Below, one piece after another: positions 1 through 64,000 of a stretch of DNA of 64,000 bases. The notes under the pieces were generated by a model, which did no database searches, had not been told where the DNA came from, and saw only the letters and a program-made list of their open reading frames with translations. The position numbers and the translations under genes were made by a program. The stretch spans positions 38,254,001 to 38,318,000 of the forward strand of contig NC_087247.1 in assembly GCF_037042905.1 (NCBI RefSeq), given 5' to 3'. The stretch comes from Lytechinus pictus (taxonomy: Eukaryota). Every line of letters starts with the position of its first letter. The stretch's first letter is position 1.

Positions 1-514
1 AGATTGAAATTTGAAAATCAAGCAGCAATATCATAACTACAGTACATTTTACTCAAAATTTCAAAAATGAAAATCTCTTAATTTGGGCAGAAATGAATTT
101 GCACTGAATTCTTAAAAAATGTTCATAACATCTACGATTAAAAAACACAGACTTGACACTTAGTAGAATTGACGTGATGGAACACTCTCTAAATCCAAAT
201 GTTCTTGTGATCTAAGTCCATCAAGCAATCACTTTCTACACTAATATTTTGTTAAAAAAATGAACAGAATAGCCATCAAGAAATATTTTCAGCTCTCTTT
301 CTAATTTTTCTCATATTTTTAGGGGGATACAGTTATACCAAAAATATGCAAAGGCATGTTTCTGCAACATTATATAAGATGAAATTCTGTTTTCTCCTTT
401 ATTTCGCAATTTATTCTTACAATGGATCAAAATTTTCTTCCGTTTAAGAACTGAAGAAAGCAACTTGCCTATCCAAATTGCCAATTCATATCAATTATTG
501 ACAAAATGTATTAA

Positions 515-546
515 AGGTCAAGTCCACCCCAACAAACACACGCCCT
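515..546. mobile_element. Minimal remnant of a Kolobok/T2-type MITE
   Basis: TTAA-AGGTCAAGTCCACCCCAACAAA...CCT-TTAA. The left end matches the terminus of the 7675-8277 element. Confidence 0.55.
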
Positions 547-1162
547 TTAACAACAGATACACTTTACAATAACAATGCTAACGATCAAACATTATTATGA
601 CAAATGGAAACAAGATTACACGCTAACATGGTTAGTATGGAAAGAAAAGGAGCACATGAACATATATGCGTTTTTGCATATAGTGCATGTATCTACGAAA
701 ATGTAGAATATATACATATAAACTTTAAAAACACATAGGGTATAATACAATACACATGAGTGATGGTACTGATTATACAACAAGTGAGCATAAACTAGCA
801 GGCCTATTAACAGCTCGGCAAACTATCACACACACAATGACATACAACAAAACATAATTATCAAGTCTTTGGCTACACGATTAAAATAATACTAAATAAT
901 GGTTTCAAACATATGATATTGGTTGATTGTGATACTACTTTATAGTGGCTAAATTCGAAGGTATCATGCGGAAGACTTTGAAAAATCCACTTGCATTCAT
1001 CAATTCGTGATGTCGAGTGTTTCAAACTATTCTTCTTCTTCATCATTAATATTATCATGCGAAGATGATATTCATTTAAAATTTCCTTTTTCATACTTAC
1101 AAAATATGCCTTTCCACAAGACGTCAACGCAATTTATTTCAATGATATGCCGTTATTATTGG

Positions 1163-1969
1163 AACAAGGCGGTTCACGAAACAGGAGTCTCGCCTGATTT
1201 CGCGATCAATAAAATATGCAATATGATTTTTTGACCCTTTGATGTCATTTTACCTAATCATCCTCAAGAACACACGTGTGGTAATACCCAAAGATCATTT
1301 GAACCGAGTATGAACACAACTGATGAAGATATATTAAAATAAATGAGAGCAAGTTGAACAAAAACTTGAAAAACATGGACATGACCTCATATCATTTGAC
1401 CTTTTGACCCCTAGATGACCTTTGACCCCATCATCCTCATGAGCACACATGTGGTATTACCCAAGAATCATTTGTGTACCAAGTGCAAACACAGTTGATG
1501 CTGAAATTAAAAAATAAGTGCAATTTTAACAAAAGCTTGACCTTCTGACCCTATCATCCTCAACAACGCACATAAATATTACCCGAGGATCATTTGTACC
1601 AAGTGTGAACATAACTGATGCAGAAATAAAGAAATGAGAACAAGTTGCACAAAAAACTTTAAAAAGGAGATGAACATGACCTCATAATCATGTGACATTT
1701 TGCCTCCCTAGATGAACTTTGTCCCCATTATCCTGGGATACTTGATCATGGACACAGATGTGGTATTTTCCAAGTCATGTTTACCAAGTGTGAACATAAA
1801 TGATGTAGAAATAATAAATGAGAGCAAGTTGAACAAAAACTTTTTCGAACAGACCAACACACTAACGGACTAACAGACCAACAGGAATAGTGTTTACTAG
1901 GCCTGTGCTGAACTCCGTTCAGGCGAGATAACTAGGTCTCTGCCGAACTTCGTTCAGGCGAGACAAAAA
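1163..1969 (-). mobile_element. Helentron/HINE-like non-autonomous element (family B) with internal tandem repeats
   Basis: Sub-terminal inverted repeats GTCTCGCCTGA (about 1186) and TCAGGCGAGAC (about 1954), duplicated terminal hairpin, short ACAGACCA-type simple repeats, and tandem units rich in TGACC. The TTTTTGTCTC...CTTGTT ends are like family A. Confidence 0.7.
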
Positions 1970-2334
1970 TGGTCATACTGATTTAACATGTGCGTTTACA
2001 ACAATAAAAAAGTGTTTAGGTCAGGTTACACTAATCTGTCAGTGCTGTAATCATACCATTAATAATGACAGTGACATACAGCAATAAGACAGAAACAATC
2101 ATCTGTACTGGATTTCGGGAACAAGTACTGTTCATTGTATTATTTCTTCGTTTGGAGAGGTCAGACACAATTCGGGTTATCTTCGGACGGACTTCGGCAT
2201 ACATGTAACTTACAGGGACAAGATGAAGGCAAACATAGTACAAGCGGAGTATACATTCATAAAAATACAATATTGTCTCTTTCAACAGATGAAGTTTATT
2301 CTCGGATCATCCCAAACAGAAGACTGATTAGGGG

Positions 2335-5300
2335 CTAAACTTTTAGTATTTTTCTTCCAGGGTAAGCATCTGAAATCACGTCATTACCCTCTACCAACTT
2401 TATCGGCTTCTCTGGGGGAGGTACCTCTATATTTCCCTCCTCATTTTCGACTGCTGGCTTTGGAGCGCTTTCTGTGGAAGGAATAGGGGACTGCTCGCCT
2501 TTACTGGTGGAAGGTGTGGCTTTGTCATTTTGAGAGGGGGGTGCAGGACTTTGCTGAGGTGGGGCTGGTGCTCGATCCTTCTTTGTTGAGGGATTCCTCG
2601 CTACTCCGTTAACTGAAAAGTAATCACAAAAGAGTGAAACACTTTAACTATATGGTATTATTCTTTTATGAAATGTGAAATTAGTGAAAGTAAAGAATAC
2701 TTAGGGTAAAGAGTAAACTAATAGATAGAGCTTGATTAAAAATCAACTTACCTCCGGCAGTGCTTGTACTGGGTTCGGCATGATCGACTTCGGGTATCTT
2801 GCTCTCTGATGGTCGATCACTCAGGCGACGCGTATTCCCACTGACCACACCCACAGGAGACCCCGCCCCTCTGTAGCGCGTTGCCGAACCATGTGCCCTT
2901 AGTAGCTGTGCCTTGGCCAGTAGAAAAGAGTCATTGGTCTGCATGATCTTGTGGGCATGGCCTGCTTTAGGGGCAACACCATCCTTGTGCGATCGAGCGA
3001 GTAGGAAACTTTCGTCTGTCTGGGTCGCCATACCATCCAATTGAGATTTCTCATCCATTAACTCTAAAGCTACAACGTTCTCGATGCCAAACAGCTCTTC
3101 GGATCTAGACAAAATAGATAGCATCAAGAAGTGATTCGATATTCTGGCAACCAAATGCAATAAACTTTCGAAACAAGAACATTTGCAAGTTATAAAGATT
3201 ATCTCTTCGAGGTTGATACGTACTATTGCGAAAAATCAATAATATTTCACAAGATTTAAGGGTTAAACCAAGAAATTGAGAGTGCTTTGCATGATTAAAA
3301 AAGTTCTTCCTGAAAAAATAACGAATTTTCAACCAACATAGATCTAACTTGTATTTTATTCATGGGGAGACATTGTGGCCGATTTTTTTGTTGCCTTATC
3401 ACCAGGTGAAGTGGCCTTAAAATGCCATTTGGGAAGACATAGCCACTGCAGGTTCTCTACGCAGATTGCTTTTGATCCTTTGCTAGCTTCCAATGGCCAT
3501 TCTTTTGTGGACTGTGAGCAGTCAGGTACAGCAAAATAAAGTTTTCTTTCCATATTTTCTGTTAAAAAACACTAATATAGCAAGGGTTCCCCCCATTATC
3601 CGTCTTAAAAGAAATGACAAAAATTTAAAATTTACAAATATTCTTGCCAGAAGTAAGACTTTTTTAAAGACTGGTACCGTACCTTCCAGTTCGGATGCGT
3701 TTCTTATTGAAGATGTTGATGCAAGTTGCCAGGATGATTGCTAGAACGATGATGCAAGCTATAACGCTAGCTGCGATGATCCCAACATAAAGATCAGCTG
3801 AAGGGAAATGAAGGGAAAGTAATGATTCATTAGTATTTGATTCAGCGCATGAAGAATGCAGACTCTTCAGTCTTATTAATTATATCATGAAAAATAAAGT
3901 ATTTGCGAATTAGAACATGAAATTAAATAAAAATAAAATCTTTAAGAATTATTGATTCCAAGTTTGTTTGAACCCCCCCCCCCAGGAAATCCATCACCAA
4001 ACAACCGAGTAGCTATTGTTTTCATGTTTTAATTTTGCGACGACACATGAGAGTAGTTACAGCAATTATGAATTCCATAAAATGCAACTTTTACATAAAA
4101 GTGCGAATGACTTTGTACCTGAACAATATCAGATAATGTATATATCATATACCTTTTCGGTTATAATTATGCAGATAAAAAAAAAATTATATGGAACTTA
4201 TATTACATTACAATATGGCTGTGCTGCGTGTGACTTCAAATATAAAAACTAAGAATTCGTGAGCTATAATGGATTTCTTTAAACCTTCGTTTAATATACT
4301 TTAATATACTTTTGTACTTATTGAAATCAACTTGATTGTGGGTGGAATTCCTCTTTTACATATGGATCACCAAGGTTTTTTATTTAGTTGTATATTTAAC
4401 TTAAAACAAATATAAGTCAAAGTGATACAGGCACACACAATACTTTTTACAATTTGCACATATAGATTACAGCGTATACATACCAAACTAATTTCATTTA
4501 CAAAATTCAAGTGCGACATAGATACTACAGACAAAATCATGGTCTAATGTGGGGGTTCAGACAACATGTGTAAAATGTTCAAGGCAATTTTATAGACAAA
4601 TGATTTAATCCCCCCAGATGACCATGAGGTAGTTATCTCAATATTTCAAATGAAATCAAAAGATCAAGTGGACTTTTGTTAATGGGGTTTTGAGAATTTC
4701 TGGGCAAGAATGACACCCTCGGCTGGTTGAAGCCAAGGACGTCATCACAATATCAACACAACACAAACAGTTCAGTTCAAAACAGAACACGTGAAAATAG
4801 AGATGATTCTAATTATATATTTTACAATAATTGCATGGATTTCTAATTAAAAGTGAAACGGATAACCGAAAAAAAAATTAACAGGTAAAAACATAATGAA
4901 TCTATGAGGTGAACTAAAGAACAATGAAAGTGCATTCATACGTTTACCATCGCTCTCGTCTTTCCCTATCTCGTGGGTACATCGCGGACCAGTGAAACCT
5001 TCTTCGCAACTGCGGAAATAAAAAAAGAAAGGCACCATTATTGTTCTGCCATTAAACATTTGTACAATATTCTGTGATATTTATATGACATGTTAATGAG
5101 ATGACAACAATTGAACGGGTGTGATATACTTTGTCATTCCTATGTAACGAAAGTTTCATCTAAGACTCACAATTTGTGTAAGAAAGTCGAATACTAGCAG
5201 TTTGTAAAGGAATAATTTACTGTGCAAATTGTAAAGGAATAATTTACTTTGCAAATTCTACATGTATGTGAACAATTTTAATTGTCTGTATTTTTTACCA

Positions 5301-8300
5301 CATATGTTGCAATCAATAACCCGTAAAGCATGTGTAATTCAGTTTTTTACTGCGATATATGTCTATTGAATGAATGAATGATCTGTGACTGTTATACACA
5401 ATGCTAAGAACCATTAATCATCATCACCGTCATCATCAGGAGCAGCAGCATTATCATCATCATCTTCACCATCACCATCACTAAAATCACAATCCTCAAC
5501 AACATCAGCGATTCAGCATCAAATTGTTATTGTCATTATCATTATCGTCATCACCATCACCAGGATTTTCCAAGGGGGGGGGGCACATTTTCAAGGGGAA
5601 AATGTGACAGCAAAAAAAAAAAGGGTTTTAACCCAAAATTAAGGACATTTTGTACACGATAAAGTTTGACAAGCAAAAAAAAAGTTTTTACTTTCAATGA
5701 GGGGGGGGGGACACACTTCTGTTTTAAAGGCATTTTACATTACACATTTTAATTGTACCTGTAAAAGGGAGGGGGGCACGGCCCGGCTTTGCCCCCCCCT
5801 GGATTCGCCAGTGATCATCATCATCATCACCACCATCATCATTATAATAATCATAATCATCACCATCATCATCATCATCATCAAATAAATGAATATGATA
5901 GTGGTGAATCTATAATTACATGACTAAATTTATAAACACGGGTTCATTACATGTATGATATATACAATATTCATCTCTTACTGGCAAGTGATGAAAGACT
6001 GTTGAGCAAATTTTTCACATCTTCCATGAAGACAATATTCAGTATTGTCAGCACAAACAGATGAGCAATCATTCCCTTCAGTGAAGCATTTCATATCGGG
6101 TTTGCAATGTGTGATGTCACATGCAGTATGTATCCTTTCATAAGATCCTTGAAAAAGATAAAACATATTCAGTTGAAAGAATATACATTTATGTGCAAAT
6201 TTATAATGTTAATTTACATTTATTACAGATGTATTAATGTGTCAATGAATGAATGAATCAATTAATTAATCAATCAATCAATCGATGTACATGTATCTAC
6301 CCACCAATTAATCTTTCTATATGTCTATCTATCAAAATGTAAATTTATAAGTATATCTATCCATATACCTCTTCTCCTTCATAATTATGGCCATTATCTA
6401 TCAAATCCACCCGCACCCTCCTTTACTGTGATACTATTGAATATAGAATCCCTCATAGAACAATGACAAAAATGATTAGAACATAATGTTCGCTAAATGT
6501 TCTTTGATAGATTAAATAGAGGATCATACCTTTTACATTCAATACATAAAGCATTTCAACACGAAGGCTTCCAAGTGTTTGGTTCCGTTCAACTATCTCG
6601 TAAAGCACTTTGATTACCCCTCGTCTTTCTTCCAGAGTAATCCGCAACATAAAATCCAGTTTCACAGTTGCTGCCAAACAGTCACCTTCACATTCGCTAT
6701 GAAGAGAACGGAGAAATTCATGTACTTTTGTAATATTAGACACTTTTTACGATAGGCCTACCGAACACTCAAAGACTAAAATATTAAAATATTGATTAAA
6801 TACCCAGTGAAAAGCTACGTTTGAATCATTTTAATGAGATTAAAAAAGTTCTATAATTTTGTCCTATAAATGCATTTCGTGCATTCTTGAAACATGATAC
6901 AGTAAGCTGCATTAGTCCAACCGTAACCGTCGGGTGTACGCAAAATTTTGACATTACGGAGTTTTCGATTAGCAACATACAGAGGATTCGAGAATAGAAA
7001 ATGTATTGCCAAATGCCCACGAAATCTTTCTCGAAAATTGGTGAATCAAAACGGCGGTTAAGTCCCTGTTTCTGGACTAACGACATATTTGCAATTTTTC
7101 GTTAGCTCTGAAACTTAGGACGAAACTGCTGTTCCATTTCACCCATTGTCGACAAAGACCTCCGAGTTTTTCTTTGTCATTTGCCGGGCAAAGTTACTCC
7201 GTTCTTAATTCTTCCGCACGTCGCCGAGCAAAAACGTCCTCTTGGTGTGGTAGAACGCATTTTAAACATAAAATAGGATCGAGTTACATGTTGCTCTCAT
7301 AATTAGTTATGCCTCCTTGAAGATTTATCATTACATCTGTAAAAAATAATATATCTAAAATATATAACTAATTTAGAATGTGTGACATCATTGGCTGTCC
7401 TATCTACAGATGGACCTTTGTGCACATAAAGCTGTTTGGTAAAATGAGCGAAACTTATGAATTTTCTTCTGATTCGTTCTCTGTTTGTTTTGTAACTAAT
7501 GTTTATTTACATCAATTGCAATTCAATAAACATGCAAGAAATAGAATATTTAATGCATATTTCCATCAGTACTGCTTTGGGAGCTTACCTAAATGCAACG
7601 GATGATGTATTGTATTCTTCGACTTTCTCACTCAGAATTGGATTTATCTGTAAGAAAGGGTATTTCATGGTTAAAGGACAAGTCCACCCCAACAAAAACT
7701 TGATTTGAATAAAAAGAGAAAAATTCAACGAGCACAACACTGAAAATTTCATCAAAATCGGATGTAAAATAAGAAAGTTATGACATTTTAAAGTTTCGCT
7801 TCATTTCACAAAACAGTTATATGCGCATCCCTGTCGGTATGCAAATGAGGGAACCGATGACATCACTCACTCACTATTTCTTTTGTATTTTATTATATGA
7901 AATATGAAATATTTTGATTTTCTCGTCATTGTCATATGAAATGAAGTTTCATTCCTCCCTGAACACCTAGAATTCCATTATTTTAACATTTTGTGGTTCA
8001 GGCAATGAGGTCCTAATCGTCAAATTTGTAAAAATTGAAATATTGTATAATTCAAACAATAAAAAACAAAAGGAATAGTGAGTGAGTGACATCATCGACT
8101 CTCTAATTTGGATGTAACTGGCTCGTTCATATTACTATTTTGTTAAAAATAAGCGAAACTTTGAAATGTCATAACTTTCTTATTTTACATCCGATTTTGA
8201 TGAAATTTTTAGCATTGTGCTTGTCTGATTTTTCTCTATTGATTCAAATCAACATTTTTCTGAGGTGGACTTGACCTTTAAAGAAACAGATTCAAGTTAT

Positions 8301-11300
8301 TGTTCGATCTACTTCTCCAAAATAAACAACCAAGCTCATTCACTGTAAACCTAAATTATAAAGGGCCACTGTAAATACTCACTATTCGCTTAATCGCTTA
8401 AAAATTTAGCCAATTGCAGCACCCATAACTCCCTGCCTTCTTTAATCCCCGACATCATTAAGAAGTGTCCCAGAATATCTTTTACTATTTAATCAAATTA
8501 TTTTCATATAATTTTTGTATAATGACATTATAAAATTATTATTAGTGTTATTATTGTTTATTATGCCTGCTATAATAATAATAAATAATTATTAGTATAA
8601 TATTATCATATCAATAATAATAAAAGGAAGATTTAGGATCACTTACAGCATTCTTTATATCTGTTCTCAACGTCCCGTCAATATCACCGTTCGACTTTCC
8701 TGGCAATGTAAATTTGACTTTGATGAAATTATAAACACCTTGTCTCTCCTCGTCTCCTTCTTTATCTAAAGATTGAATAAAACATCATGTTGACAATAAT
8801 AAGTATTATTAAGAATGATAAAAAGTTAAGGTTCGATATAACAATATGACATCATGAAAAGGCAAGGGATGTGCCAGAGGATGGGCACGGAGCGCATTTG
8901 ACCCCTGTGAACTACTATGAAGTAATGGTGAAAAGGCCAGAGAAAGAAAAAGAGGATAAGGGAGAAAGAAATATTTTAAAAAAAGAGTAACTTTGTAATG
9001 CCACTCAAAAACCACTGGCGGCGCCCTTGCTAAAAAATGAAAACATGGGAACTTTTCAGAAAGAAAAGGAAAAAACGTAAAAAGATAACAATGAGAATTT
9101 AAATTAGAGTGGGCTTAGATCGACGAGGATAATCAAAAGGCATACAATGTCAGCTGATGGTAAATAAAAGACGTTTAAATATCACATAAAAAGATAAAAA
9201 TCATGATTAAATAGATATAAATAAATTCTTCAGATGGATTTTCCCTTCTTTAATTAAAAAAAATATTTCCCGCTCTTTTGAGTACAATCATATCAACAAA
9301 CCTGGTGAGAAAGTATTTTCTGTTGTCATAGTAACCGTCTCATCATCGTTGGGTGATGTGGTGACTTCCTCCGTAAACCTCTCCTCTGCTCCTAAGTACG
9401 TCACCTCACTGATGTCTGTTGTAAACTCGGTGGGAGGATCCTGAGTAGTAGGTACTAGTGCGAGGGGAGTGGGGTTATAGAGCATAAAGAAAGTTTGGTT
9501 GCAAAATTATTGATTATTGTTCAGATTATGGATTCGTATCAGGTAAAGTGAAATATATATATATAATGAAAGACATGTAGGAAAGATGTGATCGAAAATC
9601 TCATATAGACTGAGTAATAATTTCAAGGTCTGATAAGTTTAAATAGTAGATTTCAATTAAAAAAATCCTCCCATCTTGTGGATATCCACTACTCGCAGCA
9701 CACAATTTTTATCAATTCTTATTAAACACTTTTAAAATAATGAACATAATATATATTTTGATGAAAGTTCATTGGCGTGAAATAGCATTTGACTTTGATA
9801 CAGTTTACCCGAAATACTCTCATCCACTGGCTAATAACTAATAGGCTGATCCAAGTTTCACAAAATAGTGACTTACAATTTCAAAATTAGTATCTTGAAA
9901 ATAAAATTCTCAAATTTTGTTAATTTTTTGACGAGAATCATACAACAAAGGCAAGGTTCATTGACCCCAAATGATCTGGAAATCATGTCAAATGTACTTG
10001 ATTACCATTCTATCTCAGTTTCATGATAAAGACTTTCAAAATAATATGACGTCATTCCAAAAACTTAACCGTGGCTGAGATTTGATGCTGACGGCGCCAC
10101 CGTCGGAAAAGCGGCGCGTGTAGGCCTGGCCCTATACTCTCTCCTGCTATCCAAGCAATACAATAAATAGCAAATAAGTAGCAAAATATTCTCATCTATA
10201 TAAAATTCGAATCAAATTTTCACACAGATTCAATGGTTGAAAAGTGATGTACCGGTCAATATAATTCGGATAACATTGAAAATATACCGAGATGATAGTC
10301 CGACCTGATTCATAATTGATTTTATACCAAAAGATTTGACAGGCTTGAACCCATTTGAGATAAGTTTATTATGCTATCATACATATTAAAAGATGCACTT
10401 TTTCTGACGCCGGTCTTTCAACTTTCCATTGTTCTTACAAAAAAAATACTTTAATAACAAAAAAAGAGAAAATTTTAGCTCATACGTGTAGACCTGTCTC
10501 TTATTTTATTTTTCAATGTCTTCACATTTTGAGGGCTCCCTACATTTCCTTAGCCAGGGGCACAAAAAAGAAGAAAACTCTGGATTAGTTGAATTCTTAC
10601 GTAGCCGTACCTACAAATCAATGTCATTGTTTACACCAAATCCAAACAAATCTAAAAGCTTTCAAGTATTTCAAGGTTTGTCTGAGTAAAAGTCGCGACC
10701 TGCTTTGGGTTTGATGGATCATGTACAATACGTCTATTCTTATAAACTCAGACCCATTTCTCATGGTTGATATATTATTTTACACCGATCTTCCTCATAA
10801 TATATTATCCTCAAAGGACAAACGCACCTACAGAAAGTTTATTTGAACTACTACTACTTCTACTTCTTAGATAAACGTGATATTTTGCAGCACCACTATC
10901 GGCTTCTGTTTCCCCTCTCTAACTACCTTTATTTCAAACTGCTCTATTTTAAAAACAAAATTAGGCATAATTTTTTTCAGTTTTGACTGATCATGTGAAC
11001 ATATCCCTCTCCACATGTATCGTACCATGCAGGAGACGGTTTGTATTCTATACAGTGTGACCGTACTGTGGTGGTGTAACGCCATACACTAGCCAATAAT
11101 CCTAAAGATTGTCAAGATCGAGACCGGCTTGTTATAGGAAGGAGGTCAAGAAAGGTCATCTATCTTGAAGTCAAAGGTCAAAACACCGCTCCCATGCCCC
11201 GGGCTTGGTATAAACACAGCATCAAAGCAACTACGAATCCGAACAAACCAATTAGGCGCCCTCACTCAAAAGCGGACGTAAATTACTCGTCAAGTTGGTT

Positions 11301-14300
11301 TTCTTGAAAGAAGAAATTATCAAATTATCTATAGGTCTATAGCAAAAATTATTAAAATCCTTTTACAAAGAATAACAATGTTTCATTTCTGCGGAAAAAG
11401 ATCAAACATCAGCACTCTCATCACATGATCAGCATTACTAATTTGGTATAGTTGGTACGCCATGGGCCCATTGCTCACACAGCACACCAAGGATTTATCA
11501 TATCAAATTGACAACATACAATCTCCAAGTTATACGAACGAAGTATTTTCGACAGTAGGCATGGTAGGTCTAAATGACGGAAATATATATTCTTTTAAAT
11601 ACATGTAATTATATAACTCTCGTCATTCTATAATAAATATGGTGACGGTGCCTTGTGCATCCAAAGCTGATGAATATAGCTCCATCTACCAATGTACATA
11701 ACTGTGAGAGAAAGAAAGAGAGGGAGAGAGAAAAAAAGAGAGGGAGAGAGAGAAGGAATGAAAGAAAAAAGAAAAAGAGACAGAATGGGGGGGGGGGGCA
11801 AAAAGTGGAAGAGGACTGGTGGGGAAGGATAGAAACATGTTATATGAGATAAGAGGTAAAAACCCGCATACTCTGCACCTCCTTTAATTATGTTTGACGC
11901 CTGATATCTCAATTTTAAACATCCTTGTTGAATTAAATGCAAATATCTGGATATTCTTCCTCAAAATTGATTGGAAACCTCCCCTTCACTGCGTCAACAC
12001 CTTACTGGCAATCATATTAGGACATGCTAAACTGCGTAATGTAAGACCCCAAGTCGTGTTCGGTTACCACGCAAATTTACACGAAGCGGCAGGAAATTCG
12101 TCGATGAGAAAGGTGTCGAAAAAATCCGAGAAGAGTACGAAATTCACCCAAAAGACGGCTAAACGAAATTGTGTTTCGTAAAGGAAGTCGCGCTTGGGTG
12201 TAACAGATTCCGTCGAATGTCATGAATAAAGTAATCATTATAGGGGAAACTGGTAATAACGCTGATTTATATAAATTGTACTGTTTTATACTATCAAGAA
12301 ATTTGAAGAAGCTGTCGAAACCCGGACAAAAAGAAATAATGCACCTGCAATCTCGATTATTTTTTTAAATGCCTTATGTCATGGACCTAGCGACGAGCTA
12401 GTAATGGAGATGAAATATTACTACTACATTATCAATGGTACAGGTATACCAAAGCCCTGATCACACCAAGGAAAAGTAACTGTTCCCTGGTCACACTATA
12501 TTATTCCAAACAAATTCATACCATTCGATCCCGCACCAATAAAAAATAACGCATTATTTCTGACCATGGAGATACATCTCCATGAACAGAATTAGGTGTT
12601 TGTGTGACTGATTTAGTGATGTCATAACTGGTGGCAACTCAACGGCAACTCGATTGCAATGTTGCACCTCACAGATGCAACATATAGGGAGCTTCTTTTT
12701 TTTTTTGGGGGGGGGGGGCGGGCGCCAATGTGCACCGCAGATAGCTGTAGCCTACATTTCGCACCCTTTAGAGCGCAGGTAAATGCAGGAAAAATATAAA
12801 TTGGCTCCCTTCGAACGCAAAAAATATAATCCCCAAAACGGGTGCAATGAAATAGAATAAAATGGTAACTTTTTTCACAAGTTTTTTATAACTTTCAAGA
12901 TGCAAAAATGGTGGTCGTGGATAAAATGCTTGGATTTATTATCAGTCACTTTCATGTGATCTTGCCCCATATCAAACTACCATGACACCACCCCAGTGTT
13001 TATATCGTTTTCTTTTTTTGGGGGTATTTTTTATGATCATCCTATAGTCGACACTTCGAGTGTAAAAATTATGTTGCAAAACAGCGAAGGTGGTTTCTTC
13101 TCGATATCGTGCTAAAATAGGCAAGAGTCATGTGTGATTAAAAGGCCTTTCTATTCCTCCCCGAGGGAATTGAGAAATTGCTCAAGATAGTAATAATCAA
13201 TAATTATAATCATAGTCGGTCTCACAGGTTTCAATTTACTATGCAAATTATGAAAGGTACGGAGTCAACGAATGGAGATGGAAAATGATCCGACAAGGAT
13301 ATCGTCACCATGGTGTTATGTAAAGCATATAGATAATAACCAGCTATTTTAGGATATGAGTAAGTTAGGATGTTGAAGATTGGAGGGAAAGAGGAAAACA
13401 AGAATGCATCTCGAAGTCTTGTATCCTTCTATCCTGATAGGGTACACTCTAAAAACACTGAGTAAAATGTTACCCAATATTGGGTAGAAAGGGAACATGC
13501 ATGTTTACTGGGTATCTTTTAACGCCATATTGGGCTTTCTTTTTACACAGCCAACATGCATGTTCCCATTTTACCCAATATTGGGTAAACCTTTTTTTTA
13601 ATGTAGAGACGCGGGTTGAGCTGGATTATTCATAATTACATTAATATTGGGCCTAAAGTTTTTTTTTCTAAGTAGAAAGGAGCGGGAAACTTAGCCATAC
13701 TCTTGATATCACTTGTAATGAGAAAACGAGGTATGAAAGGTGAGGAGGGGGAATTTGGATTAAAAAAAACATCAAAATAAGAATGGAGGAGGTTACGAGG
13801 CAATATCAAGTGAATTCTCTTCCACTGAAGAAGATTATTATAGAAGATGACAATGGAGTAGAAATGAAAGGAGTGATGGGAAGAATACAAAATTGATAAG
13901 GATGAGGAAGACGAAAGGGAGCGAGGAGAAAGATCAAAGGGGTAAAAGAGGGAAGGGGGACCTTAATGGGGGATTAATGATTAGGGGGGAGAATAGATGA
14001 GAAGAAAGAGAGTGAAGAGAAGAAACACAAGAAGAGGAGCCAGCTCACCCAGTGGTAGGGAGCAGAAGTGATGGGTAGAAACAAGGAAAGGATAACTTGA
14101 GCAAAAGAGGTAGAAGTAGAAGTGAACGGGAAAATTCTTCTCACAGGTGATAGAGAGGGGAGGATAAACGGAAGGAGAACTGACAAAGCTTTTCTTTTCT
14201 TTCCCTCTCCCTTTCTTTCCGTCATTTTTCTTGCTTTGACGGAAAGAAAGAAAAAAAAGAGAGAGGGAGAAAAAAAGAAAAGCTTTGCCAGTGGACGAAA

Positions 14301-17300
14301 GAAAGAAAAAGTGCGTAAACATAAGAATAAAAACAGATCATACTATGAAGGAAGAAGATGATGGCATGAAGGAGGAGAAAGGTAGTTTGCATTCTAGGAG
14401 GAGACACCATTTGCGATAATTAAAACCATTCCTGAGTCTCCAGTTCTCGTTATAACCAACTGGACACAAATCTGTCTCGAATTAATTGGTGTACTCGCTT
14501 TGGTATTAGTTGCAATCATTATAATGACCGCAGGGGCACTGCCAAAGAAAATCCTTGCAAACAGCAAAGACATGCCAGTTGTTCATAGAATTACGATAAC
14601 TCATAAAACAATTCCGCTTTGGCTTCAACATAGACTGAAAATTGAAATATGATAACATCAATATATGACAGCATTTCTATTTTCTTAAAATAATTTATCA
14701 ATCATTATTTGTCAGTGAGCATTATAATTAGTGCTGGTAATGGAAACTGAACCAGCATCAATAACAGGATCGTTTCTTTGTTTTCATTTTCACATGCAAG
14801 ATCGAGAGCCTTTTTCAGAATGACGTCTTTAACGTTTACATTACAATTCGAATAAGTGGTATTATGCACACGACCAAATCATCTCTTCTCAATCAACGCT
14901 GTTCTAGTTTTTAGGCGATTTGTTATAACGCACAGTACAGAAAATACGAAAGTTAAGTAGTTCACAATATCCGTGTATATAATTTTATTTGAAAATACTA
15001 AAATATATTAGCAGCACGTCTTCAAGCCGTATCTAAATTGACAACTATCGCCATTAGAAAGGAATAAAACATCGATCTCTTCCGTTTGATGCACCTGCTC
15101 AAAAATGTTAGTCCCTTACTGGTAATTATGTGTAAAGGCCTACTATCAGTGTATTGAATGATATTCTACCAATCTGTATACAGTGCGTCCCAAAAAAACT
15201 ATACACTTTTGAAATGGCTGCCAAATAAAAAAATGTAGCACTTTGGGGGAAAAGACTTACATATATGGAAAGCCAATAAAGTCAACTTTGAAATAACACC
15301 AAAAAGTTGGAAAACTATTCATGCTTGAGCGAGCACTGCCCACTGAAACAAAGGGTATGAAAATTAGGGTGGGCTGGAATTAGCCTTCCAACTTATGTCA
15401 GTTTTTGAGAGGCAAATCCTTTCGAACTTGCAAAGTTAAGGGCGTTGTGATAAATTAATGATCAACCGTGACCAGTTTTGGTTGCTTAAGCAATTTTTTT
15501 AAATTATTAAATTGAACTTTAATGCATGAGTGAACATAAATTACACTTTTTGGGCAGCACTTCAACTTTATCATTTGGATCTCTTTTGGGGCAGCATTTC
15601 AACTTTATCATGTGGATATCAGCAATGTGTTCATGGGAGTCGGAAGAATAGGGGGTGAGATAGGACTTAAGTGGGAGAAGTAGGTTGATGGAACAAGGGT
15701 CAACAGAACATTCAGCCCCCGCCCCCTCCCTCTTTCCCGCCCTCCCCTCCTGTTGAGAGACTGATGGCTATTGTCATGTACACGTGAAGTCCAGAGCAGA
15801 ATGTTGATTTAATGATTAATTCTGAATTGGGGCATAAACTTTTTCCTATCAATCATTTAATCAACAATTCATCAGTAAATCAACTCATTCAATGTGCAAT
15901 GTGACCAATCAAACATTCGTTTTTTTTCAATAAATTACTTCATTAATCACCATAATCATTAAATTTCTTGGTAATCATTAAATAAAAAAAAACTGACCAT
16001 CAGCCACCGGTCACTTGGCAGTTAAGTTTTGAATAGGCTACAATCCAGGAAATGAGACAGAGAAAGAGAGAGAGAGGGGGGGGCTGGGAAATGGAGGTGG
16101 AGAGGGGAGGGTACATATGACTTTTAATTTGTAAAAGGACAAAATGAAGAGGAATGCCCTTTTAACCAAGTCTTAGCAAGTTAGCATAGCTCGGCCTGTT
16201 GCTTGTAACATGTACCATCACATTAATCTGACTATCACGAATACACTTCTGATGCCCACAAGATGAATATGCTACACTAAAATTACAATTCCTGTTCACT
16301 CATGCATAACATTTCAATTTAGTAACTCATGAAATTTGCCTAAGAAACCAAACCTTATCTCACTCATAAATAGCAGAACACCCTTAGCTTTGTAAGTTTC
16401 AAAGGACTAACCTCTCAAAAAAACTGTAAGGCTAATTCCTGCCCAAGCTTAGTCTCTCAAGAAGTGGGGGAGGGGGTAGAGATGGAGGGAGGGATTGCTA
16501 AATGTTCTGTTGACCTCTATACCATCAACGTACTTCACCTACCTACATGTAAGTCATATTACCCCCCCCCCCTCTTCTGACTGTCATGAACACATTGTTG
16601 AGATCCACATGATAAAGACAAAATGCTGCACTAAAAATTGCAATTCATGATCACTCATGCATTACATTTCAATTTAATAATGCATTACATTTTCACAAAC
16701 AACAATCTGATCACATCTGATCTTTTATTCACCAAATAACCTTCAACTTTGCAAGTATCAAACAAAAAAACCTGAAAGAAATTGGAAGGCTAATTCCGGC
16801 CCACCCTAATTTTCATACCCTTTGTTTCAGTGGGCAGTTCTCGCTCAAGCATGAATAGTTTTTCACCTTTTTGGTGTCATTTGAAAGTTGACTATATTGG
16901 CTTTCCATATCTATAAGTCTTTTCCCCCAAAGTGCTAAATCTTTTATTTGGCAGCCATTTCAAAAGTGTATAGTTTTTTTTGGGACGCACTGTAGTTGAA
17001 ACAAAATGTTATGTCATATAAGAAGTTCAAAAGGCGTAGAATAAAAACCTTAGCTTAACCCCACCCATTCTTCGATATATCAAACGAAGCTGTGATTATC
17101 TTCATTTGTGAAGTGATGTAGAACCTACATTTCTATGTTTAATGAAGTCAAACTCTTGCATAATTATCCTTAACCGTAATATTACTAAATTAATTGTATT
17201 TTTACATTCGTGAGCAATGGCATGGAACTACCCCCCCCCCCCACACACACACACAAAAAAACGCTTTCGTATATGTTCCCACCATTATCTTTCACCGTGG

Positions 17301-20256
17301 AGCTCTCGAGACACAATTCGCCTTATTTACTCGTTACCTCTCTTGCTATCTTACTCGAGACGTGCTCATTTTTCTCTACATGACACACGTCTTCTATTTC
17401 AATATAAACAAGAAAACTTATTATAATAATCGCAAACAGATCCATCCGTCATTTAATGACATCTGAGATCACGTCGATTTCATCTGACCCCGGGTCATTT
17501 GAGGTCAAGTTAGCTGAATTAGAAACAGGTGGGTATACCGTATGTGGATTTGGAAAGGAACATTAAAAAGGAGATTCAATCAGATGTAAGATCTTATTTA
17601 GAGTTTTGTCGAAATTATTGGTTCAAGGGCACATAAATACATCAGACCAATTTCATTGTCCCCGAAGATGGCACTTTTAGTAATATTTGTCTATAGTTTT
17701 CTTTATGACATGTTCCACGAGGCATCGAGTTGAACATAATTGAACATGATGGGCTATACTGAGAATGTATAAACTTAAAATTTAAATACAATCATAATGA
17801 ATATATTTCAGATATCGTAGATTAAATTGCCTCTTTTCATTTCGTCTGAGATCTGGGAGACAATTGTCCCTTTATTTGGCGGTCGAAGGGTTAATTGCGA
17901 ATGATGATGCATGAGTTAAATTGGTGCTCCCGACACAACAATCTCCACTTTCACCATTCATGATACTTGAGAAGAGAGAAACCTTGAGAAGAGTTAGAGA
18001 TGGAAACAACACATTGGGGGGGGGGGGGGGGGGCTTGGGGACATTTCCCCCCAAATAAATTTACCACCAAAAAATAAAGAGAGATAAAGTGAAAGAAAAG
18101 AAAAAGAAAAAGAGGAGGGTGAAATTGTGATTTCAGGGTGATACTGTTTTCAGAGTCTATAACAGAATTTGATTTTTAAATCAAATTGTCAATATTTGCT
18201 AGCTCGTTTCGCTCGCAACTTTTTATAAATTTTCATAATTTTTATTTTATTTTACCTGATAGGCCATATCAAAATTTTTGGCTCATTCCACCACTTGATA
18301 GAAAGAGAGAAGAAAGAGGATTGGCTTAGAAATATAGATAAAGGGAGAAAGGAGAAAAATAATGCAAATAGAGCACATGAACAGAGACAGATTGGGAAAT
18401 ATATATACCTTTGAAATGAAATTTGTTTATTCGGTATAGACTGATTAAACTCCGTGTTTAAATATGTTTACTTTTATCATGGCTCTATACACTACATATT
18501 CGACATGCCTTCGCTGATCATGATCGTTAATTAGCTTCGATAATGATGTCATCACAGTATATCTCGTGTCAAGATAACAGACTATCTACATTGATGTGAT
18601 AGTGGGTAGACGTTTTCACATACCCCGTTGTGCTCGCTCGTACAATCCTTCGTTAATTAACAACAACAGATATACACTCTTAAGATGTTGGGCAACATAA
18701 TGCCCACAAACAATTGGTTACAAAATATCAAACTTTGGGTATTTTTTAACCAATTCTGTGTAGGTCAAACTTTGGGTATTTTTTAACCAATTCTGTGTAG
18801 GTAGTTTTAACCCAAAGCACACATCATTGGTTTCAAAGTACCCAGAATTTGATAAATTTTTAACCATTTTAAGAGTGTAATAGTATACCATATATAGACC
18901 ATATAAAATATAGACCTACAGAAATTTTCTTGTTTAGTATAGATTCGGAGGATTTTTTTTTTCTTACACGTCAGATATTACTATAATTCTCCCTCTCCCT
19001 CAGTATCTTAATGTGACATTTACCTCACTCCAAATGCCACATTCACCACTTCATGAGAACTACAAAATTTGAAAAAGTTGCATTTTCAAATGTTGAAGAT
19101 CAGGGACTCCATGATAACATTCGGTTTGATGAAACTTGTAGTGTTATGCTTGTTGATTTTCTATCTGTATTGGAATGAGATTGTGATGGCTGGACTTGAC
19201 CCTCTTAAGTTCCTGGGGGTCAGATCTGACCTAATATGTATCATACCATGTACCTACTTACATGGACTTACAGACCTTACCCGAAACGGAGTGTTGCCAC
19301 AATCAAATAGGTCCATGCCACGACAAACTGATTTCGGGGTGAATCCGCAGTATTGTAGTTCCTGCCTCCCTTGAATCTCCTTTTTTTTTAATTTGTGATA
19401 TTATTTTGATGAAAGAATGTATGTCCTCCACGATTTGACGATTTACAGATAAATTTAACGGCAGGGCAACATGTAGTATGTAAATATTATATCTATGATA
19501 TACCAATTCATAACTCTCTTGACAAATCAAGCATATAAAATACGAGGAAGTTTCCAAGAGTTTCAGGTTTGCTGGCGATGAAAATGAAATTGCTCCGTAA
19601 CCATAATTATAACCTATTAACAATCATCCGAAATTCTGCGCCAATACGCCTTTGGCAAAATTGGCAAATATTGTGAAGTCTATCTTTCATTAACATTAAA
19701 CAAGATAGCTAAAAATTGCTACCGTTTACCCTGACAATAAAGTAAACCCTTTTATAATTCTGGAGATGTCCCTGGGTACGACGGTTGGAGGGCCTGGAAG
19801 GGAATCGCCTTAGGGGACAGAGAGGAGACACCCGGAGGAGACACCAGCGATGGGAGGGTATAGACTGAATATTATTTATAACTGTTATAAAACGTTCATA
19901 GTTTCATACTGTCAAATATTTAAACCCAGGAAAATTGTTTTTGAAATTTATTGACCATAAATGTCACCTTAAAATCAACATTGTTTGTGTGACCGATGTA
20001 GTTACCTCCCTGCAACAACGTTTTGGAAAAAAGTGAGAAAAACAGGATGGATTGTATCCTACAGGTCTCGCTTATGAAATGAATATTTCACCTCCTTGAA
20101 TTTGACAATACGATTCAAAATTACTTGTTAAGGAGTTTAATGAACTGCTTTATAGTACATGCCAGAATATTTACCTCCTCTTGTGATGACGACCATCGTG
20201 CCCAATACAACAGCGACATATATCATTCTCGACGCCATCGTCCTGTTCGACATCAT
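2335..20256 (-). CDS. Type I transmembrane SEA- and EGF-domain protein (mucin/IMPG2-like architecture, ErbB-ligand-type EGF motif), 517 aa, 10 coding exons
   Basis: Exons (minus): 20175-20256, 9302-9454, 8647-8765, 7589-7647, 6530-6696, 5982-6147, 4948-5009, 3683-3797, 2752-3104, 2335-2612. Total 1554 nt, all GT-AG, phases consistent. Features: signal peptide MMSNRTMASRMIYVAVVLGTMVVITRG, Thr/Glu-rich stalk, SEA-like region, EGF motif CADNTEYCLHGRCEKFAQQSFITCHCEEGFTGPRC, TM segment LYVGIIAASVIACIIVLAIILATCI followed by KKRIR, Pro/Ser-rich tail ending ILKV*. The join of the first exon across a 10.7-kb intron is the least certain part. Confidence 0.8.
5418..5883. repeat. (ATC)n-type microsatellite interrupted by a dispersed repeat with G/C-run ends (about 5560-5812)
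   Basis: Imperfect ATC/ACC triplet runs at 5418-5560 and 5813-5883. Confidence 0.75.
7675..8277. mobile_element. Kolobok/T2-type MITE (TTAA target duplication, AGG...CCT termini)
   Basis: TTAA|AGGACAAGTCCACC ... GGTGGACTTGACCT|TTAA, with long internal inverted arms (e.g. TTTCATCAAAATCGGATGTAAAATAAGAAAGTTATGACATTT and its reverse complement). Confidence 0.85.
9950..10165 (-). mobile_element. Degenerate fragment of the HINE-like family A
   Basis: CCGTCGGAAAAGCGGCG, AAAAACTTAACC and GTTCATTGACCC are reverse complements of motifs in the 5' part of the 25416-26223 element. Confidence 0.65.
13443..13605. mobile_element. Short palindromic MITE-like element
   Basis: Inverted arms TTACCCAATATTGGGTA...GGGAACATGCATGTT / AACATGCATGTTCCC...TTACCCAATATTGGGTAA. 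Begins TACACTCTAAAAA. Confidence 0.65.
13840..14400. repeat. Purine-rich (GA) low-complexity tract
   Basis: Strong A/G strand bias. A similar tract lies at about 11705-11830. Confidence 0.7.
15181..16992. mobile_element. Tc1/mariner-type non-autonomous foldback element
   Basis: TA|CAGTGCGTCCCAAAAAAACTATACACTTTTGAAATGGCTGCCAAATAAAA ... reverse complement CACTG|TA. Near-perfect arms of about 200 bp, degenerate pairing out to about 500 bp. No transposase ORF. Confidence 0.9.
18675..18877. mobile_element. TA-flanked MITE with an internal tandem duplication of about 38 bp
   Basis: TA|CACTCTTAAGATG ... CATTTTAAGAGTG|TA. CAAACTTTGGGTATTTTTTAACCAATTCTGTGTAGGT occurs twice. Confidence 0.7.
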
Positions 20257-23137
20257 TCTCCAACTTTGATGTTGTGGCCACCAGGTAAGGATGAGAGGGG
20301 TCTAATCAACAAAGGAAAGTGGATTGAAGTTGAAATGAGGTATTTTAAGAGTCAATAATTGTTCAACTTCATTATGTTCGTATTGAAGTCGGGTTTAATT
20401 TACAGATGAAAATGGTTGACAATTATACAAGAAATGATAAAACATAATCTTAAAATGATAATGTATACATAAATAAATATATATGCAGGTGATTAAGTTT
20501 AATATTGTATAATCAGTTATTGTCCCACCCTACAATTAAAAACCAGCAACATGCACGCAAGAATGTGGTCTATGAATGTTCCAATATTCCAAAAATAAGG
20601 TAAACAGCGCCATGAATATTATTCATGTTATTAAAGAGAGAGATAAATTGAATGGACAGATGGTACTTAGAACGTTTGTCGATGCATTTCGATACATTTT
20701 TTAAATATTTTGCTTAACATCCATAACTTTCAGTTTATAGGCCTATACCGCATCCCAAATTCACCCCAGGTCATGAACATTCCGTTCTACTTCTATGTTG
20801 TCTTCACAATCACATCGACCAAGCATTCCGCACAAGTTCAATATTTTGATACATGTTGGATTGTTTTCGCCTTTCTCATCGCACATTTTTACCACCTACT
20901 GGAAAAAAAAGAAATACGATTCTAAAGTTTCAAATTATGGCCCCATTCTCACCATATTCAAAGCGTCGAGTATAATCAGTATACACTGGACCAACGTGAT
21001 TTTATAAATTATAGTCCACGACTTTGGCAACCCCTGCCTATACTTTTCCAAAGTTGCGATGCCCTTGGTCTATATAGCTTGGTGTTATACCATCCTTGTT
21101 TTGATGTAACTGACCATTGTACCATCTTAACACTCTGTTCACCCTTACCAGGTTAACACTCTGTTCACCCTTACCATTGGCTTTCTTTGCAGCTCCATTC
21201 ATTTTTGTATCATATAAAGTACATTTTATTTTTCGTTTCTTATTCCTTCTGTCATTATCCCAGATATGTACAAATTATAATATACGAGCCGAATTAGCAT
21301 GACTAAAAAAGGTAAGGATCACCAATTATTTTCACCAACATTTTATTTCTTAGATTGATACCCAAGAAAAACCTCATGCTACTGTTCTAGGAAATGATGT
21401 AAGTAATACCAAAATAGCGTGATTGTACGTCAATATCTCCACCATCCTGGCTTCCTGCAAGAAGGGCGTTACTCTCATTGATAATACACACCACTGGCAC
21501 ACCACTAGCGACCTTCTAGTCGGAACATCTAAAATCCCACACAATGAAGGCACGCATTGTTTGATTTAAACATGGAGGTAGCTACCTCCATGTTTTAAAT
21601 GAGTCATGTGGAGTAAGACGTGGTGTGACATGGAGAACATGCAGTTTGGAGAAATACCACGTCCCTTGTATTCCGGGCGACTGAATTCCCGCCAATTTGA
21701 TTTCTCTTTAACTATAATCATGCTATAATGTACAAAAAAATGAGAAAGAAATATGAACACGTTCAAGGTCTAATTTGAGGTGGGCTGCAGCAGCAGCAAC
21801 GGCGGTCAGGGCAGGAACACCTGCAAGCAAAGACTGATTTATGATATTCATAATCCACAATTCATACGTTCTGTCACAGTTCTTGTTCCCCGGTCTTGTT
21901 CGAAATCTTTTACAGTGGAATTCTAAATAGTTTATCCTCACATGCACTTAAGCCTATATAGCGAACTTATGTCTATGCAATTGTGATTCAACCATCGCTA
22001 TACACACACAAAAAATAATAATAATGATAAAATCTGTGGTGTTTAGTAACTCTATGATCAAAGATTCCTAACAAATAGATAAAATTCTGCACTTGAATGA
22101 CTTTCGAAACATATAACTTTAAAATAGAAAGAGTTAAGTTAATCATTAATAAAACATAACTAAAATTCATGATAGTGACAGTTCTAAGATCAATTTAGAA
22201 ATAAGATAAGCGAGCACGAAGAAGAATAAATCAACTTAAAAACAATGCAATTAATCCAGGTGGAGCAAGAGACAACGATAACTTGGTCAACCCATGATCT
22301 TTATACCTACACAAGGGAGTGCCCAAATTCATAACTGCAGTTAAAGAATTCCCCGATTCCCCAGCGACCTAGCCTCTAGCACGACCTTGAAAGAGTATAC
22401 TCATAAACTCTTCGTGAAAACATAATTCAAAGTTAACTCTGCAGACTGCATTCAATAAGCCAGACTCATCTCAGACACTGAATGGGTGTCGATGATCCTT
22501 GTCCATCAAATCAGTGAAAATTTCATTATATATATTTTCAGGGGAATCTATAAACCAAATGAAAAGTTGTTTTGAAAGATTGATTAAAAAAATAACAACT
22601 GAGGAGCAGATGGATGGAATTTGAACAAAGTCGGGCAAACATTACAGAAAGTTATTATGAATGTGTTGAAGTTTAGAGAATTGTGATGTCATGTTGGTAA
22701 TCCTTGTTGTGTAGGTCCAGTGTTGTATTTCTTATCAAGAACTTGGACTTCAATAAGCATGCATTTTATAACCTCGTACTATAGTTGCTGAATCGTTCTC
22801 ATTTCAGGGAGATGGGAAAACAAGAAATCCATTGGCATATTGCTGCTCCCAAAATAAAGCAGGCGCAGGTCCATGCCGCCTATTCCCAACTACCCAACGG
22901 AGCAGAGTTCCCGTCATTCATCTACCTCCGTGGTGTAAACGTGCATGTTATATTTACCTTCTCCATTCTCCGTAAAAAATCAACTTCAAGAACTTCGCTT
23001 GCCACACCCATACATACCCTGCAACCTGCAACAATCACAGCTTCAAAATACTGTTCCCACTTCCCATTCCATAATACATTAAATAAGGTAGTTAATTGAA
23101 TATAATCATTCAAAATACAAGTGTGAACTCCACTTAC

Positions 23138-23330
23138 CAGAGAGGATAGTTTCTCGGAGCTGATTACTCCTTAGAAGCAACACAAGCAGTAATGTAGATT
23201 TTACTCTCATCTCAAATCGGGACCTGCCGACCTGCCCTCAGATCACACTGCGATCTACCGCTCCGCATCCGCGTCACGATAGTAACTTATCTCTGCCTGG
23301 AATAGTCTCACATTCTAGACTATACGCGAC
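23138..23330 (-). other. Putative non-coding 5' UTR exon of the SEA-EGF gene
   Basis: Strong minus-strand donor CTG|GTAAGT (intron starts at 23137). The signal-peptide exon has an acceptor (ttgattag) at 20302-20303, which implies an upstream exon. The 5' boundary is a guess. Confidence 0.4.
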
Positions 23331-23910
23331 ATAAACTTTCACTTTATTTAGAAATTAGTTAACACATTCTTCAGTGGTTCAGATAGTGATGAGTATTCAT
23401 ATAAAAATGAAATTCTCATTTTACTGATTCTTACGCGTAAGGTTTGAAATAACACGATTACAGTTTTAATCCAATGTCGCAAATAAAGGGTCTAATCATA
23501 AAGTCCAAAACTCAACAGCTGCCAACCAACGTCTTGCAGTGGGAATGACCCCCTGAAGGTACAGTGTGATGGCATGCATACGGAAGGGTCAACCAACATA
23601 AATAAAGTTCGGTGGCCCGGGTGAAACCACTTGCATTGGTCCTCGTTCACACCTCAAGCCACAGACACCTGAGGGCAACGAAACCGGCAACGAAATTTCT
23701 GGTCACATTTTGAAATTTAGGTTATAGTTTTCACTGAAACGCTAGATATTAAAACGCACGCAAATACAAATGAGAAACTTGATGATAATGATAATACGCT
23801 CACTATATGATATGTTATTCTGTTGTCTTTCAATGATTCAATATTTCACTTTGGGGCAGATTTGAGAGTATTGATAGCTGTAGGTGACAACAATGTTCAT
23901 AAGGTATTAA

Positions 23911-24510
23911 AGGGGAACACATTCCAAATTAAAACTTGTTTTTAGAGGAAAAAGAAAAATCAGACAAGTTGATAGATGAAAGTTTGAACAATACCGGACG
24001 AACAATAAGAAATTCATGACTTTTTAAAAGCTGTAAATTTTTATTGGTAATCTATCTCTACTCATGGAGACTTCAAATTGGCCGAATATATGATGTCATA
24101 GTGATGTAAGGCATAGACTAAACTTCCATGTACTCCAATACATGAAACGGCTAGTCATTTTCCCCCAAAAGTTTTACTTCAAATTATTATATTATCTTTC
24201 ATGATGACATAAAACAATATACTACCCAAGTTATATTCAGATTAATGCCCCAGGGGAATGGGTACTTACTACTTAGGAGAAAACCACTAAGTGATAAGTA
24301 CATGGCCTATGGGAAAGTTGTCCTTGCCCATATACTCATAATTTACTTAACAGTTGCCAATTTAAATTCTTCATAATCTTAGGGATCTCAAGTTTAATGC
24401 AGCCATAACTTTTTCATTGCTTGTCCGATTTATTTCAAACTTTCACGATTCTGTATTATTTATTTTCTCCTTTCTATGCAAAACCACATTTTATGACCAA
24501 GACTGCATTT
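23911..24510. mobile_element. Kolobok/T2-type MITE, second family, older copy
   Basis: Starts TTAA|AGGGGAA and is colinear with 24710-25298 over about 600 bp. The right end is degenerate. Confidence 0.8.
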
Positions 24511-24709
24511 TTAACTAATAAAATGAAGAATAAGACAAGTAGTATCAGTGGGTGATATATTTGGTTCCCCCATTTGCTCAATGATCGGGTGACTGTTTCA
24601 TTTTTGGAAAAAAAAACATACTCATTTTCATTCAATTTGATGAAATTTGTAAAATCAAATTAACATTTTGTTGGGGGTGAATGAATCTCTCATTCAGAAA
24701 ATATCTTAA

Positions 24710-25298
24710 AGGGGAATTCAACCCAAATAAAAACTTGTTTTTATAAGAAAAAGAAAAATCAGACAAGTTGATAAGTGAAAGTTTGAACAATATTGGACAA
24801 ACACGATAAAGTTATAATTTTTTAAAGTTGTAAATATTGGTAATCACTATACCCATGGAGACTTCAAATTGGCCGCATATGGGATGGCATAGTGATGTAA
24901 GGCAAGGACTACTCTTCCATGTACTCCAGTACATATTATGGCTAAAATGTCATTTTTCCCAAAAGTTTTATTTCAAATTTTTTTTTTTATGAGGACATAA
25001 AACAATATACTACCTGGATTATATTTAGATTACTGCCCCAGGGGAGTGGGCACTTAGGAGAAAACCACAAATCCCTGATAATAAAGTACATGGCCTATGG
25101 GAAAGTTGTCCTTGCCCCTTGTCATAATTTACTTACCCAGTTGCCAATTTGAAATCTACATACTATTAGTGATCTCAATTTTAAAGCAGCTATAACTTTC
25201 TTATTGCTTGTCCGATTTCTTTCAAACTTTCGCCATTCTTTTTAATTTATTTTTCTCCTTCCCAACACAACATTTTATGGCCAAGGCTGGATTCCCCT
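24710..25298. mobile_element. Kolobok/T2-type MITE, second family, intact copy
   Basis: TTAA|AGGGGAATTCAACC ... GGCTGGATTCCCCT|TTAA. Confidence 0.85.
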
Positions 25299-25415
25299 TT
25301 AAGGGTATTATGGAGCTGCACGACCCAGCTGCACGACCCTGTCGACCCACCTCCCTTTTTATTTTCTCCTCCCTTTTTTTTTTTTGGGGGGGGGCCGGCC
25401 GGGGGGGGGGGCTGG

Positions 25416-26223
25416 TTTTTGTCTCACCTGCATAGCAGAGTGAGACTATAGGCGCCGCTTTTCCGACGGCGACGGCGACGGCGGCGGCGGCGGCGGCGTC
25501 AACACCAAATCTTAACCTTAGGTTAAGTTTTTGAAATGACAGCATAACTTAGAAAGTATATGGACCTAGTTCATGAAACTTGGCCATAAGGTTAATCAAG
25601 TATTACTGAACATCCTGTCTGAGTTTCATGTCACATGACCAAGGTCAAAGGTCATTTAGGGTCAATGAACTTAGACCATGTTGGGGGAATCAACATCAAA
25701 ATCTTAACCTAAGGTTAAGTTTTTGAAATGTCATCATAACTTAGAAAATATATGGACCTAGTTCATGAAACTTATACATAAGGTTAATCAAGTATCACTG
25801 AACATCCTGCATGAGTTTCACGTCACATGACCAAGGTCAAAGGTCATTTAGGGTCAATGAACTTTGGCCGAATTGGGGGTATCTGTTGAATTACAGCCAT
25901 AAATTTGAAAGTGTGTTGGTCTAGTTCATAAAACTTGGACATAATAGTAATCAAGTATCACTGAACATTCTGTGCGAGTTTCAGGTCACATGATCAAGGT
26001 CAAAGGTCATGTAAGGTCAAAGAACTTTGGCCACGTTGGGGGTATTTGTTGAATTGCCATCATATCTCTATAAGTGTATTGGTCTAGTTCATAAAACGTG
26101 GAAATAAGAGTAACCAAGTATCACTGACCATCTTGTGCGAGTTATAGTAGTTTTCAAAATCAGCACTGCTGCTATATTGAATCGCGTGATGCAGGTGAGA
26201 CGGCCAGAGGCATTCCACTTGTT
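25416..26223 (+). mobile_element. Helentron/HINE (DINE-1/pearl/Tsp-like) non-autonomous element, family A, copy 1
   Basis: 5' hairpin GTCTCACCTGCATAGCAGAGTGAGAC, (GGC/GAC)n microsatellite, tandem units of about 192/163 bp, 3' sub-terminal IR TGCAGGTGAGAC, end TTCCACTTGTT. T-rich insertion site and no obvious TSD. Confidence 0.85.
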
Positions 26224-27359
26224 AAGTGTTTAGTTTCATTACTGAAAATACAAAGCCCCAGTCGCCCATTTCCCCATGTAGCACCGCCCAGAGCTATAGC
26301 GAGTATAATACAGTATAAGCACGTAAAAGGGTAAGTGGTAGAGGGCTACAGGGCCAGGAGGGGAGAGGGTGTTGCAGGGCCCAGGGGACGGTGGTTTTTT
26401 TTTTTTTTTTACATGGAAATTAATGCTGATATAAATTTGGAAAGAAACGAAAGAAAGAAAAAAAGGTTATCATTGTAAATTGGAGATAAAATTGGTCCCG
26501 AGAAATGGCCATTAAAAAAAGGTTTTCACTAAAAAAATGGAGGTCAAATTAGTTTCATTTGTCAATTTTTACCGTCTTTCAAAATACCTGGGGCCCGGGG
26601 GGCCAGTCAAATGTATTGTTGTACGCACGCGTGGCCAAATTATTTCCAAACACCCCCTAAAAGAGTTTTTCTCTGTGTGCAAAATAGGCGGCTGCCCCCT
26701 AAACAAGTTTTTCGTGGGCTTTATTTAAACATTTTGGCCCCTAAACAAGTTGTCGCCAGATATGACCCCGGGGAAAAAGCTTGGGGAAAAAACATACCCT
26801 TAACACGTTTGGCTAGTTTTAAAAAAACTTTGGAAAAAAAACATACCCTAAATATGTTTGACCCTAGCTGCAATTGACCATTGACCAGTCTTTCAAAACT
26901 ACCCCCTTCATGAAATTTGGTGTGACTGCCCCCCCCCCCGACCTGGGGGTGCTGCCTATATGGAGATTAATACACGCTTTTTTGGGGGGAGGGGTGTAAA
27001 ATTAAAGTAAGTATTCAAATTGACTTTAACCCCCCCCCCCCCCTCTAGCAAGTAAGAGCGACTAAGGACTTGGTTCCCAATCCTACCGTTTACCCGATAA
27101 TAATAAATACTGTAGTAATAAACGAATAAAAGTAAGTAAATCTAATTGAATAAATATCATATGAATGATATTGATAATGATAGCAAGAACCTAAATTATG
27201 AATTATTCAAAGCGATAATTGATATAAAATGTATGTTTCTATTTACAGTATATATTTCATTAGATAATTAAAAAAAAACGTCGCTAAGGAGTATCGATAA
27301 TTTCGCGCGTCCCAAATCTATAGATATCGGTATCGCAAAATTTGTTTACGTTTTCGCCA

Positions 27360-27465
27360 GAGTATAATACTTTAAGAGGAGGCTCTCGCAAAAAGATCAA
27401 CAATAAACATTTAGAAACTACATTGTAAATTGCATGTTTTGTTAATACACTTCATCGCTACATCT
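27360..27465 (+). other. Putative non-coding first exon of STRAD
   Basis: Donor CT|GTAAGT at 27465/27466 next to a CpG-enriched stretch. The first coding exon has an acceptor at 31225, upstream of its ATG. The 5' boundary is a guess. Confidence 0.4.
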
Positions 27466-27690
27466 GTAAGTATCTTTCATTTCGTTAAGAAATCATGTTG
27501 AAATATTTCCATATTGTTATTAACATTACCGTACATTTTCTTTGATTGTCTAAGTCGATATAATTAAAGGAAAGTGTAAACATGACACGAAAATGATCAG
27601 GCGGGACAAGCGTGAGAAGCGAGTGGGTATTCGGCTCGGGGGCTCCATCAACTGATCAAGTATAGTCACGTATTGTATTACCGGACACTA

Positions 27691-28357
27691 TTATGATTCC
27701 GGACGCGCGTATTACTGCGTTCTAAAACAAATTCGTACCGTAAGACTTCCGCAATTCAATTTTACAGAGCAATAGGCCTACATAGAACAAGATTGCAAAA
27801 ACAAGGCGAAAAATCCAACTTTTACCATGTTTACCTAATTATCTCTAAAAATGACAGAAAATGCTTAAAATATCATATAAAAAATTATAACATAGTTTTG
27901 TATTAACAATTGATGTATTTTCTAACGGAAATATGGGCCTGATTTGCCGAATTTCAATCTCGTCCACTCCTTCGATCGAATGATGAGGTGTGGTGTAATG
28001 TGATGTATTGTGGGTGATCGTCGATGGCTAGTTCTCAAGGTGGTACCCGTGCGCGAGGTTTACCGTGAGTAGAGCCGTCAATCGGCAGCGCATCGATAGA
28101 ACTTGATGAGCGTCATACGAACGCGAGCATATATTATTGGAAAGTGCCATGGAACATGCAGCTAACAAGACAAAATAAAATAAGTTATCAAACACGAATT
28201 TATTACCAACATCTGCTCAGATTAGATATAAAAAAGCAAATAATACTTGGAATTTACTCATGATATGATATAAGAAGAAAAAAATCACACAAATTTGCTC
28301 TTACATCATTATAATCAAGGATATCTTTACCCGTCCGGCGCGCGTCCGGAATCATGA
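27691..28357. mobile_element. CpG-rich element bounded by 17-bp inverted repeats
   Basis: ATGATTCCGGACGCGCG (27693-27709) and CGCGCGTCCGGAATCAT (28339-28355). Confidence 0.55.
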
Positions 28358-29553
28358 TGTAATTTGTCGCGCACGAAAATAATTGTTTTTCGTGGAGGGG
28401 TATGCGGCAACTGCGATGCAAAGAAAATGGTTGGTAAATATAAAATAATTTTATCATATTCATAATTTTCATAATATATGGAATAGCAAGTGTGATTTTT
28501 TCTTGATTGTATTTCCTCTAGTTGTCATTTTTAAAGCACTGAAATAAAGGTGTCCGGCAATAGGATACACTGCCATATAGCGCGAGCTTCTCCGCCGCCG
28601 AAGCCGAACTAAGTCTAAGAAGATCTTGGAACTGAAGGGGACTTGAAAAATGAAAGCCGGGCTTAAAGCCTGGGTTTAAGAAGGAGGGGGGCGGGGGAGG
28701 TCCGTTTTTTGGGCAATAATGCAAGCCAATGCTGCAATTGCAAAGCTAAGCTAAAGTTAGACAGCTGGCAGCCGTCTGTTTCGAGGAGTTTTTTAACATT
28801 AAATTTTTTTGTTTTGTTTCCTCATACCCAGACGGCTCGCTATCGTGCAGCCACCATTAGGGGACTTACAATGCAAAATCCCCCCGTCGGGGCTCTTCAA
28901 TTTTTGTCTTTAATGAATCAAACATTTGAAAATTAACGCGACCGAAATGCAAATTAACATTCCCTCTTGGCATTAATTGCCAAATAACGGGGAAAATCAA
29001 GTTAAAAGGAACAAAAACAGTGACTTATCTTGGCTGTCGCGCAACTTCACTGCCCTGTTTTATCCGAACTTAATACACATAAACATATGGCCATTGAGTC
29101 CCCTGTACAGATCGCGCTAGAACTTCGGTCTCTGTATTTGGTGAGTGGAGCCAACGGAGTTCAGCTGAACAACCAACATAACAGAGACCGAAGCTTTTGG
29201 TCTAAGCTAAAGTCTGAAGTCCCCTACCTAGTCCTAGGCTAGAGCGAAGTTCGTGCAGGCTCCACTTCACTACCGCTACACTACTACGCTCCACCTACCC
29301 GAACTTCGAGGCCGTGAACTCAATCTGATATTCCGAGTGACAAAGGTGGGATTTTATGGGGGGAAAATATAAAATTCATCCAACATCACGATCTTTAAAA
29401 ACAATTAAAACTAATATTCTTACTTTACACAAAGTTTCACTTCTTTTCCATGCTTCTATCAGTCTCAAAATTGGTGATTTAGAGCCCACATGAAGTTCCT
29501 CAGGCACGTATAAATAACTCGCTGCCGATTTCAAAACATCCCATGCGCGAGGG

Positions 29554-31068
29554 CACTGGCGTAAATCCGTGTTGATGGGTGGGGGGGATGACTGAAATAT
29601 TTTGGCATTTTTTTGCAATCATGTTTTTAGATATGCAAGGAATTGTCATTGAGATGTCCACAGTGGCGTACCGTGGGTCACGGCATTGGGGGGGGGCACC
29701 AGCAAAATTTTTGAATCACTGAGTGAGTGCGCTAGTGAGCGTGCGAAGAGCGCTCAGTTGCCAGTTATACTGACCTAATAGAGACATTTTAAGGACAATG
29801 TCATTAAACGGATATGTATCTCACTGATCAAATAATGCGAGCGCGAAGCGCGAGCTGAATTTTTTTTAAAATTCACACCTCAAAAGGGACATTATAATCA
29901 AATTTGTGTAATCATGATAGGTACCTGTCTCGCTAAACAATGCGAGCGCGAAGCACGAGCTGAAAATTTAGATAATTCAGACCTGAAGTGGGGCATTCTA
30001 AGGTTTCTTTGTAGGAATTAACTAGGACCATACGTATTTCATTAACCAAATGATGCGAGCGCGAAGCGCAAGCTGAAAATTTTTGATATTCAGATCAGAA
30101 GAAGGGACATTTTAAGGACTGATTTTAGGAATTCATGAAGAGCAGACATATCTGATATCTCACCTATCCACTAATGCGAACGTAATCACGGACAGGAAAT
30201 ATTTCATATATACGAAGACCTTAACATGGGGCAATCACTTTTTGAGTCATGAAAAAGAAGCCTATGTCACTACATAAAACAATGATAACTCAAGTGCTAG
30301 AAAATATATTTGGTTTATATTGAATTGAAAACGGGATGTTTTAGTACAACATGATTATATATCTCGTTAAGCAGACAATGCGAGCACCAGAAACAATGAA
30401 GACATAGGCCCTGGGTAAATTATGTTTCATAAAGTTATGATAAAAATGTTTCTTATGTAATGTAACATAACATAATTATAATATAATATAACATTATAAT
30501 GAATAATATTTTCTTCTTTCCCACTACGTTTCTCTTCCTTTCTCCCTCTTTTCTCCTTTTCCCCCTTTTTTTTGGTCAGCCGATGGGGGGGGGGGGATGT
30601 GCCCCCCATGCCCCCCGTAATTACGCCACTGTATGTCCATATGGCAAATACCCCTCCAATATTATTGTCTTTTTTACCCCACGATGGTTTAATGGTTTTA
30701 TTAGAGATTATACATTCAAATTTTTTGACATTCCATCTTATTCCCTTCCCAAAGAGCCCAACAATGATGCATTAGAAGAAACGGGGGTTTCTCTTTAATG
30801 TTATAATAAGGACATAAGTATTTCGTTTGGAAATGGTGAACTGGCTCTTTATTTGCATTTTATGATTCAATAATATTGTTTCATTTGTTAAGTGGTATAT
30901 TAGGAAGAATTTTCACCAATAAAACAATTATCTCTTGTGAATTTTTTTAAAATTTCTTTCTTAAAAAAAAGGTGGGGGGGATGTTTGTACAGGCCATCCC
31001 CCCCTCCTCGAAAAAGTGGGGGGGGGATGTATCCCCCCATCCCCCCTCCCCCCGGTTTTATGCCAGTG
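29554..31068. mobile_element. hAT-like non-autonomous element (middle layer of the nest)
   Basis: TIR CACTGGCGTAAA / TTTATGCCAGTG. Perfect 8-bp TSD CGCGAGGG at 29546-29553 and 31069-31076. Confidence 0.85.
29661..30631. mobile_element. hAT-like non-autonomous element (inner layer of the nest)
   Basis: TIR CAGTGGCGTA / TACGCCACTG. 8-bp TSD GATGTCCA / TATGTCCA. Internal subrepeats ATGCGAGCGCGAAGCGCGAGCTGA. Confidence 0.85.
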
Positions 31069-31241
31069 CGCGAGGGTCCGAGCTCGGACCGGACCCGGTA
31101 CCTTGCGCATATCGCATCCGCATGCGATGTTTTGAAATCGGCAGCGAATTATTTATATGAAATGATTTTGATTAAATAAATGAATTGTTTTTCGTGTTGT
31201 TTATTTAATTTCTTTCTCTCTTTAGAAAGAGGCAGTGCAGT

Positions 31242-34200
31242 ATGGCTGATGTAGAATATGAAGGGGATGCTAGACACTACACACTTTTGACTTTAATCGG
31301 TAAGGAGTAGATATAATGTCTTCTTCTTTTTCTTCCTCAGGGTAGTCTTGTGTCCTTTATACATGAAAATTAATACGAGCGATAATTGAAGTTTTTGTAT
31401 TTCTTATTTCATTTTCTGTACCCTAAAGAAATTGATAAGTTACACGCATGTAGTAAATTGAGAACTACATTGAAGATTGAAAACACCTACATCAATAAAA
31501 ATAAGGCTCCAATGTGCCATAGTGATTATTCACCTAAAATACTGGGACTTCTGAAATAGCAAATACCCCCCCCAAAAAAAAAATGGAGGAAAGGCAACAA
31601 ATATAATAAAAAGGAGGGGCCTTCTTAAGACTAATTGGCTATTTAATATACAGTCTGAAAATATGAAATGAACAAGACTTTCTAATTTATGTAACATTGG
31701 TTAAAATAATGGTGTATGTTATTTGAAATAAGTGTTTGTTTGTTAAAATTGCAGGCCGTAACTTTGAGGGTAATGCTGTGGTCCATATTGCTAGACACTG
31801 TTCTTCTGGTAATCTTGTAGCGGTCAGAAGAGTCAACCTAGACAAAGTCAAAGACAGTTTTGCAGAACTTCGTGTAAGTTTTATTAGAGCTCTGCAATTA
31901 CGGGAAAGAAATTAAATAGTGCAGCAAAATACTTTGTCATCTTGTGGCATGTTGTTTCCCCAGCTCCCCATTATCCAACCATCAAAACCAATTTCTATTT
32001 AGTCTATATAGTCAACTGAAAGTTCTTGGTGAAATCATTGGTTGATGATATAGCCTAGGAGCTCTTCTATCATTTAATATCAATAAACCATTTAATGTTT
32101 ATGTAAACTCCCTAATACAGTCTTGGTGACCATTAATTTAGAATTTTGTCTGCATACGTTTACACCTACATCTTTGCCACTATGGGCAAAATCGTTTAAT
32201 TCCTCTTGTGCCACAGTAATTATAGGGTGCAACCTTAACAGAGTTTTGCATAGACTGTGCTAGCTCAACCCACAATAGCTTTTGATAGGTGAATTGTAAA
32301 GAAAATCTTTTTATATAACAGTGCAATGCACACTTAACTATTGTTTATGTGTGTGTGTATAAAGTACAAAAGACTCGATACACTCTGTGTGTATTGTGAA
32401 TAAAATGTGACTTCAGTTGAAGTTGGTAGTCCATTGTATGTTACTCTAGTCAAACAAAGTGGGCATAGAGTTTAAGTTTTGGAACAACATATTTTGTTTT
32501 TATATCATTCCATGTAGCAAGAATGCCATTTCTCCAAGCTAATGCAACATGAACAAATCCTACCACACTACACATCGTTTGTGAATGGCAATGAATTGTG
32601 GGTTGTGATGCCTCTTATGGAACATGGTAAGAACATCAAACTACTGTATTTACAAGCATTCACCTTTAACATACAGACATGTACTGCGAATTCATTCAGA
32701 GTATTAAAAGCTCAAGATATGATTTTGTAAGCAGCTATTTCAATTAACATTTTTCTTTAAAAATAATGTAATGACTTAAAACCAAAAATGATTCCCCACA
32801 CCAGGACCCCCCACCACCACATTTCGGGTGAAGTTGAAATTCTTATTAGTAATGGGCCCCAACTTAACATAAATCTCAATTCAGATGACTGGTCATTCAT
32901 CTATATATAGAATGATTTAGCTGGTGATTTGATAGGTTTGCCCCTACAAATTCAAAACCCACAACTGTCTTGTGTGAAAACATTCATAATAGAAAATAAC
33001 ATGTATATCATGTAAAGGCATGTATATTTATAATTAATATCATTCATCATTATAATTATTGTTGCATTAGATAGAAGTAATATGATATTTCTTAAATCTT
33101 AACCCACTGAATACAGAATTCTGTAATCCCAACAGCTTTGTACAAGCATTCTGCCAGTTCCAGTGGGCAACAGGTTAATTCTTGACTTTGATTTCTGATT
33201 GATAGGTTCTGCTAGGGATCTACTCGATAGGAATTGTCCTGATGGATTGAAGGAGAGTGTGATAGCACAGATTATGAGAGATGTTGTTCTGGCTCTAGAC
33301 TACATCCATAGAATGGGCTATATCCATAGGTGAGGAGTAGTATTCAGTGTTTTACTATGTATCCACATGATACTAAAAAAATGTACAGTTCGATTGATGA
33401 CATGAATAATGTGATAAATTGTTGATTTTTAACATCAAGTACTAGGTGAAGTATTTAGATAAGCATTATCAGGTGATGCTATTCATTTAAAAAGCCATAA
33501 AAAAGGCACACATTAATGTTACTCACATGCGCTATTGACACATGACCGCAGAAAAAAACAAAGAGGAGTGCATACCAAGGAGAGATTAACATTCTTAGCT
33601 TTGCCTGGCTTTAGCCATGTGATTCCAAATAAGATTTATTTTTGCAAAGAGAATTTTGGTTCCTATTTAAAAAAAAAGTCATTTCTGTTGTTTGGATTGG
33701 TTTCAGTGGATGAGACAAACTATCACTTCCTTGGTGCTATGCATGTTGATTTTGATTCAGTACCATCTTTCCTCTGATTTGATTTAGAAAGAAATTGTCT
33801 CAGAAATGATTGTTTGTCCCTTTACTTTCACCAACGGGACATTTAATTATTTGCTTTATACCTCTATGATTTTTGTCTCGCCTGCATAGCAGAGCGAGAC
33901 TATAGGCGCCGCTTTTCCGACGGCGGCGTCGTCAACATTGAAATCTTAACCAAGGTTAAGTTTTTGAAATGTCATCAGAACTTAAAAAGTATATGGACCT
34001 AGTTCATGAAACCTGGACATAAGTTTAATCAAGTATTACTGAACATCCTGCACGAGTTTCAGGTCACATGACCAAGGTCAAAGGTCACTTAGGGTCAACG
34101 AACTTTGACCATGTTGGGGGAATCAATATTGAAATCTTAACCAAGGTTAAGTTTTTGAAATGTTGTCATAACTTAGAAAGTGTATGGACCTAGTTCATGA

Positions 34201-37200
34201 AACTTAAACATAAGGGTAATAGTGTATCACTAAACATCTTGCGTGAGTTTCAGGGCACATGACCAAGGTCAAAGGTCACTTAGGGTCAACGAACTTTGAC
34301 CATTTTGGGGGTATTTGTGGAATTGTCATCATAACTTAGAAGTATATGGACCTAGTTCATGAAACTTGGACATCAGTTTAATCAAGTATTACTGAACATC
34401 CTGCCTGAGTTTCAGGTCACATGATCAAGGTCAAAGGTCACTTAGCGTCAGCGAACTTTGACCATGTTGGGGGAATCAATATTGAAATCTTAACCAAGGT
34501 TAACCCTAAACAGGCCGGGGGGGTTGAATCAACCCCCCTCAACATTTTCTGCGATCATTCCGCCGCGCGAATTTTTTTTACCGCGCCACTCACAGACTTA
34601 ATATTCTTAAGTCTCGCGCATCTTTTGAGACCAAATTTACGACGCCCGGGTACGCGATTCCGAAATTACGCGACATTTCGTAAGTGCATGTCAGACAAAA
34701 AAATGTTTCAAAACGTGACTTTGTGTACAAAGTCAATGCAAATTGAGTTTTTCTCATTTTATTCATAAAGATATGATTATTTTTACTTTGAACAGCTGAA
34801 ATCAATTGATTTTAGCATAATTATGCTTCAAAAAAGGTTGTGCAATAAATCTGGTGAAAAAAACAAAGAAAAACAAAGAAATACATAAAAAATTCATAAC
34901 ACAATAAAATACATAAGAAATTGATTTCCAAACCGAAGTTTTTTTCAATTGCGATTGTTAAGAATGCTACAAAGAATATTTTTACCAAAAATTAGCATTC
35001 TAGGAGCTTTATTTAGTGAATTAGAGCAAAAAGTATGATTTATGCATAAATTAGCATAATTAATTCATATAAAGTAAAATCTCATTATTTTGGAAAATTT
35101 TACCATACAGCCTTGTAGATTACATCGCACACTACCAGCGTGCAAATTTTTGCGGCTCTCGCACGATCGGCGGCCAAGATCTCAGGGGGGGTTGAATCAA
35201 CCCCCCGGCCACAGAACAGCCAAAAAGCCCGGCCTAATTAGGGTTAAGTTTTTGAAATGTTGTCATAACTTAGAAAGTATATAGACCTAGTTCATGAAAC
35301 TTAGACATAAGGGTAATAGTGTATCACTAAACATCTCGTCTGAGTTTCAGGTCACATGACCAAGGTCAAAGGTCATTTAAGGTCAATGAACTTTGGCCGT
35401 GTTGGGGGTATTTGTTGAATTGGCATCATAACTTTTATGGATCTACACATGTAGTTCATGAAACATAGACATAAGGGTAATCAAGTATGTTTTGCACATG
35501 TCTTAGGTCACCGTCACATGATCATGGTCAAGGTCATGTTGGGTCAATGGACATAGCATTTAATTATCATATGAGAGTTTTCTTTTGTGAATAATTATTC
35601 TATAGCTGTTTTCAAAGTCAGCACTGCTGCAATATTGAATCGCGTAATGCAGGCGAGACTGCCAGAGGCGTTCCACTTGTTACTAGTATCGTTCATAATA
35701 TCCGGTTTGCAGTACAGTCTATTTCAGGGTTTATTAGATATTATGAAATGAATGTTCTTTTGCCCTTTTAATGCATTCTTATAAAGAAATATCTTAGATG
35801 CTGTTGTCTTTCACAAAAAGGACATTGACTAAATTCTTATCCAATGTAAAATGTTATACACTCTGGTCTGAAAAGTGACCAAGATATAATGATGTGAATC
35901 TTCAATTCTGTGAAAGCCTGCACATGATCAACCTTCATAGTGTGCAAAAGACTTGATGAGTTTGATATCAATTGTAAGATCAATTGTAGCCTTTGTGTAA
36001 CATAATAGTGCAGGCCAGGTGCCCCATCCATAACTCAATATATGCAATCAGTCTTACATGTTTTGCAAAGACTTATGATTGATTTTAATCGTAAGATTTA
36101 TGATTGATTTTAATCGTAAGATTGATTGTATTATGTAACATTGCACAGGTTAGGTAACCCCATAGTTTTACCGAATCCATTTTCAGTTTCCACAGGTGAT
36201 TCCTATTCCATGTTACAAAACTTATAACATTAAAGAAAAAAAAAATTGCAATCCCTGTTAATAATTTGTTGTTCATAATCATATAATCTGAATTTCAGGA
36301 GTGTAAAGGCCAGTCACATCCTGCTTACCCAATCCGGTGGTGTTCACCTATCTGGACTGAGAACAGCAGTGAGTATGGTGGAAGATGGCAAGCGACTCAA
36401 GGCAGTTTATGATTTCCCCTCACTGACCACAGTAAGGAACTTGCCCTGGCTAGCAACTGAGGTACTAGAACAGGTATGTTTGTATTTGCATTTTACTGTG
36501 CTAAATCCAGGGTGAAATTTGTATGTTTGTGTGGAATAGGATAACAGAAAAAAATAGATAAATTAATATTATATGAAGTATGAATTTTGTTCTTCAAGCA
36601 TATTCTACATGTCTTCACAATTGTCAGCAAATGATATTTGACAGTTTACTTTACCATGATCTGAGCATGTCTTTTAATTTTCAAATGACAGGAGAGATTT
36701 AATTTGCTTCAGCAGAGAGTATCAACAACTCAATTCTGGCCATGTATGAAGAGGACCAAAGTAAAGAATTTTAGTAATTTTCAAAGTTTTTTTGGATTTT
36801 TGGATTTTTTTGGGCCAACGTTTTGTTTTATGCCTTCAGATTTCTGGTGTTAATTATCATTGTATTGCAAAAAAAAAATGATTATATCTGCTGTTATCTT
36901 TTTATCATAGAATCTTCTTGGATATGATACCAAGTCTGACATTTACAGTGTTGGTATCACTGCATGTGAGCTGTCAAATGGATGTGTTCCTTTTTCAGAT
37001 ATGGTACCCATGAAGGTAAATTTTCTTTTACAGTGGTTCTCATTTCTAACAAAGGAAAGGTATTTTTAAGTGTTTATTTTTATTGTAATTGGTAACCTAC
37101 ATCAGCAACAAAATTGAGGAATTCCTCCAGTTATAAAAAATATCCTAATCCCTTTATAAGCTCACAGAGACATTAAATGGCATGTGATATCCGCTACGAG

Positions 37201-39881
37201 AACTGAATGTTGTCATCATTATATAATGCTTGGTACTTTCCATTTTATATTCTGCATTAAACGTAGCAACAAGACATGAGTAAGATCATGAGAAATTTGA
37301 GACATTTTTGAAAACTAATATCAAGATTCATGTAAAATAAAGATGTATGTTCAATATTACATTTACAATTGATTATACATGTTTCTTCTTAGTACATGGT
37401 TTGATGTGGACTTACAATAGATGTCAAATATAAAATTGATTGTATCTTTTCCTGTTGTAGGGCAAAGCTCTGAATGAAGTTAGACACTTTGGGGGTACTA
37501 TAATTCAAAGCTTCATAATTGATCATAACACATTAACAGTTGATTTGTGTGATAATGGGGCGGTTTTCATAAAGTATCAGGATATGTGGTTACATTGATT
37601 CAAAGTAAGCGCATGCAATTATTTGATTTTCTTTTGTTCTAGATGTTACTGGAAAAGATCAATGGTACAACACCCAAGCTCCTAGACTGTTCTACGCTGT
37701 GTGATGTTGATGGTGTGCCACCCCAAGAACCAGGCTCTAGGGTTGATAGTGGCATCGGTGGAAGCACTGGACTAGCTAATGTACCCAACCCCTATGACAG
37801 GAGATTCTCAACTCATTTTCATGATTTCATGGAAGTATGCCTCCGAAGAGAACCAGTGGATAGGTAGGCAAAGTTATTCTCCCTTACATTCCACATACAT
37901 GCATGAAGAATGGTGTTGTCTTGTTATGAAAAGTCAATCACATGGTAAACTTTAGTTTCTACCTATCAAATGCATCTGTGTTTTTTTTTAAATCTTTCGT
38001 TGATCACTCAAGCCTTGATCTATAGATCTAAAGTCATAATACCTGTTATCAATATCTGAGGCCTGTCTTACAAAGAGTTTGGATTGATCAATTCAATCTC
38101 AACTGTATGGAAACCCATCCAGACCATAACTTTTCTACCGTATATTTGCACAATCTCCTTACTAAACAAAGAGAATGACGTTGAATTTTCCAGAGAATTA
38201 TGAATGTATGCACATACATCATATCTAGAAAATATTTTGAACAAACATACATACAGCATTTTAGATGTTGATGTGGCTGGCCGTCCATAGTTGTGGTTGA
38301 TCAGACCAATCGCAACTCTTCGTAAGATGGGGCCCTGGAGTTAATCGTAAGTATCAGATAATTTTTTATATGGATAATATGAGACTGTTTTGGTTATTTT
38401 TTATCATCACTAATGGGCCTTTTAACACAAAGGTGGATGTAAGTCTGTGGCAATTGGACAAAGAGTTACAAGTAATTGTAAATATGAAGCATATCTCCAC
38501 ATGTTACACCGCTTGGACAAGGATAGATTCAAATTGAAAACATCATTTTCATTCTGTCTGTAGACCCAGTGCCTCTCAACTCCTGCAGCACCCATTCTTC
38601 AAGCAAGTGAGGAAGTCATCTAGTGATGTCTTGGGACCAATGCTACAAGCAGTCCATCCCCTCTCTCAGCTAAGAGAGGGCAAAGTGGATGACCAAAGTG
38701 AGTACATAGGTGTGCATGAAGCTTTTTCTTGGATATTTCTCATGTTGAAACAAACTGCTTTGATGAAGTAGTTTTGTCTCAAATTTTTGACGATTATTTA
38801 ACCTGTTTAGGATCAACTAATGCAGACCTAACTATATGCTGCGATAATGGAAGGTATTCATTTTAAAGATGATGAAGAATTTATTTATCAGTCTGTGAAT
38901 CTGTTATTTGTTCTATTTATATTTTAGATTGATTAGATAACTTTGTAGGGTATGGCTGGCTGAACTTCATAATATAATTTGTGTCATAATTTAAAGAACC
39001 CTGAAAATTCATTATGAAATTGGCAAGTTACTTGAATTGCAGGATGATTTTCCTCTCATAGGTAGCATTTTTATATGAGGGTACCAAAGAATTTTTCATT
39101 ATGGCACTTTGTAATCACAGATGTTATAGGAATTATAATTTCATTCAATTAGAAATCCTTGTATTCATGGTTCTTTATATCCATATGAGTATATTTTATA
39201 TACATAATAATTTAACAAATAATTCATACAAGCTTCGCAAAGACCCAAACTACTTGTTCATGCTTTTCTAGAATGTAGTAATAGTTTAGGAGCTAGGTGG
39301 TAACAAATAAATCATGTTGGTTTTCCATTGACTTCAGACAGAGATGTGCATTGTTGTGATCATTTTCATGTTCTGTATTTATCTCTTTAGAATTATTTAC
39401 ATGTAATGTTATAGTAACGATGTATAGATGTGAGTTTTGATTGTGAGACGATGTTATGCCTCCTTATTTTGGGCATGAACACATAGATGATGATGAATTA
39501 ATCAAACAATGGGCGACTGAAACTATGGAAGACATCATGAAGATGATTTTAACATTTTGTAGAAGATCATAAAGTAAGAATGTGATTATGATTGAATTGA
39601 TGATAATAACAATAATAATAGTGAATATGATGTTGATATGATTATGAATGGTGCTGCGGATGATGGATAAATCTATCATTATTGTCACAGTGATCATAGA
39701 GTGAAAATACATCATTATTTATGAATAATTTATTACTTGAATTATTGTAACCTGTGTTTAAACTACCATGTAATTCTAATTTTTTTATATTTGCACAGAC
39801 AACTCTGAGGTTGGGAACATTGCAGAAGCTGTGCAGAGATTTGAGACTTTAGACATGGTGGACCCTTGGGAATTTGACTGA
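31242..39881 (+). CDS. STRADA: STE20-related kinase adapter protein (STRAD pseudokinase, LKB1/MO25 partner), 375 aa, 9 coding exons
   Basis: Exons 31242-31299, 31755-31873, 32518-32626, 33206-33329, 36299-36473, 36911-37015, 37643-37863, 38564-38697, 39799-39881 (1128 nt). STRAD hallmarks: [16 protein letters not shown] (no catalytic Asp), LSGLR in place of [35 protein letters not shown]-terminal WEF(D). Probably co-orthologous to vertebrate STRADA and STRADB. Confidence 0.96.
33870..35681 (+). mobile_element. HINE-like family A, copy 2 (STRAD intron), interrupted by a piggyBac-like MITE
   Basis: Same termini and tandem units as copy 1 (GTCTCGCCTGCATAGCAGAGCGAGAC ... TGCAGGCGAGAC...TTCCACTTGTT). 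Confidence 0.85.
34504..35243. mobile_element. piggyBac-type MITE nested in HINE copy 2
   Basis: TTAA|CCCTAAACAGGCCGGG ... CCCGGCCTAATTAGGG|TTAA. It splits the host motif AACCAAGGTTAAGTTTTTG at its TTAA. Sub-terminal palindromes GGGGGGTTGAATCAACCCCCC occur at both ends. Confidence 0.88.
39540..39720. repeat. Degenerate (ATG/ATA)n microsatellite
   Basis: Triplet-periodic low-complexity tract in the last STRAD intron. Confidence 0.55.
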
Positions 39882-40675
39882 AGAATTCAACCGTTCCATC
39901 AAGATCTCTGAGAGTTTGAAAATGCCCAGTAACCTATGCAGTCCAAGATAGGTGGTGTTACTTACATAACAGAGGTTCCTCACTCATGTACATAGTGACA
40001 ACTATGTATCTGAACACTGATAGCACATGATGTGATACAAATTTCTTTGCCATTGCATGGGATTTTTAAAGCTCTTGATATAGCATTAAAGTGAGGACTG
40101 TAAAGTTGGCTTGTTCATCAAAGCACGCTTACAGATGTATGTAAGTCAGAGTTTGTGGTAGCCGTGTAGCTGCCTTACATGTAGAACAATATAAAGAGTA
40201 AAAAGTGCAATAGTTAAGAGAGTAGCTACATGAAAATTTAATCTTGAAGCTTCATTTGGCTGTGTGCATCATCTATTTTTTTCCATAAAGGTAATATCAG
40301 ATGACCACTTTACCAAAGAAAACTGTTATTGTTCAGTTATATTTGTTTTATGTCGAACTCGGTATCCACTCAGTCCATAAAAACATGAAGTTAATTGTAC
40401 ATGATGTGATACAATGGATTCATTGTATGGGATGATATGTCATGCATGTATGTATCTCTGTGACTTTAACTTGATGACGGGTCATGTATCTTTTTTTAGA
40501 GAAAGTCTTTGTCAATCAGTGTCAACTGTTACCACATCCTGATCTAGTAAGTCCTGACAAAACAAAAACCAAACATTTCTAAATGATAAATCTAGGCTGA
40601 AACTTAAGTACACTGAAAGTCAGCAACACAGATAGGCAAATGTTGGTACCTGCATTATCATTGCTTGGAAAAAGA

Positions 40676-40776
40676 TTGTCCTCTGGCAGGCGATTGGTTT
40701 GAATCTTATCCCATATGAAGAATGTGTATTTTGCCTTGCAAGGGCTAGTGTGTGTGAACACTGGAGACCAATCTAC
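40676..40776 (-). pseudogene. Inverted decayed fragment of the desaturase first coding exon
   Basis: The reverse complement aligns without gaps to 46868-46968 (79/101 nt by manual count). It translates VDWSPVFTHTSPCKAKYTFFIWDKIQTNRLPED versus [33 protein letters not shown]. Confidence 0.9.
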
Positions 40777-43700
40777 AGGTGGGAAATGCTGTATTCTACC
40801 TAAATCACTTGGGACATATTTCATGTACATCCATTCATAGTGCATACAAACACTTGAGTGATGTTTTGTGCATTTTGTTTAAATTCATTTTTTTTTACTG
40901 TTACTATAACTCAAATTAATGTTTGACCAATGAATGTGATAAGATTATCAGTTTCTATCATATATATCTTATGGTAGGTCAAGCTTTAATGGCAGGCATA
41001 GTTATCTGGCAAAATAAAGAACTATATGTTTTACACATTTGTAAATGTGTGCAATCCTTTATGAAAAGTGTTAATTCTTTGTTTACTTTGGACTTTGGAC
41101 ATTCATGTTTCAAAATGAATATCAGTAATGGAAAAGAAGTTATTTAACTTGTTATTTTGTCAAATGTTCCATTTACATTAATCTTATCCAGGAAAGCTGC
41201 GCAATTATTATTATTATTTTTTTTTGGGGGGGGGGAGTCACTAAGACAGGTCTCTGTAGATGAAATTTGTGTGCTTCAAATTTTACCACTTTTATAAACA
41301 TAATTTGAAAGTTTATACATGACGGGTGAGCTAGCATGCTAGTTAGTATGTATCAGATCTAAAATGTTAGTATTATATTGATATATTGATTTATTTATAG
41401 CTTGGAGAAAACCTGTTTATATCATTAACCTTCATTAGATACGTTATCCAAGAAAGAGGTTTTTTTTAAATTACAATTTTATAATCAAGAATATTTAAAA
41501 TTTGATATATTATGTTAAATGGATGTTTTATTCTATAACATGAAAAAACATTTTATTGCTTGGAGTAATTTTGAGGGATCATCATACCATGTATAGTGAG
41601 ATATGATATAGTTCCTTTTAAAGCATAAATTAACTTTGTCAACAGTAGCGGGGAAAAATTGCTTCTGACGATTGAGAGGTATACTGCATCTCTTCCTAGT
41701 TTATGATCATAAGTTAAGTGCCTTTTACTTTTTAGATGAAATGGAAGTCATTTGACTATCTAAAAGGCAAAGAATATTGCCTAAGATCACCCAGCAGACA
41801 GACCATGTTGGGTGACCCAGTACAGCAGCAGCATGCAATATATGTAGACCATTCTGTATGGTATATGGTGATATCCTTATCATAGAATCATACATATCTT
41901 GATAAATAACTGACTACCTAACTTATAAACTTCTAACCATTTTAGTCTGACCTTAAGGATTGTGAGAACAATTTTGATTATCAGTCGTTGACAAAGTTAT
42001 TGATCATCTTTGATAATGATAATAACTCTTGCTTATATAGTGCTTACTTTCTCGATCTCTAAACGCTCTGCAGTAATGCAGCAGAATTACCCTGGCTTTG
42101 GCAGAGCAGCTGCTACGCGCACTGCGTTTCAAGGAATAATTCTACCATTTCCTATCTTTAAGAAATGTAGTGCATTGTTTCAAAATCTCAAGACTTGGTC
42201 TACTTGCTTGGCTCGTACATATGAGCTGTTACTGAAGTATTTTCAACAGCCACCTGATCAATTCATTTTTATGAAACTAGCCTGCTTTTTAGTCTTGTGT
42301 GCATGTTTCATGATATGCTACCATTAATCTTTGGGGAATAATTTGACTTAAATTATTTGATATTATAATCAGGTTACCCTCAAACAGATATATATTGAAC
42401 AGCTCATTTAATCCCTCGTTGAGAAAGCTTGACTTACCCATCAGCACTAATAAGAAATGAAATACTGCTGGTACATATGGCAGAACAGTGTTCAATTATC
42501 TCAAAACATTTGTGGAGTACATGTATTGTAAATATTAAATCCTGTGAGTACAAATGATTTTGCTATGTGTACAATGCAAGGAAAAGATGTTTGATATATT
42601 TGGCGAGTTGATAAATAGACTTTGCTATGCTTAAACTGTAATGCCTTTATGTCTATTGTGTCTTTGTTTTTATTACATTAATATCAAACTGCTATATTGA
42701 CTTAAGGGCCCTGTCACATACTGCCATCTAATGATGCTTCAGTCTAACTTTTTTTTCACCAGATGGTGTTTGATGCCTGCAAATTTAGTTTTGTATGTAA
42801 TCAATAGTAAATAGGAAGTCATTGTTACGTTGATGTATAGATATGTCTGTAAACAAGCAAGAGAAGTTAAAGAGTCAAATAAATGTAGCCATTTCTTACT
42901 GGTACTCAGATTGTATGATTAGACAGCAATAAGTGACAGGGCCATTTACAAGTAAGAACCTTAAATGATAATGTCGGCAGCAATGAAGTGATAAAGCTAT
43001 GTCTTGAATTGCGAGTATTATTTCTGGGCATGTTGCATTAAGAGTTGCGTTTAAATGCAAAAAAAAAAATGAAGCGCAAGCCCCTGATATGCATATATTA
43101 TTGGGTGAAAGTTGCATTTGATTTTTTAAATTGTGTTTTATCACAACTCTTTCTGCAACGGGTCCCTGGCCAGGTTAGATATGAGGGAGTTTTGAAAAAA
43201 CAAGGATCCTTTGTAATTATTTTATGAACAAATAGTACATTTCATTTTGTACAGGCATTAGTATTACCCACTCTTGGTACCGCCAAAGCAGTCCAACAAA
43301 GTCTATTATTATCTTGTGTTAGAACAGTTCCAAAGATACCCTGCTTGATTAATCCCTACTTGTTCCCTCCCTGTTGGAAGACAGTTATCACTTGTTTATA
43401 TATTGAGGATAATCAATGCTAAATTTGATTCTGAGGTATTGTGTATTTTGGTTTTGAAACACACTATTTCACATTTTTCCTTCATTCCCATTGATAGCAA
43501 ATTTTCTTTCTTATATCATCTATTTCATATCTTTCTCTTTCATTCTCTGTCCTTTTTCCAATTTCTCACCTTTCTCTATAGTGTCTCGATCCTAAAGCTC
43601 TCAATCTCTTCCTCGTTTATTTACTACTACATCAATCTATCTATTTATTACATCCATTCTCACGATCCCCTTGTTCTATTAACCCCCTTCCCATATTTCA

Positions 43701-45991
43701 TCTCTGTTCATGAAAAAAGGGTATACTAAGGCATCATTAAAGTTTGATCCGACTGGGTTGTCTATTGTGTTACTTAAATATTTTACTTTTCATTTTCTTA
43801 CCATTAGACTGCGAAAAGAAATCACACCTTATACTAAAAACTTGACATTTAAGAAACCTTAAATTGTATGTCCTGAAACTTGCTCACACTTATAATTGAA
43901 TAGTCAATTTTTGTCGCAAAAGGTATCCATACTTGAGAATGTAAATGACAATATGCAATTTCATAAAACTTTGTTTACAACTTAAAAAAACAAACTTGTG
44001 CATATATCATAATGAGAAGACATCCCTCCAATTTCATAATCTTATTAAAATTTTCAGATTAGTTAATTTATGTTATATTTTTTGTTGTTGAAACCGTTTT
44101 GCGATGATATTTTTTTATACACTTATTAATAGAGGCTTCCACTTTTCGTGCACAGCCAAGCATTTTGTTATCCAGCTGTTGACAAAGGCATGACTTGGGA
44201 GCGAGACCCAATGTTAAGTTAACTTGTATTCTTTGACACCTTTGTCTGGGGATTTACTGATGTACACGGGGGTATTATACCTGTCGCACGTCCCCCTTGC
44301 TCATTGTATCGAATACAAACTGTCTTGTATTGTTTTTCTTTCGATGTCCACAATCAAAGAGCCGATTATTGAGCATAATTGGCCTGAACGACACTGCATT
44401 GTCCAGTTTTAAAGATGGATGAAGGGGATGAAACATAACTGGTAGAAGCGTGTACACCAATATGTCAAGGGTTGCAGCATCCATTACCCTTGCTGGTTGA
44501 TCTTGAGGCCTTAACATCCGTGGCAAGAATGAAGATACTAGATATTCGAGGGTGATCAGTTGAAAACTCTTAATATAAAGTGGAGCGCCGCTGGCGCCGT
44601 TGTAGCACTGATCTCTTCATCTGTAGACTAGTCCCAGACTATACAGATCAGTGGTATTTCGGGACTTGTTCTGAGATAATTAATGGACAGTGAGCAGGAT
44701 TGCTGGTAATTTTAAGTGTCTGGAGAGCATGAGAATGAACTGTTCAAACTCCGACAGAGATTGCAAACCGAGGGACTTGATCACCTTTGATACCCTTTTC
44801 AGGAACAGCTACCGCCGAATCGCGATCCTACAGCTAATGCTAGCCTATTTCTCATCGTCAGCGCAGTATCTGGAGCCGCTACTTTCTTGGACTTTGGTAT
44901 GTTCCCCATTATCATTTGGTTTGATTTCTAGTATTTTGTATAATATTTTTAATAAATACGGTAACATACTATGAAATCATGGTCACAGCCAGGCAATCAC
45001 ATGGACTTCGGGTTATTCTGATTTCATTATACCCCATGAAATTCAGAACGTGCGCGTTACTGAGATGTAACTTTCGAGTTCATTGCTGGATGGTAGCCTT
45101 AGCCAAGGTGGATGTTTGAAAATACCTCTTTGGAGTCTGCGGTGTTTTTTTTTGCTCTCCATCTCCCATTATTACCATGTTTGCTGCGTTAGCGCCCTCT
45201 TACCTCATCCTGAACGCGCAATTCGAAAGGAATAGTGGTCCGATCATGTTTTCATGTGCTGATGATAGATCGCTGAAAGGGGTTCAAAGTTCACATGACG
45301 TCGATGTTCCAATTTCTCATTCCCATCCCCATTGTCAAGTTCAACTCGCTCCAATGTGCCGTGCAGGTGTTCCAGTGAACGCTACAGCACAATGGTTGCT
45401 ATGCATCAAAACGACATTTGTTAGGCCAACATCACGTACTGTACCACTCAATACATGGAGCGGGAAATGAACTTGTGATTATAAAACCCATTAACAAAGT
45501 AATTGATCAATGTTGATAACGAATATTATACGCTGCAATTTTGAAAAGTATCATTCCTTATTCAAATATATCTAAATAAAAATCCATATTGACACAGTAC
45601 TCGAAACCACACTTTACAAAGGTTGTGGTCATTACGATGGTTGTCGATCAAAAGAGCCTGTTATGAATGTGTTCAATCATTAACGCCGAAAAAAGGAGGA
45701 AGTAGAGCCTGCATGTAAATATATTTCTTGAATTGCAGAGGTAAGTATGGGTATATTATGTTTTGTGATGGATGGAATACGACATTTGCAGTGCTTTTCC
45801 GTTTCAATGAAGCCGTTTCATTTACGGTTTTCCATGGATATAATCGTCACCTTGTGCCAAATGAAAATATTACACCTCTCTATCTACTATGTTTCCGGAG
45901 TCTAGATTCGAATAATTCCATACTGATCTGCTACAAGACCGCATAGTCGAAAAGTGAGCCGTAGTATATGTCCCTCTTGTACAATGTATAA

Positions 45992-46407
45992 AGGCCACCG
46001 CACACCTTACGACTGTTCGCGATCCGATTGTGGAACAAATCGCATTTTGCTAATTTTCTGAAGATGTGAATGGAACATATCATTTTATTTGAGGTTAAAA
46101 TTAATTGAAAGAATAATCTTATAACCATTTTGGAAGATTGCAAGCCTTTATTTGGAGTAAAGGCCAACTTAGTTTCTAATCGTAGCCAATCGTACGACTG
46201 CTATGACGTCATTACGACTAGATATTAAATTATCTTTTATTCTAAGAAGGATGATAGCATAGTCACATATTTGATCATAGGTATTCGTATACGATGATTT
46301 ATAACATTACACAGTAAGATATTCCAAGTCTCAATATTAGCATCAAATTCTACAACATTTTATTCTGAAATCGGGTCGCAGACCAGTCGTAAGGTGTGCG
46401 GTCGCCT
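45992..46407. mobile_element. PIF/Harbinger (Tourist-like) MITE
   Basis: TAA|AGGCCACCGCACACCTTACGACTG ... CAGTCGTAAGGTGTGCGGTCGCCT|TAA: 24-bp TIR with 1 mismatch and a 3-bp TAA TSD. Confidence 0.85.
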
Positions 46408-46828
46408 TAAGGCTAAAGCAACATAATGATATGCGTTCACTACCCAGGGGTATCATACCCATTTCTTGATAGCTTTCTCGATAGTACCATGATATAACGT
46501 AAATTGCCTCTTGAACGACAGTTCTTACTTCGATCTCTTTATTTCAAAGCGAGTATCATAAAACACACATGAACGTCATCTGGATGCTATCTTTTTCGTG
46601 ACGATCTATAAATAAGCAGAGAAATTGTTAAAATGTGCTTGTTTGAGAACCCAAAGCACAATCATGGTGTAATTGAAGTAAAAGTAATCGGCCTGTGTGA
46701 GTCCGTCGTATGCTAATTTGGATTTATTCACCAATAAATTATTGTTATACAGGCTTTAAAATATATATCCAACCATTCTCATGACCAGTACTCGCTTCAG
46801 GAGCAACGTAAGTTTTCTATTATACATC

Positions 46829-49800
46829 ATGCGTACATCAATGGTTCTGCGGTCAAAGACTGCATCGGTAGACCCATCTGATTCGTTCACACACACTGGC
46901 CCTTGCGATGCAACACCCAAATTCTTCACATGGGATGAGATTCGAACCCATGCCCTGCCAGAGGACAAGTGGTTGGTGATAGAAGGTGACGTTTATGATA
47001 TCACCGAATGGTCGAAAAGACATCCAGGCGGAAAGGCGATCATCAGTCACTACGCTGGACAAGATGCATCGGTAGGTTATATAAAGTTATAAGTTTTATC
47101 GGAAAATATCATATGTCACTGAGAAATGGTTATCATAAAGAGATATTAAAAAGTTTTTTTTGAACATCTTACACAGTCTAAATTGATCCTCGTTTGCAAT
47201 TACATATACATGTATTATATCGTGCTCTGTATAGCTATATCGCAGCTATCTACAATATCCAACATTCCAATGAGAACTACGTGAATGTGTCTATTTTTTC
47301 TTACGCGAATAACTAGTTTGAATATATGATTTATATTTTTCTTGCAGGATGCCTTTATCGCCTTCCATCGAGACCTGCAATTCGTTAGCAAGTATATGAA
47401 CATGTATCGAATAGGAAAGGTCAAGGATTATAGCGAGCACATATCTGATCTTTCTCGAGATTTCAGAGACCTTAGAAACCGGACCAAGAAAATGGTAATA
47501 TTTTATTAGCTCTATAATTGTATTTGAAAATGAATTTTGAATCATACACTGCATTTTGTCTGTTAACCTTGTTTGCTTAATGGCAATATAATTTGCTGTC
47601 TCGTTTGTCTGATGGCAAGAATAACCTATAAATGGTTCCGTCTGTAATTAATTGTCGACTGATTGTTGAACGCTTTACATTGTATAGCGTAATTCTGCAC
47701 TGTTTATCATTTTCAAAATATTGTTCAAGTCTCAAAATCACAAATTGTTTTATAGGTATAACTTTTCAATCTTTCGAAATTCACCATGAACTGTACCGAA
47801 ATACCATGAATTAATTTTTGTTCGTCTCTTTTATTCACGGGTCATAGGCCTCCTTAGTATATTTCTTTTCAAGGAATTAGTGACATTAATATTACGTTTA
47901 TACTATACATAGGGGGCCTATTTTGTTTACAAAATAAACAAAATTTAGCCCTTGCTTTCGTTCCTCTTATCAAGATACTGAGGGTTACGTAATGAGTCAA
48001 ATACTTCGAAAGGATGGCGTATGGTGCAAAATTTGTGGTAAATTAGACCATTTTGAATTGAAATTTATTTTGTATAGATTCTGACATAACTTTCAGAAAA
48101 TTAGATTTCGCCCTTTCTTTTTTTCTTATTTCCCTCATTAAAAAGAAAATCTTTCTTGATCGTGGAGTTTGGGGAGGGGGTAGGGGCAAATGTCCCAAGT
48201 CTTTCTAATCTACACCGGTAAATATTGCTACTTTGGTTGCACCCCTGATGTTACAGCGAAGTCATAATCGGTATCTTTAATCGCTTTACCACCAGGGACT
48301 TTACAAGCCAAACTATTGGTTCTATGTCTTCCAACTCTCACACATCATCGCCCTTGAGATCACAGCCTATCTCATCGTCTCATTCCTTGGTGGAACCGTT
48401 CTTTCCTGGATACTTGCAGCCTTGCTTATCGGGACCGGTCAAGTTCAAGGATCGTGGCTCAACCACGACTTCGGTCACCTGTCCGTCTTCAAGTCCACCA
48501 AAGCCAATCTCTTGGCTCAGAAGTTCGTGTTTTCTGGAATTCAGGTAGGGCATATTATTCATTGATCGAATGGAATTGGAGCGAAAGTTTTCGTCTTGGG
48601 AGTCTTTATAATTAAATTCAGCCTGCATAATGACCAACTCGATACTTTCAAGTCGCAGTCTGCAATCTCGAGTATGTATACCTATGCAATTAGGATAAGT
48701 GGACGATCCCGTCTTTGGGGTTCTACATATATATTACAATACATACTTCGGAATTGTAAAGTTGTTTATCATGGACACCTGTTACATGGTAAAATAATGT
48801 GATCTTATTTATATTTGTCAGCAGTTTGAATAACAACAGTATAATTTCGATATGAAATCTTCCCAATTTTCCATCACACTTTCTCTCTAAATTACCCCCT
48901 GCTCGTTTTCTTCTCTTTCATACTCTTTTCTTTATCTTTACATCACAAAGGGTGTCTCGGCATCATGGTGGAAGTATCGTCATTATTTGCACCATTCGAA
49001 ACCAAACGTGGTAAGAGCTGACCCCCTTTCTAAAAAAATCACAACGGGCATTGTCGGCACCATTAGTTTCATCAAATTTTGTGTAATAATATTCAGCCGA
49101 TGAAACGCTTTACACGTCAAATTTTTGTCTCACCTGCATAGCAGAGGGGGACTATATAGCCGCCGCTTTTCTGACGGCGGCGGCGGCGTTAACACCAAAT
49201 CTTAACCGAAGGTTAAGTTTTTGAAATGACAGCATAACGTAGAAAGTATATAGACCTAGTTCATGAAACTTGGACATAAGAATAATCAAGTATTACTAAA
49301 CATCCTGGCTTAGTTTCAGGACACATGACCAAGGTTAAAGGTCATTTAATGTCAATGAACTTAGACCATGTTGGGGGAATCAACAACAAAATCTTAACCC
49401 AAGGTTAAGTCTTTGAAATGTCATCATAACTTAGAAAATATGGACCTAGTTCATGAAACTTAGACATAAAGTTAATCAAGTATTACTGAACATCCTGCCT
49501 GAGTTTCAGGACACATGACCAAGGTCAAAGGTCATTTAGGGTCAATGAACTTTGGCCAAGTTGGGGGTATCTGTTGAATTACCATCATAACTTCAAAAGT
49601 TTATTAATGTGATTCATGAAACTTAAACATAAGAGTAATCAAGTATCACTGAAAATCCTGTGCGCATTTCAGGTCACATGACCAAGGTCAAAGGTCATTT
49701 AAGGTCAATGAACTTTGGCCATGTTGGGGGTATTTGTTGAATTACCATCAAAACTCTGTAAATGTATGGATTTAGTTCATAAAACTTGGAAATAAGAGTA

Positions 49801-52800
49801 ATCAAGTATCACTGAACATCTCATGCGAGTTTCAGGTCACATGACCAAATTCAAAGGTCATTTAAGGCCATTGAACTTTGGCCATTTTGGAGGTAATTAT
49901 TAGATTGCTGTCATAACTTTCAAAGTTTATAGATATACATGTAGTTTTTAAATGTGGATATATAGGGGTAATCAAGGATCACTGACAAGACTTAGGTCTC
50001 ATGATCAAGGTCAAATGTCATTTATTGTCAATGAACGTAGTATTGTATACTTATATGAATGGTGTTTTTTGTGATTTATTTATTAGTAGTTTTCAAAGTC
50101 AGCACTGCTACCATATTGAATCGCGTGATGCAGGTGAGACTGCCACCCTGCCAGAGGCGCTCCACTTGTTTTAATATTAATCATTAAATTCAAAATTTCT
50201 TATTTTTGGCTCGTTCACAATTTTCCGGAACAGACGTACTCCATAGGCCAATCCTTGGTATATACCCATGCACAATTCAGTCCCCTCGAATCGTTTGCCT
50301 TTGATTACGTCGTTGTCCATAACGACGGTCCTTCTATTGCAAACACTCTTTGTTAAGTATGTTTGATGAAATATTCTTTTACTGTGTTGTCTATGTTTTT
50401 AAATAAAATGCCATAATTATTATCAAATGGACTTATTGTACCACATTTGTTACATTCAATTTTTATATACATTTATGAGAACAGCAGAATAAAATATTTG
50501 AAATGTACTTTCCTTCATTTTCAATCTAAACTTTTTACAAGTTGTTTGATAAAAACCATTGTTCATTTTAGATTGATAAGGACCCCGACATCAAAATGGA
50601 GATCTTTCTATTGGTTGGCGACACCATACCGATCGAGGTGGCTAAGTCAAAGAAAGGTTTCATGCCTTATCAACATCAACATCGGTACTTCACTGTTTGT
50701 AAGTCAAGCATTCTTCATAACAATTTCATGAAATTCAAATGACATTGCAACTTTCGAAGACTTGACTCACTTGAATCACTGTGTCCTTAAACAAGCTAAA
50801 CATGCCAAAAGAAAGTACGTTAGATTAATAGCGTAAACTATCATTCACAGATTATTCTTTTATTTTGATTTATCAGTACAAAACTTAAATCATTGTATAT
50901 ATTGAAGTGAATTATCTACGTGTATCTTTTACTTTATGGCTGTTATCTTATAAGATACAATAATGCAAATATGTATTCTCTTACATTGTTCCCCTTCTCT
51001 TCATCTCACAGTGTCGCCACTTTTGCTAGTTGTATATTATTACTACGAGGTTTTACGGTTCGTCTTCAAAAGAAAAGAATGGCTGGTAAGATTTTAAATA
51101 CTGTCAGGCCTTCTTACACAATAACAAAGTGATATAAATCTGATAATCAAATGATCAGATCACATCATTCCCCATTGGAGAGTTTGGGACTTAATGCTAT
51201 TTTAGGGTAGTAAATCTCTGTTTGCTGCATCTTTCATTTGATAATGCTTTACGTTATTTAGTATTCAACATTTTAACACACTCATAATTATCTGTTTTAT
51301 TTTGTATGGTGCAATGATAAGAAATAACAAAACAAAAAACAAAACTCTTAAGGATTTTTTTTCAAACATACAATGTTTATGAGAATATGATTGTGTTAAA
51401 CCAAATCATATTTGCTGAAGATCAACCAATGTGTTGGTATTTGATTATTACCTAATCAGCAGTCGCCTAAAATGTGACGTATTTTATCATTGAAATGATA
51501 TAATGTATATTATACTCTTCGATTAATGCCTCCCTTTTCGATACATTTACTTTCATATTTTTCTATCCATGCATTGTATTCCTCATTTTTCTTTGTTATT
51601 TGAAATTGCAAAGGGACAATCCGGCTGCCCCCTGTCACTCCTAAATACAATTAATAATATATCAATATTAATATTGTACTTTCTTTCTCTGCAGGAACTT
51701 TTCTTGATGGTGTTATACTTCATTCGCTGTTTGTATCTCTTCACACCTATTACTGGAATTGTCGGAGTATATACCATCTTATATCTTAGCAGGTATATTA
51801 TTCACGTTGTCTGAAATTATTACAAAATATTTTATAATTATGGTGGCTATAGATATTAGCCTATTAATGTTAGTTGTAGGCTACGAAGATCATGTTTTAA
51901 CAAATTGGCTCCAACTGACATGCCATGATGCTTCCCGACAATAATGATAATAATTAAATTCATTCTTTTGTTATATCTCTACTGAACATTTCTGAATGTC
52001 GATATCATGGCTTTGTTTCTTTTCTGCAGGGTGATTCAGAGTATGTGGTTCATATGGGTTAGTCAATCAAACCACATCCCAATGGCAGTAGAACACGATG
52101 AACATGATAAACATTGGGTCCCTTTACAGGTAATTGTCAATGAACATTAATGTTATTGAATGATACAGAAAACACGGTCTTTGGATATGTTATAGAGAGG
52201 GAGAGCAAGGGATAAACAGAAGGAGTGAGACAGACAAAGAAAGAGAGAGAGAGAGGGGGGGGGGGAGAGAGAAGCACGACGACGGCGTAGATTAACATGT
52301 TAACGAAGATGATGGTGATGATGATGATAACGATGATGATGATGATGATGATGATAATGATTATTTTATAAAAGAGCGAAGACGCCAATATAAGAAAGAA
52401 GCCAATTAAAGTGGAAGAGAACTACAGCATGAGTAATAAACTAAAACTCAGCATGTTCGGGGTTGGGAACTTTCAAGTTATCTTCGTGCGGAGATGGCGC
52501 TCTTTAAATTTGAGTTTGTTTGCCGGAGATTTTACAGCGGAAATTTTTGTTACTGGTTTTCTAAAGGGTAGCAATACTAACCCCCCTCCCTATTGAGCCC
52601 ATTTCAATTATTTTTCTCTCATGTAGATTATGTCCAGATACGATTGATACTTCATCAATTGACACAAAATGATTGCCAGATTTTATAACTTTACGATGTA
52701 TATCATCACCCACAGATGCATGCTACTTGCAACCTCGATTCTTCCCCTTTTATTGATTGGTTCACGGGCCATCTTAACTTCCAAATTGAACACCAGTAAG

Positions 52801-54235
52801 TAACGTTTATCATACACTATAAGGAATGAGTAGAAACATGTGAAGAAAACATGAAATAAATCATTATGTGGGTCGCAAGTCGAAACTATAATGCTTATAC
52901 TTAGACTGTTTGAGATGGCGCTATAAATCTATTCCTTTGTCATGTTATTGCATGTGTGATCCGGCTTGGCCATGATGGGCTTGACCCCCAAATTAAAATT
53001 TTGACCTCCAAATGACTTGCGTTTATCTTCTTCATATTGAATCAGCACGTAAACTAGAAGAAGAATAAACTGTGATTAGCCAATATAACATACAATTATT
53101 AAAAAACGAAGATTTTTGTCATGAAATTGGAGGAAATTAATTTTGATTTCAATACCCGATCACAGGTTGCAATAACGTTTACTCTACAGTTTGTCTTGTC
53201 ACGACGATTATCCGAGCGATTATCAATACTTGAGGTTTTTTTCTTTCTTAAAAAAAAAAAATCTTATAATGAGTCCACATAATTATGATTGCCGAGTTTC
53301 ACCATTAATTATGTTCCAATTTTGATAATAATAATATTTGATTTGCCTATCAATATCATAATATTTGCACACACAATCCTTTATTGTTGTCCTTCGAATT
53401 CAGTTTATTCCCTACGATGCCGAGGCATAATCTCTCTAAGATCCAATCGCAAGTGGAATCCCTTTGTAAAAAGTATGACATTCCGTACATCAAGAAGCCA
53501 TTCTGGACAGCCATGATAGATATTCTAAGGTACTTTATATTTGTTTGTATCCAAGTTAGGCATATATACAACATTTTAAAAAAGGCAAAATGTTTAGAGG
53601 CTGTCTTTTTAAGAGACTTATAAGCAAAACCTGCGAATATTTCTGAGGCTAGATGACGAAAAGACCCTCGTGTAAGATTAAAAAAGAAATTGGAAGATCC
53701 GAGAGGAGGTGAATGATTTATCTCCAATATTTCATTTGTTGGCGTACATTAATGGTTATTAAAAAATCGCCTTAAAGTTACCATAAGTGATTGACCTCAG
53801 AATCTTTACAGGCTGCAGGGATTCTCATTTCCTGTCAACAAAATGAAATCAAAGTTTATTCATTCATTTATTTTAATCAAATATACTCATTGATTACTCA
53901 TGCATGTTGCATGGATGTTCTCTGCTTTTGTTTTAATAACAGAAACTAAATTGAAATAACATTACAAAACTTAGGCGGAAGTAAAATAATTATAGGATAA
54001 AAAAAACTTGGTCAAGGTGTCTTCTCAAAGCCCGGTTTCGGAAATTCCATTTTTTTCTGTTGGCAATGACAGAGTCTAGGACAAAAATATGCTTAATACC
54101 AAGGCAATTTATTTCATTTTTCCGATTTTAGACACTATGTCATTCATTTTCCTTGTTTGAAACAGGTCCCTTCGAAAATCTGGACTCTTATGGTATGACA
54201 TGTACCACATGAACGATCAACTCAGTGAAGGATGA
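46829..54235 (+). CDS. Front-end fatty acyl desaturase (FADS1/FADS2 family, cytochrome b5 fusion), about 453-457 aa, 11 coding exons
   Basis: Exons 46829 (or 46841)-47071, 47348-47494, 48296-48544, 48951-49010, 50572-50698, 51012-51085, 51695-51792, 52030-52129, 52716-52795, 53404-53529, 54166-54235. HPGG haem motif, His boxes HDFGH, HYLHH and QIEHH, followed by LFPTMPRHN. Regiospecificity cannot be determined from the sequence. Confidence 0.96.
49122..50170 (+). mobile_element. HINE-like family A, copy 3 (desaturase intron 4)
   Basis: Same termini, GGC microsatellite and tandem units (spacings about 190/163/163 bp). Confidence 0.85.
52306..52361. repeat. (GAT)n microsatellite, preceded by a GA-rich tract
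   Basis: gatgatggtgatgatgatgataacgatgatgatgat... Confidence 0.8.
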
Positions 54236-56169
54236 TTTACAGAAATACCGTCAAATCGGCTGCATGAAATGCCACGCTTATTGCATGGGACATGCATGGG
54301 ATTGTATCGAATCACGGGGTGATGGCGTCGACCCGTAAGCCGATACAGCATTGCCGCTTCTTTTATTCATTCTCTAATGAGAGTAAAACGGAAGAATGAG
54401 CAAGTAGAATAAAGGACACGAAATTCAAAAGGAAACAAATATTGTTCAATATATAAATTGCCAAACACAGAGCACAGTAACTTTCATAATAATTTGTGTT
54501 TTTACGGCCTCATGTGCTGTCGATGAGAAATCTAGATAGGAATGTATTTTTCGTCATTATTTTGCCAATTCCCCTTTTCTAATCATTTCCCCCTTTTTAT
54601 CAATTTCTTTGAGGATGCAACTTTATCATGACTGCTTTAGTGAAAAGATTAGGTAATTTTTGAAAAATATGCTGCCTATGTCTTGTTGGGCGTTTATATT
54701 GTTGTAATCGACAGCATCATTATGTCATATCTTACATTATATAGGCTTGATAGCTGTCGACATAATGCCAGGTTTTAACGCTGATTTGTGTTTTTGTTTT
54801 ATGTTTACACTTAACACAAACCTATTTTTTATATTCAAGAATATTATTTACCAAGGTATCAATAAATTGGCAAGAGGATTTTGTTTTGTGGCAGAATAAT
54901 TACGCATGCAGTGTGACGTTGTGTGGAGGATATTCAGAGGTAAAAAAATACAGGCCTATTGCTAAAAATTGCTTTTCATGATAACAAGAATATTCAGAAA
55001 TTGTAATGATAGAAATTAATCATTGATTTTGGATAGATTTTGACAAAAATATTCAGAAATAAGATATTATTTCATTGTTTCCCTTTCCCTCTATTCCCTC
55101 TCTTCCCTTTCTCTATTTTTTCTTCGGGTTGTGAAACTTCTTGGGACCATGGCCCCCAAGCCGGCAAGCCCAACATCTTTACGCCACAACCCTCTAATCA
55201 ATTTTAGTTCCAAACTACAAATTTGAGTTTCAAGTCTTATTTAAAGTATCGAATTAGATATTCGAGTTCTGAATGCAATCTACGATAAAGATAATTGAGT
55301 TTATTCACACTTTCGAGTTTCGAGTGAAATATTCTGATTGCGGACACAATCATTAAATAAAATTGAAGCTATTTCCAATATTACTTTCTATATAAATTAT
55401 ATAATGAATTATTCATGACCTTAAAAGCTTTATGACTTGTAATACCATCATATATTTTATTGTTTGACAAAGATTTGTGAGTTTGTTTGATTAAATGTCC
55501 TCCCTTTATTTGCAATACAATGTTTATTGTCAAGTTTGTTGAATTAATAAATGGACTTCGTATACTGCTATATGCTGTGAATGAATACATTTTCTAAGAT
55601 AAACATCTAAGCATGTATAAATATATTAATCATCAAAGAGAAAAGCAAAGTTCAGTTCTTCAACTTGAAAGAAGTGGTTAATATTCTGAGATTATTTAAA
55701 ATCACCTAAGAGATGGGTGGGAATAAAAGTGTGTGTGGGGGGGGGGGGCGAGGATCGAGAAAGGTAGATGGGAAGGGAATGGAAAATGGAACAAGAATTT
55801 AGAGAAGAGTTAAAAAGATGATCGAGAGGGGAAATAGAGAGAGAGTCAGAGTCGGGATGGAAATGGGGCAAGGGTGGACCCAGCATTGTCAAATTGGAGA
55901 GGGGGCGTAAAAATAAAATCAACGACATTTTCCCGGTCAGCTTCTCGAATTAAGAGTTAAACATCGGGTTGTTGGGGGGGATTCCCCGATTCCTAATGAC
56001 TGAAGTTAAGTACTTTCTTAGCATTACTTCTACAACCAAGATTTCGGGGACTTAATATAAGGACTCGATAATAATGCGAGCGCATAGCGGGAGCTTAATT
56101 TTGTATACTCTTATAACTAAAACTAAGATATTTAAAGCACTTTTTGTACCCATGAACACGTGAAAACCT

Positions 56170-56670
56170 TGAGGCCTTCATCTTATACGACTGGTCCACG
56201 ATCCAATTTTGGAACAAATCATATTTTGTTTTTTATATTTTCTAAAATGTAAATGAAACGTAGTTTTATTTGTAGTTGAAACAAACTGGATAAAAATACT
56301 TATATAGCAAACTAATATATTTGGACATATAGTAGGCCCCCTCCCCTATTCATATGGCGTAGGCTCGGGGGTGCACGTGCACCCTCCCGCTGAGGCAGAA
56401 GAGTTCCGACACTGGCAAGCAAAAACAATGTATACCCCTTCTGCTTTCAACAGCTGATTTTCCAAAATTTAGTTCCACCTCCCCAAGATGTGAACCCCCA
56501 CTGATCTGAATATTATATCAGTGACACCCCCTACCACTTTAGTTCCACGGCTCCCCATACTCAAACCAATACGCCCTCAGTGATAAAACGATGATTCCGA
56601 ACTGCACAATAAGATATTCAACGTCTTAATATTCGCATCAACTTTTGCTAAGTTTTATTTTAAAAATGGT
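56170..56670. mobile_element. Degenerate copy of the Harbinger-like MITE with an internal insertion
   Basis: TACGACTGGTCCACGATCCAATTTTGGAACAAATC and TAAGATATTCAACGTCTTAATATTCGCATCAA resemble the 5' and 3' internal parts of 45992-46407. Confidence 0.55.
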
Positions 56671-57313
56671 GGGCACTTCATGACCCGAGAAATCTTTGGC
56701 ATATTGTTACAAAAAAAAAAACCTCATGAGAAGGTCCCTAAGCCATAATACCCAGGGAAGAAACCCAATATTGCAAACCTTTTACCCGAAGCTCTGATGG
56801 GACCTGAGTTATCCTAAGCGAGGGGTAAATGCTTTAATGTTACATTACCCCCCGCTGATTCCTCTGTCAGGGAGTCCTTTAATAGTCTGCAGCTGATTTT
56901 AAATGAGCGTCCTTTAATTTGGACTTGACCTTTTTGCCCGTGTAATGTCAGAGACAGCCGATGTCTACATGCCATCTATTCGTTATGGTATGCTGGGAAT
57001 GAGGGTCGACCGTATGGCCATACCATAGTTATAACGGTATTCCAGTTATAACGCATAGAAACGTATTCATTGGAATATACAAACTAAAGGGAAAACAGTA
57101 CTGAATATATCTAAGTAAAAAATATTAATGGTGAATTTCATTGTTATCCTTTGTCAATGCAGTTTTATCTTTTCAAAGTTATATGAATTGCCAAAAAATA
57201 ATCAGGGCCCAGCTCATATTTACTGTATGTCACACATAGTACTAGTAATAGGCCAGCGCAAGAAAAGGAGCAATATATAATAATAAAAAAAGTTAAGCCC
57301 TTTAATTGCTTTC

Positions 57314-57445
57314 ATTATTTTTATTATTATTATTTTATTATTGTTATTATTATTATTTTATTATTATTATCATTATAATTTGGCATATAAGTGTTGCTGT
57401 CACTGTTGTTGTAGTATTGTTATCATCATTAATTTTTATTATTAT
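57314..57445. repeat. (ATT)n microsatellite
   Basis: Imperfect ATT triplet run. Confidence 0.75.
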
Positions 57446-57939
57446 ATCTTAGTCGCCTTCATCCGCACTTTTTAGAGGCCAATCAATAGAAGCCCTTCGA
57501 ACCATATACACTGTGCGATCGTCGCTTGAAAACACTTTTTTTTCAATGAAAAAAAATCACATAATCATCAGTAACGAATTGATATTAATGTACAACTTAG
57601 CAGGTGAACTGATGTTTTTTTTATACATTCATTTTTTTAATCAAGCAAGATCAAGGAACAAGGGTTCCCGCAAGCATGGCAAGGTATATACATGGTATTT
57701 TGATTGTAATTATTCTCATGATGAAATGTGCATTATCAATTTTGAAAAGGCATTATATTGCCCGCATTGAATAGCAGTGACTCCCCACGTCTCCCACGAC
57801 GCGGCGCCGCCTAATTATAATACTAGTGAGAGATGTCTCGTTCAAGTTTATTGCCATGATGTATACGGTGCATGCAGGCAAAGCTGTATGATTCTACTCT
57901 ACACATCATGCATTCACGATCACAAGCACTCGGAATATA

Positions 57940-58030
57940 ATATCGACGACGTACGCACGTGACGCGCACGCTTAACCTCTCGATCGATCTGATGCGATAT
58001 GCATGCTATAGCCTTTGGATCGGGGAACTC
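57940..58030 (+). promoter_or_regulatory. Putative GAMT proximal promoter with E-box (CACGTG, 57956-57961)
   Basis: CpG-dense patch 100-190 bp upstream of the ATG. Reads GTCACGTGC on the minus strand, a USF/MiT-type E-box. Confidence 0.4.
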
Positions 58031-58125
58031 ATTCACTGAGCTCTCTTAATTCTTAATCTTCAATATTCGTTAAAAAATCGTTTTCTGAAGAAAAACAACA
58101 TTTTCTATTTGAGAACTTCTCTGAA

Positions 58126-61100
58126 ATGATGACATCTTCGGTAGTCATGGCTGACAAGATTTTTGCTTCTGGTGAGGACTGTAAATCGAGCTGGAATGAT
58201 GCGATGGCAAATTTTAACCAAGCAGACACGCACCTGGAAATAATGGGAAAGCCAGTTATGGAAAGATGGGAAACTCCCTACATGCACGAGCTAGCTAAAG
58301 TTGCTTCGTCTAAAGGTAATTGAAAAGCAAACACCTGATTTTGATGTCATTGTCAAGACTATTCTACATATATTAAGCTGTAGACGTAGTTTTTTTCATA
58401 ATGTTGGCAATTAAGGTTAACAAAAAGTACAAATATCAATTTGAAGAGAATTACGAGTGATGTTTCACAAATCGCTTGCCTGGCTTGACAATTTGGTCAG
58501 ATCTGTCGTTAGGCCTACGGTAATCAAATAAAATATGAAAGGAGTTCGGTTACACGACTCGATCCCATCCTCAATGGCCTTGTCGAAGTGACGATATTAT
58601 CTAGATCTAACAGGTAAATATGACGTTAAATGTAACGACTAACATTAGGGTCTATCTCCCAATCCAGGATCTGCATAAATCAAAGGTTTCCTGGCCTTGT
58701 TACTAGATAAAAAATTCGGGCAAAAATTAAGACATGCCCGACTAACTTAGAATAGATCTAGTGATTTTAGATCTAGCCTGGGTCTAACGTTAGATCAAAT
58801 CTACCCCAGCTATAGCCTAGGTCTAAGTTACTACCAAGTTACGTATGTCAATCAAGATTTTAAAGTTAATCCTAACTTGTATATGATATAACCAAGTCTA
58901 AAAATGTTAAGGCTTAAGCTCATTTGTTTGCCCCTGATGAATATGATATTGATAGACTGAACTAAATCTTATCAGTGTTTATTTTTTTAACCGATAGACT
59001 ACACATTTTCTGGTAGATCAGTCTAACACTGCGTCTATCATCTAGCGTGATTATATTTCACCCGAAGCATGAACCTTTCATGATTGCCAGTCTGAGGTTA
59101 TGAGTTATGTACATGTGGCACCCAATAATTCTCAACAGTTTAATAGCTGTGTTAGCATAATAATCAATTCAACATTCTTCCTAAAATTTAACACTTACAT
59201 TCTTCCTAAAATGTAACACTGCATTCTTTTTTTTTTCACTTCGTATATGGAAAGGCCAATTGAATGTTGATGGGTAGAAGTCAAATTCATAAATAATATT
59301 TTTCACAAACTAAGTATGAAATAGTTATGAGGATATTATCTTAAAATCTTAAGTTTTCATTTTATAAAAGTCTTTTTTGTTTGTTCGCTCGCAACTATTA
59401 AAACCGAATACCCCATACACCGCGTTAAAAGTTTTGACTCGATACGCCAGTGACTGCCAGAAAATGTCAACTTCCACATGGATTCGCAGCCATTTTGCAC
59501 AAATCTGATTATTCATCAAGCAAAGAATACCTCCTGATTACCCAAGCGTAAACTTATGAACCACTTCAAAAAATTATCATGTTCAAAATGAATTATTCCT
59601 TGGGGGCATATCAGGGGCCGCGTAACCGGAGAGGAGCGGGGCGGTGGGGCTTCAGGTCCCAATTGTTTTCAATAAACGTGTACAAAAAAAATCTGATAGT
59701 GACTTTTTGCATGGTAACAGGGGGTAACGGAACTTTTAAAACTGTTCCATGGCTCCTGTTTATTTTATGACAAGGACTATTATCAAAGGGGCACTTACGG
59801 TGTACCTTTTGAAACCCACTCCTTATATTTGTGCTGTGTTTTTTTATATTTTGTGATTGACTTCTGTTGCCCTGCAAGTAGTACAATAGTTCGGTACCTG
59901 ACCTTGGTTTATTTCTTCTCTTTTAATACAAGTCATGTATATATGTACTCTCATATTTATAGGGACAGTGGTTTTCCACGATCGCGGAAAACTGTCGGAA
60001 TTCACGAAAACGGCCTTTTGAATTGCTCTTTCTTGAGGATTTAACAAATAGATGAGAAATAAAGTGTTGGATAATAAATGAAAATAAAGATACAAGACAT
60101 ATTACATATAGTTTTTCTATAAAGTTGTATTTCATATGCAATGAACTTGATATAATTCAACTGGATTTTATAACCCCTTTCCTCATTTCTTTGTGTGTCC
60201 TCAGGCGGTTGTGTTCTAGAAATCGGTTTTGGCCTGGCCATTGCAGCCACCAAGATTCAGGAGGCGCCCATTACGGAGCACGTTATCATCGAATGTAATG
60301 ACGGTGTGTTCGATCGCTTAGAAGAATGGCGGAAAACCCAACCCCATACCGTCACACCACTCAAAGGAATGTGGGAAGATGTCGTGCCTACGCTACCGGA
60401 TAACAAATTTGATGGTGAGAGCATGCAACATTTTAATTATTCCGTAGGAAGATATACACGAACTTCACTTTGATGTACAACGCCTTTTATGGTTTGGTTT
60501 GGTGATTGCCTTGATGTAGACAAGTATATATGGGAGGGGGTATATGATTATATTCATGATAGTGTCTTAAGAATAATTTCAAGAGATTCGGAATGACACC
60601 AAATAACAACAAGTGCAAAAGACTAAAACAAATTTTAAGGGGAACTGGACTAGAGGGGGGGGGGGGGGCGGCGGTTAAAGGTATGAATCCACAGTCGCTT
60701 TCCATCTGTAGAGACTTCTCGTGAAATTCTTGTTGTTAGTCCACAATTGATGAATTCACTGTTCTGCAATTTTCATGATAGGGCAGTGCGAATGGCCAGA
60801 CCGAGCCTGCTATATAAAAACAAAATCTTAAGGGATAGAGGTGTAGCTAAAACTTTAAACTTGGCTAATGCACAATTCTGAAAAGGAAAAAAATGCAATT
60901 TGTTCTGGGGTTGAATTTAAAATTTAGAAAAAAATGTGCGCAACCTCACGAGCATCGCTGCACGAATTGCATTAAAGCTTGATGACGTGAATAAAACTGA
61001 GTAGATATGATATGGAAATATCAGTGATGTTGTACTTGTGTAATTTTTTCGTAAAACGCTTCCAAAACTTTTGTGTTGTCAGCAGAAAAAAAATAGAAAA

Positions 61101-62567
61101 AGGAGACCCCTCCCGCAAAAAAGAGAAATAAATACAAATCAAATAGGATGACAAGCTCTGTTACGGATACATAGTAAGACTTTATTTTTTTGCGTGTGAA
61201 AGGTCTATTTCTTTATTTTCAAATGAATACGTTTACTCTGGAACACCAGTAAAGCAGAAAAGAGGATTAGTGATTTGGGAACATAGCCATTCATTGTCTC
61301 TTATTTTTTTACCCATAAATATGTGCTTCACTGTCTCGATAATCATGTTTCTTTGACAGATGTAAATTTTCTGTTGTTTATGGTGAATATCAGTAATTCA
61401 CGTTTTGCCGATGAAACTGTACTTTGTGCAGAAAATAAAGCAGATTTCTTAAGGTAATAATTATTGTGGTAAAAAGGGCAATATAAAGTGCACTAAATTA
61501 TCACCAAAATTGAATGCGAGAATGCACCAGAATGACAAAAGGTAGATTAAGCTTCGGACGGGGATAATATATTCGGAAAGAGAGAGTCATTCACTTATTC
61601 GTACATATTGTTGCATTATTTGTTAGATGAAAATAATTCAAACCAAATCACGTTTACATTCCTGTAGGTATTCTGTACGACACCTATCCTCTATCTGACG
61701 CAACATGGCATACACATCAGTTCGAATTCATCAAGAATCATGCGTTCAGACTATTGAAACCAGGCGGTGTGTTAACATACTGTAACCTCACCTCGTGGGG
61801 AGAGCTCATGAAGAGCAAGTATACAGACATTCAACAAATGTTTCAGGTATATACACTGACGATTCACGTCAAATTATTTATACGAATGAGTAAGTGGAAG
61901 AAGAATAAATAAATTGACATGTGCTTGCACCTGTAGTTCGCATTTACTTTAATCTCATTAAATCACACTAACGAAATCAATTTCAAACCGATATGCCATT
62001 CGAAAAAAAAATAGTTTTGATCGTCTCGAGTGGGTTTCGTTGGTTTGATTTTGATTTGATTTTGACGTCAACATAAAAGTTTAAGGGCAAATAAGGGCCC
62101 TTCTGACTTCGAAAGTGGCTGGAAATCAACATATAGATTAATTAAATAGTGATTAGATTGAAAAAAAAATTAGCTTGAAAAAATTTCTTAAGGACCATTT
62201 TGGTTAAACTCATATTAGCGTAGTAAAGAAGGTATTCCGAAATTTTAGATCAGAGCGACGCCATTCAAATAAAGATATTTAACAATCTATAAATGAACGT
62301 GTACTTCAAGCTTGGACTAACGTAATACAATCGAAGAACTTATATTATTATAACCAGCAAACTATCAATTATTTTTTCATATAGGATGTGAAACTTAAGG
62401 TTTGTTTTGTTTTGACATTTCTACAGGAAACTCAGGTCCCATCTCTATGTGATGCTGGATTTAAGAAGGAGAATATATCGACCACTCTTCTACCCATTAC
62501 GCCTCCTAAAGAGTGCCGCTACTACGCCCATAACTTCATGATTACACCCACTATCTTAAAGGCATAG
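58126..62567 (+). CDS. GAMT: Guanidinoacetate N-methyltransferase, 239 aa (232 aa if the ATG at 58147 is used), 4 exons
   Basis: Exons 58126-58315, 60205-60414, 61668-61846, 62427-62567 (720 nt). Motifs [71 protein letters not shown] and CRYYA match GAMT. Confidence 0.98.
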
Positions 62568-62737
62568 CAGATCTAACGGTAGCCAAAATTATTTGGCAAA
62601 TTATGTGTTCTTATAATTGTTGGTGTTTTTCTTAAAAAAAATTAACAAATCCGTTCATTCGAAATCGTTGAAAGTTGCGAATGGATACTCGTTGAAAATT
62701 TTAATATATTTTGTGAGCTAACTGATGATTAACGTTA

Positions 62738-62743
62738 AATAAA
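62738..62743 (+). terminator. Candidate GAMT polyadenylation signal AATAAA
   Basis: First AATAAA seen after the stop codon (about 170 nt downstream). Confidence 0.4.
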
Positions 62744-63869
62744 AGCAAATATCGAAGTACTGTTGATTCTGGAATGAAGATTGCTAATCTTGTCATTGTG
62801 ATATTTGATGAAATTTCACTTTTGTTGAAGTAAAGAAAATGACGACTTTTTATATATGATATTCCGTTCATTGATATTTGTTTTTTCTAAGCCATGTCAT
62901 GCATCAGTCATGAAAACATTAAAAAAAAACAATATACACCTGATATATATTAACAAACGCCTTTTGACGTGGATATTTTGCTCATATATTTTGTTACCTT
63001 CACAATGAAGGGCGGAGGGAATGGGGGATAGCATATGTGATGAATGCATATCTGCACACACCGTAATTTTTCCCTATTCACTAAATCTATATCATATTTT
63101 CTTCAGCTTTGCAGTATATGCCTTTCATTGTCATAATAGTATAATCTGGTCTGGTGAATTCAAAAGCTTTTCACGGGTCACTTGTTTTTCACTAAAACTT
63201 GTTATAGCTTAGCTTGGAATAGAATGCGAGAGAGATAAATCACATATGTATATAGGCTTTAAGCATGAAACATATTCGTAATATTCATAATACATGTCCT
63301 TGCTTAAAGAACGCAATACAATGGATGTATGTAGCACAGTTTATAATCGTACCTCGGCCGCCCCCGGGGTTGGGATAGTTGGCTCTTCCCCTCCCCCAAT
63401 TTACATAGAAAATGTAATTTTTACAACTCTCACAAAATGCCATCAAAGGTGTTCTGTGCGCCAAAACTTTAAATTTCCATTAAAAAAGGAGATATAGGGG
63501 GGGGGGGTGACATTAATTAACATGAATCTATATCAGCACGTACCGCCGAGAAATGAATATTACGTACGGCCATGATAAAGTCAGAGATTGGTTTATCTAA
63601 ATTTGCCCCGCAATTTGTTTACTAAAGGCAAAGTTATCCCCCAATAAGGTTCAGAGATTTGAAATAAACTCCAAGTTTTCGCCAATATCATGAATATAGT
63701 ACCTATTTTATGCCTAGGTATAGCTTCCGCAGCATAAATACCATACATATAATACGTTGACATTTCCAAATCGGCGTGGCTTCAATAGCATCATAATGGT
63801 TATCTGAATAGGATAAAATCTATTGGGCATTGCACATGAAGTGAATGAAATGAACTGAATACAGGCCTG

Positions 63870-64000
63870 GCGGGTGTTTCATAAAGCTGTTCGTAAGTTA
63901 AGAGCGACTTTAAGAACGACTGGTGATCCTTTCTTGTTGTAAATGATACACACCATTGGCGATGATTTAGCGCGCAAGAAAGGATCACCAGTCGTTCTTA
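63870..64000. mobile_element. Palindromic MITE truncated by the window end
   Basis: TAAGAACGACTGGTGATCCTTTCTTG (63911-63936) and its exact reverse complement (63975-64000). Confidence 0.7.

What the first reader, a model, noticed from the sequence alone, without database searches (positions are those of the whole stretch)
25416..50170. Helentron-like element distributes tandem arrays of composite nuclear-receptor response elements, including inside a fatty-acid desaturase intron
Seen: each tandem unit of family A contains (A)GGTCA-CA-TGACCA-AGGTCA-A-AGGTCA-TTTA-GGGTCA-A-TGAACT, up to six half-sites in about 45 bp. Perfect AGGTCAAAGGTCA occurs at 25642, 25834, 25997, 34075, 34266, 34428, 35363, 49522 and 49685. 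Established: AGGTCA-N-AGGTCA (DR1) binds RXR/PPAR, HNF4 and COUP-TF; DR4 binds TR/LXR; IR1 binds FXR/EcR-type receptors; CAAGGTCA is the NR5A/ERR extended half-site; vertebrate FADS genes are PPAR-responsive. Inference: a mobile, self-amplifying nuclear-receptor cassette that could wire lipid and energy genes (desaturase intron 4, a STRAD intron, the divergent promoter region). Alternatively it is a host-repressor or transposase-binding array.
Basis: partly seen in the sequence, partly recalled or inferred. Interest (0 to 1): 0.7.

Follow-up and report, generated by a model that had tools for sequence, protein, structure and literature searches.

The report
Rolling-circle transposon carrying receptor-like repeat boxes
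Three copies of an ordinary, very abundant non-autonomous rolling-circle transposon (a HINE) sit in or near a STRAD gene and a fatty-acid desaturase gene; each of their tandem units holds a well-kept box of nuclear-receptor-type AGGTCA motifs, but nothing yet shows that receptors use it or that it regulates these genes.

Summary
All nine perfect AGGTCAAAGGTCA sites are at the stated places, and every unit has the described cluster of half-sites.

The arrays are the central repeats of three same-strand copies of one HINE family (25416-26223, 33870-35681, 49122-50170). A HINE is a non-autonomous Helentron of the DINE-1/pearl/Tsp type. Six of its seven defining features are clearly present and the 3' stem-loop is weak.

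Copy 2 lies in a STRAD intron and copy 3 in intron 4 of a front-end desaturase. The "divergent promoter" setting of copy 1 is unverified.

The family is very abundant: more than 11,000 distinct contigs match it in a sister species. Landing in two metabolic genes therefore means little.

New here:
- The roughly 50-bp RGGTCA box is the least variable part of the unit.
- It is the only part shared with a second HINE family in the window (1163-1969, minus strand).
- Similar boxes occur in unrelated repeats on metagenome contigs.
- RNA from the family is abundant and about 170:1 on the element's sense strand, which I cannot explain.

Receptor binding is plausible but untested, and wiring of lipid genes is unsupported. 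This scan had already noted the same kind of element elsewhere in this genome.

The parts
25416..26223 (+). HINE family A, copy 1. T5 plus 5' subTIR 25416-25433; IR 25435-25446; (CGG)n 25467-25498; tandem array 25499-26143 (two units of 192 bp, then 163-bp units); 3' subTIR 26189-26201; end ..TTCCACTTGTT 26213-26223. RGGTCA boxes at about 25628-25677, 25820-25869 and 25983-26032.
33870..35681 (+). HINE family A, copy 2, in a STRAD intron. The 5' subTIR GTCTCGCCTGCAT, the IR GCAGAGCGAGAC and the 3' subTIR ATGCAGGCGAGAC (35647-35659) changed in concert relative to copy 1. Array 33932-34503 and 35244-35600. Boxes at about 34061-34110, 34252-34301, 34414-34463 and 35349-35398.
34504..35243 (.). 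Nested MITE that duplicated TTAA (CCCTAA...TTAGGG termini; TTAA at 34500-34503 and 35244-35247). It interrupts one unit of copy 2. It is not part of the HINE.
49122..50170 (+). HINE family A, copy 3, in desaturase intron 4, 110 bp after the exon's GT donor at 49012. T5 plus 5' subTIR 49122-49139; degenerate IR 49141-49152; array about 49190-50085; 3' subTIR 50128-50140; end 50160-50170. Boxes at about 49318-49367 (mutated), 49508-49557, 49671-49720 and 49834-49883.
   Evidence: (family 5' boundary from loose ends at 49121/49122)
1163..1969 (-). HINE family B. It has the same type of termini (TTTTTGTCTCGCCTGA ... TCAGGCGAGAC ... CCGCCTTGTT). Its units of about 120-145 bp share only the 24-nt box GGTCAAAGGTCATCTAGGGGTCAA with family A.
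9995..10140 (-). Degenerate fragment of family A: the left flank plus the start of the first unit.
48891..49011 (+). Desaturase exon with the second histidine box ([14 protein letters not shown]). It is the last exon before copy 3.
50572..50739 (+). Open frame holding the next desaturase exon (DPDIKM...YQHQHRYF) after copy 3. Exact splice sites were not mapped.
   Evidence: the FA_desaturase profile continues at 52689-52796 and 53342-53620
33199..33330 (+). Open frame holding the STRAD exon (..[14 protein letters not shown]), Pkinase positions 84-122. It is the last exon before copy 2.
36279..36512 (+). Open frame holding the STRAD exon ([10 protein letters not shown]...[11 protein letters not shown]). 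It is the first exon after copy 2.

Best explanation
These are three copies of one family of non-autonomous Helentron (a HINE, like DINE-1, pearl, Cg_HINE and the sea-urchin Tsp elements). Such elements are thought to be copied by the Rep-helicase-endonuclease of an autonomous partner. That enzyme would recognise the shared ends: a T run, a 13-bp subterminal inverted repeat with its nearby complement, and the ..CTTGTT 3' end. New copies are placed in T-rich DNA without a target duplication.

Between the ends lie a short (CGG)n tract and a tandem array of nucleosome-length units, 190 bp then 163 bp, whose number changes by unequal exchange.

Each unit carries a box of about 50 bp made of RGGTCA repeats: a forward DR1, a GGGTCA and a reverse DR1, preceded by AGGTCAcaTGACC. 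I infer that the box is kept because it docks a protein that helps the family persist or amplify. By sequence alone, the best candidate binders are host nuclear receptors that bind DR1 sites (COUP-TF, HNF4, RXR, TR2/4 types).

The STRAD and desaturase genes are bystanders of a very abundant element, not demonstrated targets.

Shown: the element's identity, its anatomy, its abundance, the intron positions, the lower variability of the box, and the sharing of the box across families. Inferred: that the box is a docking site, and who binds it.
For: Anatomy:
- Three collinear copies are 84-88% alike.
- A 5' T5 run precedes a 13-bp subTIR that is perfectly complementary to the 3' subTIR. In copy 2 the 5' subTIR, the IR and the 3' subTIR changed in concert.
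- The 5' hairpin folds with z = -4.8.
- A (CGG)n tract of variable length, same-orientation tandem units and a shared ..CTTGTT end are present, with no target duplication.
- This matches the published definition of HINEs (PMC4067079; PMC7492417).

Abundance:
- 11,283 and 13,048 distinct contigs of two DNA runs of a sister species lie on 265 bp of the element.
- Their summed word depth is 1.5-3.2 million, against 25-60 on unique DNA.
- The flanks beyond position 49121/49122 are diverse.

Box:
- It has 0.80 substitutions per column against 1.41 outside (Fisher p = 3e-4). Windows that overlap it are among the best kept of the unit (the box window ranks 7th of 114).
- Box-containing stretches of the reads show the highest consensus agreement. 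In RNA they reach 0.91-0.93 against 0.80-0.88 elsewhere. In sister-species DNA they reach 0.66-0.76 against 0.48-0.67.
- Family B shares only this box with family A: alignment score 31 against 16.2 +/- 2.3 in shuffles, and nothing significant outside the box.
- Metagenome contigs L001 and L004 are 67% alike overall but 100% alike over a 35-nt RGGTCA box. L003 has such clusters next to a HINE-like ..CTTCTTGTT end.
- The half-site is kept while spacing and orientation differ between families. That fits a flexible binder such as nuclear receptors.
Against: - No binding, chromatin or reporter data exist here.
- Only 11 units from 3 related copies were compared, so the p-values overstate independence.
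- Within the box, half-site cores are not significantly better kept than the spacers (0.67 against 1.06 substitutions per column, p = 0.13). The first AGGTCA is mutated in 5 of 11 units, while the spacers CA and A never vary.
- The box lacks CpG, which may lower its mutation rate.
- A DNA-copied, non-coding element has no obvious need for a transcription-factor site.
- The genome-wide per-position table from the reads was cut off, so there is no family-wide column profile.
- The 3' stem-loop is only 3-4 bp and folds no better than shuffles.
Confidence: 0.5

Rival explanations
1. Neutral relic. The box has no function. It looks conserved because the copies descend from a few recent master copies, because it lacks CpG, or because short direct repeats such as AAGGTCA-AAGGTCA arise and are homogenised by slippage and unequal exchange. 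The literature describes regions of reduced variability, palindromes and microsatellite-like motifs in HINE core repeats as possible hot spots for array rearrangement.
For: The sample is small and its units are not independent. Cores and spacers do not differ significantly. Published HINE core repeats in clams and oysters also show low-variability segments with a palindrome or microsatellite-like motif of quite different sequence (PMC3879986; PMC7492417).
Against: Families A and B share nothing alignable except the box. A different repeat family on metagenome contigs keeps a 35-nt box at 100% while the rest is 67% alike. The kept unit is always RGGTCA, whatever the spacing.
Confidence: 0.28
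2. Signal for the transposon's own machinery. The RGGTCA repeats would be iteron-like docking sites for the partner's Rep-helicase, as short repeats are for HUH-type Rep proteins of rolling-circle replicons. Alternatively, the inverted DR1 pair would form a single-strand hairpin that acts during rolling-circle copying.
For: The element is moved by an HUH-type enzyme (PMC4067079). The box folds as single-stranded DNA: GGTCAAAGGTCAT pairs with ATGAACTT(A/T)GACC, with z = -3.1. The box travels with a particular type of terminus in families A and B, and perhaps in L003.
Against: There is no GGTCA at or near the termini, where the enzyme must act. Family B has only direct repeats and no inverted arm. 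The two changes specific to copy 2 in the arms are not compensatory. No autonomous partner is in the window to test.
Confidence: 0.15
3. Copies have been co-opted as receptor-driven enhancers that put the desaturase, STRAD and other lipid or energy genes under common control.
For: Perfect DR1 and other receptor-type arrangements occur in every unit. Two copies lie inside such genes. Transposon-borne binding sites that rewire networks are known, for example DINE-like elements and dosage compensation in Drosophila miranda, as cited in PMC4067079.
Against: The family matches more than 10^4 distinct contigs in the sister species, and the window holds five HINE copies in 64 kb. Gene hits are therefore expected by chance. 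Copies 1-3 are 12-16% diverged and copy 2 is broken by another transposon. The first unit of copy 3 has mutated half-sites. No read starts pile up inside the element (table 6). No enrichment test was possible.
Confidence: 0.07

Closest known systems
HINEs / DINE-1-like non-autonomous Helentrons (Thomas et al. 2014, PMC4067079). These include Cg_HINE of the Pacific oyster (PMC7492417), pearl and DTC84 of bivalves (PMC3879986), and the Tsp elements of the sea urchin Strongylocentrotus purpuratus (as cited in those papers).
   Same: T runs at the boundaries; subterminal inverted repeats of about 13 bp; an internal complement of the 5' repeat; a microsatellite; same-orientation central repeats of 140-190 bp; a low-variability segment in the repeat; no target duplication; high copy number; copies in introns.
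   Different: The sequences of the ends and units match none of the oyster arrays held in the paper's supplement. The microsatellite is CGG rather than a 4-nt motif. The 3' stem-loop is very short. The low-variability segment here is an array of RGGTCA motifs, which I did not find described in the papers searched.
Transposon-borne binding sites that spread a regulatory motif. One example is the DINE-like (ISX) elements that carry MSL-complex sites in Drosophila miranda, cited in PMC4067079. From my own knowledge, not checked here: Alu DR2 retinoic-acid elements, and Helitron-borne heat-shock elements in Caenorhabditis.
   Same: A high-copy mobile element carries a ready-made cluster of sites for a host DNA-binding protein and scatters it through genes.
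   Different: In those cases binding and regulatory effect were shown. Here only the motif and its conservation are shown.
Iterons of rolling-circle replicons: short repeats bound by HUH Rep proteins (my own knowledge, not tested here).
   Same: Several direct copies and one inverted copy of a 5-7-nt motif lie next to a potential hairpin, in an element moved by an HUH enzyme.
   Different: Iterons lie beside the nick site. Here the repeats are internal, occur dozens of times per element, and are absent from the termini.

Membership tests
HINE (non-autonomous Helentron) | Subterminal inverted repeats of about 11-13 bp at both ends | tested here: met
   GTCTCACCTGCAT pairs with ATGCAGGTGAGAC, perfect in copies 1 and 3. 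Copy 2 has GTCTCGCCTGCAT and ATGCAGGCGAGAC, also perfect through a concerted change.
HINE (non-autonomous Helentron) | Short inverted repeat complementary to the 5' subTIR, a few bases downstream | tested here: met
   GCAGAGTGAGAC lies 1 nt after the subTIR. The hairpin folds at -13 kcal/mol with z = -4.8 in copy 1. It is degenerate in copy 3.
HINE (non-autonomous Helentron) | Microsatellite after the left flank | tested here: met
   A (CGG)n tract of 32 bp in copy 1 and shorter in copies 2 and 3. Reads show insertions and deletions of 3 nt there.
HINE (non-autonomous Helentron) | Central tandem repeats, all in one orientation relative to the flanks | tested here: met
   Units of 190-192 bp and 162-163 bp occur in the same order in all three copies. 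Tandem junctions of both types are seen in thousands of reads.
HINE (non-autonomous Helentron) | Palindrome or stem-loop after the 3' subTIR | tested here: inconclusive
   Only GCC-AGA-GGC, a 3-4-bp stem, is present in all copies. The fold is no better than shuffles (z between -0.1 and +0.8).
HINE (non-autonomous Helentron) | T runs at the boundaries, insertion in T-rich DNA, no target duplication | tested here: met
   All copies run TTTTTG...CTTGTT and their flanks show no duplication. The family 5' boundary at 49121/49122 comes from loose ends that run into diverse AT-rich flanks. No empty site was examined.
HINE (non-autonomous Helentron) | An autonomous Helentron partner (Rep-helicase-endonuclease) with the same termini | not tested
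   None is in the window, and the genome could not be searched with these tools.
Nuclear-receptor response element | RGGTCA half-sites in a recognised arrangement (DR1 and others) | tested here: met
   There are 9 perfect AGGTCAAAGGTCA. A reverse DR1, TGAACTTTG(A/G)CC, occurs in most units, and CCAAGGTCA is also present.
Nuclear-receptor response element | Half-sites kept better than the spacers and the surrounding sequence | tested here: inconclusive
   Box against the rest of the unit: 0.80 against 1.41 substitutions per column. Cores against spacers inside the box: 0.67 against 1.06, p = 0.13. The sample is 11 non-independent units.
Nuclear-receptor response element | Bound by a receptor, and confers receptor-dependent transcription | not testable with these tools
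   This needs EMSA, ChIP or CUT&RUN, and reporter assays.

The most novel reading that the evidence does not exclude
The RGGTCA box is a selected feature shared by a whole lineage of HINEs in sea urchins and other marine invertebrates. It recruits DR1-binding nuclear receptors (COUP-TF, HNF4, RXR, TR2/4). The element would use them for access to open chromatin or for transcription in the germ line or embryo. As a by-product, it would seed the genome with tens of thousands of receptor sites from which host enhancers can be drawn. This would give the long-unexplained conserved segments of HINE central repeats a concrete, testable function.
Probability: 0.2. Interest if true: 0.75.

Novelty: new member of a known kind. 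Interest (0 to 1): 0.42.

Why it matters
HINEs are among the most abundant repeats of many invertebrate genomes. Why they carry nucleosome-length tandem units with a conserved segment is not known.

Here the conserved segment reads as a textbook array of nuclear-receptor sites. It is the only thing shared by two otherwise different families. That turns a vague idea, 'constraint in satellite-like repeats', into an experiment: does a named receptor bind?

If receptors do bind, a single transposon family would account for a large share of receptor sites in the genome. If they do not, the motif match is a caution against reading function from consensus matches in high-copy repeats.

The almost purely one-stranded RNA of the family may also say something about how Helentrons choose or survive in their targets.

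Tried and rejected
- **Family-wide per-position variation from reads.** The 'other letters' table was cut before the element, so only consensus-agreement values of loose ends could be used.
- **More copies from public collections.** An exact scan of metagenome contigs with a 25-nt left-flank pattern found nothing. A scan with the box found 4 contigs that share only the box, and one of them is a GC-rich bacterial chance hit. The same scan of viral contigs found nothing.
- **Fetching copies through spurious peptides.** A search with an open frame of the array found no candidate.
- **Oyster Cg_HINE arrays.** Those held in the paper's supplement do not contain this box or these subTIRs.
- **The 1985 Tsp paper.** It is not held.
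- **Known RNA families.** Rfam and tRNA scans of the window were empty, so the abundant RNA is not a known RNA family.
- **T-run asymmetry as the cause of the RNA strand bias.** T5+ runs are only 1.2-2.1 times commoner on the sense strand, too little for 170:1. Rejected as the sole cause.
- **Hairpin as the conserved feature.** Rejected as the main explanation, because family B lacks the inverted arm and the changes in copy 2 are not compensatory.
- **Other half-site clusters** at 11144, 17485, 19197 and 26859 have no repeats within the window. Nothing was concluded from them.
- **Pfam on long open frames** of 1-25 kb and 26-40 kb gave nothing. Exons were then found from shorter stop-to-stop frames.
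- **No joined coding sequence was built.** Exons were searched one by one by reference.
Full report
**Observation.** The pattern AGGTCAAAGGTCA occurs exactly nine times in the window. The nine are not independent events. They lie in tandem arrays with periods of 190-192 bp and 162-163 bp at 25499-26143, 33932-34473 and 49197-49930. These arrays belong to three collinear copies of one repeat that are 84-88% alike. GGTCA/TGACC density is 17.7 per kb inside the copies and 1.5 per kb outside.

**What the element is.** Each copy has the same parts, in this order:
- a run of five T;
- GTCTCACCTGCAT;
- one base later, its complement GCAGAGTGAGAC;
- a (CGG)n tract of variable length;
- the tandem array;
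- about 45 bp of unique sequence;
- ATGCAGGTGAGAC, the exact complement of the 5' motif;
- ..CCAGAGGC..TTCCACTTGTT, after which the three copies diverge.

No target duplication is present. The 5' hairpin is strong (z = -4.8). In copy 2 the 5' motif, its internal complement and the 3' motif carry a concerted change (A>G, T>C, T>C) that keeps all three complementary. This shows that the inverted-repeat relation is under constraint and that copy 2 comes from a different subfamily.

This is the published anatomy of HINEs, the non-autonomous derivatives of Helentrons. That anatomy comprises 13-bp subterminal inverted repeats, a nearby internal repeat, a microsatellite, central repeats, a 3' stem-loop, T runs at the boundaries, and insertion at TT without duplication (PMC4067079; PMC7492417). 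The one weak feature is the 3' stem-loop. It is only GCC-AGA-GGC and folds no better than shuffles. The boundaries are 25416-26223, 33870-35681 and 49122-50170.

Copy 2 is interrupted at 34504-35243 by a 740-bp MITE with CCCTAA..TTAGGG ends and a TTAA duplication.

I did not verify that. The HINE papers do cite DINE-1-like 'Tsp' elements and Helentron proteins in Strongylocentrotus purpuratus.

**Gene context.** I searched exons one by one and built no joined model.

- *Desaturase.* A Cyt-b5 exon lies at 46781-47092. It is followed by frames with DAFIAFH, HDFGH and [10 protein letters not shown]. They match FA_desaturase profile positions 5-46 and 52-82. After copy 3 come frames that match positions 190-220 and 222-251. 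Stranded RNA covers four blocks before the copy: 46.79-47.15, 47.33-47.51, 48.23-48.59 and 48.95-49.04 kb. Copy 3 therefore lies in intron 4 of a front-end desaturase, 110 bp after the donor site.
- *STRAD.* Frames before copy 2 (33199-33330, Pkinase positions 84-122) and after it (36911-37066, positions 173-199) are collinear. The frame at 36279-36512 matches human STRAD alpha structures at E = 4e-14. Copy 2 lies in a STRAD intron.
- *Copy 1.* It lies at least 5.5 kb upstream of the first STRAD coding exon I could recognise (31.7 kb), and it sits among other repeats. I could not confirm a 'divergent promoter'.

**Abundance.** I laid two raw, stranded RNA runs of the same species and the contigs of two DNA runs of a sister species on 46700-49385. 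The sister species differs by about 7% in unique DNA. The result was 11,283 and 13,048 distinct DNA contigs, nearly all on the 265 bp of the element. Their summed word depth was 1.5-3.2 million, against 25-60 on unique sequence. The flanks beyond 49121/49122 were diverse and AT-rich (consensus agreement 0.38-0.40), which fixes the family's 5' boundary. The depth is not a copy number, but the family is clearly present in the order of 10^4 or more units and predates the split of the two species. The window alone holds five HINE copies. Finding copies in a desaturase gene and a STRAD gene is therefore no evidence of a link to lipid or energy genes.

**The box.**
- *Within the window.* In the 11 units the box has 0.80 substitutions per column and the rest of the unit 1.41 (Fisher p = 3e-4; the units are related, so this overstates the case). 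Windows overlapping the box are among the best kept of the unit; the box window ranks 7th of 114.
- *In the reads.* Stretches that contain the start of the box have the highest consensus agreement: 0.91-0.93 against 0.80-0.88 in RNA, and 0.66-0.76 against 0.48-0.67 in sister-species DNA.
- *Cores against spacers.* Inside the box, half-site cores are not significantly better kept than the spacers (0.67 against 1.06, p = 0.13). The first AGGTCA is mutated in 5 of 11 units, while the spacers CA and A never vary.
- *A second family.* A second HINE family lies on the minus strand at 1163-1969. It has the same type of ends (TTTTTGTCTCGCCTGA ... TCAGGCGAGAC ... CCGCCTTGTT) and units of about 120-145 bp. 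These align with family A only over GGTCAAAGGTCATCTAGGGGTCAA: score 31 against 16.2 +/- 2.3 in 2000 shuffles, and nothing significant outside it.
- *Other organisms.* A scan of metagenome contigs with the 21-nt core found three eukaryote-like contigs. L001 and L004 share a repeat that is 67% alike overall but identical over a 35-nt RGGTCA box, with further GGTCA islands kept amid diverged spacers. L003 has such clusters just before a HINE-like ..CACTTCTTGTT end.

The recurrent kept unit is thus RGGTCA, in varying spacing and orientation. This argues for a protein-binding array rather than a fixed structure. The inverted DR1 pair of family A can form a 12-13-bp hairpin (z = -3.1). However, family B has no inverted arm, and the two arm changes in copy 2 are not compensatory.

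The HINE literature already describes low-variability segments, palindromes and microsatellite-like motifs in core repeats, and two motifs shared between otherwise unrelated oyster units, without naming a binder. I found no paper that links HINE repeats to nuclear-receptor motifs.

**RNA.** About 0.26% of the reads sampled from each rRNA-depleted library lie on these 265 bp. Depth is 3,500-14,000 against 10-20 on the desaturase exons. The reads are 120-170:1 on one strand, the same polarity as the + strand exons, so the RNA is sense to the element. At least 73% of the reads that cover the 5' boundary continue into diverse flanks, and no pile of read starts is seen. The transcripts therefore enter from upstream at many loci.

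All five HINE copies in the window are sense to the gene that holds or abuts them: STRAD and the desaturase on +, and an EGF/SEA-type gene on -. T runs are only 1.2-2.1 times commoner on the sense strand, which cannot give such a ratio.

I cannot explain this. The candidates are:
- strand-specific insertion relative to transcription, as HUH transposases of bacteria show relative to replication;
- loss of antisense copies from genes;
- strand-specific RNA stability.

The result gives no support to enhancer-like bidirectional transcription from the box.

**Verdict.** The object is an ordinary, old (12-16% diverged), very abundant HINE. The reading as a receptor cassette that wires lipid genes is not supported.

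What remains of interest is that the RGGTCA box is the conserved, cross-family module of these HINEs. My estimates are:
- about 0.6 that the box is a functional docking array;
- about 0.35 that nuclear receptors occupy it in vivo;
- below 0.1 that it regulates the two genes here.

The same kind of element and motif was already noted by this scan on other parts of this genome (s1-322081, s1-320161, s1-327744). The one follow-up among them reached the same sober conclusion.

Noticed in passing
window 49122-49385 (family-wide signal): RNA of HINE family A is abundant (about 0.26% of sampled reads on 265 bp) and 120-170:1 on the element's sense strand. Transcripts read in from diverse upstream flanks. 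All five HINE copies in the window are sense to their host or neighbouring gene.
   Followed up: partly
window 34504-35243: A 740-bp MITE with CCCTAA...TTAGGG termini and a TTAA duplication (piggyBac-like; Kolobok also uses TTAA). It inserted into the CTTAACCAAGGTTAAG palindrome of a HINE unit.
   Followed up: partly
window 1163-1969 (minus strand): A second HINE family. It has related termini, but its units share only a 24-nt RGGTCA box with family A.
   Followed up: yes
window 33870-33900 and 35647-35659: A concerted three-way change (A>G, T>C, T>C) in the 5' subTIR, the internal repeat and the 3' subTIR of copy 2 keeps them complementary. This marks a separate subfamily and shows constraint on the ends.
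   Followed up: yes
L001:941-1225, L004:10-293, L003:2860-3165: Eukaryote-like metagenome contigs carry other repeats with RGGTCA clusters. L001 and L004 are 67% alike but identical over a 35-nt box. The L003 cluster lies just before a ..CACTTCTTGTT end like a HINE 3' end. The source organisms are unknown.
   Followed up: partly
window 46880-46969: Reads of the opposite polarity cover part of desaturase exon 1, and all of them carry T>G at 46909. This fits a second copy of this exon, transcribed antisense elsewhere (compare note s1-329212 on the STRAD 3' UTR).
   Followed up: no
window 2300-9500 (minus strand): Frames of an EGF-like / transmembrane / mucin-like gene on the minus strand, for example C..EGFTGPRC at 4850-5080 and a transmembrane stretch at 3667-3879. 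Pfam found nothing in the long frames that were tried.
   Followed up: no
window 25370-25412 and 26390-26412: Copy 1 is flanked by long T/G/C homopolymer runs and a 13-bp duplication (25314-25339). It seems to be nested in another repeat.
   Followed up: no

What the first reader, a model, noticed from the sequence alone, without database searches (positions are those of the whole stretch)
40676..46968. Probable STRAD 3' UTR carries an antisense copy of the neighbouring desaturase's first coding exon
Seen: 40676-40776 is the gap-free reverse complement of desaturase coding sequence 46868-46968 (79/101 identity, about 71/84 in the core, by manual count). It lies about 800 nt after the STRAD stop and before the first AATAAA I found (41013-41018), though an ATTAAA at about 40085 could end the transcript earlier. 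Of 13 core mismatches only one is at a third codon position, so it is not maintained as protein. Four are changes that would leave G-U pairs in an RNA duplex. Inference: STRAD mRNA could base-pair with the 5' coding region of the desaturase mRNA, or a read-through transcript could fold into a ~100-bp hairpin (endo-siRNA or ADAR substrate). That would couple an LKB1-AMPK pathway component to PUFA synthesis. The neutral alternative is a relic of an inverted duplication.
Basis: partly seen in the sequence, partly recalled or inferred. Interest (0 to 1): 0.8.

Follow-up and report, generated by a model that had tools for sequence, protein, structure and literature searches.

The report
Decaying desaturase exon fragment in STRAD 3' UTR
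A 100-base upside-down copy of part of a fatty-acid desaturase gene's first exon sits in the transcribed tail of the neighbouring STRAD gene in Lytechinus sea urchins, but it is decaying at the neutral rate, so it is most likely a harmless relic, not a regulator.

Summary
40676-40776 is the gap-free reverse complement of desaturase exon-1 coding sequence 46868-46968 (79/101; core 71/84). These are the only two copies in the 811-Mb genome (E 6.5e-18).

Stranded RNA-seq shows that the copy is transcribed on the STRAD strand, inside a 3' UTR that runs from the stop (39879-39881) to just past AATAAA (41013). No opposite-strand reads were seen, and no continuous read-through toward the desaturase.

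The STRAD exons identify the window as a Lytechinus, apparently L. pictus. The copy sits at the orthologous UTR site in L. variegatus. It is absent downstream of STRAD in S. purpuratus, Diadema setosum and one other echinoid.

Between the two Lytechinus species the copy diverges at 9.1% plus a 2-nt deletion. Intergenic DNA diverges at 7.9% (p=0.58). Every change since the species split weakens pairing and none is compensatory. Complementarity within a species is no better than across species. The deletion breaks the antisense open frame, so the copy is not coding.

Best reading: a young, lineage-specific, small inverted duplication carried as a passenger in the UTR. A strong RNA duplex with desaturase mRNA is possible (-131 kcal/mol), but nothing indicates selection for it.

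The parts
40676..40776 (-). Inverted partial copy of desaturase exon 1 (core 40676-40759). It is desaturase-sense on the minus strand, so it reads as antisense within the plus-strand STRAD mRNA.
   Evidence: 84 nt at 85%; 79/101; only 2 copies in the genome. One search shows plus-strand RNA depth of 13-22 over this bin.
46868..46968 (+). Parent arm. It codes residues 10-43 of the front-end fatty acyl desaturase: the N-terminal leader plus the first ~14 residues of the cytochrome b5 domain.
46841..47071 (+). Desaturase exon 1 (ATG at 46841; GT donor after 47071).
   Evidence: translation; Cyt-b5, E 1.2e-17; the L. variegatus orthologue is a 488-aa Cyt-b5 + FA_desaturase product.
39799..39881 (+). 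Last STRAD coding exon, ending ..DPWEFD, with the stop at 39879-39881.
   Evidence: joint 38697^39799, GT..AG, 13+5 reads; 100% identical to P0149.
39882..41035 (+). STRAD 3' UTR. The end is approximate, about 20 nt after AATAAA at 41013-41018.
   Evidence: same-direction reads and overlapping contigs run from the coding exon to about 41000-41091. Depth is 0-0.7 in 41001-41200.
41013..41018 (+). AATAAA polyadenylation signal that fits the drop in coverage.

Best explanation
This is a young, lineage-specific relic of a small local inverted duplication.

About 100 bp from the middle of desaturase exon 1 was copied in reverse orientation into the STRAD 3' UTR, 6.1 kb upstream of the parent. I infer that this happened by a template switch or a templated insertion during break repair or replication. 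It happened in the Lytechinus lineage after it split from Strongylocentrotus, and before the window species and L. variegatus split.

Since then the copy has drifted neutrally. It is transcribed only as a passenger in STRAD mRNA. It could in principle pair with desaturase mRNA, but it is not under detectable selection to do so.

Shown here: the repeat itself, its uniqueness in the genome, its transcription and strand, its presence or absence across species, and its neutral rate. Inferred: the mutational mechanism and the lack of function.
For: - The genome holds only two copies, so this is not a transposable element.
- Homology has sharp edges. It runs 15/15 identical up to 40676 and then stops, and no other desaturase exon has a relic anywhere in the window.
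- The fragment lies inside a single exon. It has no exon junction and no poly(A), so it is not a retrocopy.
- It is present at the orthologous UTR position in L. variegatus. It is absent from STRAD downstream sequence in S. purpuratus, Diadema setosum and an echinoid transcript with 1.2 kb of UTR.
- In the five-way alignment, 8 copy-versus-desaturase differences pre-date the species split. After the split the window copy gained 4 changes and the L. variegatus copy 6, counting the two columns of its 2-nt deletion. Every one lowers pairing and none is matched by a change in that species' desaturase.
- Complementarity is 71/84 and 66/84 within species, against 69/84 and 67/84 across species.
- Divergence between the species is 9/99 = 9.1% in the copy and 7.9% in intergenic DNA (binomial p = 0.58). 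It is 5.9% in the parent arm and 4.3% in exon 1.
- The minus-strand open frame is broken in L. variegatus, and no minus-strand reads were seen.
- No A>G differences are listed inside the copy at depth 13-22.
Against: - The copy is stably transcribed in the UTR and could form a very stable imperfect duplex with desaturase mRNA. The energy is -130.6 kcal/mol, against -39 +/- 5 for shuffles, with uninterrupted helices of 24, 19 and 15 bp. L. variegatus still reaches -108 kcal/mol. A by-product effect on the desaturase therefore cannot be excluded.
- Only two closely related species carry the copy, so the power to detect weak constraint is low.
- Mismatches at third codon positions are fewer than expected: 1 of 13 (p = 0.04), or 2 of 16 polarised copy-lineage substitutions (p = 0.06). 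I treat this as chance.
- Small RNAs, hyper-edited reads and desaturase co-expression could not be examined.
Confidence: 0.8

Rival explanations
1. Functional trans-acting natural antisense segment. STRAD mRNA pairs through the 84-101-nt segment with the 5' coding region of desaturase mRNA, 27-127 nt after the ATG. This lowers desaturase translation or stability, or feeds Dicer or ADAR, and so links LKB1-AMPK signalling to PUFA synthesis.
For: The segment is transcribed in the right strand and context. The predicted duplex is very stable, with helices up to 24 bp. The pair meets the computational definition of a trans sense/antisense pair, BLASTN E <= 1e-9 (PMC2528163; here E 3.75e-20). The validated Lymnaea antiNOS/nNOS pairs are only about 80% identical. 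The segment is retained in two species.
Against: The segment evolves at the neutral rate, has a 2-nt deletion and shows no compensatory change. Pairing within a species is no better than across species. It is absent in other urchins. No A>G signal is listed in the copy. The STRAD-desaturase adjacency is itself recent and has been rearranged.
Confidence: 0.1
2. A read-through STRAD-desaturase transcript folds into an intramolecular hairpin of about 100 bp with a 6.1-kb loop. This would be a substrate for endo-siRNA production or ADAR editing.
For: Both arms are on the same DNA molecule in inverted orientation, and both genes are on the plus strand. Some plus-strand RNA exists beyond the poly(A) site, at 41265-42546.
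Against: Both stranded runs show zero depth at 42601-43000 and 43401-44400. Coverage drops at the AATAAA site.
Confidence: 0.03
3. The fragment is what remains of a whole inverted paralogue of the desaturase, or is a live minus-strand exon. The window has a 100-codon open frame at 40579-40878 in the desaturase frame, with an ATG and an AG|GTACC donor-like site.
For: A 100-codon open frame in 36% GC DNA, in the parental reading frame.
Against: No minus-strand reads were seen. The frame is broken by a 2-nt deletion and stops in L. variegatus. There is no Pfam match and no homologue in 5.8 billion proteins. All 12 changed codons in the core are nonsynonymous. No other desaturase exon relic exists in the window. 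The flanks lose similarity abruptly even though the core is 85% identical.
Confidence: 0.04

Closest known systems
Lymnaea stagnalis antiNOS-1/antiNOS-2 RNAs, antisense transcripts from NOS pseudogenes (PMC3537157; identity figure quoted in PMC2528163)
   Same: An inverted partial copy of a coding region is transcribed from a separate locus. It is about 80-85% complementary to the parental mRNA over roughly 100 nt or more, so it is capable of trans duplex formation.
   Different: In Lymnaea the antisense lies in a pseudogene transcript, and duplex formation and regulation were shown by experiment. Here it is a passenger in the 3' UTR of an unrelated, intact protein-coding gene. It has no functional evidence and evolves neutrally.
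Computationally defined trans sense/antisense transcript pairs, and natural antisense transcripts derived from pseudogenes (PMC2528163; PMC2984423)
   Same: It meets the BLASTN-based definition, with the reverse complement of one transcript matching another at E <= 1e-9. It arose by duplication of a gene fragment.
   Different: Those catalogues are lists of candidates, most without shown function. This pair involves a 3' UTR, not a non-coding RNA or an annotated pseudogene, and the two partners are neighbours 6 kb apart.
Endo-siRNA-generating inverted duplications and pseudogene/gene duplexes in mouse oocytes (Tam et al. 2008 and Watanabe et al. 2008; recalled from my own knowledge and referred to in the discussion of PMC2528163)
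   Same: Inverted gene-derived sequence that could give dsRNA with the parental mRNA.
   Different: Small-RNA data could not be examined here. The duplex is short and imperfect, with a longest uninterrupted helix of 24 bp.
Templated insertions and template-switch duplications at repaired breaks: SD-MMEJ (PMC2943611) and FoSTeS/MMBIR-type events (PMC5120786)
   Same: A short stretch of about 100 bp copied from nearby sequence, in inverted orientation, with sharp edges and no mobile-element hallmarks.
   Different: This mechanism is inferred only. The pre-insertion sequence and junction microhomologies could not be reconstructed, because the S. purpuratus UTR is not alignable here.

Membership tests
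trans natural sense/antisense transcript pair (definition used in PMC2528163) | The reverse complement of one transcript matches the other at BLASTN E <= 1e-9, outside known repeats | tested here: met
   E 3.75e-20 in the window. Only two copies in the genome.
trans natural sense/antisense transcript pair (definition used in PMC2528163) | Both partners are transcribed, in the required orientations | tested here: inconclusive
   The UTR arm is transcribed on the plus strand. The desaturase exon was outside the single stretch that could be laid, so its expression in the same samples was not seen.
functional antisense regulator (Lymnaea antiNOS type) | RNA-RNA duplex in vivo and an effect on the target | not testable with these tools
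   Only the in-silico duplex energy is available (-130.6 kcal/mol).
selected regulatory element | Evolves more slowly than neutral DNA, or keeps pairing through compensatory change | tested here: not met
   9.1% against 7.9% intergenic divergence (p = 0.58), plus a 2-nt deletion. There are no compensatory changes. Pairing is 71/84 and 66/84 within species against 69/84 and 67/84 across species.
processed pseudogene / retrocopy | Spans exon-exon junctions, with a poly(A) tract and target-site duplications | tested here: not met
   The homology lies wholly inside exon 1 (46868-46968) and ends abruptly on both sides. There is no A-tract.
transposable element or dispersed repeat | Many copies in the genome | tested here: not met
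   Two places only in 811 Mb.
coding exon of a desaturase paralogue | Open frame conserved in relatives, Cyt-b5 signature, transcription on its own strand | tested here: not met
   The frame is broken in L. variegatus. There is no Pfam hit and there are no minus-strand reads.
inverted duplication left at an inversion breakpoint (staggered-break model) | The copy lies at the junction of the inverted segment | tested here: not met
   The STRAD segment is inverted between S. purpuratus and Lytechinus. However, sequence collinear with S. purpuratus STRAD downstream reaches window 42631, so the breakpoint lies at least 1.8 kb beyond the copy.

The most novel reading that the evidence does not exclude
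In Lytechinus, a recently acquired antisense fragment in the STRAD 3' UTR acts as a trans (or locally acting) antisense RNA on the neighbouring front-end desaturase mRNA. That would be a newborn regulatory link between an LKB1-AMPK pathway gene and PUFA synthesis, too young for constraint to show up in a two-species comparison.
Probability: 0.08. Interest if true: 0.6.

Novelty: new member of a known kind. Interest (0 to 1): 0.27.

Why it matters
If the neutral reading holds, this is a clean, dated example of how a short inverted gene fragment enters a neighbouring gene's 3' UTR. It instantly creates a transcribed antisense segment, the raw material from which trans-antisense regulation could evolve, but it has no regulatory importance of its own.

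It is also a caution. Strong complementarity plus transcription is not evidence of function. A two-species rate comparison was enough to show drift.

If the segment did act on the desaturase, it would be a rare case of an mRNA 3' UTR serving as an antisense regulator of its neighbour. That could be tested in L. pictus.

Tried and rejected
- **Minus-strand exon or micro-ORF.** Rejected.
- **Decayed head-to-head paralogue.** Peptides from all desaturase open stretches were run with tblastn against 26000-46700 and against the whole window. Only the exon-1 fragment hit. The other hits were the 163-bp satellite.
- **Origin at the STRAD inversion breakpoint.** Rejected, because collinearity with S. 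purpuratus extends to 42631.
- **Polarising the inversion with outgroups.** Diadema, Apostichopus and Acanthaster have neither the desaturase nor the left neighbour within the 10 kb fetched on either side of STRAD, so they are uninformative.
- **Gene conversion between the arms.** There is no within-species excess of identity.
- **Codon-position bias as a sign of selection.** p = 0.04 for 1 of 13, weakening to 0.06 with polarised changes. GC content is equal at all three codon positions. I treat the bias as chance.
- **Rfam.** No hits at E <= 0.1 in 39800-47100.
- **Local RNA structure at 40476-40780.** Not unusual, z = +1.5.
- **scan_promoters_terminators.** A bacterial-type scan, irrelevant here.
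- **One protein search spent poorly.** The search with lamprey STRAD returned only vertebrates. Close relatives were reached only after a profile mixing amphioxus STRAD with window exons.
- **Run-index result for organism B.** It holds 21-26% of the words of 40600-40850. The conserved flanks may account for this, rather than the copy.
Full report
**1. The observation**

- The repeat finder gives arms 40676-40759 and 46885-46968, 84 nt and 85% complementary.
- A gap-free count over 40676-40776 against 46868-46968 gives 79/101.
- Similarity stops abruptly on both sides. It runs 15/15 identical up to 40676 and then drops to random.
- BLAST E is 3.75e-20 within the window and 6.5e-18 against the whole 811-Mb assembly.
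- The assembly holds only these two copies. Two more distant desaturase paralogues, on other contigs, match only at the protein level.

The parent arm lies inside desaturase exon 1 (ATG at 46841, exon to 47071). This exon encodes the start of a cytochrome b5 domain (Pfam PF00173, E 1.2e-17).

- The 13 core mismatches fall at codon positions 6/6/1. All 12 changed codons are nonsynonymous.
- Four mismatches become G-U pairs in the STRAD-UTR/desaturase-mRNA orientation.
- ATTAAA is at 40085 and AATAAA at 41013.

**2. The genes**

Homologues map STRAD exons on the plus strand from 31242 to 39881. The protein ends ..DPWEFD with a stop at 39879-39881.

Exon cores are 100% identical to a protein that NCBI names STRAD-alpha-like of Lytechinus pictus. 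The window is therefore from that species or something extremely close.

The downstream gene is a front-end fatty acyl desaturase. The L. variegatus orthologue is a 488-aa Cyt-b5 + FA_desaturase product. Sea urchins are known to carry three such Fads genes (PMC5215697), which agrees with the three exon-1 matches in this genome.

**3. Transcription**

Two stranded, rRNA-depleted RNA-seq runs of the same species were laid on 38401-44400.
- The last STRAD intron (38697^39799, GT..AG) is supported by 13 and 5 reads, all with the first mate on the minus strand. This fixes the library orientation.
- Every read from 39801 to about 41000 has that same orientation. Depth over 40601-40800 is 12.8 and 22.
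- Depth falls to 0 and 0.7 in 41001-41200, just after AATAAA.
- Overlapping transcriptome contigs chain the coding exon to 40840 and 41091.
- A dip at 40201-40400 coincides with polymorphic indels and loose ends at about 40217. It also coincides with a gappy stretch in the interspecies alignment.

So STRAD mRNA does carry the copy, antisense to the desaturase.
- No reads of the opposite direction were seen at the copy.
- No A>G differences at 10% or more are listed inside it. Hyper-edited reads would have been filtered out.
- Depth is zero at 42601-43000 and 43401-44400, which argues against a continuous read-through transcript able to fold the two arms together.

**4. Pairing potential**

The two 101-nt RNAs are predicted to form a duplex of -130.6 kcal/mol. 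Shuffled controls give -39 +/- 5. The longest uninterrupted helices are 24, 19 and 15 bp. Pairing is therefore physically plausible. On its own this shows only that the sequences are complementary.

**5. Relatives**

A STRAD exon search gave representatives. A profile mixing amphioxus STRAD with window exons then reached urchin orthologues. Their genomic loci were fetched.

In L. variegatus, STRAD is followed by the desaturase as in the window. The copy sits at the orthologous UTR position.

No copy was found in:
- the 10 kb downstream of STRAD in S. purpuratus;
- the 10 kb downstream of STRAD in Diadema setosum;
- the 1.2-kb 3' UTR of an echinoid transcript contig.

A five-way alignment of both copies, both Lytechinus parents and the S. 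purpuratus parent polarises the changes in the 84-nt core.
- Eight copy-versus-desaturase differences pre-date the species split. S. purpuratus sides with the desaturase state at five and with the copy at one.
- Four arose in the window's copy.
- Six arose in the L. variegatus copy, counting the two columns of its 2-nt deletion.
- Six arose in the desaturase exons, four of them at third codon positions, as expected for a constrained coding sequence.

Every post-split change in a copy destroys a pair. No desaturase change is matched by a change in the same species' copy. Complementarity is 71/84 and 66/84 within species, against 69/84 and 67/84 across species.

Substitution divergence between the two species:

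| Region | Divergence |
|---|---|
| Copy, 40676-40776 | 9/99 = 9.1% (plus the 2-nt deletion) |
| Intergenic, 41036-45990 | 7.9% (binomial p = 0.58 against the copy) |
| Rest of the UTR | 6.2-7.4% |
| Parent arm | 5.9% |
| Desaturase exon 1 | 4.3% |

The deletion and new stops break the minus-strand open frame in L. variegatus. That frame also has no Pfam match and no homologue in the protein database.

The copy is nested with the Lytechinus desaturase: 82-85% identity to the window's own desaturase arm, against 67-69% to the S. purpuratus arm. It carries about as many pre-split as post-split changes. The duplication is therefore roughly twice as old as the split of the two Lytechinus species, and younger than the Lytechinus/Strongylocentrotus split.

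**6. Origin**

Several sources can be set aside.
- No other desaturase exon has left a trace in the window.
- The fragment lies within one exon and has no poly(A).
- It is not a repeat family.

A small, local, inverted templated duplication is the simplest source. Examples are a template switch or synthesis-dependent end joining (PMC2943611; PMC5120786). This step is inferred, not shown.

The STRAD segment is inverted relative to both neighbours between S. purpuratus and Lytechinus. In S. purpuratus the order is desaturase(-), STRAD(+), left-neighbour blocks. In Lytechinus it is left-neighbour blocks, STRAD(+), desaturase(+).

A block at 42527-42631 is still collinear with S. purpuratus STRAD downstream sequence. 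The breakpoint therefore lies between 42631 and 46825, not at the copy. A staggered-break model would also put a desaturase-derived duplicate on the 5' side of STRAD. I therefore do not link the copy directly to the inversion. The inversion may, however, have brought the UTR close to exon 1.

Diadema, a sea cucumber and a sea star have no desaturase within the 10 kb fetched on either side of STRAD. The neighbourhood is recent.

**7. Verdict**

The observation and its UTR placement are confirmed. The regulatory interpretation is not supported.

The closest known functional analogue is the Lymnaea antiNOS pseudogene antisense RNA (PMC3537157). This pair meets the sequence definition of a trans sense/antisense pair (PMC2528163), but it fails the constraint test.

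The third-position deficit among mismatches is p = 0.04, falling to 0.06 after polarising the changes. I regard it as chance.

I put 0.8 on the neutral relic, about 0.1 on a real antisense effect, and small remainders on the hairpin and exon or paralogue readings. Small-RNA and editing data, duplex capture and a 101-bp deletion in L. pictus would settle it.

Noticed in passing
window 20825-46841, compared with L011 and L012 (S. purpuratus): The STRAD gene segment is inverted relative to both flanks between S. purpuratus and Lytechinus. In S. purpuratus the desaturase is head-to-head with STRAD, and the window's left-neighbour blocks lie downstream of STRAD. In Lytechinus the left-neighbour blocks come first, then STRAD, then the desaturase tail-to-head. 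The right breakpoint lies between 42631 and 46825. Of the two S. purpuratus scaffolds, only L012 carries the desaturase within 10 kb.
   Followed up: partly
window 40476-40675: The 200 nt of STRAD 3' UTR just upstream of the copy differ at only 4/199 sites from L. variegatus, against 7.9% for intergenic DNA (p about 4e-4 before correcting for about 35 windows). The block is more conserved than desaturase exon 1. It has no Rfam hit and no unusual fold, and it is not alignable to S. purpuratus.
   Followed up: partly
window 45991-46408: A segment of about 420 bp bounded by 28-40-nt terminal inverted repeats (93% complementary) is absent from the orthologous L. variegatus site. It has a related copy at 56186-56665. 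It looks like a species-specific MITE-type insertion just upstream of the desaturase.
   Followed up: partly
window 41265-42631: Plus-strand RNA at low depth, and a 1.3-kb transcriptome contig, lie beyond the AATAAA site. They end near a block (42527-42631) that is conserved with S. purpuratus STRAD downstream sequence. This may be a long 3' UTR isoform of STRAD or a separate non-coding RNA.
   Followed up: no
window 49260-49938; also 34000-35600 and about 26000-26250: A 163-bp tandem satellite sits in a desaturase intron. Related arrays sit in a STRAD intron and upstream of STRAD.
   Followed up: no
window about 40215-40217 and 43127-43168: RNA reads and contigs run off into unlike sequence here: 11 reads at 40217 in one run, and 4 to 8 reads at each of 43127 and 43168 in both stranded runs. 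This suggests insertion polymorphisms or repeat boundaries in the sequenced individuals.
   Followed up: no
window 38697-38709: The annotated STRAD isoforms of 379 and 375 aa differ by SEYI. This fits two alternative donors 12 nt apart at the end of the penultimate exon. The laid reads use the 38697 donor.
   Followed up: partly
window 58126-60470 (+): Open stretches downstream of the desaturase (..[22 protein letters not shown]..) look, from memory only, like a guanidinoacetate N-methyltransferase-type gene. Pfam gave no hit on the single-exon pieces.
   Followed up: no
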